NCBI GenBank assembly: GCA_025359265.1
Contig: JANYHB010000035.1
Span: forward strand, 58,084-122,083
Direction: 5' to 3'
Length of the DNA stretch: 64,000 bases
Source: Hyphomicrobiales bacterium
Lineage (GTDB): Bacteria > Pseudomonadota > Alphaproteobacteria > Rhizobiales > Aestuariivirgaceae
Positions 1 through 64,000 of the stretch are shown piece by piece. Position 1 is the first letter of the stretch. Each line of letters starts with the position of its first letter. The translations under genes and the position numbers were made by a program. Under the pieces are notes generated by a model that saw only the letters and a program-made list of their open reading frames with translations, did not search any database and was not told the origin of the DNA.

Positions 1-73
1 TGGAAACACCAGAGGCGGCTGCCGCCATGGCCTCAACAAATTGATGAGAAAGAGTTGGCTGTGGTTCAGACAT
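1..73 (-). CDS. Flavin reductase-like protein, N-terminal fragment (continues off the left edge)
   Basis: Manual translation from ATG at 73: MSEPQPTLSHQFVEAMAAAASGVS, resembling the F..AM...ASGV(T/S)VVT start of flavin reductases; AGGAA upstream. Confidence 0.55.
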   Translation of the reverse strand, partial: MSEPQPTLSHQFVEAMAAAASGVS

Positions 74-151
74 GGCGTTCCTATCGCGGGCAAAAACTAT
101 TCTGTCAAATCAGGGCAGTTAACATTATGAATGGGCCACTGGAGATTTGCG

Positions 152-2776
152 ATGCGCACACAAACACCGAAAGCCATTCAGCTGAAGGACTATCGGCCGA
201 CGCCCTATTTGATTGACAAGGTTCGATTGGTGTTCAAACTTCACCCCAGTGAAACCCATGTGTCGGCCGAGATCCACTTTCGACCAAACCCAAAAATAAA
301 TTCGCGGGGCAAGCCGCTTGAACTTGATGGGGAAAAAATCACGCTGCTCAGCGCTGTGATTGACGGAAAGCCGTTGGCAGAGACGGAGTTTCGTTTGACC
401 GCCAATAAGCTGGTTGTTGCCCGTGTTCCCCAGAAGCCATTCAAGCTGGTCCTTGAAACAACCTGCAACCCGCAAAGCAACACTGAACTTTCTGGGCTCT
501 ATATGTCAAACGGCATTTATTGCACGCAGTGTGAGGCAGAAGGTTTTCGCCGAATAACTTATTTCTATGATCGGCCTGATGTGATGGCGCGCTATGACGT
601 GCGCATCGAAGCACCCAGTGCCCTACCCGTGCTTTTGTCGAACGGTAACCCGGGCACCAAAGGTGCCATTTATCAAAGTGAACGACACTTCGCCGAGTGG
701 CAGGACCCGCACCCCAAACCCGCTTATTTGTTTGCGCTTGTCGCTGGTGATTTGGCCCATGTTGAAGAACTGTTCACCACGGTTGAAAATCGACCAGTGA
801 AGCTCAGCATATATGTGGAAAAGGGCAAAGAAAATCGGTGCTCGTGGGCCATGGAGTCTTTGAAAGCCGCCATGCGATGGGACGAGAGGGAGTTCAAGCG
901 CGCCTATGATTTAGACGTGTTCAATATCGTCGCCGTATCTGATTTCAACATGGGTGCGATGGAGAACAAGGGGCTGAATATATTTAACGACAAATACATT
1001 CTTGCCATTCCCGAAACCGCAACCGACAGTGACTATGAGTTAATCGAAACCATAATTGCCCATGAATATTTTCATAATTGGACAGGCAACCGCATCACCT
1101 GCCGCGATTGGTTTCAACTTTGTTTAAAAGAAGGGCTCACCGTTTACCGCGACCAAGAGTTCACATCAGACATACGCTCGCGCGCGGTGAAGCGCATTGA
1201 GGATGTGCAAGATTTGCGCGATGCGCAATTTCCAGAAGATTTCGGCCCGCTGCAGCATTCTCCTCGCCCGGCAAGCTATATGGAGATCAACAACTTTTAC
1301 ACATCCACGGTTTACGAAAAGGGCGCGGAGATTTGTCGCATGATCAAAACTTTGATTGGCGACAAAGCCTTTGCCAAAGCGATGCAACTTTACTTCAAGC
1401 GCCATGACGGCGAGGCGGCAACCGTTGATCAATTTATGCGCTGCTTCGAGATTGCCGCTGGCCGCAGCTTGCAGCAATTTTTGCGCTGGTATGACCAAGC
1501 CGGCACGCCCCAAGTTTCTGTTAGGGAAATGTATAATGCGAAACGGAAAGTCTATTCGCTCACGCTATCACAAAAAACCAAACGAATAAGGGGGCAAAAG
1601 CCCAAACAGCCATTTCACATTCCGCTTGAAATTGGATTTATTGCGGCTGATGGCACAAGCGCCCAGGCGGGCAGCAAGCTTATTGAGTTGACCAAGGGCA
1701 ACCAAGAATTCAAATTCAAAAATATGGCAGCCAAGCCCGTTCTCTCGTTCAATCGTGGCTTTTCCGCTCCGATCATCGTCCGGCGCAGAGTATCAGCGAA
1801 GGATCAATTCTTGCTGATGCGACACGACACGGATTCGTTTAACCGTTGGGAGACCAGTCAAAATCTGGCCTGCGGTTTAATTCTCGAGAATTATCGCAAG
1901 GGCAGATCAGCGCGGTGGGACAAGCGTGTGGCAGCCTTTGGTGAAGCCATTATTCATATGTTGCAGAGTGATAGTTTGGAAGATGCCTACAAGGCCAAGA
2001 TTTTAGCGTTTCCTGATTATGAAGTGTTGATGGCAAGTTTGCGCAAAAACATCGATGCCACCAAGCTTGCGGCTTCTCGAAACGCCTTTCTCCAGTCATT
2101 GGCGCAAGGCCAGAGCATGGAAATAAACAATCTCATGCGAGCAACGGAAGATCGCAGCCCCTATAAGCCGACTGGCGCGAGCAATGGCAAACGTGCGCTG
2201 CGCTATGCGTTGCTGGAATTAGCGTGTGAAGGTTCGCTTGCCTGGGCTGAGCAAGCCGTGGCAAGCGAAGATGAAAATGCTGGCAATATGACGGCTGAGT
2301 TTGCAGCGCTTGAGTTTGCCGCACGCCTTAACAATCGTGTGGGCGATGATATTGTTGATCGCTTCTACCAACGCCATGGCAAGGATTCGCTTTTGATCAA
2401 CAAGTGGTTTGCGGCGCAAGCGATGGTTCCCGGCGATGCCGCCGTTGCGCGCGTCAAAACACTCTTATTGCATCATGATTTCAGTTGGAAAACACCTAAC
2501 CGGGTTTATGCCCTGTTGCGCAATTTCATCGATGCAAATTTCACCGGCTTCCACGCTATAAGCAGCGCCGGCTATGAGTTGGCCGCAGATGCAATCCTCA
2601 AACTTGATGACATAAATCCGCAAGTGGCATCGCGCCTTGCCACCGGCTTTAGCAGTTGGCAGATGTTTGATCGGCCTAGGCGGGCCGGAGCGCAAAAGGC
2701 AATGCAAAGAGTTTTGAAAAAGAAACCACTTTCAACTGATGTTTATGAGATCATAACAAGAACATTAGCCGGATAA
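152..2776 (+). CDS. pepN: Aminopeptidase N (M1 family)
   Basis: GAMEN and HEYFH...KE zinc motifs, TQCEAEGFRRIT; GGAGA RBS at 141-145 before ATG 152. Confidence 0.97.
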   Translation: MRTQTPKAIQLKDYRPTPYLIDKVRLVFKLHPSETHVSAEIHFRPNPKINSRGKPLELDGEKITLLSAVIDGKPLAETEFRLTANKLVVARVPQKPFKLVLETTCNPQSNTELSGLYMSNGIYCTQCEAEGFRRITYFYDRPDVMARYDVRIEAPSALPVLLSNGNPGTKGAIYQSERHFAEWQDPHPKPAYLFALVAGDLAHVEELFTTVENRPVKLSIYVEKGKENRCSWAMESLKAAMRWDEREFKRAYDLDVFNIVAVSDFNMGAMENKGLNIFNDKYILAIPETATDSDYELIETIIAHEYFHNWTGNRITCRDWFQLCLKEGLTVYRDQEFTSDIRSRAVKRIEDVQDLRDAQFPEDFGPLQHSPRPASYMEINNFYTSTVYEKGAEICRMIKTLIGDKAFAKAMQLYFKRHDGEAATVDQFMRCFEIAAGRSLQQFLRWYDQAGTPQVSVREMYNAKRKVYSLTLSQKTKRIRGQKPKQPFHIPLEIGFIAADGTSAQAGSKLIELTKGNQEFKFKNMAAKPVLSFNRGFSAPIIVRRRVSAKDQFLLMRHDTDSFNRWETSQNLACGLILENYRKGRSARWDKRVAAFGEAIIHMLQSDSLEDAYKAKILAFPDYEVLMASLRKNIDATKLAASRNAFLQSLAQGQSMEINNLMRATEDRSPYKPTGASNGKRALRYALLELACEGSLAWAEQAVASEDENAGNMTAEFAALEFAARLNNRVGDDIVDRFYQRHGKDSLLINKWFAAQAMVPGDAAVARVKTLLLHHDFSWKTPNRVYALLRNFIDANFTGFHAISSAGYELAADAILKLDDINPQVASRLATGFSSWQMFDRPRRAGAQKAMQRVLKKKPLSTDVYEIITRTLAG

Positions 2777-2882
2777 ATTCACTGTCTCACCCCTAGGCAA
2801 ATCAGTGCTCCGCTTGTTATCGCTAAAGGCGGTTGATGCTGCGTGATCGTGCTTTTTCGTTGTTTCCCTAAGGTATGCAGAT

Positions 2883-5180
2883 TTGGCGAAGGCCCAACTC
2901 AAAGAATTATTCTTCCGAGATAGTTCCCTGCGCTTGCCGCTGGTGGCTGGGCATGGCCTAAAAGTGACTGAGCGCACCATGCGCATATTGATAACCGTTT
3001 TAACGGGGCTATTCGTGGCTATGCTGGCCGCCGCGCTGCTTTCACAACTCTGGGCCAGCCGCAATCAAAGCCTGGCCGACGAAAGCCGGCTCACGTTGGT
3101 AGACGCTGAACGCGCCGCGCAAAACATCATGCTCGCTGCGGCTGAACCAAATGTGACCGGGCATTTATCACTCGATCAAGCGTTGCTGGATAAATCCGTG
3201 CCGATCGATGCCGCGGCGCATGATCGATTTTTTATCTTGCTCGACGCCACGGGAACCATTGTCGCCGCCGTGCCCCATCATGCCAATTGGAACGGCAAAT
3301 CCGTCGCCACCGTTTTGGGGAATGATTTTGTCACCCACGCCATGGTGAACGGCAGTGAAATGGCACCCTTGGTATTGGCCTCCGGCGAAGATGCCTTCAT
3401 GGCCTCGCGTGATCTTGGAAAACTGCCCGGCAGCTTGCTGGCTTTGCAAAAAAAGGATGATGTGCTGTCGATTTGGCGCAGCGGTGTGGCCAAACTCACC
3501 GGCTTGTTTGTGGTTACACTGATGGTGCTGCTGTTATTGGCAGGGGCTTTCCACTGGCAAGCGGGCAAGGCCTTCGATGCTGATGAGATGTTGAGCCATG
3601 CCACAGGCCGCCTGGATAAGGCATTGGAAGGTGGTGAGTGCGGCATGTGGGATTGGAATCTGATGGGGGACAAAATTTTCTGGTCCATGTCGATGTATGA
3701 AATTCTCGGCATGAAGCCAAAGGGCGACTATCTTTCATTCAGCGAATTCTCGCACCGCCTTCATCATGATGATGCGCGGTTAGACTATTTGATTGATGAT
3801 TTGCTGCGTGGCAAACGCAAGGATTTTGATCAGGAATTCCGCATGCGCCACGAGAATGGGAGTTTCATCTGGCTGCGTGCCAGGGCTGCCCTTGCCAAGG
3901 GTCGTGCTTCGAACGACCCACACCTGGTTGGCATTGTTTTTGATATTTCCAAACAAAAGCAACTCGACACGTTGAACCAAGAGGCCGAGATGCGCTTGAA
4001 AGATGCGGTCGAAAATATTTCTGAAGCCTTTGTGCTGTGGGATACGGAAAGCCGATTGGTTTTATGCAATACGAAATATCAGCAGTTCCATTCTCTGGCA
4101 CAGGATGTTTGCGAACCGGGCACACCTTACAGTGTTGTGGCGGCAGCGGCAAAGGAACCAGTGGTGCAGCAGTTCGTTTCGGCAGAGCGCGATTCATCCT
4201 CTGGTGCGCGCTCAATGGAAGTGCAGTTTGCTGATGGGCGCTGGTTGCAGATCAATGAGCGGCGCACCAAAGATGGTGGCTTTGTGTCTGTGGGTACTGA
4301 TATCACGGCATTGAAAACACAAGAAACCTATCTGCTTGAGTCTGAGCGTAACCTGATGGTGACGGTTAAGGACCTGCAAAAGGAACGTCAATTCGCTGAA
4401 GAGCAATCGCAAAGCCTTGCGGAGCTTGCCGATAAATATGCTTCAGAAAAAGCCCGAGCGGAAGCTGCCAACCGGTCAAAATCTGAATTCTTGGCGAATA
4501 TGAGCCATGAATTGCGCACCCCATTGAATGCCATCATCGGGTTTTCTGAAATCATGTCGCAGCAGATTTTTGGGCCGCTTGGCTCATCCAAATATGATGA
4601 ATACGCCAATGATATTCGCAAAAGCGGGCAATTTCTGTTGGATGTGATCAATGATATTCTTGACATGTCCAAAATTGAGGCTGGTAAAACCGATCTTGAG
4701 CTGGCGCCGGTGCAAGTGGGCGAATTGATTGATGAAGTATTGCGGTTGATTGGCCCTCGCGCGGCAGAGGGTAAAATTATCATCGAAAAAGACCTGCGCA
4801 AAGTTCCGCATTTCATGGCCGATAAACGGGCATTAAAACAGGTGCTGATCAACATCATGGCCAATGCCGTAAAATTCACGCCTGAAGGTGGCGTTGTAAG
4901 GCTTGTGGTCACGCACGATAAAAGCATTATTCGGCTCCAAATCATCGACACCGGTATTGGTATTCCGCCGCACGACATTGAAAAAATTGGCCGGCCGTTT
5001 GAGCAAGTTGAAAACCAATTCACCAAGAGCAAGGGTGGATCAGGCCTTGGGCTGGCCATTTCAAAGTCTCTCGTGGCGCTGCATGGGGGCAAACTCATCA
5101 TTGCCTCGCGGCAAGGCAAAGGCACAACCGTTACCGTTGATTTGCCAATCGTTGCAGACACCGCTTCACAGGCCGCATGA
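2883..5180 (+). CDS. pleC: PAS-domain sensor histidine kinase, PleC-like
   Basis: Two TM segments, PAS domains, FLANMSHELRTPLNAIIGFSE H-box, KGGSGLGLAISK; next to pepN as is usual for pleC; TTG start uncertain. Confidence 0.8.
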   Translation: MAKAQLKELFFRDSSLRLPLVAGHGLKVTERTMRILITVLTGLFVAMLAAALLSQLWASRNQSLADESRLTLVDAERAAQNIMLAAAEPNVTGHLSLDQALLDKSVPIDAAAHDRFFILLDATGTIVAAVPHHANWNGKSVATVLGNDFVTHAMVNGSEMAPLVLASGEDAFMASRDLGKLPGSLLALQKKDDVLSIWRSGVAKLTGLFVVTLMVLLLLAGAFHWQAGKAFDADEMLSHATGRLDKALEGGECGMWDWNLMGDKIFWSMSMYEILGMKPKGDYLSFSEFSHRLHHDDARLDYLIDDLLRGKRKDFDQEFRMRHENGSFIWLRARAALAKGRASNDPHLVGIVFDISKQKQLDTLNQEAEMRLKDAVENISEAFVLWDTESRLVLCNTKYQQFHSLAQDVCEPGTPYSVVAAAAKEPVVQQFVSAERDSSSGARSMEVQFADGRWLQINERRTKDGGFVSVGTDITALKTQETYLLESERNLMVTVKDLQKERQFAEEQSQSLAELADKYASEKARAEAANRSKSEFLANMSHELRTPLNAIIGFSEIMSQQIFGPLGSSKYDEYANDIRKSGQFLLDVINDILDMSKIEAGKTDLELAPVQVGELIDEVLRLIGPRAAEGKIIIEKDLRKVPHFMADKRALKQVLINIMANAVKFTPEGGVVRLVVTHDKSIIRLQIIDTGIGIPPHDIEKIGRPFEQVENQFTKSKGGSGLGLAISKSLVALHGGKLIIASRQGKGTTVTVDLPIVADTASQAA

Positions 5181-5184
5181 GAGA

Positions 5185-5685
5185 TTATTTTTGGTGCTGA
5201 AACCGTTCCTCGATTGCCTTGGCCAAAAGCACGCGTTCATCGAATGACAGTTTGATGTAAAAATCTTTCAACACCGCGCCACCCTTGGCGGCAACGCTTT
5301 CAGGCCCGGTGGTAAAGCCATCAATAAGCTCGGCAATGCGGCTGGCATCAAATTCGGGTTTCACCAGTTCAGCCGCCACCTTTTGCGCATTACCGGTTGA
5401 AAGCAGACGGGCCTTTTCCAACTCAACTTTGCTTGCGCGAAAAGCCAAGCCCAACTCCCGGCGGCGCTCTCGTGGCAATTCTGCAAAAAAACGCTGCGGC
5501 ACAAATTGCATATAATTTGCCGCACCGGGACGATCCATCGGATTGCTTCGGTAATGTTGCCCCAGAAGAATACCAAGTATCGCCAAATTTATCATCAAAG
5601 AGGCCAAGAGCAGCACACGCCAAAGCCCATGGCTGGTATCTGGCAACCAAGTTTTTTTGTGGTTATGGGAAGGAACGTCACTCAT
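5185..5685 (-). CDS. Periplasmic heavy-metal sensor / Spy-CpxP-ZraP-like protein
   Basis: TM LLLASLMINLAILGILLG followed by a helical domain; start overlaps stop of upstream gene. Confidence 0.7.
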   Translation of the reverse strand: MSDVPSHNHKKTWLPDTSHGLWRVLLLASLMINLAILGILLGQHYRSNPMDRPGAANYMQFVPQRFFAELPRERRRELGLAFRASKVELEKARLLSTGNAQKVAAELVKPEFDASRIAELIDGFTTGPESVAAKGGAVLKDFYIKLSFDERVLLAKAIEERFQHQK

Positions 5686-6044
5686 GTGGCGTTATCCGCG
5701 TCGAAGCTGCCGATCTCGTCTATGCCCGCGGGGCCGAAGTCACTGTCTGAGCCCAACATCGCAGACTCGGTTGCGGCGGCAACAGCGTTGCTGACGGGGC
5801 CTTGCGTTCCCAACCAAATGCCAAGCATCAACGAAGCTGCCAGAGCCGCGGGCATTTGCCAACGCCAAACTCCAGCTGGCGCCGGCTTGGCCCGTTGCGG
5901 AAACGGCACAACATTATTGAGGCTTTCACTTGCCACGCGAACCATCAGGCGCTGTTCAGCACCCCAAGGAATTTCAGGAACACCTGCAGCATCAAGCAAT
6001 CCATCCAGTTCCTCCTCAGACAAAATCATATCTTTCCCCGTCAT
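5682..6044 (-). CDS. Putative single-TM anti-sigma factor
   Basis: Start coupled (TGATG) to the ECF sigma stop; one TM AALAASLMLGIWLG. Confidence 0.6.
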   Translation of the reverse strand: MTGKDMILSEEELDGLLDAAGVPEIPWGAEQRLMVRVASESLNNVVPFPQRAKPAPAGVWRWQMPAALAASLMLGIWLGTQGPVSNAVAAATESAMLGSDSDFGPAGIDEIGSFDADNAT

Positions 6045-6661
6045 CAATCCTTCTCCATTGCTCTCAAAAGTTGCGTGCCTTGAGGGCCTAGACATTCTTT
6101 CAATCCGCGACGCGCCCTGGCCAGCAAGCTCTCCAATGCATCAACACTAATTTCCATGTGTGCAGCCGCAGCTATATTTGTCATTTGTTCAAAATGCACG
6201 AAAGTCAAAGCCAGCTTCTGTCGATCAGGCAACTGCGCGATGGCAGCGTCCATTGTTTTGGAAACGTAGGCCAAGCCCATTTGTTCATCAGCAGATGCCG
6301 CACCATCAACCACATCAAAGGCTGTGTCCAAATCTTGAAGTGGCTTTTTCCTAAAGCGATCCATTACCAAGTTGGAAGCAACGCGCAGCAACCAGCCTTT
6401 CAAGGCTTTTGCTTCGCGCAACTGTTCTGGCTTGGCCCAGAGACGCAAAAATGCCTCTTGCGCAATATCTTCGCTATCCGCATGGCCACCGGAAATGCGC
6501 CACACCACACGGTAAACATCTTTGTAATAACGTGATACCAGAACCGCAAACGCCGCTTGCACGCGGCGCGCAGAGGCATCAAGCAAAACCGCGTCACTTG
6601 CGGTTCCCCAATTACTCGATGCCAGAACTGGCAAAATGCGAATGGCCAACACTGCTCCCAT
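6044..6661 (-). CDS. ECF sigma-70 family RNA polymerase sigma factor
   Basis: Region 2 SEDIAQEAFLRLW and WLLRVASNLVMDRFR; region 4 LPDRQKLAL...LESLLARARRGLK. Confidence 0.9.
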   Translation of the reverse strand: MGAVLAIRILPVLASSNWGTASDAVLLDASARRVQAAFAVLVSRYYKDVYRVVWRISGGHADSEDIAQEAFLRLWAKPEQLREAKALKGWLLRVASNLVMDRFRKKPLQDLDTAFDVVDGAASADEQMGLAYVSKTMDAAIAQLPDRQKLALTFVHFEQMTNIAAAAHMEISVDALESLLARARRGLKECLGPQGTQLLRAMEKD

Positions 6662-6720
6662 GCACTTTAGAAGACGCCAAAAGCAAAAGATTCCGTCTCT
6701 TGCTGTTCAACGGTAAAACA

Positions 6721-8109
6721 TTAACCGTCTGGCGCGGCATAAGGCAGATGCAGTTCGGCCCGCAGGCCGGGAAGGTTTGATTTCAAAATAATCTTTCCAT
6801 TCAATAGGTTGGCAACACTGGCGACAAGGCTCAAACCCAATCCATTGCCGGGTTTAGAGCGGCTCTCGTCCAGGCGTACAAAGCGTTGCAGCACGCGCGG
6901 TTTGTCGCTGTCTGGAATTCCTGGTCCATTGTCTGAAACAGTGATGATGATGTCTTGGCCCTGTTTGATGCCGCTCACCTCAATGCGCGCCCCGCCCGAT
7001 TTGCTCTCACCATATTTCATTGCGTTGTCTACGAGGTTGGTGAGGGCCTGCGCCATGATTTCGCGCTTACCACGCACAAACAGCCCCGGCGTGGAATTCA
7101 ACACCAATGCGCCATGGTTTTCTTCCGCCAAGGGAGCATAAAGATCCACCACGTCTTCCAAAATTTCATGCGCATCCAGAACTTGCAGATTGCTGCGCTG
7201 TTCACCGGATTCGAGTTGGGTGATGGACAGCACCGCGTTGAATGTAGAAAGCAGCGCGTCGCTGTCTGCCAGGGTTTGCTCCATTGTGGTTTTGTATTCA
7301 TTTGGATTTTCCTGGCGAAGAGCCGCTTCAATGCGGGCGCGCAATCGTGTGAGTGGTGTGCGCAAGTCGTGCGCCACATTGCTGGAAACTTCGCGCATTC
7401 CCTGAACCAGTTTTTCAATTTGCCCCAGCATCTCATTCAACGACTGAGCCAGCCGGTCCAACTCATCGCCCGAACCGCTGGTCGGCATCCGACCGCTCAA
7501 ATTGCCATGCATGATCTCACGGCTGCTGTCGGTTATGGCATCAATACGGCGCAAGAAATTACGGCTGATCAAATACCCCCCGCCCAGCCCCATGGCCAGG
7601 GCCAAGGCGAGGCCCCAATAAAATGCTTTACGGATGACGATCAGAAATTGGTTCAGATCTTCCACGTCCTGCCCAACAATAAGCTGATAATCCTGGGGCA
7701 GCTGCATATTAAAGCCACGCACTTGATGGCCCACCGTGCCATCTGCGTCACCAAGGCGAATGGCGAAATCAATCCACTGATTATCGGGCAGAGCATTGAT
7801 TGACGGGGTGTGTAAATTGCCGGCAAGATAAGCGCCTTGCGCATCTGCCAACATAAACAGCATAGGTGATTTGGCTTCAATCCGGCGATTGATGGCAGCA
7901 ATCAAACCTTCCAGGCCTTGGGTGCCATATTGGTCTACCAATCCAGCAACTTCGGCGCCGATGGTTTCTTCATTCTGGCGTTGCAGCAAGCCAACCGTGT
8001 TGAAGTAAATATATCCCAACAATGCGATGGTGGAGAGCAAGAAAAATAAAAGATAAAGAGCCGAAAGGCGAAAGGTTGAGCTTTTGAGCGGGTTGCCGTC
8101 AGCGCGCAC
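6721..8109 (-). CDS. HAMP sensor histidine kinase (CpxA-like)
   Basis: Two TMs, HAMP, NVAHDLRTPLTRLR H-box, GNGLGLSLV. Confidence 0.92.
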   Translation of the reverse strand: MRADGNPLKSSTFRLSALYLLFFLLSTIALLGYIYFNTVGLLQRQNEETIGAEVAGLVDQYGTQGLEGLIAAINRRIEAKSPMLFMLADAQGAYLAGNLHTPSINALPDNQWIDFAIRLGDADGTVGHQVRGFNMQLPQDYQLIVGQDVEDLNQFLIVIRKAFYWGLALALAMGLGGGYLISRNFLRRIDAITDSSREIMHGNLSGRMPTSGSGDELDRLAQSLNEMLGQIEKLVQGMREVSSNVAHDLRTPLTRLRARIEAALRQENPNEYKTTMEQTLADSDALLSTFNAVLSITQLESGEQRSNLQVLDAHEILEDVVDLYAPLAEENHGALVLNSTPGLFVRGKREIMAQALTNLVDNAMKYGESKSGGARIEVSGIKQGQDIIITVSDNGPGIPDSDKPRVLQRFVRLDESRSKPGNGLGLSLVASVANLLNGKIILKSNLPGLRAELHLPYAAPDG

Positions 8110-8773
8110 GAATCATATAACCCGCGCCGCGCACGGTTTGCAAAAGTGGCGTGGCAAAGCCCTTGTCAAGTTTGCCGCGCAATCGTGAGACGTGCACATC
8201 AATCACGTTTGTTTGCGGATCAAAGTGATAATCCCAAACATTTTCAAGCAGCATCGTGCGGGTGACGATGTGGCCGGCATTACGCACCAGATATTCGAGC
8301 AACTTGAATTCACGCGGCTGCAAAATGATGGCTTTGCCACCGCGCGAGATGGTGCGTGTCATCAAATCAATTTCCAAATCCAGAACGCGGAGTTTCGCGT
8401 CTTTCGGGTCCAGCAATTTGCGGGCGCCGAGGCCTTCAACGCGGGCCAACAGCTCGGCAAAGGAATAGGGTTTCGCCAGGTAATCATCACCGCCGGAACG
8501 CAATCCGTTCACGCGCTCATCAACATCATTCAACGCCGAAAGAATGAGGATGGGAACTTTGTTATTTTGATCACGCAAGCTACGGATCAATTTCAACCCA
8601 TCGAGTTTGGGCAGCATGCGGTCAACGATCAGAACGTCATAAACCGCCTCGCCCGCCATGTCCAAGCCTTGTTCACCATCGCTTGCATGGTCAACAACAT
8701 GGCCGCTTTCCTTCAGGCCTTTAACCAGCCAAGACGCAGCGTCTTTGTCATCTTCAACCACCAGAATGCGCAT
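8099..8773 (-). CDS. OmpR-family response regulator (CpxR-like)
   Basis: MRILVVEDD...DRMLP...DDYLAKP, winged helix NVIDVHVSRLR, LQTVRGAGY. Confidence 0.95.
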   Translation of the reverse strand: MRILVVEDDKDAASWLVKGLKESGHVVDHASDGEQGLDMAGEAVYDVLIVDRMLPKLDGLKLIRSLRDQNNKVPILILSALNDVDERVNGLRSGGDDYLAKPYSFAELLARVEGLGARKLLDPKDAKLRVLDLEIDLMTRTISRGGKAIILQPREFKLLEYLVRNAGHIVTRTMLLENVWDYHFDPQTNVIDVHVSRLRGKLDKGFATPLLQTVRGAGYMIRAR

Positions 8774-8861
8774 GGCGCTTTCTGTGCCTTCCCTCGGTGC
8801 GTTTGTCAAACTCGCTGCGCTTTCGGCTGGCATGGAGACCTCAGTTGGGTTGTGAATGCAT

Positions 8862-8894
8862 TAAAATAATGGGCCGCCAACAAGGGGGCGGCCC
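8862..8894 (-). terminator. Intrinsic terminator downstream of degP
   Basis: GGGCCGCC (8871-8878) / GGCGGCCC (8887-8894) stem, followed on the minus strand by ATTATTTT. Confidence 0.6.
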
Positions 8895-8908
8895 TTCGGA
8901 GGATTGGT

Positions 8909-10396
8909 TCAACCCTTGGCACGCTCAAGCGTTACAAAGGTCTGGCCCTGCGCTGTTTTCACCAGCATCAAAACCTTGTTGCCACCAACCCTTTTCAGTG
9001 CTGCGTCAACGCTGGCTTGATCAGAAACGTCGACACCTGAGATTTTCAAGATCACGTCACCTTCCTTGATGCCAACATCTGCGGCGGCAGAGTTTGGATC
9101 GATCTTGATCACTTTAACGCCTCTGCCACCTGCACCCGGGCCCACTTGCAAGCCAAAGCCGGAAAGGCTGGTCGCGTCAGCTGGTGCTTCTTTGCTTGTA
9201 TCCAGATTTGCCATCTCAGGCTTTTCATTGGGCAACGTGCCCAGTGTTACAGTCACCGTTTCTGCTTTGCCGTCTCGGATGATGGCAAGCTTAACGTCTT
9301 TGCCGGGCGGGATGGAGCCGATCACTTTGGCCAAATCCCGGTCGGTCGCGATATCTGTATCATCCACTTTCAAGATTGCATCGCCAGCCTTAATTCCGGC
9401 TTTTAATGCAGGTGATTTTGCGGTGAGATCAGAAACCAAAGCGCCTTTGGTATCTTTCAAGCCCAAAGTATCGGCGATATCCGCGCTGATCGGTTGAATC
9501 TGCACGCCCAACCAGCCGCGCGTAACTTTATGATTGGTTTTCAAACTATCAATCACATTTGAAGCAGTGGATGCCGGAATGGCAAAACCAATGCCAACCG
9601 AACCGCCGGAGGGTGAATAAATCGCCGTGTTGATGCCCACCACTTCGCCATCCAGGTTAAAGGTTGGCCCACCGGAATTACCCTTGTTGATAGAAGCATC
9701 TATCTGGAGGAAATCGTCATAGGGGCCATTGCCAATGTCACGGCCGCGCGCCGAAATAATGCCGCGCGTTACGCTGCCACCAAGGCCGAACGGGTTGCCC
9801 ACAGCCATCACCGTATCGCCCACTTTGGCTTCGGTCTTGGCCCAATCGACATGCGGGAAAGTTTTGTCAGATTTGATTTTAAGCAAAGCCAAATCGGTTT
9901 TCTGATCTGTGCCAATCACCTTGGCATCATAGCTTTCACCGTTTTGAAAGGTCAGTTTTACGGTTTCCGCGTCTTGAACCACGTGGTTGTTGGTCACGGC
10001 ATAACCATCAGCAGTCAACATAAATCCTGAACCCAAGGCACGTCCACCGCCCTGTGGGCCTTGTTTGCCCTGCGGGCCGCGAAACTTGAAGCCGGGGAAT
10101 TGGTCAAAGAAATTTTTCAGGTCAGGAGGCATTTGATCGTTACCGCCGCCATTGCCCTCACCATTGTCTGCCACGGCTTTGTCTGAAAGCTTCACTTCCA
10201 CGCTGACCACAGCAGGCATGACCTTTTCCACCAATGGATTAAGTGACCGGGTGGGATCCAATCCCGCCACATCCGCTCTGGCAATTTGTGCGGGGGGCAG
10301 TGCCACCAAGGCTGATGTAAAAATGCTGGCCGTCAACAGGCCAGCTGTGACGAGACCATAAACGGTTTTACGCGAAAGACTAGAATTGCGGTTCAT
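8909..10396 (-). CDS. degP: Do/DegP-family periplasmic serine protease
   Basis: TNNHVV, DLALLK, GNSGGP catalytic triad, two PDZ domains, signal peptide; GGAG RBS before ATG 10396. Confidence 0.93.
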   Translation of the reverse strand: MNRNSSLSRKTVYGLVTAGLLTASIFTSALVALPPAQIARADVAGLDPTRSLNPLVEKVMPAVVSVEVKLSDKAVADNGEGNGGGNDQMPPDLKNFFDQFPGFKFRGPQGKQGPQGGGRALGSGFMLTADGYAVTNNHVVQDAETVKLTFQNGESYDAKVIGTDQKTDLALLKIKSDKTFPHVDWAKTEAKVGDTVMAVGNPFGLGGSVTRGIISARGRDIGNGPYDDFLQIDASINKGNSGGPTFNLDGEVVGINTAIYSPSGGSVGIGFAIPASTASNVIDSLKTNHKVTRGWLGVQIQPISADIADTLGLKDTKGALVSDLTAKSPALKAGIKAGDAILKVDDTDIATDRDLAKVIGSIPPGKDVKLAIIRDGKAETVTVTLGTLPNEKPEMANLDTSKEAPADATSLSGFGLQVGPGAGGRGVKVIKIDPNSAAADVGIKEGDVILKISGVDVSDQASVDAALKRVGGNKVLMLVKTAQGQTFVTLERAKG

Positions 10397-10441
10397 TGAA
10401 AAAATCTCCATTTGCGATGAGGCCACTCTCGGCCAGGCCGA

Positions 10442-10468
10442 GTTACGAAGACATTACTCCGCTATGAA
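10442..10468 (-). promoter_or_regulatory. Possible OmpR-type direct repeats upstream of degP
   Basis: Minus strand TTCAT-N6-GTAAT-N6-GTAAC, 11-bp period. Confidence 0.3.
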
Positions 10469-10544
10469 AGATTGGTTATGCTTGTGGCATTTCAAGGGCA
10501 AAGGGCATTTATTGTGGCAAAGCCGTGAAAAACTGAGGATAAAT

Positions 10545-10985
10545 TCAGCCCTTCCACTTGCCTTGGGCCTTTAACTTTTCAACAATTTCCCTTGGCATGT
10601 ATTTTTCATCATGCTTGGCCAAAACAGAATCAGCGAGAAATGAGCCGTCGCCAGCAACGTTGCCTTCGGCCACCACGCCTTGGCCTTCACGGAATAAATC
10701 GGGCAAAAGGCCTTGGTATGAAACTTTCATGCTCTTTGTCATATCGGTAACGCTAAACGTCACCAATCCGCCCGGCAATTTAATCAGGCTGCCTGTTTCA
10801 ACCAAACCGCCCAGGCGCACGCGGGTGGTTGGGCCGAGATGCTTTTCAACCATTTCGCTGGGCGTATAGAAAAACACAATCGAGTCACGCATCGCAAACA
10901 GCACCAGCCCTACGGCCAACCCCAATAGACTAAGGGCGGCAAGAATTAAGGATAAGCGCGTTTGTTTGCGTGTCATCGGCTTCAT
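10545..10985 (-). CDS. ccmE: Cytochrome c maturation heme chaperone CcmE (CycJ)
   Basis: N-terminal TM, IVFFYTPSE, LPDLFREGQGVVAEG, LAKHDEKYMP heme-binding motif. Confidence 0.96.
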   Translation of the reverse strand: MKPMTRKQTRLSLILAALSLLGLAVGLVLFAMRDSIVFFYTPSEMVEKHLGPTTRVRLGGLVETGSLIKLPGGLVTFSVTDMTKSMKVSYQGLLPDLFREGQGVVAEGNVAGDGSFLADSVLAKHDEKYMPREIVEKLKAQGKWKG

Positions 10986-11088
10986 ATAGCCATTGTGTCT
11001 GCATTATGGAAATCCGCCTTGTCGCAGGGGGAATTTCAACGTCGGAAAGGCTTGGAGATAGCCTAGGCCCTCTGATAAAAGGCAAAGC

Positions 11089-12345
11089 ATGTTGAAGCCG
11101 CGCTATTCCATATTCTCGCTCGCTCGCAATGCGATGAACTATCACAAGGATTGGGAGCGCGCCTGGCGTTCACCCTCCCCCAAGGCGGAATATGATGCGG
11201 TGATCGTGGGGGCTGGCGGGCATGGCTTGGCCACCGCCTATTATCTCGCCAAGAATCACAAGATGACGAATATCGCCGTGGTGGAAAAAGGCTGGCTGGG
11301 CGGCGGCAACACCGGGCGCAACACCACGATCATTCGTTCCAATTATTTGCAGGATCCTTCCATCGCGATTTATGAATTGGCTCGCACACTCTACGAAGGC
11401 CTGTCGCAGGAACTTAATTACAATGTGATGTTCTCGCCGCGCGGGGTTTTAATGTTGTGTCAAACGCAGCATGAACTTCGTGCCTTCCAGCGCACGGCCC
11501 ATGCCAACCGCCTGGCGGGTCTTGATTGCCGCATGATCACACCTGCGGAAGTGAAAGAGATTGTGCCGATCATCAATGATGATCCAAATTGCCGCTATCC
11601 CATTTTAGGTGCCTACTATCAACCGCGCGGCGGCACGGGGCGCCATGATGCCGTGGCCTGGGGTTATGCGCGCGGTGCCGATGACATGGGCGTGGACATT
11701 ATCCAGAACTGCGAAGTGACGGGCATTCAGCGCGATGGCAATCAGGTTATGGGGTTGGAAACTTCGCGCGGTGTGATCAAGACGAAGAAAGTTGGCGTTG
11801 TCACCGCTGGCAATGTTTCCACGGTGATGGATATGGCCGGGGTTCGCATGCCGATTGAATCGCTGTGCTTGCAGGCGCTGGTGTCTGAACCTATCAAGCC
11901 TGTCATCGATTGCGTGGTCATGGCTAACACTGTGCATGGCTATATGAGCCAATCCGACAAAGGTGAACTCGTCATTGGCGGTGGCACTGATCCTTACAAT
12001 AATTACTCGCAGCGCGGCTCATTCGCCTCGCTGGAACACACGATCACGGCGTTGATCGAAACTTTCCCGATCATCTCCCGCCTGCGCATGTTGCGCCATT
12101 GGGGCGGCATTGTGGATATGACGGGTGATCGCTCACCCATCATTGGCAAAACGCCGGTTGATGGCCTTTACGTGAATTGCGGTTGGGGCACGGGTGGCTT
12201 CAAGGCCATACCTGGCTCTGGCTGGGTGTTCGCCGACACATTGGCCAATGACCGGCCACATAAAATTGCTGAAGCTTTTTCGATGGAGCGCTTTACCGAA
12301 GGGAGATTCATTGATGAATCTGTTGCCGCAGCGGTCGCGCATTAG
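11089..12345 (+). CDS. soxB: Heterotetrameric sarcosine oxidase-family beta subunit (operon 1)
   Basis: GAGGHGLATAYYLAK FAD motif, GGNTGRNTTIIRSNY, GWGTGGFKA. Confidence 0.93.
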   Translation: MLKPRYSIFSLARNAMNYHKDWERAWRSPSPKAEYDAVIVGAGGHGLATAYYLAKNHKMTNIAVVEKGWLGGGNTGRNTTIIRSNYLQDPSIAIYELARTLYEGLSQELNYNVMFSPRGVLMLCQTQHELRAFQRTAHANRLAGLDCRMITPAEVKEIVPIINDDPNCRYPILGAYYQPRGGTGRHDAVAWGYARGADDMGVDIIQNCEVTGIQRDGNQVMGLETSRGVIKTKKVGVVTAGNVSTVMDMAGVRMPIESLCLQALVSEPIKPVIDCVVMANTVHGYMSQSDKGELVIGGGTDPYNNYSQRGSFASLEHTITALIETFPIISRLRMLRHWGGIVDMTGDRSPIIGKTPVDGLYVNCGWGTGGFKAIPGSGWVFADTLANDRPHKIAEAFSMERFTEGRFIDESVAAAVAH

Positions 12346-12350
12346 GTTCA

Positions 12351-12497
12351 CGTCCTCGCCCGCTTGCGGGAGAGGACAGGGGCCCGCTTTGCTTCAGCAA
12401 AGTGGGAAAGGTGAGGGACCGAAGTCCACCACTTGCCCCTCACCAACCCCATGCCACGCACGGGGCCCCCTCCTCTCCCGCTTCGCGGGCGAGGACG
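12351..12497. repeat. Palindromic (REP/RPE/MITE-like) element with terminal inverted repeats
   Basis: Left CGTCCTCGCCCGCTTGCGGGAGAGG, right CCTCTCCCGCTTCGCGGGCGAGGACG; internal GGTGAGGG/CCCCTCACC pair. Confidence 0.75.
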
Positions 12498-12513
12498 AAT
12501 GGAGAGCATTCTA

Positions 12514-12861
12514 ATGTTATTAGTCACCTGCCCCGTGTGTCACGCTTCCGGCGATGAAACCGATTTTCATTTCGGTGGCCAGGCCCACGTGGCGCGACCT
12601 GCAACCAGCAATCCTGAAGGCATCAGTGATGAACAACAGCGTGAATATCTATTCACGCGCATCAACCCCAAAGGCCTGCATTTTGAGCGGGTGCGCTGTG
12701 ACCGCGGCTGTGGCAAGTGGTTTCACGCCGCGCGTGATACGATGACAATGGAATTCAAGGCCTTTTACGGCATCACTGAATTGCCGCCAGATCATGTGAT
12801 AAAGCAGGCCAAAGGTGCCTGGGCAGAATATTTTACAATGCGAATGAAGAAACAGAAATGA
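12514..12861 (+). CDS. soxD: Sarcosine oxidase-family delta subunit (operon 1)
   Basis: CPVC...CDRGCGKWFHAARDT zinc motif; GGAGAG RBS at 12501. Confidence 0.9.
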   Translation: MLLVTCPVCHASGDETDFHFGGQAHVARPATSNPEGISDEQQREYLFTRINPKGLHFERVRCDRGCGKWFHAARDTMTMEFKAFYGITELPPDHVIKQAKGAWAEYFTMRMKKQK

Positions 12862-15800
12862 CCGGAAAACCGTACCGCCTCACCGAAGGCGGCAGCCGCA
12901 TTGACCGCAATTCACGCATGACCTTCTCATTTGATGGCCGCGATGTGCAGGGCTTTGCCGGAGACACCGTGGCTTCCGCCGTGCTGGCTTCGGGCCAGAA
13001 AATATTTGGTCGCAGCTTCAAGTATCATCGCCCACGGGGTGTGGTGGGCTTGGGCTCCGAAGAAATGAACGCGCTGATCGGCGTTGGTGCCGATGCGCGG
13101 CATGAACCCAATTTGCGCGCCACGCAGGTGGAAATATTCGGCGGCATGGTCGCTGAAAGCCAGAACCGCTGGCCGTCTCTCACTTACGATATGGGCGCGA
13201 TCAATTCCAAACTCTCGCGCTTTATTCCCGGCGGCTTTTATTACAAGACATTCAAATGGCCACAGGCATTTTGGAAACATGTTTATGAACCCATCATACG
13301 CCGCGCCGCTGGTCTCGGACGGGCCGCGACGGGGTGCGATCCAGACACATATGAACACATGCACTTGCATTGCGATGTGTTGGTGGCAGGCGGTGGCTTG
13401 GCTGGCATTCTCGCCGCTGAGGCTGCTGCGAAAGCCGGTGCCCGTGTTGTGTTGATCGACGAAAACCCGGTGCTGGGCGGCATCGCTGATCTCACGGCTG
13501 GCATGATCAACGGCGAATGCGCTGCCGATTGGCTGAAGCCGACTGCTGATGCATTGCAGATGATGCCGAACATGCGTGTGCTTTCGCGCACAACCGTTGT
13601 GGGCCATTATCATCATAATTATCTGATGGCGCATGAACGTGTGGGTGATCACGACCCGGCGTTATTGGCGGCGGGTGCGCCGCGCCAACGCAAATGGAAA
13701 ATCCGTGCCAAGCGTGTGATTATGGCCACGGGCGCAATTGAGCGGCCCATTGCCTTTGCAAACAACGACCGCCCCAACATTATGTTGGCCTCAGCCGCGC
13801 GTGGTCTGATCAGTCGCTATGGGGTTTCGCCCGGCACGCAAGGGATTGTGTTCACCAATAATGATGATGCCTATCTCACGGCTTTCGCTTTGCAGAAGGC
13901 GGGCGTGAATGTGCAGATTGTTGATAGCCGTGCGCGGCCTGATGGTGATCTGGTAAAACGCGCGCAAGAAGAAGGCATTCCCGTTTCGCTGTCATCAGTC
14001 ATTTCCGCCGTTGCAGGCACGCAAGCGGTGAGAGCCGTCAAAATCGCCGCCTACCGCAAAGGCCAGGGCCGCGTAATCACTGAGCGTAAAGTGGATTGTG
14101 ATTTTATCGCCATGTCGGGGGGATGGAACCCCGCACTGCATCTCTGGGCCCATAACGGCGGAAAAATCAGGTTTGATGATTCACTACAGAGCTTCCGTCC
14201 TGATACGCACCCAGACGCGATCACAGCCGTGGGCGCTGCAAACGGCACGATGAGTGTTGCCGAAACCATTTCTGAAGCGCAGGCCGCAGGTGAAGTGGCG
14301 GCGAAATCTGTTTTGAAAAAAGCCAAGGCCGCTAAGCCTGCGAAGATTGAAGTGAAAGAGCCGAAACGTGGCGCGTTGGAACCGCTCTGGTTTGCGCCGG
14401 CAACCGGGCATTATAACGAAGGCAACAAGCATTTCATTGATTTCCAAAACGACGTCACCGTGGCTGATCTCGAACTGGCGCAACGCGAGGGCTATGAAAG
14501 TGTGGAGCACACCAAGCGCTACACTACGTTAGGCATGGCCACTGATCAGGGCAAAACCTCAAACCTCAACGGGCTTGGCGTTCTCGCTGAAGCCACGGGC
14601 AAAACGATCCCTGAAATCGGCGTCACCACATTCCGCCCGCCCTATACGCCATATTCCTTCGGCGCGATTGCTGGCGCTTTGACCAATGATTTGTTCCTGC
14701 CCGTCAGGCGCACCGCCGTGTTTCAATGGCACACAGACCAAGGTGCCACGTGGGAGCCTGTGGGCCAATGGCGGCGCGCTTACACCTATACAGGTGTTGG
14801 CGAAGAAAAGCACCAGTCGATCACCCGCGAAATCCTCAGTGTACGGAATAAGGTGGGGCTGCTGGATGCTTCAACACTCGGAAAAATCGAAATCAAAGGG
14901 CCGGATGCGGCAGAATTCCTTGACCGCATATATACCAACACCTTCTCAACTTTGAAGGTGGGTCGCTGCCGCTACGGCTTGATGATGAATGAGTTGGGAT
15001 TTCTGAGTGATGACGGCGTTACCGTGCGTTTGGGCGAGGATCACTTTCTTATGCACACCACATCAGGTGGTGCAGACCGCATTGCCGCCTGGCTGGAAGA
15101 ATGGCTGCAAACCGAGTGGACGCAGTACAAGGTGTTTGTAACCCCCGTCACTGAGCAGTGGTCGCAATTTGCGTTGGCTGGGCCACAGGCGCGGGAGGTA
15201 TTGGAAAAGCTGGAGCCGGATTTCGAAATCACCAACGAAGCCTTCCCGCATATGAGTTTCAAGATCGGCAAGCTCGGCGGTTTTCCGGTTCGGGTTTACC
15301 GCATCTCTTTCTCGGGTGAGTTGTCTTACGAAATCGCCGCGCCCGCTGGCTATGGTCTTTCATTGTGGCAGGCAATCATGGAAGCAGGAGCCGAATTCGG
15401 CATTGGACCCTATGGCACCGAGGCGCTGCACGTGCTGCGGGCTGAAAAAGGCTACATCGTTATCGGAGATGAGACTGACGGCACAACAACACCGGATGAT
15501 GTTGGCATGGCCGGCATGGTTTCAAAAAAGAAGACTGACTTTCTGGGCAAGCGTTCCTTGGAACAGTCGGAATTGAAGCGTGACGGCCGCAAACAACTGG
15601 TGGGATTGTTGACCGAAGAGCCGAACGACATTCTCCCCGATGGTGCTCACGCCGTGGCCGACCTCAAGGATAAGCCGCCGATGAAGATGATTGGTCATGT
15701 CACGTCCAGTTATATGTCTCCCTCACTGGGTCGTTCCATCGCCATGGCCTTGATTGAGAACGGCCGTGCACGCATGGGTGAAACCATTGCCTTCCCCCTT

Positions 15801-15878
15801 GCAGGCGGCAAAGTGATGAAAGCTAAAATCATCGGCACGGTTTTCTATGACAAGGATGGAGGGCGCATAAATGCTTGA
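12858..15878 (+). CDS. soxA: Sarcosine oxidase-family alpha subunit (operon 1)
   Basis: GRSFKYHRPRG, HTKRYTTLGMATDQGKTSN, GcvT-like folate-binding C-terminal domain. Confidence 0.94.
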   Translation: MTGKPYRLTEGGSRIDRNSRMTFSFDGRDVQGFAGDTVASAVLASGQKIFGRSFKYHRPRGVVGLGSEEMNALIGVGADARHEPNLRATQVEIFGGMVAESQNRWPSLTYDMGAINSKLSRFIPGGFYYKTFKWPQAFWKHVYEPIIRRAAGLGRAATGCDPDTYEHMHLHCDVLVAGGGLAGILAAEAAAKAGARVVLIDENPVLGGIADLTAGMINGECAADWLKPTADALQMMPNMRVLSRTTVVGHYHHNYLMAHERVGDHDPALLAAGAPRQRKWKIRAKRVIMATGAIERPIAFANNDRPNIMLASAARGLISRYGVSPGTQGIVFTNNDDAYLTAFALQKAGVNVQIVDSRARPDGDLVKRAQEEGIPVSLSSVISAVAGTQAVRAVKIAAYRKGQGRVITERKVDCDFIAMSGGWNPALHLWAHNGGKIRFDDSLQSFRPDTHPDAITAVGAANGTMSVAETISEAQAAGEVAAKSVLKKAKAAKPAKIEVKEPKRGALEPLWFAPATGHYNEGNKHFIDFQNDVTVADLELAQREGYESVEHTKRYTTLGMATDQGKTSNLNGLGVLAEATGKTIPEIGVTTFRPPYTPYSFGAIAGALTNDLFLPVRRTAVFQWHTDQGATWEPVGQWRRAYTYTGVGEEKHQSITREILSVRNKVGLLDASTLGKIEIKGPDAAEFLDRIYTNTFSTLKVGRCRYGLMMNELGFLSDDGVTVRLGEDHFLMHTTSGGADRIAAWLEEWLQTEWTQYKVFVTPVTEQWSQFALAGPQAREVLEKLEPDFEITNEAFPHMSFKIGKLGGFPVRVYRISFSGELSYEIAAPAGYGLSLWQAIMEAGAEFGIGPYGTEALHVLRAEKGYIVIGDETDGTTTPDDVGMAGMVSKKKTDFLGKRSLEQSELKRDGRKQLVGLLTEEPNDILPDGAHAVADLKDKPPMKMIGHVTSSYMSPSLGRSIAMALIENGRARMGETIAFPLAGGKVMKAKIIGTVFYDKDGGRINA

Positions 15879-16461
15879 GCCGCGTTTTGAAAGTGCGCTT
15901 GCCCTGCGAGGTGAGCCCACAACCACTTATGTTTCCATGCGCGAAATTACCACACGCGGAATGATTGATCTGCGTGGGCTGACGAGCGATCGCAAGTTCA
16001 TGGCTGCCGCGAAAGCGGTGTTGGGCTTTGATCTGCCCAAAGCGCCGCGCACATCAAACAGTTTCGGTGATGTGAAAGTGCTGTGGCTTTCGCCAGATCA
16101 ATGGCTTGTTCTTTGTGCGCGGGAGAAAGCCCCAAGCCTTGCCGCTGAATTTGCAAAGGCCACAGAAAATACTCACGCGCTGGCTGTGGATGTTTCAGAC
16201 ATGCGCAGTATTATCCGCATCGAAGGCGAAGGTTCCCGCGAAGTGATGATGAAGGGATGCTCGCTGGATTTCACCGATGCAGATTTCACACCCGGTTATG
16301 TGCGCCGCGTGCGCTTTGCCGAAATTGCCGCGCTGTTCACCATTGTGGATGCCAGCACCATTGATCTCTATGTTTTCCGTTCATATGCCAATTATGCGTG
16401 GGATTTCCTGCTAAAAGCCGCCCGCAAGGGCAGCGAAGTTGGGTTGTTCAACGGTCGCTAA
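15871..16461 (+). CDS. soxG: Sarcosine oxidase-family gamma subunit (operon 1)
   Basis: VLWLSPDQWLV, YVFRSYANYAWDFL; overlaps the soxA stop. Confidence 0.9.
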   Translation: MLEPRFESALALRGEPTTTYVSMREITTRGMIDLRGLTSDRKFMAAAKAVLGFDLPKAPRTSNSFGDVKVLWLSPDQWLVLCAREKAPSLAAEFAKATENTHALAVDVSDMRSIIRIEGEGSREVMMKGCSLDFTDADFTPGYVRRVRFAEIAALFTIVDASTIDLYVFRSYANYAWDFLLKAARKGSEVGLFNGR

Positions 16462-16476
16462 TATTTGGATGTGCCT

Positions 16477-17364
16477 ATGGTAGTAGTCAAAGGAGCAACA
16501 CATCACTGGTGGCCTACCACGCTGCAAGGCTGTTGGATTAATTCCGAAAGTGGTATCAACAGGCTAATTAATGGTTCTAAAGTTGTTTCTGTCGGTTTGG
16601 GAGCTAGCGGCGGAGTTAGCGATGGACACAATGTCAATCTGCCTGACGGCTGGGCATATAGTTTTGAACCTGACTTCCATGAGGCAGATGATTGCGTTCA
16701 CAGAGTTGTGCCTTATGTACAGCAACAAGTGCGATCAATGGTTGAAAACTCTGTCCATGGCCAACTCAAGGCAATTGAAGAAAATTCTGCAATTTGCAAC
16801 GACTTGGGCAGTATTGTGTCCGGCCTGCTTGTTCGCAACCCAAGAACAAGGAGAGCTGTACAGCTTACGGTGAATGACTTGCGGTCTGACGAAATGCAAA
16901 TCGGGTCGCGAGATGCGTTGATAGCTATGAACCTTGCAAATCGTCATATCCCTCTTTCAAGTTGGCTCGGCCGCTTCGGCAACTTTCTGTTCATTCAATC
17001 AACGGAAAGCGAGTTCGTTTTCGGCGATGGGATTTATAGCAACATCGATACCCGCATGCCTGGCAACAGCAACTGTTTCGCATTTGTTGCGCTTGCGCCA
17101 GATACGATGGTTTTGTGTTCCAACTTAAATGGACATGTTTACGAGAGTAGACTCAATTGCATTTTTGCAACGGAAGATTTTGTCGAGAAAGTTAACCGTG
17201 CGACTATAGAATACTCCATACGCGAAGTCTTTTTTCGATCTCAAAAACCTATTTTAAAGCCGGGTGATCTAAATGGAGTGGTCCGCCAATATCAGTATCA
17301 CAAGCATCCCTACTTCCAGTCTTTTCTGTATCGATTGAGTCAACGACAGACAGTTTTTTCTTAG
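16477..17364 (+). CDS. Hypothetical protein, DUF4238-like
   Basis: N-terminal HHWWP resembles the DUF4238 HH.VP motif; EFVFGD and VEKVNRA resemble its later blocks; visibly AT-richer than the flanks. Confidence 0.5.
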   Translation: MVVVKGATHHWWPTTLQGCWINSESGINRLINGSKVVSVGLGASGGVSDGHNVNLPDGWAYSFEPDFHEADDCVHRVVPYVQQQVRSMVENSVHGQLKAIEENSAICNDLGSIVSGLLVRNPRTRRAVQLTVNDLRSDEMQIGSRDALIAMNLANRHIPLSSWLGRFGNFLFIQSTESEFVFGDGIYSNIDTRMPGNSNCFAFVALAPDTMVLCSNLNGHVYESRLNCIFATEDFVEKVNRATIEYSIREVFFRSQKPILKPGDLNGVVRQYQYHKHPYFQSFLYRLSQRQTVFS

Positions 17365-17391
17365 AACTAGATTTGCGGACAGTGGCGCGCT

Positions 17392-18261
17392 TCAATTCAA
17401 CTGTTCCCACCAGGCAAACAGCTTGTCGAACCCGCCGAACGGATAAAGATGCGGGGCGGCAATTTTCAACTCGGGTTTTTCGAAATGAAGTTTGGCGAGT
17501 TGTTCCACAAATTCTGTCGGTTCTGACACGGTCAACAACTTGGTGATATTGAGTGCTTGCTTGCGGATAAAACGTGCTGAATGCCCCACCCCGCAAAGGG
17601 CTGCATAACGCACCAGTGTTTTCAAACTTGCAGGCCCCGGAATGCCCACGTGCAAGGGCAAATCAATTCCTGCTTCGCGCAAACCCTTGGCCCAAAACGC
17701 CAGTGGCTCTGCGTCAAACAAGAACTGCGTGGCGATAAAACCGTCGATGTTTTTTTCTTTCAGCCAAGCCTGCTTTTTTTTCAACGCCGTTAACAACGCG
17801 GCCTCGCCATGCATTTTGGATATATCCGAATTGCCTTCTGGGTGCCCGGCGATGCCAATGCGCGTGATGCCGTGGGCCTCCAACAAGCCCGTCTCCATCA
17901 ACTGAATGGCCGCATCAAATTTTCCAATTGGCTGCGGCGCACCACCGCCGAGCGCGAGAATTTGCGTAACGCCGAATTTCGCAAAAGCCGCCAGCCGCGT
18001 TTTCAAATCCTCTTCATCGCGCACAAACCGTGCGGGTAGATGGGGGATCGCCTGAAAATCTGATTGTTGAAGCGCGCCAGCAAGACTGATCTGCCCCGCA
18101 ACATCATTCGCATCGAGCAACGCAATGAAAACTTTGGTTCCTTTCGCCAGGTGTTGCTGGAGTATAGGAAGTTTGTCGATTTGCTTTGCCGTCACTTCAA
18201 CAGAGGCAAGGTTCAGAAATGCCGCAGTCGGTTTTTTGGTTTCCAGGGCGGCGTGCAACAT
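17392..18261 (-). CDS. metF: Methylenetetrahydrofolate reductase (MetF-family)
   Basis: SVEVT, AIPHLPAR, LALGGG, IGIAGHPEG, IATQFLFD, GIPGP. Confidence 0.8.
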   Translation of the reverse strand: MLHAALETKKPTAAFLNLASVEVTAKQIDKLPILQQHLAKGTKVFIALLDANDVAGQISLAGALQQSDFQAIPHLPARFVRDEEDLKTRLAAFAKFGVTQILALGGGAPQPIGKFDAAIQLMETGLLEAHGITRIGIAGHPEGNSDISKMHGEAALLTALKKKQAWLKEKNIDGFIATQFLFDAEPLAFWAKGLREAGIDLPLHVGIPGPASLKTLVRYAALCGVGHSARFIRKQALNITKLLTVSEPTEFVEQLAKLHFEKPELKIAAPHLYPFGGFDKLFAWWEQLN

Positions 18262-18295
18262 TGTTTGAACATGCCAACGCGAGATAAAAGCCGAA

Positions 18296-18389
18296 TGTCG
18301 CTTAACGACAAGAGTGGTTTTCTAGCGACAATTAGCGGGGGTAACTGTCGTTTTTTAACTGCCTAATGACGGTCTTGCCTTAGGTGTCG
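18296..18389. promoter_or_regulatory. Cluster of TGTCG motifs between the divergent metF and regulator genes
   Basis: TGTCGC-N8-AA at 18296-18311, GCGACA at 18325-18330, TGTCG at 18346 and 18385. Confidence 0.45.
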
Positions 18390-18423
18390 GTTTTGGAGCA
18401 TGGTGTCGTTTCAGGAGATTCAC

Positions 18424-19407
18424 ATGTTCGGCGATAAACCTTCCACTCTGCCGCAAACGGTTGCCTTGGTTTTGGTACCGGAGTTCACGATGATGCCGGT
18501 TACAGCGGCGATTGAGCCTTTGCGCATCGCCAATCGCCTGTCCGAGCAAAACCTTTATCGCTGGACTTTGCATTCCTTGAATGGCCAGCCCGTTGCCGCA
18601 TCAAATGGCATCCTCACCATGGTGAATGGCGATCTTGAAACCATAACTCCTGAAGCCAGCATTATCGTTTGCGGGGGGCTCAGCATCCAACGCAACACTG
18701 ATAAGCGCATGCTCAGCTGGCTGCGCAAAGTGGCGCGGCGGGGCGCACAAATTGGTGCGGTTTGCACCGGGGCACACATTCTTGCTGAAGCCGGATTGCT
18801 GGATGGTTATCGCTGCACCATACATTGGGAAAATCTGCCAGGTTTTTCGGAAGCCTTTCCTGATCTCAAAGCCACCGGAGGTCTCTTTGAAATTGATGGC
18901 GACCGCTTCACCAGTGCAGGCGGCACCACGGCGATTGACATGATGTTAACGATGATAGCCAGTCAGCATGGCCCGGATTTGGCGGCCTCCGTGGCCGAGG
19001 CCATCTTGCATTCGCCCATTCGCCACCACAGTGAAAATCAACGCATGTCTTTGCCGGCACGCATTGGCGCGCGGCATCCGAAGTTGGTTTCCATCATTGA
19101 AAAAATGGAAGCTAATTTGGAAGATCCCCTGTCGCCAAGTTTGCTGGCTAAACAAGCGTCACTTTCAACGCGTCAGTTAGAGCGGCTGTTTCGGCGTTAT
19201 CTTGATCGTTCGCCCAAGCGCTATTATCTGGAACTTCGCCTTAAAAAATCGCGCTCATTGCTTTTGCAAACCGATATGTCAGTGATCAATGTGGCGCTGG
19301 CTTGCGGGTTTTCTTCGCCGTCGCATTTTTCAAAGTGCTACCGCGGCTATTATGGCCGCACACCTTACCGCGAACGTGGGCTGCCACTCCAGCAAGCGGC
19401 GGCATAG
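18424..19407 (+). CDS. GlxA-family AraC regulator (GbdR-like; DJ-1/PfpI plus AraC HTH)
   Basis: AAIEPLRIANRL, GAVCTGAHILAEAGLLDGYRCTIHWEN, ALACGFSSPSHFSKCYR. Confidence 0.9.
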   Translation: MFGDKPSTLPQTVALVLVPEFTMMPVTAAIEPLRIANRLSEQNLYRWTLHSLNGQPVAASNGILTMVNGDLETITPEASIIVCGGLSIQRNTDKRMLSWLRKVARRGAQIGAVCTGAHILAEAGLLDGYRCTIHWENLPGFSEAFPDLKATGGLFEIDGDRFTSAGGTTAIDMMLTMIASQHGPDLAASVAEAILHSPIRHHSENQRMSLPARIGARHPKLVSIIEKMEANLEDPLSPSLLAKQASLSTRQLERLFRRYLDRSPKRYYLELRLKKSRSLLLQTDMSVINVALACGFSSPSHFSKCYRGYYGRTPYRERGLPLQQAAA

Positions 19408-19690
19408 TTTGGGGAGCGAACCCTAAAGGCCCGCTCCCCCGGCCTGCGTTCTCTGCGACTGGGGGCAGTAAACAGAAAAGCGGCCGATTCAAATTATACA
19501 ATCTTTAGTTGCTGCAGTGTGGAAAACGGACAAAAACCCCGATCAATGCCGCCGTCAAGGTGTTTTTATTTACACTGTAAACTAAGGTTTGACATGGATA
19601 ATTTTCAGCCAAACTGAATATTGTAAAGAGAACAACCATAACACCATGTTCAATTCATAGTACAATCTATGATTGAGTATCATATTGCAA

Positions 19691-21067
19691 TCAATTCACC
19701 ATGGGCAGGCGCAGGCTGGCGCGTAATCCGCCTAAATCAGCGTCAGCCAATGTGAGATCGCCGCCATATATGCTGGCTGTTTCGGAAATAATGGACATGC
19801 CAAGGCCCGAACCCGGCTTGGTTTCATCGAGGCGGCGCCCCCGCTGCAAGGCAGTCTGGCGTTTTTCTTCAGGAATTCCAACCCCATCATCATCCACCGC
19901 AACGCTTAGCCATGCACGCGCTTCATCGGGCGTTGCAGGCACTACATAAGTGCGCACCAAAACGCGGGATTTTGCCCATTTGCAGGCGTTGTCCATCAGG
20001 TTGCCAACCATTTCCTCCAGGTCCTGCTTTTCGCCTCTAAAACGCAATCCCGGAAGCGCATCAACCGTAATGGATATCTGGCGGTCACCATGAATGCGCT
20101 GCAAGGTGCGCCCCAGCGCTTGCAGCACAGGCTCCACCTCGGTTGCGGCACCGATATTTTGGGCGCGCACGGCGCGGCGGGCGCGGTCCAGATAAAGGTT
20201 CACTTGCTCACGCATCACAACAATCTGTTCAGAAACCTTGGCGGCCAAAGGGGATTTGCTGTCGCTCGCCTCGTTGGTCAAAACACTGATGGGCGTTTTC
20301 AAGGCATGTGCAAGATTTCCCACTTGCATGCGCGAACGTTCAACAATTTCAAGATTGGATTGCATGACAAGATTAAGTTCATCGGCCACCGGCTGCAGCT
20401 CACGCGGGAAATTATCCGATAAAAATTCTCCCCGGCCAGATCTTATGTCATTCAGTTGATGCTGCATGTCGGCCAGCGGCTGCAGGGTAAAGCGCACTTG
20501 GAATAAAAGTCCGGCAAGCAAGGCCAAGCCCAATGCGGCAAGAACCGCAAGCAGGGTAGTTTGAAAGCTGGTGATCTCGGATTTCAGCTCATCAAAATTT
20601 CCGCTCACCAGAAATGCGTAGGATTTGCCATCGTTGAAAAGTTTCACATCCTGCTCAATGGCGCGCAGGTTTTTGCCTTGCGGATCAGGCAATGAAAAAC
20701 CCGCAACGCCATCTTTGTCGCGCACTTTCAATGCATCTGCCGGAACCGTGAGTTGCTGTTCCAAAAGCGAGTTTGAAGAAAGAATTTTGCTGCCATCGCC
20801 GCCATTTGAAATCTGCCAATACCAGCCTGAAAGCGGTAGAGAAAACCGCGTATCAGCCAGTTGGTTTTGCACTTGCGGCTTGCCATCGGCGCCGAGTTCA
20901 ACATTGGCCAAAACGCCGTCAAGGGCCGCACGCAGACGCAAATCAAAGTTGCGTTGCAAGGCCGAAACAAAAATCGCGTTCAACAGCACGGCGGCGCTGA
21001 GCAATAAAACCACAGCGATAACACTGGAAGAAGCAATCAGCCGAAACCACAGCGAGTTAGCCCGCAT
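19691..21067 (-). CDS. feuQ: Sensor histidine kinase FeuQ-like
   Basis: GNLAHALKTPISVL H-box, DETKPGSGLGMSI; downstream of feuP. Confidence 0.8.
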   Translation of the reverse strand: MRANSLWFRLIASSSVIAVVLLLSAAVLLNAIFVSALQRNFDLRLRAALDGVLANVELGADGKPQVQNQLADTRFSLPLSGWYWQISNGGDGSKILSSNSLLEQQLTVPADALKVRDKDGVAGFSLPDPQGKNLRAIEQDVKLFNDGKSYAFLVSGNFDELKSEITSFQTTLLAVLAALGLALLAGLLFQVRFTLQPLADMQHQLNDIRSGRGEFLSDNFPRELQPVADELNLVMQSNLEIVERSRMQVGNLAHALKTPISVLTNEASDSKSPLAAKVSEQIVVMREQVNLYLDRARRAVRAQNIGAATEVEPVLQALGRTLQRIHGDRQISITVDALPGLRFRGEKQDLEEMVGNLMDNACKWAKSRVLVRTYVVPATPDEARAWLSVAVDDDGVGIPEEKRQTALQRGRRLDETKPGSGLGMSIISETASIYGGDLTLADADLGGLRASLRLPMVN

Positions 21068-21728
21068 GCCCGGTTTCGCTCATCGTATAACCCATGCCGC
21101 GAATGGTTTGCAGAACATCCACGCCCAGCTTTTTGCGCAGTCGGCCCACAAAAACTTCGATGGTGTTGGAGTCACGATCAAAATCCTGGTCATAGAGATG
21201 TTCAACCAACTCAGTGCGTGAGACCACTTTGCCTGAATGCATCATCAGATAAGATAAAAGCCTGAATTCAAGCGAGGTGAGTTTAACCGCTTTGCCGCTC
21301 ACCACCACTTTGGCGTTGGCCGAATCCAGCGTCACAGGCCCGCATGTCATTTCATTCGAGGCATGGCCCGCGGCGCGGCGCACCAAGGCGCGCAAGCGTG
21401 CCAGAATTTCCTCCATGTTGAAAGGCTTGGTCACATAGTCATCAGCACCAGCGTCAAAGCCTGCCACTTTGTCGCTCCAGCGATCTCTGGCGGTGAGAAT
21501 TAAAACCGGCGTTTTCTTGCCGGCGCGGCGCCATTGGGAAAGCACGCTCACGCCATCGATAACCGGCAGGCCAAGATCGAGAACGATGGCGTCATAAGGC
21601 TCAGTGTCGCCCAAAAAGTGGCCTTCTTCGCCGTCAAAGGCTTTGTCCACCACATAGCCGTTTTGCTGCAAGCTTTCGACGAGCTGGCGGTTCAGGTCTT
21701 TGTCGTCTTCCACCACAAGTATGCGCAT
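21057..21728 (-). CDS. feuP: Response regulator FeuP-like
   Basis: MRILVVEDDKDLNRQL...FDGEEGHFLGDTEPYDAIVLDLGLP, characteristic of FeuP. Confidence 0.88.
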   Translation of the reverse strand: MRILVVEDDKDLNRQLVESLQQNGYVVDKAFDGEEGHFLGDTEPYDAIVLDLGLPVIDGVSVLSQWRRAGKKTPVLILTARDRWSDKVAGFDAGADDYVTKPFNMEEILARLRALVRRAAGHASNEMTCGPVTLDSANAKVVVSGKAVKLTSLEFRLLSYLMMHSGKVVSRTELVEHLYDQDFDRDSNTIEVFVGRLRKKLGVDVLQTIRGMGYTMSETGHAG

Positions 21729-21762
21729 GTTACCCTCAACAGTGCCGGGCAGCACAGGCAAT

Positions 21763-22071
21763 TTAGCCAAGGCTGCCGCTTGTCGCGTCCACCAAGACTT
21801 TCTGCACGCTGCCCCCCGTCTTCAAGGTTACAGCATATTGCCCACTGGGCAATAGCTTCACGCCAAGCACAATAGAGCCTGGGTTGGCCTGTTGCGCGAT
21901 CAAGGCCGCCTGCGATGGTTTCACCGGCCATTTGGAAGCGTCTTGCACAACGTTAACCAATGGTGAGGCCGAGAGTCGGTGCGCCAGTGTTTCAGGCGCT
22001 GAAACGGCATAAGCAGAAGTCAGTTGTGCCACATTCACCGCCAGGATCAGCAACAGGCTTTTGACAATCAT
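21763..22071 (-). CDS. Small periplasmic PepSY-like protein (FeuN position)
   Basis: Signal peptide, then PSQAALIAQQANPG...YAVTLK...VLVDATSG; directly upstream of feuP. Confidence 0.65.
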   Translation of the reverse strand: MIVKSLLLILAVNVAQLTSAYAVSAPETLAHRLSASPLVNVVQDASKWPVKPSQAALIAQQANPGSIVLGVKLLPSGQYAVTLKTGGSVQKVLVDATSGSLG

Positions 22072-22120
22072 TCTCACGTCTGTAATCCCCAAATTGAATT
22101 GAGGCTATACTTTCTACAAG

Positions 22121-22137
22121 CTGAACTGGGGATGAAC
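22121..22137 (-). promoter_or_regulatory. OmpR-type direct repeat upstream of feuN-feuP-feuQ
   Basis: Minus strand GTTCAT-N5-GTTCAG (11-bp period), with TATAGC downstream. Confidence 0.45.
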
Positions 22138-22139
22138 GG

Positions 22140-22355
22140 TCACACTTTGTCCTCGCAATAGGCTTTGCGCCTGAGGTTGTTGCGCCGAATGTCATTGATC
22201 GAAGCCGTTGTGTCATGGTGACTGGCGTAAGATAATGGCCGCCATACAAGGCACACGAGGGGTTCAGACGGGGCTGTCGCGGTCCAGCGGGTCTGGCGCG
22301 TCTGGCAGGCGCTCAAGATCAGCGCGGCCAGCAGCGCCAAGGCGATTTTGTTCAT
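22140..22355 (-). CDS. Outer-membrane lipoprotein, o-spanin (Rz1-like)
   Basis: MNKIALALLAALILSAC lipobox, two further Cys, GAGGA RBS; begins inside the upstream gene. Confidence 0.7.
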   Translation of the reverse strand: MNKIALALLAALILSACQTRQTRWTATAPSEPLVCLVWRPLSYASHHDTTASINDIRRNNLRRKAYCEDKV

Positions 22356-22482
22356 GGCGTAAATCCTCCTCGCGTTGCATGGCAGCACCAATGTCGCGCT
22401 CCTGCGCCCTGTCTTGGCTGGCGGCGCGCCCTTGAAATAATTTGAGCAAGCCCGCACAGATTTCCAGAAATAGGCGCAGCAT
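22264..22482 (-). CDS. Putative i-spanin (Rz-like)
   Basis: Hydrophobic N-terminus MLRLFLEICAGLLKLF, charged helical body, Pro/Asp tail; 92-nt overlap with the lipoprotein. Confidence 0.6.
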   Translation of the reverse strand: MLRLFLEICAGLLKLFQGRAASQDRAQERDIGAAMQREEDLRHEQNRLGAAGRADLERLPDAPDPLDRDSPV

Positions 22483-22484
22483 GT

Positions 22485-22664
22485 TTACTTAATCGTCTTG
22501 CCAGTCTTATTGGTGTGCACAGACCAAACGGCGGTCAACAGTGCGATAAAGCCTGTTGCCACGGCAGCATAATCGCCCGTGGGTAATATGCCCTTGCCCA
22601 CAAGGTATGCGATGGCCGGAGGGAAAATGGCGCGGACAATGCCGCCAATCATGTCGGAATTCAT
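22485..22664 (-). CDS. Putative holin, 59 aa, two TM segments (not in the ORF track)
   Basis: Manual translation MNSDMIGGIVRAIFPPAIAYLVGKGILPTGDYAAVATGFIALLTAVWSVHTNKTGKTIK; AGGTG RBS; basic C-tail; lies between endolysin and spanins. Confidence 0.7.
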   Translation of the reverse strand: MNSDMIGGIVRAIFPPAIAYLVGKGILPTGDYAAVATGFIALLTAVWSVHTNKTGKTIK

Positions 22665-22710
22665 AAGGTCACCTACGATATTGTAATGCCGGAAGCCGTC
22701 CGGCGCGGGA

Positions 22711-23181
22711 TTAGAAATGCGCGGCTTGAAAGTGCATGCGGTCCCGCGGTAAATTCACCCAGCCCTCGGCAGCAAAGGCCTTTAAAACTTCGTCACAAAA
22801 CCGTGGTGAAGTGCGCCCCATGGGAAATCGTTGTGGGGCTAAATCAATCGCGCACCCATAAGCGTGCATCGACAAATGGTTTGAACCGCGCATCCGTCTG
22901 AAATTAAATGAGCCACCAAATTCAGAAACGCCCCACGCATCAATCTTCCTCTGCTCTTGGCCAGACGCCAGCCAAATTGCTTGCAACACGCGCAGCAAAC
23001 TATCTGCACATTTGCGGTGGATTGTGATGTGTGCAACCGGCGTACCCATAAAGTGCATCGCAAAGGGCGGCGTTACATGCGTGAGGTTTTGCGCTTTCCA
23101 CAGCATAGCAGCCTTGCCGTCAGGCCCACGCGGATTTCCATAGAAGGCATCTGCCTCCGATTGTTTGGGCCAGTCAATCAT
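22711..23181 (-). CDS. M15-family peptidase endolysin
   Basis: FNFRRMRG, SMHAYGCAID and DRMHFQ zinc-ligand motifs; no signal peptide. Confidence 0.88.
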   Translation of the reverse strand: MIDWPKQSEADAFYGNPRGPDGKAAMLWKAQNLTHVTPPFAMHFMGTPVAHITIHRKCADSLLRVLQAIWLASGQEQRKIDAWGVSEFGGSFNFRRMRGSNHLSMHAYGCAIDLAPQRFPMGRTSPRFCDEVLKAFAAEGWVNLPRDRMHFQAAHF

Positions 23182-23190
23182 GTTTTGCTT

Positions 23191-23409
23191 TCAGGATTTG
23201 ATAACAGAAAAAACGCGCAGGGCGTGTTCAAGTGCCGCTCCCAAAGTGGTGGCTAAGCCAATCGTCACCACCAAAAGCCGCCATCCGCCGCGAGCGCTGG
23301 TCACCGCATCGCGAATTTCGCGGATGTCGCTGCGTACAGCCTGCAACTCATGTTCAACGGCTTCCATGCGCGCCTGCAAATTGCCCAGTTCGCGTTCAAT
23401 GGATGTCAT
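23191..23409 (-). CDS. Small coiled-coil plus C-terminal TM protein in the lysis region
   Basis: Heptad-rich N-terminus, then GGWRLLVVTIGLATTLGAAL. Confidence 0.6.
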   Translation of the reverse strand: MTSIERELGNLQARMEAVEHELQAVRSDIREIRDAVTSARGGWRLLVVTIGLATTLGAALEHALRVFSVIKS

Positions 23410-23411
23410 GT

Positions 23412-24302
23412 TCACCACGCTTGAATGATCACCAGGCCGCCACCGCCGGTTCCACCGATGCCGCCACCGCCGCCACCGCCGCCAGAGCCTATCGCGCCGC
23501 GCCCGCCATTGCCGCCACTGGCTGCGTTGGATGCGCCGCCACCAGCCCCGCCCGAGGTTCCGAATGGCTTCGACGACAGAAAGCCGTCGCTGCCATTGTT
23601 GCTGCCGGCGGCGGCGCCGTTAATTGTGGGGAACCAACCGCCACCCGTAATGGCCCCACCCGCGAAGTCAGCACTGGTGGTGCCACCACCGCCGGCGCCA
23701 CCGCAAATCTGCACGGAATTGCTGCCCCAAACCACTGCCGCTCCAACGCCGCCCGCAACCGCACCGCCCGCCCCACCGCTCACCCCCGGCGAGGTACTAA
23801 AGCTGCCTAAATTAAGCATCGTTGTCATGCCGATTGATGTGGCCCCGGCCCCTGCGGTGCCAACAGCCGCCGCCGAGCCGCCGCCGCCGCCCACTGCACC
23901 GGTGCCCCCGCCGATCACTCTATTTTGCGCCAACAAATCAGGCCGTACCGCCACCGCTGACGTGCCGCCGTTGCTGCCCGCCACTCCAGCGGCTCCCACG
24001 GCTCCGCCAAGGCCCACATTGATATACAGTGGGTCAGGCAAGGCGCCCAACACCTCGTCCACGAAGGAAATCGAGGTGCGGTGAATGGCGCCGCCACCGC
24101 CACCGCCGCCGCCGCCCCGCGCACTGCCCGCCGTTGCACCAAAGCCACCGCCGCCGCCTGCACCCGCGCTGATGCAGATAATTTCAACGTGGCTTTTGCC
24201 GCGTGGCCTGGTCCACGTCTGCCAATCGCCAGCACCTTGCGCATAGAAAACCTGCGCCTTTGCACCGTTTTTAGAATTGGGAATATGTGAAAAATCCAGC
24301 AT
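23412..24302 (-). CDS. Glycine-rich tail-fibre/tail-associated protein
   Basis: WTRPRG...IICISAGAGGGGG and C-terminal GGGGLVIIQAW, typical of phage glycine-rich domains. Confidence 0.7.
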   Translation of the reverse strand: MLDFSHIPNSKNGAKAQVFYAQGAGDWQTWTRPRGKSHVEIICISAGAGGGGGFGATAGSARGGGGGGGGGAIHRTSISFVDEVLGALPDPLYINVGLGGAVGAAGVAGSNGGTSAVAVRPDLLAQNRVIGGGTGAVGGGGGSAAAVGTAGAGATSIGMTTMLNLGSFSTSPGVSGGAGGAVAGGVGAAVVWGSNSVQICGGAGGGGTTSADFAGGAITGGGWFPTINGAAAGSNNGSDGFLSSKPFGTSGGAGGGASNAASGGNGGRGAIGSGGGGGGGGIGGTGGGGLVIIQAW

Positions 24303-24727
24303 CAGTATTGCCCGCCGATCACCGACACTTGATAGCCAGCCGCGACCGCCGTTCCCAACGTAACATTGAGTTTATAACCGGCAGGCAAAACAAAATTCAG
24401 CGGCAACACAAGATCAGGCTGCGCGGAAATTTCAGTTAGCGTTGAGGCTGGCAGCGTTAGCTCGGCAATCAACGAATTATTGGCCGCCGTGGTGTTCACC
24501 CCGCCATTGTTGATGAACACGCGCAGCACCGTTGCCACATTCGTCCCCAAAGTGCGGGCCACAAGTTTTTGCAAAAAGTTGCCGGCGTTGTTGCCCACGT
24601 TGTTGCCGGTGGCAATCGTGGTTACCACACCGGTTCCATCTTTGGCGGTGTTTGCGGCGGTTAGAGCTGCGGCACCCCATTGAATGGAACCAAGCGTTGA
24701 AAAAATCGGTTGGGTATTGGCTGGCAT
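24302..24727 (-). CDS. Hypothetical phage tail-associated protein
   Basis: 141-aa beta-rich ORF (MPANTQPIF...VIGGQY) coupled between the fibre genes. Confidence 0.55.
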   Translation of the reverse strand: MPANTQPIFSTLGSIQWGAAALTAANTAKDGTGVVTTIATGNNVGNNAGNFLQKLVARTLGTNVATVLRVFINNGGVNTTAANNSLIAELTLPASTLTEISAQPDLVLPLNFVLPAGYKLNVTLGTAVAAGYQVSVIGGQY

Positions 24728-24736
24728 TTGAATCTC

Positions 24737-25996
24737 CTAATTCATGATGAGAAAATTGGCGGCCATCTGGCCCTGCAGATTGATGGCAACTTGCATTTGA
24801 TCCACCGTTAAATCCGCAGGTGCTGCGACAACCGCAGTATTGTTTGCCTTGAAAGTAAACGCGGCCATGGGGGCAAGCTTGGCATTGCCCACCACGCCCG
24901 CCGCAATCGTCAGGGCCAGTGATCCGGCCGCATTGGTCACATCGCCCGTGTGGGCAGGCTCTTGGGCGGCTTGCAGCGTGCCAATAACTTGGGTGGTTAA
25001 ATTCACTGAAGCCGCTATGGCCAATGCGCCAAGGCCTGAAACGTCAGTTGCAGCAATCGCAAGCAAGGCTTTCACTTGCGCTGCTGTCAAAGCCAGTGGC
25101 GTGGCTGATGCAACCGAGTTGTTTCCCAAAATACTGTTGGCCGCCATATTTGCCATCTTCGGCAAACTCACGGCTGCATTGGAAAGCGTCACCGCACCCG
25201 TGGCTGTGTTGATGGTGGCGTCGCCAGAAGCGGTAAAGCCGCCAAACGCGGTGCCATTTTTGTATTGTATTTGGCCAGACGTGCCGGCCGCTGCGCCACT
25301 GCCCGCGGCATCGACATATTGCTTCGTGGCAACGCCCAGGGGATCAGTCGGGTTGGCAAATACTTTGGCCAAGCCCGAGCTTGCATCAACAATAATACCT
25401 TCCTTCCACAACGCGCCATCAGGGCTCACCTTGATGTGAAAGCTGTCATCGCCCGTCGCACCCAACTCAGCGCGGCCAGAAAATCCGGTTTGATAAAGCA
25501 GACTTGCCGTATCTGCTAAAGCATTTTTATTGAACTTCAGCTGAATCCCATTGCCAACGTTGTTGAACAAAACCGCTGAAGAACTCACAGCCAGTTTATT
25601 GATGGCATCAGCCGTGGCATTAACGCCCAAGAGGCTCATGTTCTGCAAAATTTGCGGCACGGGAGGTGCCACCCAGTTTACGCCATCATAGATCAGGAAA
25701 ATATTTTCGGCCTCAACCCACAGCGCCCAGCCTTTGCGCGGCGTCAAAAATTGCCAAAGTCCGGCGTTACGAAAGGCAATCAACCCGGCCTGCCCTAACC
25801 ATTCAGCAAGGGGTGCCGCCCCAATCAGAAAGCGATTGCCGTCAATGTACGTGCCGGGCGGCGCATTAAGGCCACGGGAAATAACTGACAGCTGCAATAG
25901 TCCATCAATCAACGCCAGGGCATCGTTATGCGGCACATGTTTCTGCGCCTGGTTTGCCAAAATATAGGGCAACGCCAGATTGGGAGAATTAGGCAT
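24737..25996 (-). CDS. DUF2793-domain tail fibre protein with C-terminal repeats
   Basis: NLALPYILANQAQKHVPHNDALALIDGLLQ; overlaps the megatron stop. Confidence 0.85.
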   Translation of the reverse strand: MPNSPNLALPYILANQAQKHVPHNDALALIDGLLQLSVISRGLNAPPGTYIDGNRFLIGAAPLAEWLGQAGLIAFRNAGLWQFLTPRKGWALWVEAENIFLIYDGVNWVAPPVPQILQNMSLLGVNATADAINKLAVSSSAVLFNNVGNGIQLKFNKNALADTASLLYQTGFSGRAELGATGDDSFHIKVSPDGALWKEGIIVDASSGLAKVFANPTDPLGVATKQYVDAAGSGAAAGTSGQIQYKNGTAFGGFTASGDATINTATGAVTLSNAAVSLPKMANMAANSILGNNSVASATPLALTAAQVKALLAIAATDVSGLGALAIAASVNLTTQVIGTLQAAQEPAHTGDVTNAAGSLALTIAAGVVGNAKLAPMAAFTFKANNTAVVAAPADLTVDQMQVAINLQGQMAANFLIMN

Positions 25997-28900
25997 TCAT
26001 CGTCCTTTCAAGAATGGCACCTTGGCCAAACACTTGGCTGGTTTGCGAAACGCGCGCGGTGAGGGCAATTGGCCCCGCGCCAAAATCGGTCAAAATGTCG
26101 GCGGCAAGGTAAACATATGAAGGCGTTGCCGTTTGGATGCTGCGCTTCACCACGCCGGCCTTCACAATGTCGAGCCGGTAACTCTCGAGTGTTTCCGAAA
26201 GCGGCACCTCGGCCACTTCCCAACTGTCACCATCCACGCGCGTGCGCCTGATCCAGCTGATGATCAGCCCCGCAGGATCTTTCTTCACCTGCAAATATGT
26301 GGGAGGCAAGGGTCGCAGTGCCCGCAGGCCGCCGGGATAAACGATCTCCACATAAGCCGAATTTCCATAATCCACCTGTGATGGCCCAATGCGCCACGTG
26401 GCCCCTTGGCCCGCTTCACTCACTGTCATGGCGGGCTGGGTTAAAGCCGCGTTCAGCAAAACCGCAGTTTGGCCTGAGGGCCGCGTGGATAGCATCTCCG
26501 GCTCTGACCCCGCCTGCGCCCGCAACAGGCCCGAAAGCCTGTAGGTATTTGCGGCAATCAGTGTGGCATTCTGGAACTGCACAATCTCAAAGCCATTGGC
26601 ACCTGTTCCAATCGCCAAGGCGTTGCCACCGCTCAACAATGCGTCGCGATCAATGGATGAAAATGTGCCGCTGCGCAGTTGCACATCGAGCGTTTGATTA
26701 AAATCAACGCGCCCCGTCAATCCTGCATTCAGCGCCGTCAGCGTTGAACCAACGGTGGCCGCCTGATTGATCAATTGGTTGAATGCAAAACTGGCCGCGC
26801 CGGTTTTCTTGAAAATCGCATCACTGCCCGGCCAAGGCGTGGCTTGCACCGCAAGGCGCGGAGCAGCAGCGTTGCTCGAATCTGCCAAAGCCAAATCCAT
26901 CATCACAACTTCCGCCGGCCCGTAAATCGCCGGCATCGGCGTGGTTATTGGCCGTGTTACACCTGAGGGGCCATCAATCACCGCGTTATCTTGCGCCACG
27001 GCTTCAATCTTGCGTGTGGCCCCCGCCAAAATGCTCTTGATGCGCCAACGATCAGCATTGATCTGCACAATATCGCCAGGCTCAATGGCTTCCCAATGGG
27101 GTGGCAATGCAAATTGTGCTGTGGTGCGGGCGGCCCAGGCATCAGCCAATAAATAATCGGCTCGCGCTTGTGCCTGATTTTGTGGAATGGCTACGGCAAA
27201 GTTAATGCCAATTTCGTTTTTGCTGGAGGTGGCGCTGCGCCATTGTGCAACGGCCGCTTGGCGGTAGTCCAATCCACTTTCCATATAGGCCAGATGAACG
27301 GCCACCGGCAAATCCGTTTCCTGCGCCCGGTGCATCGTGATCAAAGCCGATGCTTTGGCATCGTCGATTAAATCTGTGGGCGGCACGCTGATGCTGGCGG
27401 TGCGCTGCCTGCTGGTGAATTTGAGCTGGCCGACACTTTCAACTGCGTTGATGCCATAGACATTCAACACGGTTTCCAAGGCTTCACGTGCAGACATTTG
27501 CTTGTCCAGCACATAACCATCAATCAAGCCTTCCACCGCGCTTACATCACAATCAGTCAGGCTAAAACGCGCCGCAATGGCGCTGATAACACTTGCCAGA
27601 TCAAGGCTGCCAACGCGCCCGTTCAGCCAATGGCCGCGCGCGTAATTTCCGGCATCGCCCCACACATCGCTGCGCGCCGGAAAAGCCGGATAGGGCCTTG
27701 CGTCCCAACACCAGATTGAAGTGCGAGAAACATCCAGCATCGGGGCACCATAGAGCGCTGAAATAGGATTTTGGGCTGGGCCGACATTCCAATAATCCAA
27801 ACTGGCCCTTATAAAGGCCAGTTGAATTTGCGTGTCAGATTGTGCTCCGGAATAATAGGGCACCGTGCTTTCGGCAGATTTCGGATCAACAAATACATTG
27901 GGCTGATTGGTGCCTTTGTCGATGGCGGCACAGCCAATCTCGGTAAACCAGATGGGTTTGGATTGGGCAATCCAACTGCTGGCTGTCGCGCTTTCCACGC
28001 CGCTTGGTCGGTTAAAATGCGCGTTGCTCCACCAGCTTTTTAAATCCTTGGGGCGAAACACCCATGGCTTGTTGTAAGCGCCATCGGTTATGGGCCTGCG
28101 CAGTTGTGCGTCGCGTGCCGCCTGGTTTGCATAATACCAATCATAAAGTTCGCCACCGGCAATGCGTGATTGCAAGTAGGTGCGATCATAAATCGAGCGT
28201 GTGCCCGCAATATAATCTAAATGCGCCGTGCCATCGCGCCAGTCGCTCAGCGGAAAATAATTATCAATGCCGACGAAATCCACGTTGAGCGAAGACCACA
28301 GGGGGTCGAGATGGAAATAAACATCGCCGCTTCCATCGCTCGGTTGATAGCCGAAGTATTCGCTCCAATCCGCCGCATAAGAAATCTTCGCCGCGGGCAA
28401 AATGGATTTCACGTCAGCGGCTAAAGTTTGCAGTGCTGCAACAAAGGGAAAGGTGCCGGCGGCTGAGCGCAACGTGGTGAGCCCACGCAGTTCACTGCCA
28501 ATCAAAAACGCATCAACCCCGCCCGCCAAGGCACAAAGTTTTGCATAATGCAAAATCATGCGGCGATAGCTCCATTCGCTGCCCGCAAAGGTTACGGTGT
28601 CCAAGCCATTCACAAATTGTGCGGCCGTGGCGGTGCCTACAAAACTGGCGATTTCTGTGGCGAGTGCAGAAGTTTTATCCGGCGTGCCTGAAAGGCCTGG
28701 GGCTTTTGAGGCGGTGATGCGCCCGCGCCATGGATAGGCTGCCTGCGCGGCTGCGCCATAGGGATCAGGCAAGGCATTGCCGGATGGAATATCCATCAAG
28801 ATGAAGGGATAGAACATCACCTTCAACCCACGCGCCCGCAAATCCTGAATGGCGTGGATCACTGAGGCATCAGATGGTGTGCCGCCATAGGCCGCGTTGC

Positions 28901-29858
28901 CATTGCTGCGGCTGACAACACGCGCTGCACTGCGCGTTTGGCCGCTGACGCTCCACGTTCCACCGGTTGTCATTTTGGCGGAATCATCAACACCCGGCAT
29001 CAGTTGGGCTGAGGCACAGCGCAAATCATTGGCGAACCATGAAACCACCAGTGATGCCATGCCCGCGTTGGGGCAGCTCCGTTGCAGCTGATCCATGGAA
29101 ACCGAAAAGTCGCTGCGCACGGCGCTCACATGGGTATTCTCACTGAGCGTCACACCCGGCCCACCGTTGCGCGTCACCAAGTTTGTGTCGTAACCAAACT
29201 CGGTTGCACCAGGAATAATGTTAACCGCGCGCACCAGCGAAGCCGTATCATTGCCCTTGGTAAAAATTTCGAAGGATAGTTGCGGCAAGCGATTGCCGAA
29301 CGAGGCCAACGGTAAACGTTCAAACACCAGATAGGCCAATCCGCGATAGGCGGGTGCTGAGTCCGCGCCCTCAATGGCGCTAATCAAACTGTCGGCGGTT
29401 TGGGATTCGCTGCCCGTGTATATGCGTGGCGTGTAAGTGGAAAGATCAATCTCCTTGCCATCCGCCCAACAGCGGCCAAGGCCTTGTATCGGCCCTTCGC
29501 ACAGCCCCACTGCAAAATTTGCGTAATAACCGTATTGCGTGTTGGTGTTTTGCGGCCCGATGCCTTTGCCGCCTTGTGTTGTGGTTGCGGCCACTTCCAA
29601 TATATTCGTGGCCCAAATCACCTGGCCGGCAATGCGCATGCGTCCATAAACCACCGGAACAGCGGCACCTTCTTGCGAGGCCATCACCGATAAGCTGTTA
29701 ATGCACGGGCCTTCGCGGTGTGTTGGCGTGCCGAATATGGCTTGATCAACCACCGCACCGGCAAGGCCGCCAACCGCGCGGCCAATGATGCCGCCAATGG
29801 GGCCTCCCAGCAGCGTGCCCAAGGCAGCGCCAGCATATTGTAAAACCACTGTTGCCAT
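25989..29858 (-). CDS. GTA baseplate/megatron protein (RcGTA g15-like, GTA TIM-barrel)
   Basis: 1289 aa; PAYRGLAYLVFE, YAADWSEY, GIDNYFPLSDWRDG, WFTEIGC. Confidence 0.93.
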   Translation of the reverse strand: MATVVLQYAGAALGTLLGGPIGGIIGRAVGGLAGAVVDQAIFGTPTHREGPCINSLSVMASQEGAAVPVVYGRMRIAGQVIWATNILEVAATTTQGGKGIGPQNTNTQYGYYANFAVGLCEGPIQGLGRCWADGKEIDLSTYTPRIYTGSESQTADSLISAIEGADSAPAYRGLAYLVFERLPLASFGNRLPQLSFEIFTKGNDTASLVRAVNIIPGATEFGYDTNLVTRNGGPGVTLSENTHVSAVRSDFSVSMDQLQRSCPNAGMASLVVSWFANDLRCASAQLMPGVDDSAKMTTGGTWSVSGQTRSAARVVSRSNGNAAYGGTPSDASVIHAIQDLRARGLKVMFYPFILMDIPSGNALPDPYGAAAQAAYPWRGRITASKAPGLSGTPDKTSALATEIASFVGTATAAQFVNGLDTVTFAGSEWSYRRMILHYAKLCALAGGVDAFLIGSELRGLTTLRSAAGTFPFVAALQTLAADVKSILPAAKISYAADWSEYFGYQPSDGSGDVYFHLDPLWSSLNVDFVGIDNYFPLSDWRDGTAHLDYIAGTRSIYDRTYLQSRIAGGELYDWYYANQAARDAQLRRPITDGAYNKPWVFRPKDLKSWWSNAHFNRPSGVESATASSWIAQSKPIWFTEIGCAAIDKGTNQPNVFVDPKSAESTVPYYSGAQSDTQIQLAFIRASLDYWNVGPAQNPISALYGAPMLDVSRTSIWCWDARPYPAFPARSDVWGDAGNYARGHWLNGRVGSLDLASVISAIAARFSLTDCDVSAVEGLIDGYVLDKQMSAREALETVLNVYGINAVESVGQLKFTSRQRTASISVPPTDLIDDAKASALITMHRAQETDLPVAVHLAYMESGLDYRQAAVAQWRSATSSKNEIGINFAVAIPQNQAQARADYLLADAWAARTTAQFALPPHWEAIEPGDIVQINADRWRIKSILAGATRKIEAVAQDNAVIDGPSGVTRPITTPMPAIYGPAEVVMMDLALADSSNAAAPRLAVQATPWPGSDAIFKKTGAASFAFNQLINQAATVGSTLTALNAGLTGRVDFNQTLDVQLRSGTFSSIDRDALLSGGNALAIGTGANGFEIVQFQNATLIAANTYRLSGLLRAQAGSEPEMLSTRPSGQTAVLLNAALTQPAMTVSEAGQGATWRIGPSQVDYGNSAYVEIVYPGGLRALRPLPPTYLQVKKDPAGLIISWIRRTRVDGDSWEVAEVPLSETLESYRLDIVKAGVVKRSIQTATPSYVYLAADILTDFGAGPIALTARVSQTSQVFGQGAILERTMNA

Positions 29859-30292
29859 TATTTTATCTCAGTCGGAAATCGATAAGCAAAGGCCAATCAC
29901 GAAAGCCACCAATGCGCCAGCGGCACTTCACTCACGGCCACACCCTCTTGCGCGTGGATCATGGTGGAACGGCTCGTTGCTATGCCTGCGTGCTTGGCGG
30001 GAAGATGTGGCTTCCAACGGAACAACAACACATCGCCCGCTTCAAAAACCAATGGCGGAATCTCAATTAAATGCCTTCGACCCGCATCAGCCAACGTTTC
30101 TTCCAAGCCAGCCTCGGCCCAATCAGGCGCATAGGCGGGTGGCACCTCTGGTTCGGCTCCCAAGGCTTCGCGCCAAATTCCGCGCACCAGGCCCAGGCAA
30201 TCGCAGCCCATGCCTTTTAAACTCGCTTGGTGTTGATAAGGCGTGCCAAGCCATCCTCTGGCCAGGTCAATGATTGAAGGTTTTATCATCAT
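29858..30292 (-). CDS. GTA NlpC/P60 peptidase (g14-like) with an in-frame TGA at 29897-29899
   Basis: WLGTPYQHQAS, GCDCLGLVRG, KHAGI; the frame continues after the TGA as LAFAYRFPTEIK to a TAA overlapping the g15 ATG. Confidence 0.85.
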
Positions 30293-31167
30293 CAGCGTTT
30301 CAAGCCGTTGTTGTTTGGGTCGCTCTTGGCGGCAACACTCGCCACAAAATCATTGCCCGGCATATGCGGGAAGCCGCGAAAATTAACCGCGTTGGAAAAC
30401 TTGGCACGGCAGGTTTCAATCTGCTTGTCGCAGCCTGCGACCAAGCTAACTTGCTCGCCCACAGCCACGCTGAATTTGGGAGACATCCACAATTCAATGC
30501 GAACCGGTGCGCCGGAGCGGTGCCGCTTGATATCAACTTGCCTGCCGATGTTCGGCGCACTTAAAAATCGCAGCGTACCCTTGCTGAACCAGTCATCGGC
30601 AAAGGCACTTAGGCCGCTGACGTCAAAACCACTTTCACGCACGGCGGAAAGCGTTGCCGTTGCCGTAAAGTTCGAACTGTTCACGCCACAGCGCGCATCA
30701 CCCAGCAAAGCATCACAACCGTGATGATAAAGCCGGCCTTTTTTCTGGTTCATCAAATGCGCCAGCCCACGCACCTCGGCTTTGAAAGCGCCCTGGCCAA
30801 AAGTCACTTCCCCCAAATGGCCTTTGCGTTCCAGCGTGCGCTGCGTGGCATCTTGCCAATTCACTTTCCACACTTCAATTTGCGCGTGGTCAAAATCTCC
30901 CGATGCAATCGGGCTTTCTGAAAGTTTGCCTGAACTCAAAGCACCTGAGGCTTCAAGATTGTCGACACTTAAGCCCAGGGACGATTGAATTTCAGTTGCA
31001 CTAAATCCGGCCTGTGCTTCAAAGGATGTACCATCAAAAATCACCGCAACATCGTGATCCGTAAAGCCCAGTTTCTCGCCCGTGGCCAAGGTCAAACGCC
31101 AGCAATAACAAAGCGTTGTAAGCCCCGTTTGAAGGTGTGCTTGAAGGGCAGGATCAAGCACTCTCAC
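30292..31167 (-). CDS. GTA baseplate hub protein (DUF2163, g13-like)
   Basis: LGFTDHD, CDALLGDARCG, GCDKQIETCRAKFSNAVNFRGFPHMPG. Confidence 0.93.
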   Translation of the reverse strand: MRVLDPALQAHLQTGLTTLCYCWRLTLATGEKLGFTDHDVAVIFDGTSFEAQAGFSATEIQSSLGLSVDNLEASGALSSGKLSESPIASGDFDHAQIEVWKVNWQDATQRTLERKGHLGEVTFGQGAFKAEVRGLAHLMNQKKGRLYHHGCDALLGDARCGVNSSNFTATATLSAVRESGFDVSGLSAFADDWFSKGTLRFLSAPNIGRQVDIKRHRSGAPVRIELWMSPKFSVAVGEQVSLVAGCDKQIETCRAKFSNAVNFRGFPHMPGNDFVASVAAKSDPNNNGLKR

Positions 31168-31790
31168 AGCCGCACCTCAATCAAGGGGATGGACGGAATA
31201 TCGCCCGCTGCAAAATGGGCCAGATTGATTTTGATCTCGTCGGTATCAAACCGCACCGGCACATCAAATTCAAAACCCGCCGCGATCACCGCGCCATTGG
31301 GCGGAATGCTTCCAGCGTTAAAGGTTATCAATCCCGTGGTCACATCCACGCTGAACTGCGTTGTCGCAACGCCGTTCAGGCTCACTAACAAGGTGCCTGC
31401 AACAGGTGCCGTCACAGGCCGTGCCCACGGGCGCGCTGTGCCGTAATTTTTCACCAGTTGAAAGACGGCCGTTACACCATCCCCAGCACCCAGCACTTGA
31501 TCAATGGCGCTCGGCGTTTGCGATGGCTTGCAAGATTTCCAATCGGTATGATCTTTGAACCGAAACGCATAGAGCTTGCCGCGCCGCTCTTCGAAAAAGG
31601 CCACAACGGCGTGAATGTCGTCCAGTGATTTAACACCATAGCCCGCGTTATATTTGCGCCGTGAATTGGCCCAGCGGGCATTGCGTTCTTCGCGGCCTGA
31701 TGCGGTCATCACCACATCAGTGCGCCGCTCTGGTCCACCGGCCAACCCGCGTGAAATGGCCACGGGAAATCTCACATTGTCAAAAGCCAT
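31164..31790 (-). CDS. GTA distal tail protein (DUF2460, g12-like)
   Basis: VRFPVAISRG..GGPERRTDVV, AGFEFDVPVRFDTD. Confidence 0.95.
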   Translation of the reverse strand: MAFDNVRFPVAISRGLAGGPERRTDVVMTASGREERNARWANSRRKYNAGYGVKSLDDIHAVVAFFEERRGKLYAFRFKDHTDWKSCKPSQTPSAIDQVLGAGDGVTAVFQLVKNYGTARPWARPVTAPVAGTLLVSLNGVATTQFSVDVTTGLITFNAGSIPPNGAVIAAGFEFDVPVRFDTDEIKINLAHFAAGDIPSIPLIEVRL

Positions 31791-31805
31791 ATTACTGGTT
31801 CCCCG

Positions 31806-32345
31806 TCACATATTCCGCTGCGCGCGCAGCAATGCCTGGCTGATCATGGCAGACACCTGGTTTTGGCTTTGTGCAAAACTCTGCACATCAGGTGTGGAGA
31901 TATTCACCGTCACATTCATGCCGCCGCCGCCGCGAATTCCCAGCGAGCCATCAGCGCCGCGTGCCAAAGGCATGATGGCTTCCGGGCCCGCTTCTCCCAT
32001 CAATCCCGTTCCGCCGTTCATGGCAAAAAGTGTTGGTGAATTCACAATGCCACCATCGGCAAAGGGCATAACACTGCCGCCAGAAAATACGTTGCCCTTG
32101 GCGTTGGCGAACAGCCCGCCGATCAATCCTGCCAAAGGCTTCAACGCCGCAGTCAAGGCGGTTTGACTGAGGCTTAACACCATGCCTTTCAAGATGTCAG
32201 AGAGGCTTTTTCCGTGCACCACTGCACTGGCCAGGCCCGTCACCAACTTATTGCTGAAGGTGTCTGCAAGAGTGGAAAGGTCTTCCATCTGGGCTCGCAG
32301 TTCTGCCGCGGTTTGGGAGAGATCAGTGGCTTGATTCTGGTTCAT
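31806..32345 (-). CDS. Short tape measure protein (g11-like)
   Basis: 179 aa; FADGGIV, GLMGEAGPEAIMPLARGADGSLG. Confidence 0.9.
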   Translation of the reverse strand: MNQNQATDLSQTAAELRAQMEDLSTLADTFSNKLVTGLASAVVHGKSLSDILKGMVLSLSQTALTAALKPLAGLIGGLFANAKGNVFSGGSVMPFADGGIVNSPTLFAMNGGTGLMGEAGPEAIMPLARGADGSLGIRGGGGMNVTVNISTPDVQSFAQSQNQVSAMISQALLRAQRNM

Positions 32346-32523
32346 CGGGGAATAAATCCATCAGGGTTAAAAGGTTCTGGCGCAGCATGGGTTGGGGAGG
32401 GGCACCCATTGCCGCAGCAAGTTCACGCGGCGTGCTGCGCCAGAATTCAGCGGGGGCCAGATGCAATCGGTCAAAGCCAATGTGCATCATGCGCGCCCAG
32501 GGAAATTTTTGGGGTTCGCTCAT
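32323..32523 (-). CDS. Tail assembly chaperone (rcc01693/g10.1-like)
   Basis: FPWARMMHIG...FWRSTPREL...LMDLFPD. Confidence 0.88.
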   Translation of the reverse strand: MSEPQKFPWARMMHIGFDRLHLAPAEFWRSTPRELAAAMGAPPQPMLRQNLLTLMDLFPDEPESSH

Positions 32524-32828
32524 GCGGCAAACGTTGCCTTCAATAAATCCGCAACAATGCGCAGGAAGCCTGCAGCACCGCCCGCCACAGAAAGGCGCGC
32601 AACGTCCTCGTTCGTCAGAGTTGCACCGGCACCGCGCAGGCCAGCGCCAATCATCAAAATGGCATCGCTCGCCTTAATGCGCCCGCTTTCAAAACGCTCA
32701 GCAATGGCGATCATGTCTTCGCCGCCGTAAGCGTCTTCAATTTCGGCCAGCGCCCCAAGGGTGAGCACGAGTGTATAGTTCTGCCGGCCTAGTTCAGCTT
32801 CAATTTCACCACGATGTCTGTTGGCCAT
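32520..32828 (-). CDS. GTA-gp10 family tail chaperone
   Basis: MANRHRGEI...LTLGALAEIE. Confidence 0.92.
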   Translation of the reverse strand: MANRHRGEIEAELGRQNYTLVLTLGALAEIEDAYGGEDMIAIAERFESGRIKASDAILMIGAGLRGAGATLTNEDVARLSVAGGAAGFLRIVADLLKATFAA

Positions 32829-32891
32829 GCTACTTTTCCTGTAATCAAGCATTCTCGAAATCGCACTATTCCGCGCAAGCGGTGTGTCAGC

Positions 32892-33299
32892 TCAAGCAAA
32901 AGCGAGCAGGCCAGCGCTAACCAGGCTCAGATCAAACGTCACCTCGCCATCATGCTTGCCACCAAAATCCAGCGAAGCAATTTGAAACGGGCCCGTAACG
33001 GTGCCAAAGGCCGGAATGACAATTTGCCAATTCACAATGTTGCCGTTGAAGAAATAGCCGCGCATGGTGGCGTCAGAAGCAGCGTTCTTGAAAATACCCT
33101 GGCCTTTGATCTGTGCGGATTTCAAACCCGCCCCGGCCAATAATTCTTTCCACGCGCCGGTGGAGTCTTGTGATGAGGCGTCCACCACTTCGGAATTAAA
33201 GGTCAAGGTATTGGCACGCAGCCCGGCCACGGTGATGTAAACGCCAGCGCCGGTTGAATCAACTTTCAGTAAAAGATCTCGGCCCTTTTGTGCGGCCAT
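32892..33299 (-). CDS. Major tail tube protein (g9-like, TP901-1 type)
   Basis: MAAQKGRDLLLKV...WKELLAGAG. Confidence 0.95.
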   Translation of the reverse strand: MAAQKGRDLLLKVDSTGAGVYITVAGLRANTLTFNSEVVDASSQDSTGAWKELLAGAGLKSAQIKGQGIFKNAASDATMRGYFFNGNIVNWQIVIPAFGTVTGPFQIASLDFGGKHDGEVTFDLSLVSAGLLAFA

Positions 33300-33311
33300 G
33301 GCGGTTCTCCA

Positions 33312-33719
33312 TTATTGCGGTTCAGTGGCAGCGCGAAAGCGCATCGTGGCGGTGAAATAGTCGGCGGCTTTCTGGCGCGTTGCGGAAATGAAAACGCACC
33401 GCAAATTCACTAAGTTGTGGCCGTTTAAAATAAGAGCCGCGCCATCAAGTGCTGTTTCAATTTCCTGGATGATGCTCTGCACTTGTGCGCGGCTGCGGCT
33501 TTTGGAATTTACATCCAGAGCCACAAAGGTTTCATGGGCCTTTTGATCGGCCACACTCCAATCGCGGGTTTCAATCGCGCTAAAGGCCACGTTGGGTACC
33601 GTGGCGCCGCGTGGCAGCTCGTCATAAATATGCGCGCCGCCCAATAATGAGGTGAGCGTGGTTCGCGCCGCAAGTGCGGCAAGCATCGCTTGTTGTACGG
33701 CAAGACCGGGTTGGTTCAT
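33312..33719 (-). CDS. Tail terminator (DUF3168, g8-like)
   Basis: 135 aa; AVQQAM.AAL...IYDELPRGA...MRFRAATE. Confidence 0.88.
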   Translation of the reverse strand: MNQPGLAVQQAMLAALAARTTLTSLLGGAHIYDELPRGATVPNVAFSAIETRDWSVADQKAHETFVALDVNSKSRSRAQVQSIIQEIETALDGAALILNGHNLVNLRCVFISATRQKAADYFTATMRFRAATEPQ

Positions 33720-34285
33720 GCCATCCTCGCATTGCGGTAAGCGGCCAAAGCTTCAAGCGCGGTGGCAGGAATAGTGCCGCCTGATGCATCGCCGCGGTTT
33801 TGATACCAATCGGCAACCGTGGCCATAACGGCCAATTTTATTTCTTGCGGAACGAATGTGGCATCCACACCAAAGCCTGCTGTAAAGGATAATTTCAAAC
33901 CGTTGATCGCGCGGGCTGGTTGCGTAAACACCCGGCCTTGCCGAAGCGCAACGCGCGACGGCCGCGTTCCCACATCCAGAAAATAAGCAGTCGGGTCAAT
34001 CGCGGTGGCCGTGTCGTCATCGGCATAAGATGTCAACCCATCAACTGATTGAACGGGCCACAGCGGAATTTTAAAGATCCGATCAATCGGCCAAGCATCA
34101 GCAAACAGTGCCCAGCTTTGCCGCATCAGGCAAAGGCCATAGCGGCTTTCAAGGGCGCGGCGCGCCGCACTGATGAGTGATGTCAGGTAAGCGTCGTCAT
34201 CAGCGATATAGATGCGCAGTTGCGCCTTCACATCGGCCAGCACAACGGGTTCCGCGCTCGGCGGAGTGGTGAGAATGAGAGCCAT
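33716..34285 (-). CDS. Head-tail connector/adaptor (g6-like)
   Basis: TPPSAEPV.LADVKAQLRI...FTAGFG...VPQEIKLAV...ADWYQNR. Confidence 0.9.
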   Translation of the reverse strand: MALILTTPPSAEPVVLADVKAQLRIYIADDDAYLTSLISAARRALESRYGLCLMRQSWALFADAWPIDRIFKIPLWPVQSVDGLTSYADDDTATAIDPTAYFLDVGTRPSRVALRQGRVFTQPARAINGLKLSFTAGFGVDATFVPQEIKLAVMATVADWYQNRGDASGGTIPATALEALAAYRNARMA

Positions 34286-34303
34286 GGCAATTCCTGAGAA
34301 AAG

Positions 34304-34342
34304 GCGAATGGCGAACAAGGGGTTTTCTCACTCGCCACTCGC
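34304..34342 (-). terminator. Hairpin after the capsid gene, possible terminator/attenuator
   Basis: GCGAATGGCGA / TCGCCACTCGC arms (one mismatch); CTTTTCT follows on the minus strand. Confidence 0.4.
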
Positions 34343-34348
34343 GGTTTT

Positions 34349-35551
34349 TTATGACACGTCGAACTTCAACATCTTGATGGCATCGAAATCCTGTATGCCG
34401 CCACCCACGCGCTTGGTTACATAGAAAAGCACGTAAGGCTTGGCCGTATAGGGGTCACGCAAGATGCGCACACCAATCCGGTCAACCACCAAATAGCCGC
34501 GACGGAAATCGCCGAAGGCAATGCCGAAAATGCCGGTCGCAATGTCGGGCATGTATTCGTTTTCCGTCACCGCAAAGCCCATCAACGTGGGCTTGCCATC
34601 GGCAGCCATCGCCGGTTGCCAGATATATTCATTCTGGTTGTCTTTGAATTTGCGGATCTGCGACTGGGTGTTGCGGCTCATCATGAAGCGGCCGTTGGCA
34701 CGGTAACCCGCCTTCACGGCATAAGCCAGATCAAGCAACTTGTCAGATGGCGCAACCGCCGGCCAACCGCCAGCGATACCCGTGGCGATGTAACCGGTGT
34801 TGCCCCAAGCCCAAGACGCTTGTGCCACTTTCGGATAAGTCAGCAAACCTTTGGGTGCGGTAATGCCGTCGCCATTGGTGAAGGCGTTGGTCTCCTGCTC
34901 GCCAAACACCACCTGCACTTCGCGCGCCATCCAATCATCAATGTTGACGATCGAGTCATCCAGCAAAGCCTGCGTTGCCGCCGGCATGGCATAGAGTTCC
35001 ATCGTCTGGAATGACAAGTTGGCCAAGGTGGCCGAGGTGGTTTGGGGCCGCGAGGCCGTTTCACCAATCCATCCGGCTTGATGGCCATTGGTATTGAAGG
35101 GCTTGTTATGCACGAAGGCCGAAACCTGGCGCACGTCACAAAACTCACGAAATGGTGAAGCCTTGGATATCAAACGGCCAATTTCCGCTTCAGTTTCAGG
35201 TGGCACGAGATAGCCACCGTCTTGGCCAGAGCCAATCGACATGGCCTTGGCTTCCATGGTGTTGAGGGCGAAGGTGTCACCCTTGCGCACATAGGCGTCG
35301 AACGCCTTCTTGTGTTCGCTGGGTTCGATCAGCGTTGCCGCCGAAAGCTGTGGGCGGCGCGATTTCAACGTCAGATCATCAATCGCCTTGTTGATGCGAT
35401 CCACCTTTTCAGAGGTGATCACATCGGCACTCTGGCGCTTTTCAATCTGGCCCAAGCGTTCGTCATTGGCATCCTTGAAAGCTTCAAAGGCCACCAATAC
35501 ATCATCATAGTCAGCGGTGGGTGTGGCCACCTTGGTTTCTAAACTATCCAT
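34349..35551 (-). CDS. HK97-fold major capsid protein (g5-like)
   Basis: DGGYLVPPE, IAFGDFRRGYLVVDRIG, RDPYTAKPYVLFYVTKRVGG. Confidence 0.96.
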   Translation of the reverse strand: MDSLETKVATPTADYDDVLVAFEAFKDANDERLGQIEKRQSADVITSEKVDRINKAIDDLTLKSRRPQLSAATLIEPSEHKKAFDAYVRKGDTFALNTMEAKAMSIGSGQDGGYLVPPETEAEIGRLISKASPFREFCDVRQVSAFVHNKPFNTNGHQAGWIGETASRPQTTSATLANLSFQTMELYAMPAATQALLDDSIVNIDDWMAREVQVVFGEQETNAFTNGDGITAPKGLLTYPKVAQASWAWGNTGYIATGIAGGWPAVAPSDKLLDLAYAVKAGYRANGRFMMSRNTQSQIRKFKDNQNEYIWQPAMAADGKPTLMGFAVTENEYMPDIATGIFGIAFGDFRRGYLVVDRIGVRILRDPYTAKPYVLFYVTKRVGGGIQDFDAIKMLKFDVS

Positions 35552-35565
35552 TCAGTCATACTCCA

Positions 35566-36087
35566 TTAGGGTTGGGCGGTTGGTTTTTGAAAATGTGAGT
35601 CTGCCCTTGCCCGGCTGCGAGACTTCACGGCACTCACGCGCGCACCTTGCAACATGGGGAAGGTAACGAGCGATATTTCCCAAAGATCGATGTTGGTCAG
35701 AAGTCTGGCGCCCGTGGCACGATCTTTGCCTGCGCTGACGGTTTTGAACCCGATGGAAAGCCCATCAATCCCGCCGCTTTCCAAGAGTGAAAGCAGCTCA
35801 TGGCCGCGCTGCACATTTTTGTTCAGGCGGCCCATTACATAAAGACCCTTGTCGTTCTCACGCACTTCCAGCCAGCTGCCCACCGGCTCTGCCGGGTCAT
35901 GCTGAAACAACATGCGAATATCTTCGGCCGGTCGTCTTATCAGCGAGGTATGAAACGCCCCGGGCATGACAATATCGCCGGATTGATCACGCTGACCAAA
36001 CAGCGATGCATAGCCAGAAAAAACGCCAGAGCCGGAAGCGGCCGACAAAGGCACCTCCAGCCCGCGCCGTGAAAGACGTGGGGACAT
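35566..36087 (-). CDS. HK97-family prohead protease (g4-like)
   Basis: FSGYASLFG, MLFQHDP, DGLSIGF, LWEISLVTFPM. Confidence 0.95.
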   Translation of the reverse strand: MSPRLSRRGLEVPLSAASGSGVFSGYASLFGQRDQSGDIVMPGAFHTSLIRRPAEDIRMLFQHDPAEPVGSWLEVRENDKGLYVMGRLNKNVQRGHELLSLLESGGIDGLSIGFKTVSAGKDRATGARLLTNIDLWEISLVTFPMLQGARVSAVKSRSRARADSHFQKPTAQP

Positions 36088-36117
36088 GTGATCGATTTCT
36101 CTTTGTATTATTTTGGC

Positions 36118-36203
36118 CGTCATCCCCGCGAAGGCGGGGACCCAGCTCAGTTACAAGTTCTGAATCCAGTCATAGCTGGCCCCCTGCCTTCGCAGGGGTG
36201 ACG
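36118..36203. repeat. REP/RPE-like palindromic element inside the GTA cluster
   Basis: CGTCATCCCCGCGAAGGCGGGGACCCAGCT ... AGCTGGCCCCCTGCCTTCGCAGGGGTGACG, ~30-bp imperfect inverted repeats. Confidence 0.8.
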
Positions 36204-36225
36204 CTGATTAAACGGCAAGCCATGA

Positions 36226-37353
36226 TTACCGATACCCAACCGCTTGCCGCTTCTCGGCATCGGAGAGGAAGGTGGCATTGTTCACGCGCGTCCACAGCGC
36301 GTCGCGGTCGTGGCTGAGGGCTTCAACCTGGTCGAGATCCAGATCCAGCCGCAGGCCATGTTCAAATTGCGTTCCCACAAAGCCACTCAGCGCATCCGTT
36401 ACGCGGCGCACTGTGGGGATCACGGTTTGGCGCCAGAATACCCGGTTGGCTTCGGCAAAATTGGAATAGGTATTGTCACCAGGAATGCCCAACAACATCG
36501 GTGGCACGCCCAGAGCCAAGGCAATTTCGCGCGCTGCATTGTTTTTAGAATTGATGAAATCCATATCCTTGGGCGAAAAGCCCATCTCTTTCCAATCCAA
36601 GCCACCTTCCAACACCATCGGTCTTCCGGCATTGGCAGCACTTTGGAAATTGTCTTGAAGCTCAGACTTGAGGCGGTCGTATTGCTGTGGCGTTAACTGG
36701 CCATCGCCTCCGGAAAATACCAAAGCCCCGGAAGGACGGGCGGCATTATCCAGCATCGCCTTGTTCCAGGCCGCAGCGGCATTATGCGTGTCCAGGCTTT
36801 GGGCCGCCGCTTCCAGCGGTGATAGGCCGTAATAGTCGTCCAGCGGGTTGAACAGCTTAAGGTGCAAAATGTTCTCGGCTGGCAAATTTACAAATGCTCC
36901 GTTCACGGAGTATCTATAATCTTCAACCCACCCTTTGGCGCCGGGGATCACCTGCATCCGGTCTGGCCGCAAGGGCACCAGCTCGCGCGGGGTGCCATCC
37001 AAAGTTTGCACTTCCACATAAGCATTGCCCGCCACCAGAAGATAAGCCGTGATGGTTTCCAACAGTTCGCGCCGCGTCTGCGCCGGATTGGGCTGGGCCA
37101 GCAAATCCAGAAAGGCATGCGTCGCCAGCTCGACGGGCCCTTTATAAAGCAGCAACGGCACCGAAGCGACGGCCTCGGCAATCATCCGCACGCTGCGATA
37201 GGCCACCGCGTTGCCTGAAAATCCGGCGCGGGCAAAGTGTAAATAATTGCGCGGTGCCCAATAAGGTTGGCCCACATTATAGAGGCTAACCAAAGGCAAG
37301 GCGCCCACGGATTTTTTTTCGGGCGTGAAAATGGCTTGCAGTTTTTTAAACAT
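36226..37353 (-). CDS. HK97-family portal protein (g3-like)
   Basis: ILHLKLFNPLDDYYGLSPL, DNAARPSGAL, GVPPMLLGIPGDNTYSN; GGAG RBS. Confidence 0.96.
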   Translation of the reverse strand: MFKKLQAIFTPEKKSVGALPLVSLYNVGQPYWAPRNYLHFARAGFSGNAVAYRSVRMIAEAVASVPLLLYKGPVELATHAFLDLLAQPNPAQTRRELLETITAYLLVAGNAYVEVQTLDGTPRELVPLRPDRMQVIPGAKGWVEDYRYSVNGAFVNLPAENILHLKLFNPLDDYYGLSPLEAAAQSLDTHNAAAAWNKAMLDNAARPSGALVFSGGDGQLTPQQYDRLKSELQDNFQSAANAGRPMVLEGGLDWKEMGFSPKDMDFINSKNNAAREIALALGVPPMLLGIPGDNTYSNFAEANRVFWRQTVIPTVRRVTDALSGFVGTQFEHGLRLDLDLDQVEALSHDRDALWTRVNNATFLSDAEKRQAVGYR

Positions 37354-37423
37354 ATTTGCTCCTGTCCCCTCTCCGGCTAAGTGCAAGGCGTTGCATCGCA
37401 GCCTTGGCGTGGGAAGATAATAA

Positions 37424-38659
37424 CTAAACCATGCGCACCCTTGGCCCGGCCTTGCGCTTCGTAAGCACCAGTTCCGTCACCGCCCACACCAAGGCATCAA
37501 GCCGATCAGGGCTTTTGCCTTCTTCAAGGCTGGCACACATTTCATCTTCAAGGGCCGGGAATGAACCTACGTGATGCACCCTGCCCTGTTCATAAAGTGC
37601 GGCCACAGGTTCAGCCCGCAGGCGCTTGCCCACACTGGCATGCACCGCGCTGTAAGGCAGATCAGGGGCCACTTGGCGCAGCACTTGCTCTACCATGGCA
37701 CCGCCTTGGTTCACTTCAGCCACAACGCGGGAAGCGCCATGGGTTTCGTAAACCGCTTTCACTTTCTCTGCCCAACGTTTGGGGCTGGCGCGTTCCAAGG
37801 ATGCGTCGTCCAAAACATAACAGTGCCCCTCTTCACTCAAACCCACCACAACAATGCCGCAAGCATTGCTCTTGGCATGGAAGCTGGCCGGTGGATCAAC
37901 TGCCACCACCACGCGTTTCAGTGGCGGTGCATTCAGCACACGCAAGCGGTCAACATCCTCGCGTTTAAACAGCGCGTCCGGATCATCATCCAGCATCTCG
38001 CCATCAAGTTCTTGCCGGCCCAGCCGAGAGCCACCGTAACGCGCCGTTACAATCTTCAAAAACGGTTTGGCCAAATGCCCCTTGTTGTCAGCGGTGCGCG
38101 AGCGTGAGACCACGGTGGCCTCATCACTCAATAATTTTTTCAACAGCGGAATAGGTCGTGGTGTTGTCGTCACCACGGCCACCGGGTTATCACCCAGCCG
38201 CAAAGCAAACTGCAACATTTCCCACACTTTTTCGGCATGTTTCCATTTCGCTAATTCATCACACCAAGCCGCGTCAAACTGGGGCCCGCGCAAACCATCC
38301 GGCTCTTCGGCTGAAAACACTTGTGCCTGCGCCCCGTTGGGCCACGTCACCACACGCTTGGACGGCTCAAACTTCGGTCGCGCATAAGCGGGATGCACAG
38401 ACAAAAGCCCAGACACGCCCTCAATCATCACCATGCGCGCTTCAGCAAAAGTGGGGGCCACCAAGGCAATGCGCAAATTGGCCTGGCAGGCCAAGTGCCG
38501 CACAAATTCGGCACCACTTCGGGTCTTGCCACTGCCGCGCCCACCCAGCAAAAGCCACGTGCGCCAGGGGCTGTCAGGCGGAAGTTGATCCGCCCTCGCC
38601 CACAGTGGCCATTCCCACAGCAGTGCTGCCACTTCCGGCGCTGTCAAAATGCGGCTCAC
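37424..38659 (-). CDS. Terminase large subunit (g2-like)
   Basis: LWARADQLPP, GGRGSGKT Walker A, WCDELAKW, KSPDRLDALVWA; GTG start after GGAG chosen over the longer ORF. Confidence 0.93.
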   Translation of the reverse strand: MSRILTAPEVAALLWEWPLWARADQLPPDSPWRTWLLLGGRGSGKTRSGAEFVRHLACQANLRIALVAPTFAEARMVMIEGVSGLLSVHPAYARPKFEPSKRVVTWPNGAQAQVFSAEEPDGLRGPQFDAAWCDELAKWKHAEKVWEMLQFALRLGDNPVAVVTTTPRPIPLLKKLLSDEATVVSRSRTADNKGHLAKPFLKIVTARYGGSRLGRQELDGEMLDDDPDALFKREDVDRLRVLNAPPLKRVVVAVDPPASFHAKSNACGIVVVGLSEEGHCYVLDDASLERASPKRWAEKVKAVYETHGASRVVAEVNQGGAMVEQVLRQVAPDLPYSAVHASVGKRLRAEPVAALYEQGRVHHVGSFPALEDEMCASLEEGKSPDRLDALVWAVTELVLTKRKAGPRVRMV

Positions 38660-39137
38660 TGCCGCTCCCATCCGCGCCCTCGCACAGGCCCGCAATGCGG
38701 CCCGCAAGTTCATCACGCTGGGCGTCATCCAGTTGCAGATTGTCTTGGCGGCGAGAGGTACGCTGCTTGCGATCTTTTTGTTCAAGCTCAAGAACCTTTT
38801 CCAATGTGCGCACCAAAGTATTGGCCGAACGAATGTCTCGCTCATTTGAAAGCGCGTTCAATTCTTGGCCAATGGCCCCAATCTCGCCCTCCAGCTGGAT
38901 CAAACGTTTGTGTAAAATTTCTTTCAGGCGGCGCAAAGTTTGGCGCGTGGTTTCAGACTTTGCCTTGGCCGGGTTTGAACCCCGCAAAGCCCAACCCAGC
39001 GCCTTGGCCCTGCGGCTGAGGGCTTGGCCGGTCATGTCGATCGATTTACCAATCTCGGTTACAGTTTCGTGCGCCAGCTCATAGCGATCACGCAAAGCGG
39101 CCCAATCGGGCACCAAGCCTTCAGTTTGTTCTGTCAT
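38574..39137 (-). CDS. Terminase small subunit (g1 position)
   Basis: N-terminal PDWAALRDRY...LSRRAKALGW HTH-like block, coiled coil, LDDAQRDELAGRIA; immediately upstream of TerL. Confidence 0.7.
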   Translation of the reverse strand: MTEQTEGLVPDWAALRDRYELAHETVTEIGKSIDMTGQALSRRAKALGWALRGSNPAKAKSETTRQTLRRLKEILHKRLIQLEGEIGAIGQELNALSNERDIRSANTLVRTLEKVLELEQKDRKQRTSRRQDNLQLDDAQRDELAGRIAGLCEGADGSGSEPHFDSAGSGSTAVGMATVGEGGSTSA

Positions 39138-39215
39138 TGTGTCTGTAAATCCCAAGCCCGCAAGGGGCAATTTAGAGAGCCACTGATTTCTGGACCCACT
39201 TCTGGAGTATGACCA

Positions 39216-39244
39216 GACATAGGGGGTCGAGCGTACGCTGTCAA
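39216..39244 (-). promoter_or_regulatory. Candidate sigma70-type promoter of the GTA operon
   Basis: TTGACA (39244-39239), 17 bp, TATGTC (39221-39216). Confidence 0.45.
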
Positions 39245-39386
39245 GGACTATTTTCCGTATAGAGGAATTTTTTTATATCTCATTCATTTCGTTTGGCTTT
39301 TCGAAACGAAATGACGGTTTCAGCCTTCAAAACGGCAAAGTTAGCTGGCAAGAAAATTGTCATTCGCCTAAAATGAGGGGCGAAAC

Positions 39387-39869
39387 ATGATAAACCCTGT
39401 CCCCACATTATCGCCCGCGGCCGAGCGAGCCGTTGTCTCGGTATGCAATTCCTACCATAACAAGCCCGATACATTGCTTGAGATTCTGCATGACGTGCAA
39501 GAACAGCTCGGCCATGTGCCGGAGCAGTCCCTGCCCTTGATCGCCGCAGCGCTCAATCTTTCGCGTGCTGAAGTTTATGGTGTGGTTACTTTTTATCACG
39601 ACTTTCATTTGAACCCAAAAGGCCAGCATGTAATCAAAATCTGCCGTGCTGAAGCATGCCAAAGTGCCGGCGGCTTTGCGGTGATTGCCGCGCTTGAGAA
39701 TACCTTGCAAATCAAATTGGGCGAAACAACTGCGGATGGCAAAATCACACTCGAAGCAGTATACTGTTTAGGCCTCTGCCCCATGGGGCCGGCCGCTTTG
39801 ATTGACGGCAAGCCCAAAGCGGCGATAAAGCCAGATAACGTCATCGCTCTTGTGAAGGAGCTTGCATGA
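39387..39869 (+). CDS. fdsG: NAD-dependent formate dehydrogenase gamma subunit
   Basis: LNLSRAEVYGVVTFYHDF, CRAEAC, CLGLC. Confidence 0.92.
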   Translation: MINPVPTLSPAAERAVVSVCNSYHNKPDTLLEILHDVQEQLGHVPEQSLPLIAAALNLSRAEVYGVVTFYHDFHLNPKGQHVIKICRAEACQSAGGFAVIAALENTLQIKLGETTADGKITLEAVYCLGLCPMGPAALIDGKPKAAIKPDNVIALVKELA

Positions 39870-41425
39870 TGGTGAAAATTTTTATCCCCCGTGACATGTT
39901 AGCCAAAGCACTGGGCGCAGATGCAGTGGCCGAAGCCATCGCCAAGGCAGCTCAATTCAAAAAACTTGATGTACAGATTATTCGCAACTCATCGCGCGGC
40001 ATGGCCTGGCTCGAACCTCTTGTTGAAGTTGAAACACCCGAGGGCCGCATCGGCTATGGCGGCGTACAGCCTGCCGATGTGGAAAGTCTTTTTGCAGCCA
40101 ACTTCCTTGCAGGTGGCCGGCACAGGCTGGGCCAGGGGTTGGTTGAAGAGATTCAATTTCTGAAAAATCAAAATCGTCTCACCTTCGCGCGTGCCGGAAT
40201 TACTGATCCGCTTTCGTTGGATGACTATATCGCCCATGGCGGTTTTGCAGGGCTGAAAAAAGCGTTGGCCATGAAGGGCGCTGACATTGTCAAGGAAGTT
40301 GTAGAATCTGGCTTGCGTGGTCGCGGCGGTGCGGGCTTTCCAACCGGCATAAAATGGAAAACCGTGAGCGATGCAACGTGCGCGCAGAAATATGTATGCT
40401 GCAACGCTGATGAAGGCGACTCAGGAACTTTCGCAGACCGCATGGTGATGGAGGGCGATCCCTTCATGCTCATCGAGGGCCTGGTGATCGCGGGCCTCGC
40501 TGGTGGTGCCACGAAGGGTTACATCTATATCCGCTCAGAATATCCTGACGCCATTGCCACGATGAAGGAAGCGATTGTCATTGCCACGCAGAACCATTGG
40601 CTCGGCGAAAACATTCAGCACTCTGGCAAAACTTTCATTCTGGAAGTGCGCCGCGGCGCGGGCGCTTATATCTGCGGTGAAGAAACCGCCATGTTGGATT
40701 CACTGGAAGGTAAACGTGGCGTGGTTCGCGCCAAGCCACCTCTGCCAGCGCTCGAAGGTCTGTTTGGCCAACCTACAATCATCAACAACGTGCTGTCATT
40801 CTGCGCCGTGCCTTACATCTTGGCCAAAGGTGCCAAGGCCTATGCGGATTATGGCATGGGCCGATCACGCGGAACCATGCCTTTCCAGCTCGGCGGCAAT
40901 TTGAAGCGCGGCGGCATTGTCGAAACAGCGTTCGGCATCACGCTTCGTGAATTGGTTGAGGGCTTCGGCGGTGGGCCTTACATGGGCAAAAAGTTGCGGG
41001 CTGTTCAAGTCGGCGGACCATTGGGGGCTTATCTCTCAGCCGACGAATTGGATATCAAGATGGACTATGAAACTCTGGCCGCCAACGGGGCAATGTTGGG
41101 CCATGGCGGCATTGTGGTGTTCGACGGTTCGGTGGATATGGCCGCGCAAGCGCGCTTCGCCATGGAATTCTGCGCCATTGAATCATGTGGCAAATGCACC
41201 CCCTGCCGCATCGGTTCAACGCGGGGTGTGGAAGTGATCGACAAAATTATTGCAGGTGAAAACCGCATGGCCAATGCCGCTCTGCTTGAAGACCTTTGCA
41301 CCACCATGACCGATGGCTCACTTTGCGCCATGGGGGGATTGACGCCCATGCCAGTGCTCAGCGCACTGACTAAATTCCCTGAAGACTTCGGCTTGCCCAC
41401 TCACAAGAAAATCGCTGCTGAATAG
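39866..41425 (+). CDS. fdsB: NAD-dependent formate dehydrogenase beta subunit (NuoF-like)
   Basis: GLRGRGGAGFPTG, NADEGDSGTFADR, ESCGKCTPCRIG. Confidence 0.94.
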   Translation: MMVKIFIPRDMLAKALGADAVAEAIAKAAQFKKLDVQIIRNSSRGMAWLEPLVEVETPEGRIGYGGVQPADVESLFAANFLAGGRHRLGQGLVEEIQFLKNQNRLTFARAGITDPLSLDDYIAHGGFAGLKKALAMKGADIVKEVVESGLRGRGGAGFPTGIKWKTVSDATCAQKYVCCNADEGDSGTFADRMVMEGDPFMLIEGLVIAGLAGGATKGYIYIRSEYPDAIATMKEAIVIATQNHWLGENIQHSGKTFILEVRRGAGAYICGEETAMLDSLEGKRGVVRAKPPLPALEGLFGQPTIINNVLSFCAVPYILAKGAKAYADYGMGRSRGTMPFQLGGNLKRGGIVETAFGITLRELVEGFGGGPYMGKKLRAVQVGGPLGAYLSADELDIKMDYETLAANGAMLGHGGIVVFDGSVDMAAQARFAMEFCAIESCGKCTPCRIGSTRGVEVIDKIIAGENRMANAALLEDLCTTMTDGSLCAMGGLTPMPVLSALTKFPEDFGLPTHKKIAAE

Positions 41426-41434
41426 GAACGTGTC

Positions 41435-44296
41435 ATGCTGATCAAAGAAACCGAATACGGCACCCCAATATCTGAAATGACCCAAATGGTCACATTGGAA
41501 ATTGATGGCCGGGAAATCAGCGTGCCCGAGGGCACCAGCATCATGCGCGCAGCGATGGAGCTTGGCACCAAGATTCCAAAACTCTGTGCCACTGATTCAG
41601 TGAAGAGCTTTGGCTCTTGCCGTTTGTGCCTGGTAGAGATTGAGGGTCGCAAAGGCACTCCAGCGTCTTGCACCACACCTGTGGCACAGGGACTGAAGGT
41701 TCACACTGAAACTGACCGCCTCAATAAATTGCGCAAAGGCGTGATGGAACTCTATATCTCAGATCATCCGCTGGATTGCCTCACGTGTGCGGCCAATGGC
41801 GATTGCGAATTGCAAGACATGGCCGGCGCAGTGGGATTGCGTGATGTGCGCTATGGCTATGATGGCCAGAACCATGTTTTCAAAAAAAATGATGGGGCCG
41901 AGAATTTTCTCTATAAGGCCAAAGATGAATCCAATCCTTATTTTACTTTCGATCCAGCCAAATGCATCGTCTGCTCACGTTGCGTGCGGGCTTGCGAAGA
42001 AGTGCAAGGCACTTTCGCATTAACGATTGATGGGCGTGGTTTTGCCTCCCATGTTTCGGCTGGCATGGACGAAGGCTTCATGAATTCGGAGTGCGTATCC
42101 TGCGGGGCCTGCGTGCAGGCCTGCCCCACGGCCACTCTCACGGAAAAATCGGTTATCGCCAAAGGCCAACCCGAACACTCGGTTCTCACCACTTGCGCCT
42201 ATTGCGGTGTGGGCTGCTCTTTCAAGGCAGAAATGAAGGGCGAAGATGTGGTGCGCATGGTGCCATACAAAAATGGCGGCGCCAATGAGGGCCATTCCTG
42301 TGTCAAGGGCCGCTTCGCCTGGGGCTATGCCACCCACAAGGATCGCATCACCAGCCCAATGATCCGTACACGGATTACTGATCCGTGGAAGGAAGTCACG
42401 TGGGGCGAGGCAATCGCGTTCGCGGCAGCGCAATTCAAGTCAATCCAAAACCAACATGGGGTGCAATCAATTGGCGGCATCACCTCGTCGCGCTGCACCA
42501 ATGAAGAAGTTTATGTGGTACAGAAAATGATCCGCGCCGCTTTCAAGAATAATAATACCGACACGTGTGCCCGCGTCTGCCATTCACCCACGGGTTATGG
42601 CTTATCAAAAACCTTCGGCACTTCCGCCGGAACGCAAGATTTCAAATCTGTGGCCAAAGCCGATGTGATCATGGTGATCGGAGCCAACCCCACGCAGGGC
42701 CATCCGGTGTTTGCTTCACGCATGAAAAAACGCCTGCGCGCCGGGGCAAAGCTGATCGTGATTGATCCGCGCGCCACAGAATCGGTGCGCTCACCCCATG
42801 TTGCGGCGGCGCATCACTTGCAACTTCGCCCCGGTACGAATGTGGCTGTAATCAACGCCATGGCCCACGTTATCATGACAGAGGGTTTGCAGGACCAGAA
42901 ATTCATTGACGAACGTTGTGATCTCAACGAATTCAGCCGCTGGATGCAATTCATCAGTGCACAGAGCAATTCTCCAGAAGCGCTGGAAACTGAAACGCGG
43001 GTGCCCGCCGATGAAGTTCGCAAAGCTGCGAGGCTTTTTGCCACTGGCGGCAATGGCGCGATCTATTACGGTTTGGGTGTGACTGAACACAGCCAAGGCT
43101 CCACCATGGTGATGGGCATGGCCAACTTGGCCATGCTCACCGGCAACATGGGCCGAAATGGCGTGGGGGTTAATCCATTGCGCGGCCAGAATAATGTGCA
43201 GGGCGCTTGCGACATGGGCTCATTCCCGCATGAATTGCCTGGATACCGCCACATCTCAGACAATGCGGTGCGACAGATGTTTGAAGATGTATGGAAAACG
43301 TCGATTGAAAGCGAACCAGGCTTGCGCATTCCCAATATGCTCAGTGCCGCTGTTGAGGGCACGTTTAAAGGCATCTTCATTCAAGGTGAAGATATTGCAC
43401 AGTCTGATCCCAACACCAATCATGTGACTGCGGCACTGGAAAACATGGAATGCGTTGTGGTGCAAGATTTATTCCTCAATGAAACCGCTGCTTTTGCGCA
43501 TGTTTTTTTGCCGGGCACAAGCTTTCTGGAAAAGGATGGAACCTTCACCAATGCGGAGCGCCGCATCAACCGCGTGCGCCCGGTGAAGGCCGCTATGCAA
43601 GGCAAGCAAGAGTGGCAAGTTGTGTGCGAGCTCGCGCAGGCCATGGGTTACAATATGCACTATGACAACGCATCTGAAATCATGGACGAGATTGCGCGCG
43701 TCACGCCAACCTTTGCGAATGTTTCTTTCGCCAAGATCGATGAGCTGGGTTCCATTCAATGGCCTTGCAACGCCAATGCGCCAAACGGCACGCCGCTGAT
43801 GCATGTCGGGAAATTTGTGCGCGGCCAGGGCCGTTTCATGTTGACGGAATATGTGCCAACGCCAGAGCGTGCCAACAGAGACTTTCCTCTAATTCTCACC
43901 ACGGGGCGGATTCTTTCGCAATATAATGTGGGCGCGCAAACGCGCCGCACCGCCAATTCGCAATGGCATCGCGAAGACCTCTTGGAAATTCACCCCAGTG
44001 ATGCCGAGCTGCGCGGCATCAAAGCCGGTGCGATGGTTTCTCTCACCAGCCGTATCGGCGGCACAACCTTGCGTGCGGACGTTACTGAGCGCGTTCCACG
44101 TGGTGTCGTCTACACCACCTTTCATCATCCGGTGACGGGTGCAAATGTGATCACGACCGAGTTCTCGGATTGGGCGACGAATTGCCCCGAATACAAGGTG
44201 ACGGCCGTGCAGGTAAATCCATCCAATCAGGCTTCGCAATGGCAGAAAGAATGGGAAGACCGCGAAGACACCAACAAGCGTGTTGCAGCAGAGTGA
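41435..44296 (+). CDS. fdsA: NAD-dependent formate dehydrogenase alpha subunit (molybdopterin)
   Basis: Fe-S motifs, CAYCGVGC, DTCARVCHSPT with Cys ligand, LRGQNNVQG. Confidence 0.96.
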   Translation: MLIKETEYGTPISEMTQMVTLEIDGREISVPEGTSIMRAAMELGTKIPKLCATDSVKSFGSCRLCLVEIEGRKGTPASCTTPVAQGLKVHTETDRLNKLRKGVMELYISDHPLDCLTCAANGDCELQDMAGAVGLRDVRYGYDGQNHVFKKNDGAENFLYKAKDESNPYFTFDPAKCIVCSRCVRACEEVQGTFALTIDGRGFASHVSAGMDEGFMNSECVSCGACVQACPTATLTEKSVIAKGQPEHSVLTTCAYCGVGCSFKAEMKGEDVVRMVPYKNGGANEGHSCVKGRFAWGYATHKDRITSPMIRTRITDPWKEVTWGEAIAFAAAQFKSIQNQHGVQSIGGITSSRCTNEEVYVVQKMIRAAFKNNNTDTCARVCHSPTGYGLSKTFGTSAGTQDFKSVAKADVIMVIGANPTQGHPVFASRMKKRLRAGAKLIVIDPRATESVRSPHVAAAHHLQLRPGTNVAVINAMAHVIMTEGLQDQKFIDERCDLNEFSRWMQFISAQSNSPEALETETRVPADEVRKAARLFATGGNGAIYYGLGVTEHSQGSTMVMGMANLAMLTGNMGRNGVGVNPLRGQNNVQGACDMGSFPHELPGYRHISDNAVRQMFEDVWKTSIESEPGLRIPNMLSAAVEGTFKGIFIQGEDIAQSDPNTNHVTAALENMECVVVQDLFLNETAAFAHVFLPGTSFLEKDGTFTNAERRINRVRPVKAAMQGKQEWQVVCELAQAMGYNMHYDNASEIMDEIARVTPTFANVSFAKIDELGSIQWPCNANAPNGTPLMHVGKFVRGQGRFMLTEYVPTPERANRDFPLILTTGRILSQYNVGAQTRRTANSQWHREDLLEIHPSDAELRGIKAGAMVSLTSRIGGTTLRADVTERVPRGVVYTTFHHPVTGANVITTEFSDWATNCPEYKVTAVQVNPSNQASQWQKEWEDREDTNKRVAAE

Positions 44297-44373
44297 CATT
44301 GAACGCGCCCCGACACCGCAACAAACCGTTATTCCCAGCAACGCAGGAATCCGCGCCGACCACCGGCGACGCC

Positions 44374-45183
44374 ATGAGAACAATTGATCCCAGCGCGCAC
44401 GGGGATGACAACAGTCAGTCGTTCAGGGCCCTTGGCACACTCAATGGCGCTGCAACTGTCTGGCAACTGCCTGAAGAGGTTCCTGTCGGCATTCTCCTTG
44501 GCTCACATCCTTACGCCGTGATGATGGCAACACCGGCTGATCTGGAAGATTTCGCCCTGGGCTTTGTTTTGAGCGAAGGACTCGTTGCTCATCACTCACA
44601 CGTCAACAATGTGATTGTGCTGAAGCAGGCTGAAGGCCTCAGCGTGGACGTAGCAACTGCCGAAGATAAATTAATCCGTACACAGATGGTTTCGCGCACG
44701 ATGGAAAGCCGCGTGGGCTGTGGTCTTTGTGGCATTGCAGAGCTGGCAGATGCCGTGCGCATGCCAGCCAACAAGGTGAAGCCCGTGCCATTTTCACCAG
44801 CGGCTATTGCAGCGGCTTTCGACGCGCTTCCCCGGCACCAACCGATGAATGCCGTCAACCGCACTGTTCATGCCGCCGGCTTTTGCTCTGTAGACGGACG
44901 AATTCTGCTGGCGCGTGAGGATGTGGGCCGCCACAACGCGCTTGACAAACTTATCGGAGGCATGGCCCGCGCACATATCTCGCCAGAGCAGGGCTTCGTG
45001 GTCATGTCATCGCGATGCTCATTTGAATTGATTCAAAAATGTGCCCGTGTGGGTATTGGGGCTCTGGCCACGGTTTCCGCGCCCACGGCTCTGGCACTCA
45101 AACTCGCGCGCCAGGCGGGCTTGCAACTTGCCGCCCACGCCCAACAGGGCATCATGATGTTTGATGGAGATAATAATGCATAG
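44374..45183 (+). CDS. fdhD: Formate dehydrogenase accessory sulfurtransferase FdhD/FdsC
   Basis: LPEEVPV, GCGLCG, REDVGRHNALDKLIG, SSRCSFELIQK; alternative GTG start at 44293. Confidence 0.93.
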   Translation: MRTIDPSAHGDDNSQSFRALGTLNGAATVWQLPEEVPVGILLGSHPYAVMMATPADLEDFALGFVLSEGLVAHHSHVNNVIVLKQAEGLSVDVATAEDKLIRTQMVSRTMESRVGCGLCGIAELADAVRMPANKVKPVPFSPAAIAAAFDALPRHQPMNAVNRTVHAAGFCSVDGRILLAREDVGRHNALDKLIGGMARAHISPEQGFVVMSSRCSFELIQKCARVGIGALATVSAPTALALKLARQAGLQLAAHAQQGIMMFDGDNNA

Positions 45184-45460
45184 TTCAGACATCGTGCGCA
45201 TGGCAAATCAGATCGCCGATTTTTTTAAAAGTTACGGGCCAGATGAAGCAACGAGAGAAGTCGCAACGCATATCAACAATTATTGGGAACCCCGGATGCG
45301 GCAACATTTTTTTGAAACATTAAGCGCGAATGCGAATGAGTTTAATCCTTTGGTGGTTGCAGCTGCGGCGCTGGTGCGAAAGCCCCACCAGAAGAAAGCT
45401 GATGTTCCCGAACCCATGGACCAGAAAACCGGATTGCCCATGGAAGCGAAAGAAGCCTAG
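45176..45460 (+). CDS. fdsD: Formate dehydrogenase delta subunit
   Basis: IVRMANQIADFF...HINNYWEPRMR. Confidence 0.93.
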   Translation: MHSSDIVRMANQIADFFKSYGPDEATREVATHINNYWEPRMRQHFFETLSANANEFNPLVVAAAALVRKPHQKKADVPEPMDQKTGLPMEAKEA

Positions 45461-45475
45461 CACACGCCAGCATCA

Positions 45476-45934
45476 CTACCTGGTCTTTCGCCTGGCTTTT
45501 GGCAATTTCCACAGATGATCCAAAAGTTCATCCACGCTGATGCCCTTTTCGCCATAGACTTCGCCTGCCACGCTGATCCCGGCCTCGCGCACCGTTTCAG
45601 ATGAGCCTGACACCAGCGGATGCCACCAGGCCAAGCCACGACCTTCATGGATGCGGCGATAAGCACATGACTCAGGAAGCCAGCCCAGTTCACCCACGTT
45701 TTTGGGCGTCAGGGCCACACAGTCAGAAACACGTTTTTGGCGATTTTTATAATCTGTACACTGACATTTATCCAAGTCGAGCAACTGGCAGGCCGCGCGG
45801 GTGTAGAGAAACGCGCCCGTATCCTCATCTTCCAGTTTATTGAGGCAGCAACGCCCGCAGCCATCACACAAAGACTCCCACTCGCCAACCGACATTTCGG
45901 CCAGGGTTTTGGTTTTCCAGAAGGGCGCGGTCAT
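45476..45934 (-). CDS. YcgN/UPF0260 cysteine-cluster protein
   Basis: PFWKTK.L.EM...[18 protein letters not shown]; real start inside the longer listed ORF. Confidence 0.92.
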
Positions 45935-46108
45935 CGGCGCATTATGACGCTCTCCGCTTCGTTGGGCCAGCCCCTTTATGCAGCTTTGGCTTGACAAAGT
46001 GGCCGCAATGCCACCTTTATTGCTGGGCATGATTTCAGTCGAACAAATCAGGCACGGCTTGCATCCTGCCGCGCCCGGACTATAGAACTTCGCAAACGGA
46101 ATTTCGAA

Positions 46109-48406
46109 TTGAGCCTGCTTCCCACCCGCAACCGTATTTATCGCGCCATATGGACGGCTGACTCTTACGTCAGTTCGGCAGTTTATGAAGTTGGGCGATC
46201 GGCGCGGGCTTGCGGTTCGGCCTATTCGTCTTGGCTTTACCGCTGGTTTCGCCTGGTGGGGCTGAAGCGTATCGTTGTTGATCTGGTTGATGATGGTTTT
46301 ACGTTTTTGGTGGTGTTGGCTTTTGGGCTGTTGGCCTATGCTGTGCCGCCGTTTTCCGGCGCTGGTGATGTTTGGAATCGCGGTCGGCAATTTGCCATCA
46401 CTTTCACCGATCAAGAGGGCAATATCATCGGCAGGCGTGGCATCAGCCAGAACGACACCATTCCGCTTGAAGATGTTCCACCGGTTCTGATCAAGGCCGT
46501 GCTGGCTACCGAAGATGCGCGCTTTTATGATCACTTTGGTGTGGATGTCATCGGAACCTTGCGCGCCCTGGTGCATAACACGCGCGGGGGTTCCAAGCAG
46601 GGTGGTTCATCCATCACCCAGCAGGTGGTGAAAAATCTTTTTCTCTCACCTGAAAAAACCATGCGCCGCAAAGTGAACGAGGCATTCCTTTCGCTCTGGG
46701 TGGAAGAGCGACTGACAAAAAATGAAATTCTGAAACTTTATCTTGATCGATCTTATATGGGAGGCGGAACTTACGGGGTGGAAGCGGCCTCGCAGTTTTA
46801 TTTTGGCAAGTCGGTGCGTGACATCGCGTTGCCTGAGGCTGCCATTCTGGCTGGTCTGTTCAAGGCGCCCACGCAATATGCGCCGCACGCCAACCCAGAA
46901 GCCTCCAAGGCGCGGGCCAATGTGGTGCTTTACCGCATGCTTGATGCGGGTTTCATCAACCAAGGGGAATTGTTGCAAGCCAAACGTTCGCCGGCTCTCA
47001 TCGCACCGCCCAATGTGTTGGCCAGCCCGAATTGGTTTTTGGATTGGGCTTACCTCGACACGCTTGACGTGATTGCGCGGCAGAACCTCAAAAATGAGTT
47101 TGTGTTTGAGGTGAAAACAACCATCAACATGAAACTGCAAAATGCCTCGCAAGCCATTTTGAATGACGTGGTGGATAATCAGGGCCCACTTGGCCAATTT
47201 ACCCAAGCCGCCTCCATCACCATGGCGCCCGATGGTGCGGTGCGCTCTATAGTGGGCGGGCGTGACTATGGTGACAGCCAGTTTAACCGCGCCATCATTG
47301 CCAAGCGGCAAGTGGGCTCGTCGTTCAAGCCGTTTGTCTATCTCACGGCCCTTGAACATGGCTATAATCGCAACACGATGATGGAAGACAGCACAGCCTG
47401 CGTGGGCGAATGGTGCGTGCATAATTTCAACGCGGAATCATTTGGCCGCATTCCCTTGTGGCAAGCGTTGGCCCATTCGGTGAATACCATTGCGGTAAAA
47501 TTGATGATTGATGTGGGCCGCAAAAATGTGGAGGCCACCGCCCACCGCGTGGGCGTGCAAGGGTTGATTGATCCTTATCCAACCATGTCAATCGGCACCA
47601 GTTCCCTCACGCTGATTGATATGGCCACGGGCTATGCCACTTTTGCACAAGGCGGCAAGCTGGCGCACCCTTATGCGGTTCTTGAAATTCACAAACCAAA
47701 TGGTGAGCTGCTTTACAGCCATGCGGGCAATGAGAGAGATGCCCCACAAGTTGACCCTTACGACAAAGTGGCTGAGCTGAATTCTATGATGCATGACGTG
47801 GTGATGTCTGGCACAGCCACGCGCGCGCAGCTCGGGTATGCCCCCGTTGCTGGCAAAACGGGCACCAACGCCAACTACCGTGACGCCTGGTTTTTCGGAT
47901 TCACGGCACATCACGTGACGGGCGTGTGGGTGGGCAACGATGATAATACATCAATGGATTCGAGCAAGGCCAACGCAGTAACCGGTGGTCGCGTGCCCGG
48001 CCCGGCTTGGAAGCGTATCATGGATGTGGCGGAATTTGGCCTGAAGCCGGAAGGCTTGCCCGGCGTGCCGGTGGATGGAACTTATAAACCACCGCTGACG
48101 GCGCTTGACGATCCGGTTCTCAGTGCGGCGGTTCCAGTCACCATGTCCGCACCGGTATTGCCAACCCCTGACGAGGAAGCTGGCGCCGGAACGTCGGTTG
48201 CGTCAGCTGATCAAGTTGACAGCCAATCCAAGGATGTTCTGAACAGCATGATCGATTTGTTTCAAAACACCTCGGCGCCCGTCAGCCCGACGGTTGTCAG
48301 CAGACCACATTTAATTCACCATCGTGCTCCGGTTGTGCACCGGCAAGCCACTGTGGCTGCGGCGCGCAAGCCACGCAGCCTTCTTGATTTGATCTTTGGG
48401 CGCTAA
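46109..48406 (+). CDS. Class A penicillin-binding protein (PBP1A family)
   Basis: [37 protein letters not shown]; TTG start. Confidence 0.93.
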
Positions 48407-48482
48407 GGCTGAGGTATCCAGCCCAATTAAATTCAGCTATCAGATTTGGCGGGCAGTCATCATGCAGGCGAACATTTAATTC

Positions 48483-49025
48483 ATGAGATCTTCGATCGGC
48501 AGTGCCGTTTTATTGGTTGGAGCTGTAATGGGCTATATCACCGGCCAGCAAGCGCTGGGCCGCGCCGGTCAGGTGCTGGTTCCAGAGGGCAAGTGGGTGC
48601 AATACATATCCAGCCCGAAAGACACTTATGCCCTTTATGCCACTGGCCATTTTCGCAGCGCTGGCTTGCTTCCGCCCGGTCGCGCCACAAAGCTTTATGG
48701 GCGGGAAGTGGATGATGAAGGCAACAGCCTGCGCAGCTCCTGCAATTACCAACTCAGCGGCCATGAACCTGGTGCGCGTTGGTGGTCTATCAATGTTGCC
48801 CCGGCAGATGAACTTTCAGTGGCGGCTTCCTTCACCGCCCGCGATGCGATTTTAACGAGCGATGGAGATTTTTCTTTAGCCATTTCCAAACACGCATCGC
48901 CGGGCAACTGGTTGCAGCCCACTGATTTTGGGGCCATGCGGGTGATTATGATTATGAACGAGCCCTATGCATCGGCCAAAACAAATTCGGCACTGCCCGC
49001 GCTGAAAAAGTTGGCCTGCGAATGA
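48483..49025 (+). CDS. DUF1214-like protein
   Basis: N-terminal TM; DDEGNSLRSSCNYQL, ARWWSI; follows PBP1A. Confidence 0.7.
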   Translation: MRSSIGSAVLLVGAVMGYITGQQALGRAGQVLVPEGKWVQYISSPKDTYALYATGHFRSAGLLPPGRATKLYGREVDDEGNSLRSSCNYQLSGHEPGARWWSINVAPADELSVAASFTARDAILTSDGDFSLAISKHASPGNWLQPTDFGAMRVIMIMNEPYASAKTNSALPALKKLACE

Positions 49026-49579
49026 CGGCGCGTTTGTATTGGCTGTTCACGGCTGCCTTTTTGGGAATTGCCGTGCACATTGCCACAATCCTTTATCTGC
49101 CCAATGCAAGCTTCGGCCGCAATTTGGCGCGGGTGACCAATCAGGCGCCAAACAACTCATTCTTTGTGATGAAACCAGAGCAGCAGGTGGCACTTTTGGC
49201 CACGGCCACCGCGCAAGATATTGTGGGCTTGTGCCTTGTCGACGTGGCCAAAGGCAATGTCGTTATTTCTGCGCATGGCTTGAACCAGCTTTGGTCTGTG
49301 GCAATTTATAACGCTTCCGGCCATCAGGTTTATGCCATCAACGACGTTGAGGCGGGAACCGGTGATTTCAATATCGAACTCTCAAAATCGAAAAGTCTCT
49401 GGCAGCAAGTGGCTGGCAAGCCCGACGCAGAAGACGCAAAAGTGATTGAAAATATCGGCTGGCATGCCGAACTAAGCGAGAATTCGGCGATTGCGGTTTT
49501 ATGGATGCCGGTGCCTGATGCCAATCAACGCCCAGCGTTGGAATCTGTAGTGAGAGCGACAAGCTGCAAAGCCAAGTAA
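49022..49579 (+). CDS. DUF1254-like protein
   Basis: GIAVHIATILYLP, CLVDV..G, WSVAIYN..G...YAIND; coupled to the previous gene. Confidence 0.7.
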   Translation: MTARLYWLFTAAFLGIAVHIATILYLPNASFGRNLARVTNQAPNNSFFVMKPEQQVALLATATAQDIVGLCLVDVAKGNVVISAHGLNQLWSVAIYNASGHQVYAINDVEAGTGDFNIELSKSKSLWQQVAGKPDAEDAKVIENIGWHAELSENSAIAVLWMPVPDANQRPALESVVRATSCKAK

Positions 49580-49586
49580 GTGGAAT

Positions 49587-49787
49587 TTACTCTAATTCTT
49601 CAGCCGTTGCCTGGTTTTGCAGCGATGGCAGCCGCCGATTGCGAATAACCGAGGTTTGAATCATGTCGTCGGTGAGACGCTCTATGCGCACCCCGTGGAA
49701 GATTACAACATCAGCAGAATGACCAGCAGCAAAAGCGCTGCTGCGTCGCACGCCTGATTTGCCGTTTAGGATAAACACGTTGCTCAT
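49587..49787 (-). CDS. Small hypothetical protein (66 aa)
   Basis: ADVVIFHGVRIER resembles a motif of small conserved Rhizobiales proteins; GAGG upstream. Confidence 0.6.
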   Translation of the reverse strand: MSNVFILNGKSGVRRSSAFAAGHSADVVIFHGVRIERLTDDMIQTSVIRNRRLPSLQNQATAEELE

Positions 49788-49834
49788 GACCAGCTTCAAC
49801 CTTGCCTCAATGGGGCTAAGCTAAAAGCCGTTTG

Positions 49835-49850
49835 GTTAATAATCTTCTAA
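49835..49850 (-). promoter_or_regulatory. Near-consensus CtrA box
   Basis: Minus strand TTAG-N7-TTAAC versus consensus TTAA-N7-TTAAC. Confidence 0.45.
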
Positions 49851-49859
49851 AGGAAAAAG

Positions 49860-50201
49860 TTATTCTGCACTCCACTGCAAGCCGCCCATGCCCGAGCGGT
49901 CTTCAACTTCAACCACCCAGATATCACTATCGAATTTGCGCTGCTTTTCCATGTGGGTTCGGATTTCATCCCATGCAACGCGCTGGGGGAAAACTTTGCG
50001 AAATTGCCTTTCGCCACTTTCACTGTGCGAGGGGCCAGCGGGTGGACCGAGCAAATCATAAGTGTTGTCCAGGTGATTAACGGCCACGTAAACCGCGCCT
50101 GCTTCATCAGCACCTGCGGTGATAACCGCGCCGAACTTGCCCTGCGTCTCGCAGCGCCGCAGCAGACCCTCAACCCAAATGCGGGATTTGAGGCGAAACA
50201 T
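49860..50201 (-). CDS. DUF1491 family protein
   Basis: RLKSRIWV..LLRR, GADEAGAVY, FDSDIWVVEVEDR. Confidence 0.88.
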   Translation of the reverse strand: MFRLKSRIWVEGLLRRCETQGKFGAVITAGADEAGAVYVAVNHLDNTYDLLGPPAGPSHSESGERQFRKVFPQRVAWDEIRTHMEKQRKFDSDIWVVEVEDRSGMGGLQWSAE

Positions 50202-50226
50202 TATTTGGGTGAGTCTTCTTGCACGT

Positions 50227-52518
50227 TCAAGGTGCCAACTTCGCCGCGGCTGCGGCCTCAGCCACGGCGATTGATGAAATGTTCATAACGCCGCGCGCCG
50301 TAACCGAACCTGTGAGAATATGGGCGGGCTTTTTGGTACCCAGTAAAATCGGGCCCACGGACAGAGAATCGCCAAAAACCTTGATGGCCTGATAGGCCAC
50401 ATTGGCTGAGGAAAGATCAGGCATGACCAGCAAATTTGCCTCGCCTTGCAAGCGCGAGTCTGAAAGTTTGCGCAGGCGCACCTCTTCTATGAGAGCCGTG
50501 TTCAAACGCATTTCACCTTCGATTTCCAAATCCGGCTGGTCTTTGCGGATCAGCGCCAAAGCATCGCGCATCTTCACCGACAGGGGGGTATCAAAATCGC
50601 CGAAATCAGAATGTGAAACCAGGGCCACTTTGGCTTTGAGGCCAAAACGTTCCAAGTGATCAACGCACAGTTTTACGGTGTCAGAAATATCCTGCGCATT
50701 GGGGTTTGGCTGCACATGCGTATCAGCCAAGAATACAATGCCGCGCGAGGTGATCATCAAGCTCATGGCAGCCAACTGCTTTACACCTGGTGCCAATCCG
50801 ATGATATCAAGGATCACGCGGAGCTTGGAACGATAGCGGCCTTCCAGCCCACAGACCATGGCTTCAGCCTCACCGCGGTGCAAGGCGAGTGCGGCAATCA
50901 CCGTGTTGTTGGTGCGCACCAGTGTTCTTGCTTCATCGAGGGTAACGCCTTTGCGGCCCGCCACTTCCACATAGGTCTGCACATAATCACGGTACCGCGG
51001 ATCATCTTCCGGATTGGTGATTTGAAAGTCCACGCCCGGCTTGATTGTAAGGCCATAACGCTTCAGGCGCGTTTCAATCACGGCGGGGCGGCCCACAAGA
51101 ATGGGCTTGGCCAATTTTTCTTCGATCAATGCCTGGGCCGCACGCAGCACGCGCTCATCCTCGCCATCGGCATAGATCACGCGCGATGGCGCCTTGCGCG
51201 CCGCCTGATAAATCTCGCGCATGATGAAGCCAGATTTGAAAACAAACCGTTGCAGCTTGTCGAGATAGGCGTCCATATCCGCAATCGGGCGCGTGGCAAC
51301 GCCGCTGGCCATGGCCGCCTTGGCCACCGCCGGGGCGATGCGCAAAATAAGTCGCGGATCAAACGGGGATGGAATCAACTGGTTTCGGCCAAACAATCGT
51401 GCTTCACCGCCATAAGCGCGGGCGGCGACATCTGATGGGGCTTCACGCGCCAGCGCGGCAATCGCCTCAATCGCGGCTTGTTTCATCTCTTCGTTGATTG
51501 TGGTGGCACCCACGTCCAAGGCACCGCGAAAAATATAAGGAAAGCATAGAACGTTATTCACTTGATTGGGATAATCCGAACGCCCGGTGCAAATGTAAGC
51601 ATCTGGGCGCAAGGCAAAAGCTTCTTCCGGCATGATTTCAGGATTGGGGTTGGCAAGCGCGAGGATGAGCGGGTTTTTAGCCAGCTGCTTCACCATGTCG
51701 GGCTTCAAAACGCCGCCCGCAGAAAGGCCAAGAAACACATCTGCGCCTTGGATCACATCTGCCAATTTCCGCGCTTGCGTGTCTTGCGCGAAAACTGATT
51801 TCCAACGATCCATCAGTTCCTTGCGTCCGGTGTAAACCACACCCTCCAAATCCGACACCCAGATATTTTTTGGATCAGCACCGATGGCGACGAGTTGGTT
51901 CAAGCAAGCAAGCGCTGCCGCCCCTGCCCCTGATGCAACGATTTTGACTTTTTCAATTTTCTTTTTGGCCAAAGTAAGCGCGTTGGTTACGGCAGCGGCC
52001 ACGATCACTGCGGTGCCATGCTGATCATCATGGAACACCGGAATTTTCATCCGCTCGCGCAAGCGCCGCTCCACCTCAAAACATTCCGGGGCTTTGATGT
52101 CTTCCAGGTTAATGCCGCCGAAGGTGGGTTCCAGGGCCGCAATGGCGTTCACCAATTCATCCACATCGGTGGGCGACACTTCAATATCGAATACGTCAAT
52201 ATCGGCAAATTTTTTGAAGAGAACCGCTTTACCTTCCATCACTGGCTTGGCCGCCAAAGGGCCAATGTTGCCGAGGCCCAACACGGCTGTGCCATTGGAT
52301 ACAACGCCCACCAGATTTCCGCGCGCGGTATATTTTGCAGCCAAGCTCGGGTCTGCATGAATGGCTTCAGAAACGGCGGCCACGCCGGGTGAATAGGCCA
52401 GCGCCAAATCACGCTGGTTGGCCAGCGGTTTCGTCGGGCGCACCTCTAATTTTCCGGGCCTGCCCTGCTCATGATACAACAGAGAACCCGTCCGAATGTC
52501 GTTGATTGGTTGCGCCAT
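50227..52518 (-). CDS. maeB: NADP-dependent malic enzyme with PTA-like domain
   Basis: [55 protein letters not shown]. Confidence 0.95.
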
Positions 52519-52597
52519 GATGCTCCGCTTCGGCTTTTGTTTGTATTACGGACTCACTTGAGCCCCAGCCTTAGGTTTATTTTAGGTGGAAACGCGG

Positions 52598-53092
52598 TCA
52601 CAGACCAGATGCTGCATCAATTAACCATTCCCAAACAGAAAGTGCGAAACTGCGCATCGCATAAATATGGAAACTTTCGGGGCCGGTGCAGTGCACAAGA
52701 ACCGGGGTGTGATGGATGCCCGTCATCACATAGGCACCTGTTGCAAAGCTGGCGCGGGAAAAATCCACGGCCGCGCAAACTTGCAAAACGGCGCGGGCTT
52801 TTTCCCCAAAAAGGGCAATGCGGCAACGGCTGGAGGAGAGATTTGTGATTGAACTGTGCCGCGTTTCCAATTCTTTGCCGATCACCCAGATTTGGGCTGA
52901 GTTTATACGAAAGAACGTGCGGCCCTCGCTCTTTTCATTTTTGCCGAAAGCCGCTTCAACAGAAAGTTCACGCAGCAGCACGCGCTCTGGCCCTGAATAT
53001 TGTATGAGCATGAAGCCACCGGCCTCACGCATGGTCAGGCCGGTTGTTTCAAAACGCGCATCACCGCCCAAGGGGGAATGTTGATCAAGCAT
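52598..53092 (-). CDS. soxG: Sarcosine oxidase-family gamma subunit (operon 2)
   Basis: Last gene of the soxBDA run; CAAVDF, IYAMRSFALSVWEWL. Confidence 0.75.
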   Translation of the reverse strand: MLDQHSPLGGDARFETTGLTMREAGGFMLIQYSGPERVLLRELSVEAAFGKNEKSEGRTFFRINSAQIWVIGKELETRHSSITNLSSSRCRIALFGEKARAVLQVCAAVDFSRASFATGAYVMTGIHHTPVLVHCTGPESFHIYAMRSFALSVWEWLIDAASGL

Positions 53093-55991
53093 TAAGCCGT
53101 GTTCCTTCCCTGTCGATGAAATGGGGTGAAACAATGCGCAAGCGAACCTTTTCGTTCTTCAATGGAAAGGCGGCGATAATTTCTTCGTTCTCATGGGCCA
53201 AGCCGCCTTGATAAAGGCCCAGCGCCACGTAGATTTGCAAATCCGTGCTCCACGTCACTGAGGTTATATAGCCGCGACCATGGCCCTTGATCTCATCTTT
53301 GGCAGCAAAAAGAATGGCACCGCCGCGCAATTTTTTGCCAGGCTCCAAAAGTTCAAGCCCGACAAGACTCCAGCGCTCTGGCGCCATCATATCTTCGCGC
53401 ATTCTCAATGTGTCACCCACAAACGACTTTTTGCTGGAAGCCATTTTGCCCAAGCCCAGATCATCCAAGGAGTTGCGGTGATCAAGTTCCAAACCGGCCA
53501 CATGGCCTTTTTCGATACGCAAACTGGCCAGGGCTTCAAGTCCGTAGGGTTTCAGACCCGCAGACGCACCCATCTTCAGCACATGCTCCCACAAGCCTTG
53601 GGTGAAATTAGCGGGGCAATGAATTTCGTAACCCAGCTCTCCCGAGAATGAAAGGCGTAGAATACGAATGGGCACTTTCTCATATTCGATATCTTTTACG
53701 GCCATATAAGGCAGCGCGGAATCGGATAGATCTTCCTCCGGGAAGGCGCGTTCCAGAACCTGCCGCGCGTTGGGGCCAGACAAGGCCATGCCGCCCCACT
53801 CATCGGTGAGCGAGGTAACGTGAACGTCCAGATCCGGCCAGTGGCATTGCAGCAGATATTCCAGCCAGCTCATCACCTCACCCGCTTGGGCGGTGGTGGT
53901 GGTCATATAAAATTTTGTTTCAGAAATGCGGCTGGTGGTGCCGTCATCCAACACCAAGCCATCATCATTCAACATCACGCCATAGCGGGCGCGGCCAACG
54001 GCAAGCTTGGCAAATCCGTTCACATAGACGCGGTTGAGAAACTCAGCCGCATCTTTGCCCTGCACATCAATTTTGCCCAGTGTGGAAACATCTGAAAGGC
54101 CCACATTGTGGCGCACCAGTTCCATTTCTTTGAGATAGGCTTCGTGCGGCGTTTTTCCGGCCCAGTTATAATACCATGCCCGCTTCCACAGGCCGGCATC
54201 AATCATGGTTGCGCCGTTTTGCTCATGCCAGTCATGCAAGGGAGAGCGGCGTGTGGGGCGGAAATGTTGGCCCAAGCTTCGGCCCACAATCGCCCCGACG
54301 GTGAGCGGCGTGAACGGCGGGCGGAAAGTGGTTGTGCCCACTTGCGAAATCGGCACGTCACGTAAATTGGCCAACATCGCCAGCGCATTGATATTGGAGG
54401 TTTTGCCTTGATCGGTGCCCATGCCCAGCGTGGTATAACGCTTCAGGTGTTCGATGTTGGTATAGCCTTCATCGCGGGCCTGGGCGATGTCTTTGGCAGT
54501 CACATCATTCTGGAAATCCACAAAAGCAAAGCGGCTTTTGCTTGGTGAGACACTTGGCAAAATGGCAAGGCCCCGATCTGCCTCAAGCGGCGGAACGTCG
54601 GTTTTGTTGATGGCCTTCTTGCCCAAAGCGGCCAGCACCGCACTGGCTTGGGCCTGCCCGGTATTGATGGCAGCCAAGGTGCCGAAACTGCCATTGCACG
54701 CGCCCGCCACATAGTGGCCGGTTGCCAAGGGGCCGGGCACGAAGGCTTGCACACTGGGGTTAAATTGCGGTTTTGAACCCACTTGAGACGTCAGATGCAC
54801 CAAGGGGCTCCACCCGCCACTCATGCCCAAAAGGTCACAACTCAATCTCACATGATGCGGGCCACCCAGCATAACGGCTTCAATTCGGCGTTTTCCGGCC
54901 ACGGCTGCAATGCTGCTGCCCGCAAACACCACAACGCCAAGACTTGCGGATTTTGCCAAAAGTTCACCGGCGATGCCGTTGCGCTCATCCGCGATCATCA
55001 CGGTGGCTCCAAGCGTCACCAAATCGAAGGCGGTTTCATAGGCGCTGTCATTGTTGGTGGCGATGATGCAGCGCTTGCTTGGCAGTAAGGCAAAGCGATT
55101 GGCATAGGTGCGCAAAGCGGAGGCCAACATAACGCCAGGCAGATCATTATCGTCGAACACCAACGGCCGCTCCACGGCGCCGGTTGCAAAAATAATCGTC
55201 CGTGCACGGAGTGATTCCACCATCGTGCCGCCGATGGCGATGATGGCCTGATTGCCATCAAACAGGCCTTGCACGGTGGCGCGCGTGAGCAGGCGAAGGT
55301 TTTCGGCGCGGTTCAGTGTGGCCAGTGTCGCCTCGCGCCACGCCAACAGGTTTTCATTTTGCGAAGACAGAATGCTGCCGCCCAATTCGAAATCTTGTTC
55401 GGCCAAAGTTACACTCACCCCGGTGCCTGCCAAGGCGAGGGCGGCGGCCAGGCCTGCCGGGCCGGAACCGATGATCAGCACATCACTGAATGCGTTGCGC
55501 GTGTTGTGGCGGGCTGCAGTGCCTTGCGTGCCCGTTTTTCCCAGGCCTGCCGCGTGGCGAATGTGCGGCTCATAAAACATCCAGCTTTTGAGGCGCGGCC
55601 CCATAAAGGTTTTATAATAAAAGCCCGCCCCAAAAATTGGCGCGAAAAGCTGGTTGACAGCCCTGAGATCAAAACTCAGCGCGGGCCAGGCATTTTGGCT
55701 TTTGGCGCGCAAGTTTTCGGTTAACTCCAGGCAAGTGCCAATTACATTGACTTGCTCTGTGCCATCTTTGCCGATGGTAAACAGCGCATTTGGCTCTTCC
55801 ACGCCTGCGCCCACGATGCCGCGCGGGCGGTGATATTTGAAGCTGCGGCCAACCAGAAGTCTGTCATTGGCCAGCAAAGCTGAAGCCAGCGTATCGCCGG
55901 AAAGGCCTTTCAGCCGTTTACCATTGAAGCGGAACTTCACGGATTTGTCGCGGTCAAGCCGGCCACCAGATGTGAGACGCCTGAAACTCAC
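53085..55991 (-). CDS. soxA: Sarcosine oxidase-family alpha subunit (operon 2)
   Basis: GRSFKYHRPRG, HLKRYTTLGMGTDQGKTSN, GcvT-like domain. Confidence 0.92.
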   Translation of the reverse strand: MSFRRLTSGGRLDRDKSVKFRFNGKRLKGLSGDTLASALLANDRLLVGRSFKYHRPRGIVGAGVEEPNALFTIGKDGTEQVNVIGTCLELTENLRAKSQNAWPALSFDLRAVNQLFAPIFGAGFYYKTFMGPRLKSWMFYEPHIRHAAGLGKTGTQGTAARHNTRNAFSDVLIIGSGPAGLAAALALAGTGVSVTLAEQDFELGGSILSSQNENLLAWREATLATLNRAENLRLLTRATVQGLFDGNQAIIAIGGTMVESLRARTIIFATGAVERPLVFDDNDLPGVMLASALRTYANRFALLPSKRCIIATNNDSAYETAFDLVTLGATVMIADERNGIAGELLAKSASLGVVVFAGSSIAAVAGKRRIEAVMLGGPHHVRLSCDLLGMSGGWSPLVHLTSQVGSKPQFNPSVQAFVPGPLATGHYVAGACNGSFGTLAAINTGQAQASAVLAALGKKAINKTDVPPLEADRGLAILPSVSPSKSRFAFVDFQNDVTAKDIAQARDEGYTNIEHLKRYTTLGMGTDQGKTSNINALAMLANLRDVPISQVGTTTFRPPFTPLTVGAIVGRSLGQHFRPTRRSPLHDWHEQNGATMIDAGLWKRAWYYNWAGKTPHEAYLKEMELVRHNVGLSDVSTLGKIDVQGKDAAEFLNRVYVNGFAKLAVGRARYGVMLNDDGLVLDDGTTSRISETKFYMTTTTAQAGEVMSWLEYLLQCHWPDLDVHVTSLTDEWGGMALSGPNARQVLERAFPEEDLSDSALPYMAVKDIEYEKVPIRILRLSFSGELGYEIHCPANFTQGLWEHVLKMGASAGLKPYGLEALASLRIEKGHVAGLELDHRNSLDDLGLGKMASSKKSFVGDTLRMREDMMAPERWSLVGLELLEPGKKLRGGAILFAAKDEIKGHGRGYITSVTWSTDLQIYVALGLYQGGLAHENEEIIAAFPLKNEKVRLRIVSPHFIDREGTRLNA

Positions 55992-56233
55992 GCGCCACCC
56001 CCCAAAATTTCATTGGTGGCGGTGTTGCGTTTTAACTTAAACCATTGCCGACAGCCTAAAGTGTGTTGCCAGAATTCTTCGTGTGGGCCTTTGGGATTAT
56101 CAAAAGTAAACACATATTCATGCCAGACTTTCAATCCCCCTGCCCCTGGTCCGGGGCGCTTTTTGGTGGCGTCTCCACCATAGCGAAATTCGCTCACGTC
56201 GCGCGCTCCACATTGCGGGCATGGAATTCTCAT
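55988..56233 (-). CDS. soxD: Sarcosine oxidase-family delta subunit (operon 2)
   Basis: MRIPCPQCG...WQHTLGCRQW..L.RNT.T. Confidence 0.92.
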   Translation of the reverse strand: MRIPCPQCGARDVSEFRYGGDATKKRPGPGAGGLKVWHEYVFTFDNPKGPHEEFWQHTLGCRQWFKLKRNTATNEILGGGA

Positions 56234-57489
56234 TGCTTATACGTCCAGTTGCCAACGCCGTGTTCATCAAGCTCTTTGCCCTTCATCAACCGGTCAAGCG
56301 CGAACCCTGCGCTGAGGTGGTGCGCCTCGTTCTTTGCCATGGTGTGGGCAAAGGTGAAGCCCGATGCCGGCGTTGCCTTGAATCCCTGATAGCACCAGCC
56401 ACCGTTGAGATAGAGGCCATCAATGGGTGTGGTGCAGATGAAGGGTGAGCCATCCGGCGTCATATCCACAAGGCCGCCCCACGCCCGCAACAAGCGCATG
56501 CGTGACATAAAGGGCATGAGAGCCACGGCGCATTCCATCACTTCTTTGGCTTTGAAAAATTGGCCGCGTTGGGTGTAGGTGTTGAAACCATCAATGTGGC
56601 CGCCGAACACCATGCCGCCCTTATCCGATTGTGAAAGATAAAAAAGCTCGGCACCCCAGGAAACCACATGATGCACCATGGGCTTTACCGGTTCGGTGAC
56701 GAAGGCTTGCAACACGTGGCTCTCCACCGGCAATCGCAAACCCGCCATTTTGGCCACATGCGATGTGTGGCCAGCAACGGCGATTCCCACTTTGTCGGAA
56801 AGGATGCGGCCGCGCGTTGTTTCAACGCCCGTCACGGTGTTATCAGCTTTGAGAATGCCGGTAACCTCGCAATTCTCTATAATGTGAACACCCAATTGCG
56901 AAGCCGCCCTTGCATAACCCCAAGCCACAGCATCATGGCGCACGGTTCCGGCGCGCGGCTGGTGCAAGGCCCCCCAAATCGGGTATCGCGCGCTCTTGGA
57001 ATAATCCAGATACGGCAGCTCTTTCTCAAGCTCTTGGCGATCCAGCAACTCGGCATCGATTCCGTTCAGGCGCATAATGTTGCCGCGCCTGGCAAAACTG
57101 TCCATCTGGGTGGGGCTTATGCCTACGGTAATTTGCCCACGATGCGAAACCATGCAGTTAAAATCCAGCTCATGGGACAGGCCTTCCCACATTTTCAATG
57201 ACTTCTCAAAGAAGGCGGTGTTGGCACCCAGCATATAATTTGAGCGGATGATGGTGGTGTTGCGGCCCACATTGCCAGAGCCGATGTGCCCCTTCTCCAA
57301 AACCGCGATATTTTTCAGGCCATGATTTTTCGCCAAATAATAGGCGGTGGCCAACCCATGCCCGCCGCCGCCTATGACGATGGCATCATAGCTGGATTTT
57401 GGTTCAGGCTTGGCCCAAGCCTCTGGCCACGGTTGCTTGGGGCGCAACGCGTGTTTCAGAATTGAGAATATCGAATAGCCCCTCGCCAT
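56230..57489 (-). CDS. soxB: Sarcosine oxidase-family beta subunit (operon 2)
   Basis: GGGGHGLATAYYLAK, GSGNVGRNTTIIRSNY, GFKATPASG. Confidence 0.92.
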   Translation of the reverse strand: MARGYSIFSILKHALRPKQPWPEAWAKPEPKSSYDAIVIGGGGHGLATAYYLAKNHGLKNIAVLEKGHIGSGNVGRNTTIIRSNYMLGANTAFFEKSLKMWEGLSHELDFNCMVSHRGQITVGISPTQMDSFARRGNIMRLNGIDAELLDRQELEKELPYLDYSKSARYPIWGALHQPRAGTVRHDAVAWGYARAASQLGVHIIENCEVTGILKADNTVTGVETTRGRILSDKVGIAVAGHTSHVAKMAGLRLPVESHVLQAFVTEPVKPMVHHVVSWGAELFYLSQSDKGGMVFGGHIDGFNTYTQRGQFFKAKEVMECAVALMPFMSRMRLLRAWGGLVDMTPDGSPFICTTPIDGLYLNGGWCYQGFKATPASGFTFAHTMAKNEAHHLSAGFALDRLMKGKELDEHGVGNWTYKQ

Positions 57490-57519
57490 AAATCACATCT
57501 TAGACCAAAAGTCGCGCGG

Positions 57520-58731
57520 CTAAGCTATCGATTTTTTCAGGCTGGCGTTCCTGGCTTCAGCCCATTCAACCGATAGCCACATCAAAATTCCAAAACCCAC
57601 GAAAGCTGCGGTGATGGGATAGAGCGTGCCATCATAAAACCTTCCCACGATGCCGCCGAAAATAACGGCCATCAATGATGATATAAATCCTGAAATTGCC
57701 GCAGCCATACCAGCAATATGCCCCATGGGTTCCATCGACATCGAATTGAAGTTGCCAAACAGCAAGCCGCTACAGAAGAACGAGCCAAGTAGAAAAAGGC
57801 CCAGAATCGGCAATGGCGGATGGCCGGAATAGAGCAGTGTAAAGCCCAGCAAGCACAACCATACAAACATAAAACCGCGGAGCGCCTGTTTGGTGATGGC
57901 GCGCATGCCAATTTTGCGCACCATGTTGCCGTTGACGATCATGGCGATGGCCAAGGCTATTGCCAAGCCCCCAAACCACAACGCAAACTTGTCACCTTGG
58001 TCATATTGTTCCGCAAAGATCTGCTGCGATGTGCCAAGATAGGTGATGAAGGCCGAGAAAATAAAGCCCGAAGCCAGGGTATAACCCATGGCGATGGGGT
58101 TGCGGCACACTTCAACAGCGCCAGACCACAGCTCAGACACAGAAATAGGGCGGAAGTTTTCCGGGGCGAGCGTTTCGGCCTGGCGAAAATGCAGCCAAGC
58201 GGCAGTCAGCGCAGCCGCCACCACAAAGCCTGCAAAAATATAACGCCAGCTGGCCACGTAAAGCACAAGCTGGCCAATCGACGGCGCAAAAATCGGCACC
58301 AGCATGAAGACCGACATCACAAAACTCATGATCCGGGCCATGTCTGCACCCTTGGCCCCGTCACGCACCATGGCCAAAGCCGCCACGCGCGGGGCAGAGG
58401 CACCAACGCCCTGCAGCAACCGGCCCGCCATCATCATCGGATAATTTGTGGAAAAGAGGCAGAGTAGAGAACCCGCAGCATAAAGCAGCAACCCTATGTA
58501 AATCGCTGGTTTGCGACCATAGGCATCTGACATCGGTCCAAATGCAAGTTGCCCAAAAGTAAGGCCCAGAAAGAAGAACAATACGATAAATTGCCGGTCA
58601 TTCGGGTTTGCTGCATGAAGTTCTGCGGCAATCGTGCCCACAGCAGGCAGCATGGTGTCAATCGACATGGCCACCATGGCGGTGAGCACAGCGATAAGGG
58701 CAATGAATTCATTTGGGCGCGTGGTTTGCAT
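57520..58731 (-). CDS. Bcr/CflA-family MFS efflux transporter
   Basis: SIDTMLPA, GPMSDAYGRKP motif A, GRLLQGVGAS, about 12 TMs. Confidence 0.92.
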   Translation of the reverse strand: MQTTRPNEFIALIAVLTAMVAMSIDTMLPAVGTIAAELHAANPNDRQFIVLFFFLGLTFGQLAFGPMSDAYGRKPAIYIGLLLYAAGSLLCLFSTNYPMMMAGRLLQGVGASAPRVAALAMVRDGAKGADMARIMSFVMSVFMLVPIFAPSIGQLVLYVASWRYIFAGFVVAAALTAAWLHFRQAETLAPENFRPISVSELWSGAVEVCRNPIAMGYTLASGFIFSAFITYLGTSQQIFAEQYDQGDKFALWFGGLAIALAIAMIVNGNMVRKIGMRAITKQALRGFMFVWLCLLGFTLLYSGHPPLPILGLFLLGSFFCSGLLFGNFNSMSMEPMGHIAGMAAAISGFISSLMAVIFGGIVGRFYDGTLYPITAAFVGFGILMWLSVEWAEARNASLKKSIA

Positions 58732-58773
58732 TTTTCAATCTTTGTGGGAGGATGCCGAAACAGGCTAATACAC

Positions 58774-59982
58774 ATGATGCAGATCGACTCCAACACCCAT
58801 TCCGTCTACCTTAACCCGCGTGACGCGCAGTTCTATGCGAACCCCTACCCGTTTTATCAGCGGGTTCATGCCCAATGCCCGGTTTTTAGATGGCAGCAAT
58901 ATGGCCACTGGTGCTTTTCCAAATATGATGATGTGAATGGGTTGTTGCGTGACCGGCGTTTTGGGCGGCAGATTTTGCATGTGGCCACGCGTGAGGAATT
59001 GGGCTGGCCCGAAGTGGCAGAGCATGTGCGCGGGTTTGCGAACCACGAACAGCATTCATTGCTTGAGCTGGAGCCACCGGTGCACACGCGTCTGCGCGGG
59101 CTGATCAACCGGGCATTTTTGGCCCGCACGATAGAACGATTGCGGCCATTTTTATTGAGTCTTTGCAATCAGTTAATTGATGAATTTGAAGCAAATCATG
59201 AGGTGGAATTGTTGGGTGCCTATGCCACGCCTATTCCGGTTTTAGTCATTTGCGAATTGCTGGGTGCGCCCGCTGAAATGGCCGATAAATTTCTCGCGTG
59301 GTCGCACGATCATGTGGCCATGTATATGGCAAGGCGTGACCGCGCGATTGAAGAGGCTGCCGTGAAAGCGGTGCTGGAATTTTCCGCTTATATGCGTGGG
59401 CTGATTGCGACGCGGCGCAAAAATCCTGGGGCTGATTTGCTGTCTGAACTTATCCGCGCCGAGAGCGAAGGCCAGAAACTTTCTGAGGACGAGTTGGTGA
59501 CAACGGCCATTCTCATTCTCAATGCGGGGCATGAGGCCACGGTGCACGCGCTGGGCAATGGTATCAAGGCCATGTTGGAGTGCGCCATCACGGGCCCCAT
59601 CACGCCGGAACTGGTGGATGAGATCTTACGCTTCGATGCGCCGCTGCATATGTTCACGCGCTATGCGTTGGAAGATTTGGAATATGCGGGGGTGCGTTTG
59701 AAAAAGGGCGAAACCGTGGGCTTGATGCTGGGGGCGGCCAATCACGATGCAGCGCGCTTTGCGCAGCCTGAAATTTTTAATCCGGCGCGCACGCCCAACC
59801 CGCACGTGAGCTTTGGCGCGGGGATACATTTCTGTGTGGGGGCGCCCTTGGCACGGCTGGAAATGTTGGTGGCCCTGCAAGTGCTGTTCACGCGCTTGCC
59901 GAAATTGCGGATGGCTGAAACACCACGATACAAGGACGTTTATCATTTTCACGGATTGGAAGCGCTGCGGGTGAGATTTTGA
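58774..59982 (+). CDS. Cytochrome P450
   Basis: AGHEAT I-helix, EILR, FGAGIHFCVG heme motif. Confidence 0.95.
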   Translation: MMQIDSNTHSVYLNPRDAQFYANPYPFYQRVHAQCPVFRWQQYGHWCFSKYDDVNGLLRDRRFGRQILHVATREELGWPEVAEHVRGFANHEQHSLLELEPPVHTRLRGLINRAFLARTIERLRPFLLSLCNQLIDEFEANHEVELLGAYATPIPVLVICELLGAPAEMADKFLAWSHDHVAMYMARRDRAIEEAAVKAVLEFSAYMRGLIATRRKNPGADLLSELIRAESEGQKLSEDELVTTAILILNAGHEATVHALGNGIKAMLECAITGPITPELVDEILRFDAPLHMFTRYALEDLEYAGVRLKKGETVGLMLGAANHDAARFAQPEIFNPARTPNPHVSFGAGIHFCVGAPLARLEMLVALQVLFTRLPKLRMAETPRYKDVYHFHGLEALRVRF

Positions 59983-60230
59983 AACTGGTTTCGCTGGTGA
60001 AAGCAAGGGTATTGCCATGACGACACAGCAAAAAACTTCTGAACACTCTCACACTGAGTGACTGATAAAATCCCGTGAGCTTGGGCCAGACTGTTCGCAC
60101 TGGCTCGAGCACGGCGGAAAAATCTGAAGGTGTGACGCGTTTGATGCTGGCATGTGTCGATAAATTTGCTAGCTTGCAAACAGCCAAAAGGTGCCATGGC
60201 GGCACCGAGCAAGAGCAAAAGGAGCGGCAG

Positions 60231-60833
60231 ATGGCAAAAAGATTAATCCAAATGGTTTCAACAGCAATCGCATTGATCGCACTCACAGCCACGGCCGAAG
60301 CGCATGTTGGCGTGGGGTCAACTGCCGGTTTCCTGCATGGCTTCATGCACCCACTCAGCGGGCTTGACCATGTGTTGGCCATGATAGCGGTGGGCTGCTT
60401 TGCCGCACGGCTGGGCGGCAAGGCTCTATGGTTGGTTCCAGCGGCGTTTGTTTGCATGATGCTGGTTGGCGGTGCCATGGGCATCAGCGGTATGAGCTTG
60501 CCCGGTGTTGAAATCGGCATTGCCGCCTCAGTTATTGTTCTCGGCGCTGCCACGGCGCTGGATTTTGCGCTGCCCACCTCACTCGCCATGGGCCTGGTTG
60601 GATTTTTCGCCGTGTTCCATGGCCATGCCCACGGCGCAGAAATGCCGCTTGAAGTATCGTGGTTGACTTATGGCATGGGCTTCACATTAGCCACAGCCCT
60701 GTTGCATGGCTTTGGTCTGGCACTTGGCCTTGCCAATTCAATTTCGAACGTTTCGCGGCATGGCCAAATTGTGAAGCTCAGTGGTGCCGCAATGGCGGTT
60801 GCTGGCGTTGGAATGATGGCCGGATATCTCTGA
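60231..60833 (+). CDS. HupE/UreJ-family Ni/Co permease
   Basis: AEAHVG...GFMHPLSGLDHVLAMIAVG, FHGHAHGAE; GGAG RBS at 60221. Confidence 0.94.
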   Translation: MAKRLIQMVSTAIALIALTATAEAHVGVGSTAGFLHGFMHPLSGLDHVLAMIAVGCFAARLGGKALWLVPAAFVCMMLVGGAMGISGMSLPGVEIGIAASVIVLGAATALDFALPTSLAMGLVGFFAVFHGHAHGAEMPLEVSWLTYGMGFTLATALLHGFGLALGLANSISNVSRHGQIVKLSGAAMAVAGVGMMAGYL

Positions 60834-61436
60834 TCAATGCGCGGCCAGCACGTTTTTCAACTTGCTGGTGCGCGTTGCGCGATTTTCATCAAACGAAATT
60901 GTGCTTTTCAATTGGCCGGATCTGTCCATCAGGAACAGCGCTGCGGTGTGATCCATCGTATAGCTGCCGTCACTCGTTGGCTCTTTTTTGTAATAGATAT
61001 GAAAGTCCCGCGCCAGTTTGGGCAATTGTTCCAGCTTTGGCACCAATCCCTCGATGCGCGGATCAAAGTTTGAGAGATAGTCCTTGATGATGGGCAAAGT
61101 GTCTCTCTCAGGATCGACGGTGATAAACAGCAAGCGGAAGTCTTTGGCGCTGTCGCCCAGTTCCTTGAGTGATGCAGACATTTCAAACAGCGTCGTGGGG
61201 CACACCTCAGGGCAATGTGCAAAGCCGAAAAAAATGCCATAGGGCTTGCCGTTCAAGGTTTGCGAATCCAACTCGCCGCCTTTGGTGGAAGCCAGTTTGA
61301 AGGGTGCACCAAAAATGCCGAAGTTTTGCTTGGTGCCGTCGCCCGTCCACTGGCCATAAGCGACAAGGCCGCCGAGAAGTGCCACCAAAAAGGCCATTGC
61401 CCACAAAGCCCGGCGAAATCCCAGGGCCACGGCCAT
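60834..61436 (-). CDS. SCO1/SenC copper protein
   Basis: FFGFAHCPEVCP, ITVDPERD, YTMDH. Confidence 0.94.
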   Translation of the reverse strand: MAVALGFRRALWAMAFLVALLGGLVAYGQWTGDGTKQNFGIFGAPFKLASTKGGELDSQTLNGKPYGIFFGFAHCPEVCPTTLFEMSASLKELGDSAKDFRLLFITVDPERDTLPIIKDYLSNFDPRIEGLVPKLEQLPKLARDFHIYYKKEPTSDGSYTMDHTAALFLMDRSGQLKSTISFDENRATRTSKLKNVLAAH

Positions 61437-61437
61437 A

Positions 61438-61926
61438 TCAGTGCTTCATCGGCGTTTCCGCGCCGGGTTCAACAACTTCAAAATCCACGTCCACTTTTCC
61501 GGCTTTGGCAAATTCCATCGTGCCCTTCACCTGCTCGCCCAGCATATAGGCAGACTTGATGCCCATCAACATGATGTGAGACGTCTTGGGCTTAAGCTCA
61601 ACGCTTTTGCCCGCAGGAATCATCAGGCCCTTTGCCATCTCAGTCATCTTCATTACATCGCCTTGCATCATCATTTCATGAATCTGCACGGTGGGCACAT
61701 TTTCAATGGTAATCTTGATCAGCACATCATTGGTGCTGCCCGTGTTGTCGATCGTGGTGTAAGCACTGGCCACATCAGCAGCGCCAATCGGCTGGCGAAT
61801 CCACGGATGATGGATGACGAGTTTGCCAATTTTTATTTCGTGGGCACGCGCGTCTGAAACGGCGGCAAAGAATGCCCCCGCTGTTAAAAGCACGGCGAAC
61901 ACAAATTGTGATGAGGGTTTCATCAT
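61438..61926 (-). CDS. Periplasmic copper chaperone PCu(A)C
   Basis: Signal peptide ARAH, HPWIR, HEMMMQGDVMKM, HIMLMG. Confidence 0.92.
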   Translation of the reverse strand: MMKPSSQFVFAVLLTAGAFFAAVSDARAHEIKIGKLVIHHPWIRQPIGAADVASAYTTIDNTGSTNDVLIKITIENVPTVQIHEMMMQGDVMKMTEMAKGLMIPAGKSVELKPKTSHIMLMGIKSAYMLGEQVKGTMEFAKAGKVDVDFEVVEPGAETPMKH

Positions 61927-62086
61927 GGCAAGATAGCGGCTGGCCCCCTCTCCCGTCCATGGCCACACTGTCGCAAGGCGGCACGTGCCAAATTTGTCGT
62001 TAAATGTGCAGCTTGGGGCGTGAAGCTGCTGCCCATCGATGTGGTCAAAGGCTAGAACTGGTGAAATTCTTTCAACCGAGGCCAAT

Positions 62087-63664
62087 ATGACTGACGAGAC
62101 CCCTGGTTTGGTTCCCTCTGGCCGTCGCGGCCGCGGCGGGGCTGATGCGCGCCGCACATTGCGCGGCTCCACCGAGATCAGACAGGCCGGATTTATCCGT
62201 CGCAACATAAAGCTTTATGAGCCGTTCAGCGATGACCAACTTGAATTGATTGAGCACAATGCCGAAACCGTGTTGGAAGAAACAGGCATTGATTTTTATG
62301 AAGACGAAGAAGCGGTGCAAATGTGGAAGCAAGTTGGCGCTGATGCTACAGCTTCGCCCACCGAAGAACGGCGTTTTCGGGTGCGCTTTCCCAGAGGATT
62401 AGTCCGTTCACTGATTAAAACCGCGCCGCGCGAATATGTTCAGCATGCGCGCAATCCGGCCAACACCGTCACCATTGGTGGCAATAACACAGTGTTTGCC
62501 CCGGTATATGGTCCGCCCTTCATTCGCAATTTGGATGAAGGCCGCCGTTATGCCACGATTGAAGACTTCCGCAATTTTGCCAAGCTGGTTTACATGTTGC
62601 CCAGCCTGCATCACGCGGGCGGCACCTTGTGTGAGCCGGTGGATGTGGCGGTGCCGAAGCGGCATCTGGATATGATCTACAGCCATATCAAATATAACGA
62701 TAAGCCCTTCATGTCTTCGGTGACGTCAGGTGAACGCGCGGCGGATTCTGTTGCCATGTGCGAGATTTTGTTCGGAAAAGAGTTTGTTGATCAAAACTGT
62801 GTGATGACATCGTTGATCAATGCCAATTCGCCCATGGTGTGGGATGGCGTGATGTTGGGCGCTTTGAAAGTTTTGGCCAGGGCCAATCAAGCCACAGTGA
62901 TTTCACCTTTCATTGTGGCGGGCGCCATGTCACCCACCACCACGGTTGGCACGCTGACGCAGATATTGGCGGAAGCCTCCGTTGGCATTGCCTTCACACA
63001 ACTGTGCCGCCCGGGTGCGCCAGTGGTGTTCGGCACGTTTGCGGCTTCCATGTCAATGCAATCTGGTGCGCCCACCTTTGGAACGCCCGAGCCTGCCTTC
63101 GTCACCTTTGGAGCGGCCCAGTTGGCGCGGCGCATGGGCGTGCCCTTCCGATCAGGCGGTGGGTTGTGCGGCTCAAAAATTCCTGATGCGCAGGCTGCCT
63201 ATGAAACCTCTAACACCTTGTGGTCCACGCTGTTGTCTGGCGTGAATTTCTGTTTGCATGCGGCGGGCTGGCTGGAAGGCGGGCTGGCTTCGGGTTATGA
63301 AAAGCTGATCATGGATCACGACCAACTGAGCATGTTCCAAAAGTTTTCCGAGGGTGTTGATTTCTCGGAGAATGGCCAGGCGATGGATGCCATTCGTGAA
63401 GTGGGGCCGGGGTCGCATTATTTGGGAAGTGCCCATACGCAGAAGAATTTTGAAACCGCTTTCTGGCGCTCTGGGCTGGCCGACAATAATTCGTTTGAGC
63501 AGTGGCAGGATGAGGGTTCAAAAGACGTTGTGGTGCGCGCCAACGCCAAGTGGAAACAAATGCTGCGCGATTATGTTGCGCCCCCGCTGGATCAGGGAAT
63601 TGATGAAGCCCTGTTGACCTTCATGGCCAAACGCAAGGAAGTGCTGCCCGACACCATGAGCTAA
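62087..63664 (+). CDS. MttB-family (trimethylamine methyltransferase superfamily) methyltransferase, non-pyrrolysine type
   Basis: PVYGPPF, GTLCEP.D, PDAQAAYE, HAAGWLEGGL; no in-frame TAG. Confidence 0.9.
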   Translation: MTDETPGLVPSGRRGRGGADARRTLRGSTEIRQAGFIRRNIKLYEPFSDDQLELIEHNAETVLEETGIDFYEDEEAVQMWKQVGADATASPTEERRFRVRFPRGLVRSLIKTAPREYVQHARNPANTVTIGGNNTVFAPVYGPPFIRNLDEGRRYATIEDFRNFAKLVYMLPSLHHAGGTLCEPVDVAVPKRHLDMIYSHIKYNDKPFMSSVTSGERAADSVAMCEILFGKEFVDQNCVMTSLINANSPMVWDGVMLGALKVLARANQATVISPFIVAGAMSPTTTVGTLTQILAEASVGIAFTQLCRPGAPVVFGTFAASMSMQSGAPTFGTPEPAFVTFGAAQLARRMGVPFRSGGGLCGSKIPDAQAAYETSNTLWSTLLSGVNFCLHAAGWLEGGLASGYEKLIMDHDQLSMFQKFSEGVDFSENGQAMDAIREVGPGSHYLGSAHTQKNFETAFWRSGLADNNSFEQWQDEGSKDVVVRANAKWKQMLRDYVAPPLDQGIDEALLTFMAKRKEVLPDTMS

Positions 63665-63999
63665 AACTTGAACGCCGCATTGAGTTCAATCAGGTGGAAA
63701 TCGTAGTCCATAATATAGAGCTGTGAATAGCCCGCCATGCTTTTCGGCTTGATGATGATCCTCTTGGGGTCATCATGGGGCAGATCAGGGCTGTAGCCCT
63801 TGCTGTTCACCCGATCGACGAGCGCCTGAAAATTGCCGAAGCGAATGGCAAAATGAATGTCGTCAGAACCCACAACATGGTTTGCGGGAAACGTTCCATC
63901 GGGAACGAGAGTGACATGAACTTCCACTGAGCCCAGTTTGAGCCAGCAGCCCGCTGTGGCAAAATCAGGCCGTGCAATCACTTTAAAGCCCAAAACGTT
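63661..63999 (-). CDS. VOC/glyoxalase-family protein, C-terminal part (start beyond the right edge)
   Basis: NVLGFKVIARPDF...WL...EVHV...HFAI...QLYIMDYDFHLIELN; frame open to the window end. Confidence 0.75.
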   Translation of the reverse strand, partial: NVLGFKVIARPDFATAGCWLKLGSVEVHVTLVPDGTFPANHVVGSDDIHFAIRFGNFQALVDRVNSKGYSPDLPHDDPKRIIIKPKSMAGYSQLYIMDYDFHLIELNAAFKF

Positions 64000-64000
64000 G

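Follow-up and report, generated by a model that had tools for sequence, protein, structure and literature searches.

An RcGTA-ordered gene cluster between the fds and feu genes

In the 64,000-nt stretch of Hyphomicrobiales DNA analysed here (the window), a single 17-kb minus-strand run extends from 39137 down to 22140 in the gene order of RcGTA, the gene transfer agent (GTA) of Rhodobacter capsulatus. Genes for the small and large terminases (TerS and TerL), portal, protease, capsid, adaptor, tail terminator, tube and two chaperones are followed by those for a 179-aa tape measure, distal tail protein, hub, P60 peptidase and megatron. Homologues of g2, g3, g4, g5, g6, g8, g9, g12, g13, g14 and g15 are all present (11/11), collinear and on one strand, and every reading frame except that of g14 is intact. 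Each gene named in a preliminary description of this DNA was recovered, on the minus strand and in the order given there. That list, drawn down to 22140, omitted nine further ORFs 3' of the megatron gene, which include those for a DUF2793 fibre, a 141-aa and a 296-aa protein, a 75-aa coiled-coil/transmembrane (TM) protein, an M15 endolysin, a 59-aa holin and a spanin pair. It also left the stopper, g7, unmentioned, and this gene is indeed absent between adaptor and terminator. At its upper bound, 39244, a conserved -35 hexamer begins rather than a gene.

The flanks agree with what had been described: the feuN repeat, GTTCA-N6-GTTCA, begins 2 nt past the last stop codon, and fdsG faces the other end. 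Of the flanking ORFs of 150 aa or more, 10 were scanned with NCBIfam and 20 with Pfam; all 30 are housekeeping genes or without a match, and the reported absence of an integrase, repressor or replication gene holds among them. This set excludes two likely spurious ORFs and five located at 58549-63664. An att-like repeat is likewise lacking, as no direct repeat of at least 14 nt flanks the cluster, and there is no tRNA gene in the window. Over about 20 kb on either side, neither a lifestyle gene nor a tRNA or att repeat occurs in the scanned ORFs and sequence. The cluster is present once in the genome, and its genes have no paralogues there. By its gene content, the element appears to be without means to replicate, integrate or excise. 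The host genome is a streamlined 2.65 Mb and has retained the cluster. A divergent LysR gene found at relatives' loci has been lost in this genome.

Head, neck and tail genes

The packaging and structural genes, with the hairpin that lies among them, are as follows.

38574..39137, minus strand: small terminase, g1-like, 187 aa (weak phrog_1206 match, E=7e-5, with position and fold)
37424..38671, minus strand: large terminase g2, T4-type (Terminase_6N E=2.8e-30, Terminase_6C E=2.1e-21)
36226..37386, minus strand: portal g3 (Phage_portal E=6.7e-91)
35566..36123, minus strand: prohead serine protease g4 (Peptidase_S78 E=2.2e-31)
34349..35551, minus strand: HK97-fold major capsid protein g5 (Phage_capsid E=4e-82)
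34304..34342, minus strand: terminator-like stem-loop directly 3' of the capsid gene (16 pairs, then CUUUUCUC)
33716..34318, minus strand: head-tail adaptor g6 (TIGR02215 E=1e-41), likely start ATG 34285
33312..33719, minus strand: tail terminator g8 (PF11367 E=7e-26)
32892..33299, minus strand: tail tube g9 (Phage_tail_2 E=2e-41)
32520..32852, minus strand: tail assembly chaperone g10 (Phage_TAC_11, GTA-gp10, E=2e-26)
32323..32523, minus strand: tail assembly chaperone g10.1 (Phage_TAC_6 E=2e-16)
31806..32345, minus strand: short tape measure g11, 179 aa (NF058675 RcGTA_tape; PHROG tape-measure matches)
31164..31790, minus strand: distal tail protein g12, DUF2460 (TIGR02217 Rcc01695 family, 280 bits vs cut-off 137)
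30292..31167, minus strand: baseplate hub g13, DUF2163-type (TIGR02218 291 bits vs cut-off 80; PF09931 and PF09356)
29858..30292, minus strand: NlpC/P60 peptidase g14 (PF00877); ORF 29897-30292
25989..29858, minus strand: megatron g15, 1289 aa (NF048004 GTA_megatron, 1716 bits vs cut-off 800)

By homology, the set comprises a T4-type terminase pair, an HK97 head, a neck with no parts other than adaptor and tail terminator, a short non-contractile tail and the RcGTA baseplate. In the AlphaFold model of TerS (pLDDT 78), an N-terminal three-helix HTH-like domain (residues 12-46, pLDDT about 83) is followed by a long helix of coiled-coil type and then by a disordered tail. The motif W..IR.RYE...IA...G....L...A..GW.R is kept in 28/28 homologues, distant Hyphomicrobiales clusters included, with W12, Y19, E20, G48, W49 and R52 invariant. 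The top Foldseek matches of the model are all HTH domains, none of them significant (E>0.5). TerL likely starts at ATG 38671, overlapping the end of TerS, although its ORF extends up to 38845.

Several products match solved RcGTA chains, which bears out the homology expected from the preliminary description: the capsid matches Rcc01687 (PDB 6TB9) with E=1.3e-84, the adaptor Rcc01688 at equal length (E=2.9e-8), the tail terminator Rcc01690 (135 aa each, E=0.0037) and the megatron RcGTA g15 (PDB 6TBA/6TEH) over its full length with 1052 bits. The tape measure hits NF058675 with E=1e-51 over model positions 32-219 of 220, its 176 bits being below the curated cut-off of 220, and the chaperone region scores 54.5 bits against the rcc01693 family (cut-off 56.1). 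A hairpin in this position, 3' of the capsid gene, was also predicted for 35/35 relatives folded, at -19 to -70 kcal/mol; these hairpins differ in sequence and often consist of GCGAATA-type heptad repeats.

Between g6 and g8 there is no stopper gene, as these two genes are joined by an ATGA overlap, and PF05521 is absent genome-wide. In all loci whose capsid identity is 60% or higher, g6 and g8 are separated by 0 to -6 nt, the two exceptions being L042 (251 nt) and L046 (469 nt); in remoter Hyphomicrobiales the interval is 317-1175 nt. Since the stopper is missing across nearly the whole clade, its absence does not represent recent decay, and, as g7 lies outside the eleven-gene defining set, we do not treat it as excluding membership of the RcGTA type. 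The g14 frame is closed by a TGA at 29897-29899, 13 codons before the ancestral stop; among about 60 loci compared in frame, this stop occurs in this genome only, and all relatives with a readable frame have an Arg or His codon there.

Fibre and lysis genes

The operon continues 3' of the megatron gene with fibre-like and lysis genes.

24737..25996, minus strand: DUF2793 tail-fibre-like protein (PF10983 E=4.5e-25; PHROG tail-fibre families)
24302..24727, minus strand: 141-aa ORF, without Pfam or PHROG match
23412..24302, minus strand: 296-aa glycine-rich ORF, without Pfam, PHROG or PDB match
23191..23418, minus strand: 75-aa protein with N-terminal coiled coil and C-terminal TM helix, the first lysis-region gene, conserved
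22711..23181, minus strand: endolysin, M15-type zinc peptidase (Peptidase_M15_4; phrog_17001 endolysin E=6e-24)
22485..22664, minus strand: 59-aa holin with two TM helices (PF23987 Phage_holin_10, Pam3 gp28 family, 32.1 bits vs cut-off 27)
22140..22482, minus strand: overlapped spanin-like pair (phrog_1275 Rz-like spanin E=5e-4)

The N-terminus of the DUF2793 protein matches a baseplate chain of PDB 8GTC, an entry whose chain M is named 'Megatron protein'. Only some relatives have homologues of the 141-aa and 296-aa ORFs in the corresponding position; those of the 75-aa protein sit before the endolysin in relatives with either type of lysis module. The M15 endolysin occurs in 4/81 family genomes only, always about 2.7 kb after the megatron gene; its best phage matches, one of which is in Aminobacter phage Erebus, are at 47-48%, and Pam3 is at 36%. 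The spanin-like pair consists of a protein of 72 aa anchored at its N-terminus (22264-22482) and a lipoprotein of 71 aa with lipobox LSAC (22140-22355), with homologues only in the nearest relative examined. No gene for a GTA_holin_3TM-type holin (Pfam PF11351) is present in the cluster. The subclade has exchanged a GH24 endolysin and GTA-type holin for the M15 peptidase, Pam3-type holin and spanins.

Upstream elements and a GafZ-type regulator

Three conserved features precede TerS.

39252..39268, minus strand: upstream dyad ATTCC-N7-GGAAA
39216..39244, minus strand: promoter-like element, comprising a -35 TTGACA, a spacer dyad and a -10
39134..39211, minus strand: conserved leader CATACTCCAGAAGTGGGT, starting at 39211, and a 21-codon upstream ORF

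The promoter-like element is kept in 22/25 related loci; a generic sigma-70 scan did not have it among its predictions. Its -35 lies at 39239-39244 and its -10, CCTATGTC (39216-39223), fits the alphaproteobacterial GCTANAWC type. The 10-bp spacer dyad between them, AGCGTACGCT (39230-39239), is retained via paired changes, as in CACCGTACGGTG, CACCGCGCGGTG and CAGCGCGCGCTC. About 50 bp before the putative transcription start, in an alignment of 25 upstream regions, lies the second dyad, whose WTTCC-N7-GGAAW form is common to the GTA-cluster and gafZ promoters; genome-wide, there are 19 such sites against about 9 expected, the cluster site and gafZ promoter among them. The upstream ORF runs from GTG 39199 to TGA 39134, its stop overlapping the TerS ATG; relatives at a greater distance use the ATGGGT of this region as their TerS start.

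The preliminary description had named gaf-type regulators as genes to look for in the genome. A DUF6456 GafZ/GafA-C homologue is indeed encoded elsewhere (contigs C34/C41), with 132 bits against a cut-off of 26, and adjoins a sufE-like gene here and in each of five relatives inspected at this locus; Sherlock and Fogg 2022 (PMC9638019) reported a split gafA in synteny with sufE in Hyphomicrobiales. A GafY/DnaA-like partner was not found beside gafZ. The upstream gene, here and in relatives, is a 173-aa PAS-like ORF, and the overlap of the two contigs leaves no room for a further gene upstream of gafZ. Among 81 family genomes, all 41 that are megatron-positive have gafZ and none of the 22 without gafZ has a megatron; in the other 18, gafZ is present with no megatron detected, and the regulator is thus not exclusive to the cluster.

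Inheritance and selection

The nearest homologues occupy the same fdsGBA-feuNPQ slot in Aestuariivirga-family genomes, with capsid identity from 95% down to about 60%, and are not in intact prophages. Both flanks are conserved among relatives that span three or more genera and reach down to about 38-50% in megatron identity, and the synteny raised in the preliminary description, in the order fdsGBA, cluster, feuNPQ, is thereby seen across relatives from several genera. True phages have at most 42% capsid identity. The "phage" records at 55-56% are metagenome records; MW091529.1, the single one that was inspected, proved to be a GTA cluster beside a two-component system.

For most structural genes dN/dS is 0.02-0.14, with 0.20-0.25 for TerS and the g10.1 chaperone. 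Cluster dS, mostly 0.4-1.6, resembles the dS seen in the flanking fds genes, and capsid identity tracks that of neighbouring FdsB (Spearman 0.76, n=17). These patterns indicate vertical inheritance of the cluster at a fixed chromosomal site under purifying selection.

A probable gene transfer agent

We consider it likely that the locus is an RcGTA-type ("type I", Rhodogtaviriformidae-like) GTA cluster, vertically inherited in an Aestuariivirga-like Hyphomicrobiales host. The earlier proposal of a domesticated GTA rather than a prophage is upheld by homologues in the same fds/feu slot and not in prophages, by purifying selection, by host-like dS and by the presence of a GafA/GafZ-type regulator gene in the synteny reported for Hyphomicrobiales. 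In a small number of cells, a host regulator of the GafA/GafZ family would activate the near-consensus promoter that precedes TerS. Past the capsid gene, transcription would meet the strong terminator-like hairpin and have to read through it, probably with the help of GafZ-type anti-termination, which is known from Caulobacter. By analogy with RcGTA, headful packaging would load heads with pieces of cellular DNA too short for the 17-kb cluster, and particles would be freed by the lysis cassette encoded in cis. The kind is well known; this copy has swapped-in lysis genes of its own, a neck without a stopper and a TerS with a DNA-binding-like domain. Points that run against the GTA reading are the HTH-bearing TerS, the missing g7, the TGA in g14, the lack of gafY beside gafZ and the occurrence of gafZ in 18 megatron-negative genomes.

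The TerS domain bears on the idea that loss of this domain makes packaging random. RcGTA gp1 starts with a coiled coil and lacks an HTH domain, and such loss was proposed in 2019 as a hallmark of GTA small terminases that explains random packaging. TerS here retains its three-helix domain with invariant residues and so departs from the proposed feature, which is a hypothesis drawn from one GTA. The cluster could accordingly encode a functional domesticated particle other than a generalised GTA, in which the HTH-bearing TerS biases packaging in a pac-like manner or the particle has another host purpose. We regard this as unlikely, as the HTH-like motif is found in all 28 homologues, including those of distant Hyphomicrobiales clusters, and is thus a lineage trait of these clusters and not a phage sign; the fold match is not significant, and phage TerS HTH domains can bind DNA without sequence specificity.

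Distinctly improbable, in our view, is a dead prophage remnant, in which the head-tail and lysis genes of an old integration are functionless and not expressed as a unit. The private TGA in g14, the lack of a stopper gene, the loss of the divergent LysR gene and the conversion of the ancestral TerS start into a short upstream ORF would all suit decay. The stopper, however, is absent clade-wide, dN/dS is low across dS of about 1 (at most 0.25, in TerS and g10.1), and all frames besides g14 are intact; moreover, relatives of different genera share the gene order and both flanks, 22/25 loci retain the promoter and the cluster persists in a streamlined genome. That it is an active or satellite phage, with lifestyle genes elsewhere or missed, is hardly credible despite a full morphogenesis set and lysis cassette in one operon, given the lack, in the ORFs and sequence scanned within about 20 kb on either side, of integrase, repressor, replication gene, tRNA and att repeat, the insertion site fixed across genera, synonymous divergence equal to that of host genes and the absence of a second copy or paralogues.

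Within the GTA reading, we tentatively suggest, as a possibility that we hold to be rather doubtful, a self-contained variant with late-operon control of the lambda Q type. The covarying dyad between -35 and -10, as a regulator site, a conserved -10-like CAYACT at the transcript start, the post-capsid terminator and a GafZ-type anti-terminator would gate the tail genes and then the exchangeable lysis cassette, and the neck would work without a stopper. The conserved promoter and the dyad common to gafZ are concrete candidate sites of regulation.

Comparison with known gene transfer agents

Gene transfer among many Alphaproteobacteria is attributed to RcGTA-like clusters; few have been studied, and none is known to have been studied in this freshwater/glacier-stream family. 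The cluster shares with RcGTA (rcc01682-rcc01698; 6TB9, 6TBA, 6TE8, 6TEH) the order from terminase to megatron, a short tape measure that is probably of the RcGTA_tape type, an Rcc01695-type distal tail protein, an rcc01693-type chaperone, the lack of phage lifestyle genes and a GafA-family regulator encoded elsewhere. It differs in having no g7 and, with 102 nt between portal and protease, no room for g3.5. TerS here has 187 aa and an HTH-like N-terminus, whereas RcGTA gp1 begins with its coiled coil, and the regulator is a short DUF6456-only form. Fibre and lysis genes stand in the same operon here and at separate loci in RcGTA; lysis would rely on an M15 peptidase, Pam3-type holin and spanins, with no PF11351 holin.

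RcGTA-like "large clusters" of Hyphomicrobiales/Rhizobiales have been published (Shakya et al. 2017, PMC5721377; Kogay et al. 2019 as cited in PMC9638019). In the parts of these accounts cited here, they are vertically inherited in a stable chromosomal region, as is the present cluster, and the Aestuariivirga family is not named; homologues of rcc00171 and, in few cases, of rcc00555 are described at their 3' end (PMC5721377), so that fibre and endolysin genes in this position are already on record for some of them. The present locus is a further, clear-cut example of inheritance in a host lineage over a long time. Unlike the large clusters, it has its endolysin and holin type exchanged within a genus, and unlike the distant Hyphomicrobiales loci, which have a 317-1175 nt gap (with an annotated head closure gene in MW091529), it has no stopper. 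The stopper-free neck also contrasts with the model systems, as do lysis genes that lie in the operon itself and were exchanged, inside a single genus, for another phage cassette.

CcGTA of Caulobacter crescentus (GafYZ, IHF, LypABC; PMC9632790, PMC11150451, PMC13236601) likewise has a DUF6456 GafZ homologue, and the conserved -35/-10 element here lies where the putative GafZ element of Caulobacter does. Both clusters contain a terminator-like repeat hairpin at which read-through would be needed, after the capsid gene here but after the first gene in CcGTA, and no gafY was found next to gafZ in our genome. Finally, the present cluster has an endolysin-holin-spanin cassette in cis, whereas Caulobacter lacks such genes and uses the CARD-NLR-like LypABC.

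Gene content of the cluster

The cluster comprises 24 tightly packed ORFs, all on the minus strand, in a host genome of 2.65 Mb (73 contigs, 99.9% complete) whose closest public relatives are metagenome-assembled genomes (MAGs) under the names Aestuariivirga sp. and Hyphomicrobiales bacterium. Gene identities were assigned by profile searches of the cluster ORFs, and four of the proteins (capsid, adaptor, tail terminator, and megatron) also match solved RcGTA chains directly in a PDB search.

Genes from the small terminase to the 296-aa ORF, in order, all on the minus strand
ATG 39137, first gene: small terminase (TerS), weak profile match
Large terminase: T4-type by profile
Portal: profile
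Protease: S78 profile
Capsid: HK97 profile; PDB Rcc01687, E=1e-84
Adaptor: gp6-type profile; PDB Rcc01688, E=3e-8, equal length
Tail terminator: DUF3168-type profile; PDB Rcc01690, E=4e-3, 135 aa each
Tube: profile
Two chaperones: GTA-gp10 and rcc01693-type profiles
Tape measure, 179 aa: RcGTA_tape model, 176 bits, under the cut-off of 220
Distal tail protein: Rcc01695-type profile
Baseplate hub: profile
NlpC/P60 peptidase (g14): profile
Megatron (g15), 1289 aa: GTA_megatron equivalog, 1716 bits (cut-off 800); PDB RcGTA g15, 1052 bits, full length
DUF2793 protein: N-terminus matches a baseplate chain of PDB 8GTC (chain M there named 'Megatron protein')
141-aa ORF, between the DUF2793 gene and the 296-aa ORF: no Pfam or PHROG match
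23412-24302: glycine-rich 296-aa ORF, no Pfam, PHROG, or PDB match

The preliminary description had named the genes as far as megatron, in RcGTA order on the minus strand, and proposed comparing each ORF with RcGTA proteins. That comparison returns RcGTA families along with the four direct chain matches, confirming both the identities and the order. Its gene list is thus correct, but it ran the span to 22140, the last stop codon, while omitting the nine ORFs between megatron and that position. The 296-aa ORF, with its glycine runs and GGN repeats on the DNA, occurs in some relatives only.

Residence in the host chromosome

The cluster shows the pattern expected of a domesticated element that has evolved together with its host, a pattern that passages of Shakya et al. 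(2017; PMC5721377) describe for RcGTA-like large clusters. Among 80 related loci, and within the clade of 60-95% capsid identity, fdsG-fdsB-fdsA adjoins the cluster wherever the contig is long enough, and feuN-feuP-feuQ is reached downstream in 9/9 extended loci. Both junctions are therefore fixed, and this across a divergence at which megatron is only ~38-50% identical. Measured against the two relatives nearest to this genome, most structural genes have a dN/dS of 0.02-0.14; TerS and the second chaperone (g10.1) reach 0.20-0.25, and the neighboring fds genes give 0.04-0.11. dS is similar for cluster and fds genes, mostly 0.4-1.6. Across loci, FdsB identity tracks capsid identity (Spearman 0.76, n=17).

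No second copy or paralogue of the cluster was found in the genome, no tRNA in the window, and no flanking direct repeat of at least 14 nt around the cluster. The 30 flanking ORFs (150 aa or longer) that were scanned, some without any match, include no phage lifestyle gene; present among them are kinases, aminopeptidase N, a DegP-like protease, an ECF sigma factor, malic enzyme, formate dehydrogenase, and two separate sarcosine-oxidase-like operons. These last lie at 12858-16461 and 52598-57489 on opposite strands, with alpha and gamma subunits and a DAO-type beta subunit. The scan and the repeat search agree with the preliminary description, which had seen no integrase, repressor, replication gene, or att-like repeat, and the feuNPQ-GTA-fds synteny that it suggested examining is kept on both flanks across at least three genera. 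Its choice of a domesticated GTA rather than a prophage is supported by the fixed junctions, purifying selection, host-like dS, and the capsid-FdsB correlation.

Capsid identity to true phages is at most 42%, and two "phage" records that reach 55-56% are metagenome records. These records do not speak for a phage origin, as the one inspected, MW091529.1, has a GTA cluster and then a two-component system. In this record (1-18183), titled 'Bacteriophage sp. 103231, partial genome', an RcGTA-like cluster with a head closure gene precedes a response regulator and a histidine kinase (annotated 'antibiotic efflux protein'), and the whole most likely comes from a bacterial chromosome.

Homology, inheritance pattern, and regulator linkage together suggest function as a gene transfer agent. 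The variant features of the cluster are noteworthy, yet it is not a new system type.

Neck, small terminase, and g14

Whereas RcGTA has the stopper g7, the cluster here lacks it, and no PF05521 gene is found anywhere in the genome. At capsid identities of 60% and above, almost every locus has overlapping adaptor and tail terminator genes (g6 and g8); the g6-g8 interval is 317-1175 nt in more distant Hyphomicrobiales loci.

RcGTA gp1 is without the N-terminal domain, a loss proposed as a GTA hallmark, whereas TerS here has a conserved N-terminal motif, modelled as a bundle of three helices that precedes a 90-residue helix. As the motif is common to 28/28 homologues, it is a trait of the clusters of this lineage. 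Searches of the PDB with the TerS sequence and the 28-sequence profile gave noise only (best E=0.04, the PrrA HTH domain), and in a fold search with the TerS model the top matches were all HTH domains, none significant.

The g14 frame contains a TGA at 29897-29899, 13 codons ahead of the ancestral stop, where all relatives with a readable frame (~60) have Arg or His. Past the TGA, the frame reads LAFAYRFPTEIK before it reaches the ancestral stop, and that stop is coupled to the start of g15. The TGA is private to this assembly and could be a genuine nonsense codon, but also a polymorphism or an error.

Lysis genes in cis

Some clusters have a homologue of rcc00171, and sometimes one of rcc00555, at their 3' end, according to passages of Shakya et al. 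(2017; PMC5721377). In comparison with RcGTA, lysis genes here sit in cis in the cluster.

Lysis region of the cluster, all on the minus strand
Ahead of the endolysin gene: 75-aa coiled-coil/TM protein, by sequence
After the 75-aa gene: endolysin, M15 zinc peptidase
After the endolysin gene: holin, 59 aa, Pam3 gp28 family, 32 bits (cut-off 27)
End of the cluster, last stop 22140: overlapped N-anchored protein and lipoprotein, resembling Rz/Rz1 spanins

The usual pair in the family, found after the conserved 75-aa gene, is a C-terminally anchored GH24 (once GH19) endolysin with a GTA_holin_3TM holin. Instead, the M15 endolysin is found here and in three further species of the genus, at a constant ~2.7 kb after megatron, accompanied by the Pam3-type holin in all three species with loci read. 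The Pfam GTA_holin_3TM profile found no match in the genome; because control genomes were equally silent, the holin and endolysin test was repeated by tblastn with the GH24, GH19, and holin proteins of relatives, again with no match in the genome. The M15 endolysin shares 47-48% identity with its nearest phage relatives. We read this as probable replacement of the usual lysis module by a phage cassette.

A GafZ-type regulator

The genome encodes one DUF6456 protein (176 aa, 132 bits), the product of gafZ. Among control genomes only Caulobacter gives a DUF6456 match, and Caulobacter GafZ shares homology with GafA in the C-terminal part of the latter. Here gafZ adjoins a sufE-like gene, as it does in 5/5 relatives with the gafZ locus read, some with mucR close by; this arrangement is the Hyphomicrobiales gafA synteny described in passages of Sherlock and Fogg (2022; PMC9638019). 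A genome search for gafA or gafYZ, suggested earlier, thus yielded the GafZ-type gene and its sufE synteny, but no GafY or DnaA-like partner upstream of gafZ. The gene located there is PAS-like and was rejected as gafY, not being DnaA-like. Contig ends C34:26085-26274 and C41:27931-27983 overlap, joining this gene to gafZ, so that no gap is left between the two.

Megatron and gafZ in family genomes (n=81)
Megatron present, gafZ present: 41
Megatron present, gafZ absent: 0
Megatron absent, gafZ present: 18
Megatron absent, gafZ absent: 22

As the sample of 81 genomes is phylogenetically clumped, these counts show an association rather than proof. In three genomes of the same genus (G014, G061, and G074), including a closed 4.4-Mb chromosome, gafZ is present and no megatron is detectable; these genomes may have lost the cluster and kept the regulator, or else megatron was missed by the first filter of the search.

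Putative promoter and other cis elements

Upstream of TerS, 22/25 related loci share the order GAAAATAGTCC, TTGACA, a 10-12-bp dyad, a GCTA-type -10, and CAYACTCCASAAATGGGT. The spacer dyad varies by paired changes that preserve its symmetry (CACCGTACGGTG, CACCGCGCGGTG, CAGCGCGCGCTC) and occupies the place corresponding to that of a putative GafZ element in Caulobacter, likewise between -35 and -10. Caulobacter GafZ is a processive anti-terminator. A second dyad, WTTCC-N7-GGAAW (19 sites in the genome versus ~9 expected), lies ~50 bp upstream of the inferred transcription start; the gafZ promoters here and in two relatives contain it as well. The gafZ promoter of this genome reads TTGACT-17-CATATA, and directly ahead of the gafZ start codon is the dyad ATTCCTATAACAGGAAT, of a type also seen upstream of the GTA promoter. 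The capsid gene is directly followed by a stem-loop of 16 pairs and a U tract; in 35/35 relatives folded, a strong hairpin is predicted after this gene, with differing sequences and often heptad repeats. As judged from these cis elements, the GafZ system would activate the cluster and anti-terminate.

Two other candidates were set aside. GCGTGCGC, in the gafZ promoter spacer, was dropped as a counterpart of the GTA spacer dyad, the likeness being found in this genome only and not in relatives. A third strong WTTCC-N7-GGAAW copy (C44, 26860) gave no lead; by sequence reading, it adjoins an ABC-transporter binding-protein-like ORF.

Edges of the cluster

In relatives, the space between fdsG and TerS is occupied by a LysR-type gene that runs divergently from TerS and is highly conserved (72-95% identity). 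Comparison of 39138-39386 with related loci L004 (5057-6031) and L001 (5320-6327) reveals no LysR homologue at this 249-bp interval, nor is there one elsewhere in the genome. In the closest relative, the place of the LysR gene is taken by a small ORF and a PIN-domain (VapC-like) gene. At the other edge, no terminator-like hairpin lies between the GTA operon and feuNPQ. A direct repeat, GTTCA-N6-GTTCA (22122-22137), is located 2 nt past the stop codon that ends the cluster, ~30 bp ahead of feuN, and looks like a putative site for an OmpR-family response regulator.

Follow-up and report, generated by a model that had tools for sequence, protein, structure and literature searches.

The 3' end of the GTA cluster

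In a freshwater Aestuariivirga bacterium, five small phage-type lysis genes form the tail end of a GTA cluster (Table 1; all positions refer to the window, the 64,000-nucleotide stretch of contig JANYHB010000035.1 that was analysed). The genes preceding them encode, in RcGTA order, TerL, portal, S78 protease, capsid, adaptor and a gp17-type tail completion protein, followed by the tube protein, GTA-gp10, DUF2460, the hub domains (Phage_phiJL001_Gp84_N/BR0599), NlpC/P60 and g15; to judge from these predicted products, they are a bona fide RcGTA-type head-tail set. In the ORF listing, all five cassette ORFs lie directly 3' of the GTA fibre genes on the minus strand, with gaps of 2-46 nt, which bears out the original prediction of a co-oriented, closely spaced lysis set behind the tail-fibre genes. 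From g15 to the last gene, the intergenic gaps measure -8, 9, -1, 2, 9, 46 and 2 nt, followed by a 92-nt overlap. The spacing between g15 and the cassette is operon-like, and transcription of the structural operon probably extends to the cassette as its final part. A scan for promoter-like and terminator-like patterns returned counts no higher than in shuffled sequence and is uninformative either way.

Table 1. Positions of the GTA cluster, the fibre-region genes and the cassette features within the window.
Feature	Position	Strand	Remarks
GTA head-tail cluster, terS to g15	25989..39170	(-)	Pfam matches; RcGTA-type
Fibre-region genes between g15 and cassette	23412..25996	(-)	three genes
DUF2793 fibre, rcc00171-like	24737-25996	(-)	DUF2793 at 4.5e-25
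141-aa fibre-region protein	24302-24727	(-)	without family match
296-aa Gly-rich fibre-region protein	23412-24302	(-)	without family match
ccTM, 72 aa	23191-23409	(-)	ATG at 23409; coiled coil and one TM
M15 zinc peptidase, 156 aa	22711-23181	(-)	Pfam Peptidase_M15_4, phrog_17001
Hairpin, 6-bp stem	22688..22704	(-)	within the 46-nt gap between M15 stop and holin start
Holin, 59 aa, two TM	22485-22664	(-)	PF23987 Phage_holin_10
i-spanin-like protein, 72 aa	22264-22482	(-)	N-terminal hydrophobic helix
o-spanin-like lipoprotein, 71 aa	22140-22355	(-)	lipobox LSAC; +1 frame

The cluster is flanked by formate dehydrogenase genes on its 5' side and by genes for a PepSY-like protein, an OmpR-type response regulator and a histidine kinase on its 3' side, the latter flank being conserved in Aestuariivirga and in other families. 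The genome holds one copy of the GTA cluster and one copy of the cassette. No integrase, replication or repressor genes are found at the cluster, whose chromosomal position is stable and common to relatives.

One could object that this GTA is inactive or decaying, or that the cassette is kept for some other host purpose, such as programmed lysis that sets free DNA or vesicles. Our literature search yielded no documented, experimentally observed GTA production for the genus Aestuariivirga, and g15 carries stop codons in two relatives (G041 and G068) and lies in two pieces in a third (G059). In G041, the closest relative, the ccTM gene is frameshifted as well; the frameshift and the stop codon of this genome could be MAG errors or signs of decay. 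In the genome studied here, however, the head-tail set is complete, and its ORFs are long and intact, including a g15 of 1289 aa. Moreover, the rate of divergence is similar for structural and lysis genes, which remain syntenic across many species, with M15 identities to relatives of 65-85% tracking g15 identities of 67-86%. We thus regard an inactive GTA, or a cassette diverted to another host function, as quite improbable, and presume that the GTA is active.

Predicted products of the five genes

The first cassette gene encodes ccTM, whose N-terminus forms a coiled coil and whose single TM segment (residues 44-61) lies towards the C-terminus (dN/dS = 0.26). It is found in every M15-type cluster inspected and is missing from the GH24-type cluster of the Aestuariivirga genome G009; small ORFs weakly similar to it adjoin endolysins in two phages. 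It is possibly a partner or a regulator of the holin. An assignment of ccTM to DUF1515 (PF07439) was rejected at 17.6-19.6 bits against a cut-off of 22.2, and no informative homologues were found in 41 genomes.

The product of the second gene matches Pfam Peptidase_M15_4 (PF13539; 31.5 bits, cut-off 25), phrog_17001 'endolysin' (6e-24) and, in a profile comparison, the Ply500 L-Ala-D-Glu peptidase (PDB 2VO9; 1e-5). Its zinc ligands H106, D113 and H150 (His-x6-Asp ... His) are invariant in an alignment that includes phage enzymes, the phage relatives reaching 47-48% identity (47% for Aminobacter phage Erebus; 36% for gp27 of Pseudanabaena phage Pam3). The protein has no signal peptide (dN/dS = 0.07-0.35). 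By these predicted features it is a canonical cytoplasmic endolysin, and probably an L-alanyl-D-glutamate peptidase.

The third gene starts 46 nt after the M15 stop codon, with the Shine-Dalgarno sequence AGGTGA before its start. Its product matches PF23987 Phage_holin_10, the family of Pam3 gp28, over residues 6-52 of 59 (32.1 bits, cut-off 27), has hydrophobic segments at residues 5-23 and 32-49, and ends in a basic tail (KTGKTIK; dN/dS = 0.03-0.19). Judged by family and predicted topology, this 59-aa protein is a class II-type holin. The family was detected by the Pfam HMM alone: the pairwise comparison with Pam3 gp28 is weak, with an E of only 0.008, and tblastn of the holin against phages gave no match.

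The fourth gene starts 2 nt past the holin stop codon and encodes an i-spanin-like protein. A putative hydrophobic helix at its N-terminus leads into a charged, presumably helical region, and the PDPLDRD at its C-terminus is conserved (dN/dS = 0.29-0.67). The hydrophobic segment, at residues 1-16, is weakly hydrophobic, with a maximum KD of 1.66, and spans residues 1-20/24 in orthologues, with KD values of 2.16-2.37. The protein is unusually short (72 aa) and matches no Pfam or PHROG family; over its full length it resembles the 68-aa protein EVB41_002 of Rhizobium phage RHph_TM3_14A, with a pairwise E of 5e-5.

The fifth gene overlaps the fourth by 92 nt in the +1 frame, is preceded by the Shine-Dalgarno sequence GAGGAGG, and encodes an o-spanin-like lipoprotein. 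Its lipobox, LSAC (LAGC or LAAC in orthologues), is followed by Gln and not Asp at +2, and two further Cys are conserved. The lipobox fits the pattern [LVI][ASTVI][GAS]C, which, together with conserved periplasmic Cys, has been described as a feature of spanins (Kongari et al. 2018, PMC6139136). The match to Pfam LPAM_1 (0.0017, 19.1 bits) stays under the cut-off of 20, and that to phrog_1275 'Rz-like spanin' is weak, with values for four orthologues of 4e-4 (window), 5.8e-5 (G016), 0.025 and no match. The protein also resembles an unannotated, overlapped lipoprotein ORF that sits after the GH25 endolysin gene of RHph_TM3_14A, with which it shares 54% identity over 35 residues (pairwise E 3e-11). 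The podovirus MW202640 has a comparable lipoprotein behind its lysozyme, and the motif EPLVCxxWxP is present in 7 species genomes. Searching a large protein database with the o-spanin-like protein returned only the protein itself and one relative; overlapped ORFs are seldom called as genes, and the Rhizobium phage records leave such lipoprotein ORFs unannotated.

We infer from this architecture, an overlapped pair directly after the holin that is the same in orthologues and in phage homologues, that the last two genes are a candidate two-component spanin pair of the Rz/Rz1 type. Alternatively, the lipoprotein could act in exclusion or receptor masking, like Cor, and its 72-aa partner could be a holin regulator, in which case the cassette would disrupt only two envelope layers. 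Such a reading could draw on a match of the lipoprotein to phrog_1119 'Cor superinfection exclusion' (0.0017), on a 72-aa partner that belongs to no matched family and is short for helping to span the periplasm, and on sister clusters that carry a different two-TM protein, or nothing, at the site of the pair. The Cor match, however, is confined largely to the signal peptide (residues 1-24 in the G016 orthologue), while phrog_1275 is matched over the full length. The combination of a type II-like TM protein with a +1-frame, overlapped lipoprotein gene directly behind the holin is that of spanins, as are the lipobox and the conserved periplasmic Cys, and both genes have overlapped-pair counterparts that end phage lysis cassettes. 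We consider it unlikely that the two proteins are a Cor-like factor and a holin regulator, and favour spanin function for them. With its Pfam and PHROG matches, TM segments, lipobox and overlapped pair, the cassette is, at the level of sequence, the complete holin-endolysin-spanin-type set that had been proposed.

The putative release slot in Aestuariivirga and other families

A survey of related genomes for the same 3' cassette found the M15 gene at the same site in about 25 Aestuariivirga species, 2.5-3.2 kb downstream of g15 on the same strand (7 kb in G001), counting every assessable Aestuariivirga genome with an M15 gene. The M15-type cassettes precede the same PepSY, response regulator and kinase genes of the host across relatives, and the position is kept even where g15 identity falls to 58%; outside Aestuariivirga, M15 homologues show no linkage to g15. 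Despite saturated synonymous sites (dS of about 1 or more), each of the five ORFs has stayed open at a dN/dS below 1, and by this measure all five are under purifying selection.

Within the genus, the site is occupied in different ways. Eight genomes have M15 and nine others GTA_holin_3TM downstream of g15, the two being mutually exclusive at one position, and in G009 the slot of the cassette is taken precisely by a GH24 lysozyme (3.4e-43) and a 3TM holin (2.6e-10). The genes for the DUF2793 fibre, the 141-aa protein and the Gly-rich protein are kept in M15-type and GH24-type clusters alike. As far as sequence comparison can tell, M15 plus Pam3-type holin versus GH24 plus 3TM holin is a non-orthologous swap, with ccTM as the first gene of the swapped-in module. 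At least four contents of this slot are found in Aestuariivirga: GH24 with the 3TM holin, ccTM-M15-holin alone, the latter with an additional two-TM protein, and the latter with the spanin pair. The spanin pair is present in only about 7 Aestuariivirga species, which form one subclade; close relatives manage without it, and so it may be dispensable.

In other families, too, the slot directly behind g15 holds lysis genes. In the sample of the order, a single GH108 gene lies just downstream of g15 in 5/5 assessable genomes from other families, and a single GTA_holin_3TM gene does so in 8/8 assessable genomes; the families with this arrangement are f3, f8, f9, f10 and f11 for GH108 and f9 and f17 for the 3TM holin. 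Homologues of the RcGTA endolysin rcc00555 and holin rcc00556 (GH108 and/or PF11351) hold the same slot in other families as well as in other Aestuariivirga. In the genome studied here, a search for GH24, GH108 and GTA_holin_3TM (PF11351) found none of them. The sole tblastn hit that might have indicated a second lysis system (contig C35) is a CHAP-like domain in a 355-aa protein encoded beside nusG/rplK, and is neither a GH108 nor a phage gene.

These data bear on whether the cassette might be a lysis module left over from an unrelated prophage, once integrated beside the GTA cluster, and not be used by the GTA. Its content would be compatible with such an origin, as the closest relatives of M15 and the spanin pair, as well as those of the holin when Pfam family is the only criterion, come from true phages, and other clusters contain a different set, GH108/3TM holin. 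Yet the interval from the fibre genes to the PepSY gene of the host contains no further prophage gene, the cassette genes are spaced by only 2-46 nt, and the position has been kept in about 25 species. Purifying selection on every cassette ORF and the lack of alternative lysis genes in the genome likewise speak against a remnant, as does the mutual exclusivity with the 3TM-holin module, because functional replacement predicts such a pattern. On the grounds of position, conservation and mutual exclusivity we rejected a separate prophage remnant, which we regard as highly improbable. Found at the same place in relatives, with no phage lifestyle genes nearby and as the only cassette of the genome, the five genes belong to the GTA locus, as originally predicted. 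We consider it likely that they are the release module of the RcGTA-type GTA of this genome, a phage-derived replacement of a pair of GH-type endolysin and GTA_holin_3TM; the direction of the swap is inferred along with it.

Comparison with known release systems

To our knowledge, the exit of GTA particles is understood for only two systems, which differ from each other: an unlinked holin-endolysin pair in R. capsulatus, and LypABC in C. crescentus. In Rhodobacterales, the two RcGTA release genes are not linked with the head-tail cluster (PMC5026251), as the original prediction had stated for RcGTA. Like RcGTA with rcc00555 (endolysin) and rcc00556 (GTA_holin_3TM), the bacterium studied here combines a holin-endolysin pair with RcGTA-type particle genes, but its enzyme is an M15 peptidase and not a glycosidase, and its holin a two-TM Pam3-type and not a 3TM protein. 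For a spanin of RcGTA, our literature search found no description. In Caulobacter crescentus, whose genome has no holin or endolysin, GTA release depends on LypABC, an immune-system-like hub, and involves non-explosive ghost formation (PMC13236601). Our locus resembles this case in that an RcGTA-type particle is associated with a release system differing from that of R. capsulatus, and is unlike it in that the module is a classical phage cassette.

Lysis genes in line with GTA structural genes have been noted before. Shakya, Soucy and Zhaxybayeva (2017, PMC5721377) found that, at the 3' end of six clusters, the rcc00171 homologue is immediately followed by a homologue of the rcc00555 endolysin; they read this arrangement, which was called anecdotal, as a trace of a one-locus ancestral GTA. 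As in those clusters, a fibre gene and then an endolysin gene come directly after g15 in the window; their report, however, covers rcc00555-type endolysins only, and holins, spanins and non-orthologous replacements are unmentioned there. Given this precedent, and the GH108 and GTA_holin_3TM genes downstream of g15 in every assessable genome, an inline lysis set is not in itself undescribed, as had been supposed. Of the claim of an undescribed variant, the inline position has to be dropped, and what stands is the replacement of the module by M15, Pam3-type holin and ccTM, together with a spanin pair in one subclade; these are the features that are new here. In Hyphomicrobiales, release and structural genes are usually arranged in line, which fits the idea of a one-locus ancestral GTA, and the pattern as a whole supports a picture in which the release module is replaced by phage modules and the structural genes are inherited vertically.

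Among phages, the module resembles that of Pam3, in which the M15 enzyme gp27 is followed directly by the Phage_holin_10 holin gp28, after tail-fibre genes. In contrast to the window, Pam3 gp27 has an extra N-terminal domain, and Pam3 has no annotated ccTM or spanin pair. The founder of Phage_holin_10, Pam3 gp28, is a holin by annotation, not by assay. RHph_TM3_14A and its relatives encode an endolysin, one or two small membrane proteins and an overlapped pair of TM protein and lipoprotein, the 68-aa protein and the unannotated lipoprotein being homologous to the two spanin-like proteins of the window. In MW202640, the overlapped pair comes directly after the lysozyme, and in Erebus, the M15 enzyme and two small genes are followed by an overlapped TM-protein/lipoprotein pair of spanin architecture. 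All three are replicating phages whose endolysin families differ (GH25, GH24), and their pairs are putative, predicted from sequence.

Taking phage lysis as a model, the cassette could operate as follows. Late in particle production, the two-TM holin would build up in the inner membrane and trigger the formation of holes, through which the signal-less M15 peptidase, by its presumed lytic activity, would reach and cut the peptide stems of murein. The short inner-membrane protein and the outer-membrane lipoprotein, joined across the periplasm, would then fuse or disrupt the outer membrane, the pair having been gained in, or retained by, one subclade only. The ccTM protein, a constant companion of M15 and the holin, might act on the holin as a partner in the membrane or as a regulator; of the whole scheme, this part is the weakest. 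The candidate spanins of one subclade would suggest, in a testable form, how a GTA gets across the outer membrane.

One may tentatively go further and ask whether RcGTA-type clusters in Hyphomicrobiales have at their 3' end an exchangeable release slot in which recombination with phages continues, whether the spanin-containing form would be the first GTA to have a step dedicated to disrupting the outer membrane, and whether ccTM and the covarying hairpin could be new elements for the timing of GTA lysis, a possibility that we put forward as speculative and rather doubtful in this full extent. The hairpin is predicted in the minimum-energy fold of 3/4 sequences, with an unexceptional energy (z about -1). 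It is conserved, and the stem variants in the alignment, GCCGGA/TCCGGC, GCCAGA/TCTGGC and CCGTGG/CCACGG, show compensatory changes.

The probable release cassette at the 3' end of the GTA locus

On the minus strand of the window lies an RcGTA-type head-tail cluster, with Pfam matches to TerL, portal, S78 protease, HK97-type capsid, adaptor, gp17-type tail completion protein, tube, GTA-gp10, DUF2460, hub domains (Phage_phiJL001_Gp84_N/BR0599) and NlpC/P60. Beyond its last gene, g15 (1289 aa), and the fibre genes follow the five genes of the original prediction, a coiled-coil/TM protein (ccTM), an M15 peptidase, a holin and an i-/o-spanin-like pair, whose reading frames, coordinates and spacing we could confirm as written. 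From g15 onward the intergenic distances are -8, 9, -1, 2, 9, 46 and 2 nt, and the last pair overlaps by 92 nt. Both flanks consist of housekeeping genes, with those for NAD-dependent formate dehydrogenase subunits and fdhD on one side, and a PepSY-like protein, an OmpR-type regulator, a histidine kinase, an AraC/DJ-1 regulator and MTHFR on the other.

Features of the GTA locus and its probable release cassette (positions in the window)
Feature	Position	Strand	Remark
RcGTA-type head-tail cluster	terS (39170) to g15 (25989-29858)	minus	Pfam matches
DUF2793 fibre	24737-25996	minus	rcc00171 family of RcGTA
Fibre-region protein	24302-24727	minus	141 aa
Gly-rich protein	23412-24302	minus	296 aa
ccTM	23191-23409	minus	72 aa
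M15 peptidase	22711-23181	minus	
6-bp hairpin	22688-22704	minus	in the 46-nt gap between M15 stop and holin start
Holin	22485-22664	minus	59 aa
N-terminal-TM protein (i-spanin-like)	22264-22482	minus	72 aa
Lipoprotein (o-spanin-like)	22140-22355	minus	+1 frame
PepSY-like/OmpR-type response regulator/histidine kinase	19691-22092		

The relatives compared belong to Aestuariivirga (Hyphomicrobiales) and are mostly MAGs, apparently from stream and lake samples. Across about 25 species-level genomes with a g15 58-86% identical to that of the window, the M15 gene is found near g15; it lies 2.5-3.2 kb 3' of g15, on the same strand, in every assessable genome except one (G001), in which inserted extra genes extend the distance to 7 kb. 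In genera other than Aestuariivirga (Mesorhizobium, Aquabacter, Methylocystis, Devosia, Rhizobium, Asticcacaulis, Alsobacter), homologues of the M15 gene lie far from g15. The order ccTM-M15-holin, followed by the PepSY/response regulator/kinase genes, is kept in the seven relatives whose reading frames we inspected; G016, whose contig breaks within the M15 gene, was left out for the ccTM region. M15 divergence resembles that of g15, and all five reading frames are open with dN/dS < 1, though substitution at synonymous sites is close to saturating, which makes these ratios rough. GTA cluster and cassette each occur once in the window's genome, from which GH24, GH108 and GTA_holin_3TM genes are absent. 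The alternative raised with the original prediction, that the cassette belongs to a separate prophage remnant, is rejected by these results taken together: the fixed position and order, the same flanking genes, co-divergence with g15, selection on open frames, the single copy and the lack of other lysis families. The cassette thus belongs to the GTA locus.

The genes for the 141-aa and Gly-rich proteins (window 23412-24727) are kept throughout the genus between the fibre gene (DUF2793) and the cassette; neither product scores above threshold against any Pfam or PHROG family. In G001, the insert of ~5 kb (L016:9900-14900) separates the 141-aa fibre-region gene from the cassette and includes three opposite-strand genes. 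The closest relative, G041, has a frameshift in ccTM (L033:2442-2661) and one TAG in g15, which is also interrupted by stop codons or split in G068 and G059; these breaks could be MAG errors or early decay. The PepSY-like/regulator/kinase genes also lie 3' of the GTA locus at six further loci (L013, L019, L025, L026, L035, L039), a linkage that spans several families of the order and represents unusually deep synteny.

Phage counterparts of the cassette genes

Our analysis shows identity, order and conservation of the cassette genes, and their homology to phage genes. The M15 peptidase scores above the Peptidase_M15_4 cut-off of Pfam and has a match in a PHROG endolysin family (6e-24); a profile of the peptidase and its relatives matches the L-alanyl-D-glutamate peptidase domain of the Listeria phage endolysin Ply500, and the H-x6-D...H metal triad is invariant in the alignment. 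Having no signal sequence, the peptidase would require a holin. The holin, with two hydrophobic segments and a basic tail, scores above the threshold of Phage_holin_10, the family of Pam3 gp28; in phage Pam3, gp28 lies directly 3' of a related M15 gene, gp27, making the M15-holin pair a recognisable two-gene phage module. The holin N-terminus reads MNSDM (window 22650-22664), and Met at codon 5 is retained in most orthologues (MNTDM, MNNDM, MMNADM); that it could permit two start sites, like lambda S, is pure speculation. ccTM belongs to no family, with DUF1515 matches remaining below threshold, and weakly similar small ORFs adjoin endolysins in Rhodoferax phage P26218 and podovirus MW202691.

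Of nine aligned Aestuariivirga genomes, eight retain the hairpin preceding the holin gene, and compensatory changes preserve its stem pairing (GCCGGA/TCCGGC, GCCAGA/TCTGGC, CCGTGG/CCACGG). No T run follows 3' of it, and a further hairpin is predicted in the window across the Shine-Dalgarno sequence and start codon of the holin gene. The 6-bp hairpin may act in holin translation or transcript processing.

The lipoprotein has a consensus lipobox (LSAC) with Gln at +2, a strong internal Shine-Dalgarno sequence, and weak but full-length matches to the PHROG 'Rz-like spanin' family. Each member of the pair has its equivalent in the lysis cassettes of true phages. The GH25 endolysin gene of Rhizobium phage RHph_TM3_14A is followed by genes for a small membrane protein and a 68-aa protein (EVB41_002) and by an overlapped +1-frame lipoprotein ORF. 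The 68-aa protein and the 72-aa protein of the window align over their full lengths (pairwise E 5e-5), and the lipoproteins share the core C.VWRP.SY..DT...IR.NN..R.AYC (54% over 35 residues, pairwise E 3e-11). Podovirus MW202640 has a similar pair at the end of its lysis region. In RHph_TM3_14A and three sister phages (L117:2275-2611), the lipoprotein ORF overlapping EVB41_002 is missing from the record annotation; the two look like an unrecognised short two-component spanin.

We found the candidate spanin pair in 7 species genomes, including the window's; its place is taken in three relatives by a different, conserved ~75-aa two-TM protein that matches neither Pfam nor PHROG families, and in one by nothing. 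This protein, encoded 3' of the holin (L015:16835-17059, L040:1366-1641, L062:10662-10937), has two hydrophobic segments, a charged tail and the stretch …KEQLDKIARGEDPF…. In the literature we found neither a description of a spanin for any GTA nor documented GTA particle production in Aestuariivirga. The timing and co-transcription of the cassette, like each of its activities, we infer: most likely, classical three-step phage lysis is used for particle release, in which the holin would open the inner membrane, the M15 peptidase would cut the peptide stems of murein, and a complex of the TM protein and the lipoprotein would disrupt the outer membrane, while ccTM may be a partner or regulator of the holin. 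This model is weakened by the scarcely hydrophobic and very short i-spanin-like protein of the window's genome and by the low-scoring family matches of the small cassette proteins, as well as by the lack of reported GTA particles in the genus.

Lysis genes in the same slot elsewhere

While its placement within the GTA locus stands, the cassette is not, as originally proposed, new for being inline, since inline GTA lysis genes are already known. Among 22 large clusters with a 3'-end rcc00171 homologue, 6 have a homologue of rcc00555, the RcGTA endolysin, immediately 3' of it (Shakya et al. 2017, PMC5721377), an adjacency also found in M. nodulans prophage-associated clusters. Our own sample comprised 24 Aestuariivirga genomes and 16 from other families of the order. 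A GH108 gene lies immediately 3' of g15 in 5 of these 16, all that were assessable among six GH108 carriers, and GTA_holin_3TM lies ~1 kb or less from g15 in two. Eleven genomes (nine Aestuariivirga, two other-family) carry GTA_holin_3TM, which is 3' of g15 in all eight assessable carriers. The post-g15 slot of one complete genome, G039, holds no recognisable lysis gene of at least 90 aa, so that the inline arrangement is common, not universal.

Within the 24 Aestuariivirga genomes, the M15 and GTA_holin_3TM modules (8 versus 9 genomes) never occur together. G009 has a GH24 lysozyme and a 3TM holin exactly at the position of ccTM-M15-holin (L019:3386-4368, after the Gly-rich gene), and ccTM and spanin are absent from this slot. 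It shares with RcGTA a holin of the rcc00556 family, but its endolysin is GH24 rather than GH108, indicating that the endolysin was exchanged more than once. As the glycosidase/3TM-holin state is common to other families, the simplest reading is that the M15 module replaced it in one Aestuariivirga lineage. On this reading, a release module of phage origin, with candidate spanins, was swapped into a position where members of the order commonly carry lysis genes. Divergence of GTA release mechanisms is stressed in a 2026 C. crescentus study (PMC13236601).

A further arrangement is seen in G026, from another family, where a 431-aa protein with CHAP, GH108 and PG_binding_3 domains and a hydrophobic C-terminal region is encoded directly 3' of g15 (L026:804-2099); this protein could be an endolysin that carries a membrane anchor itself and operates without a separate holin.
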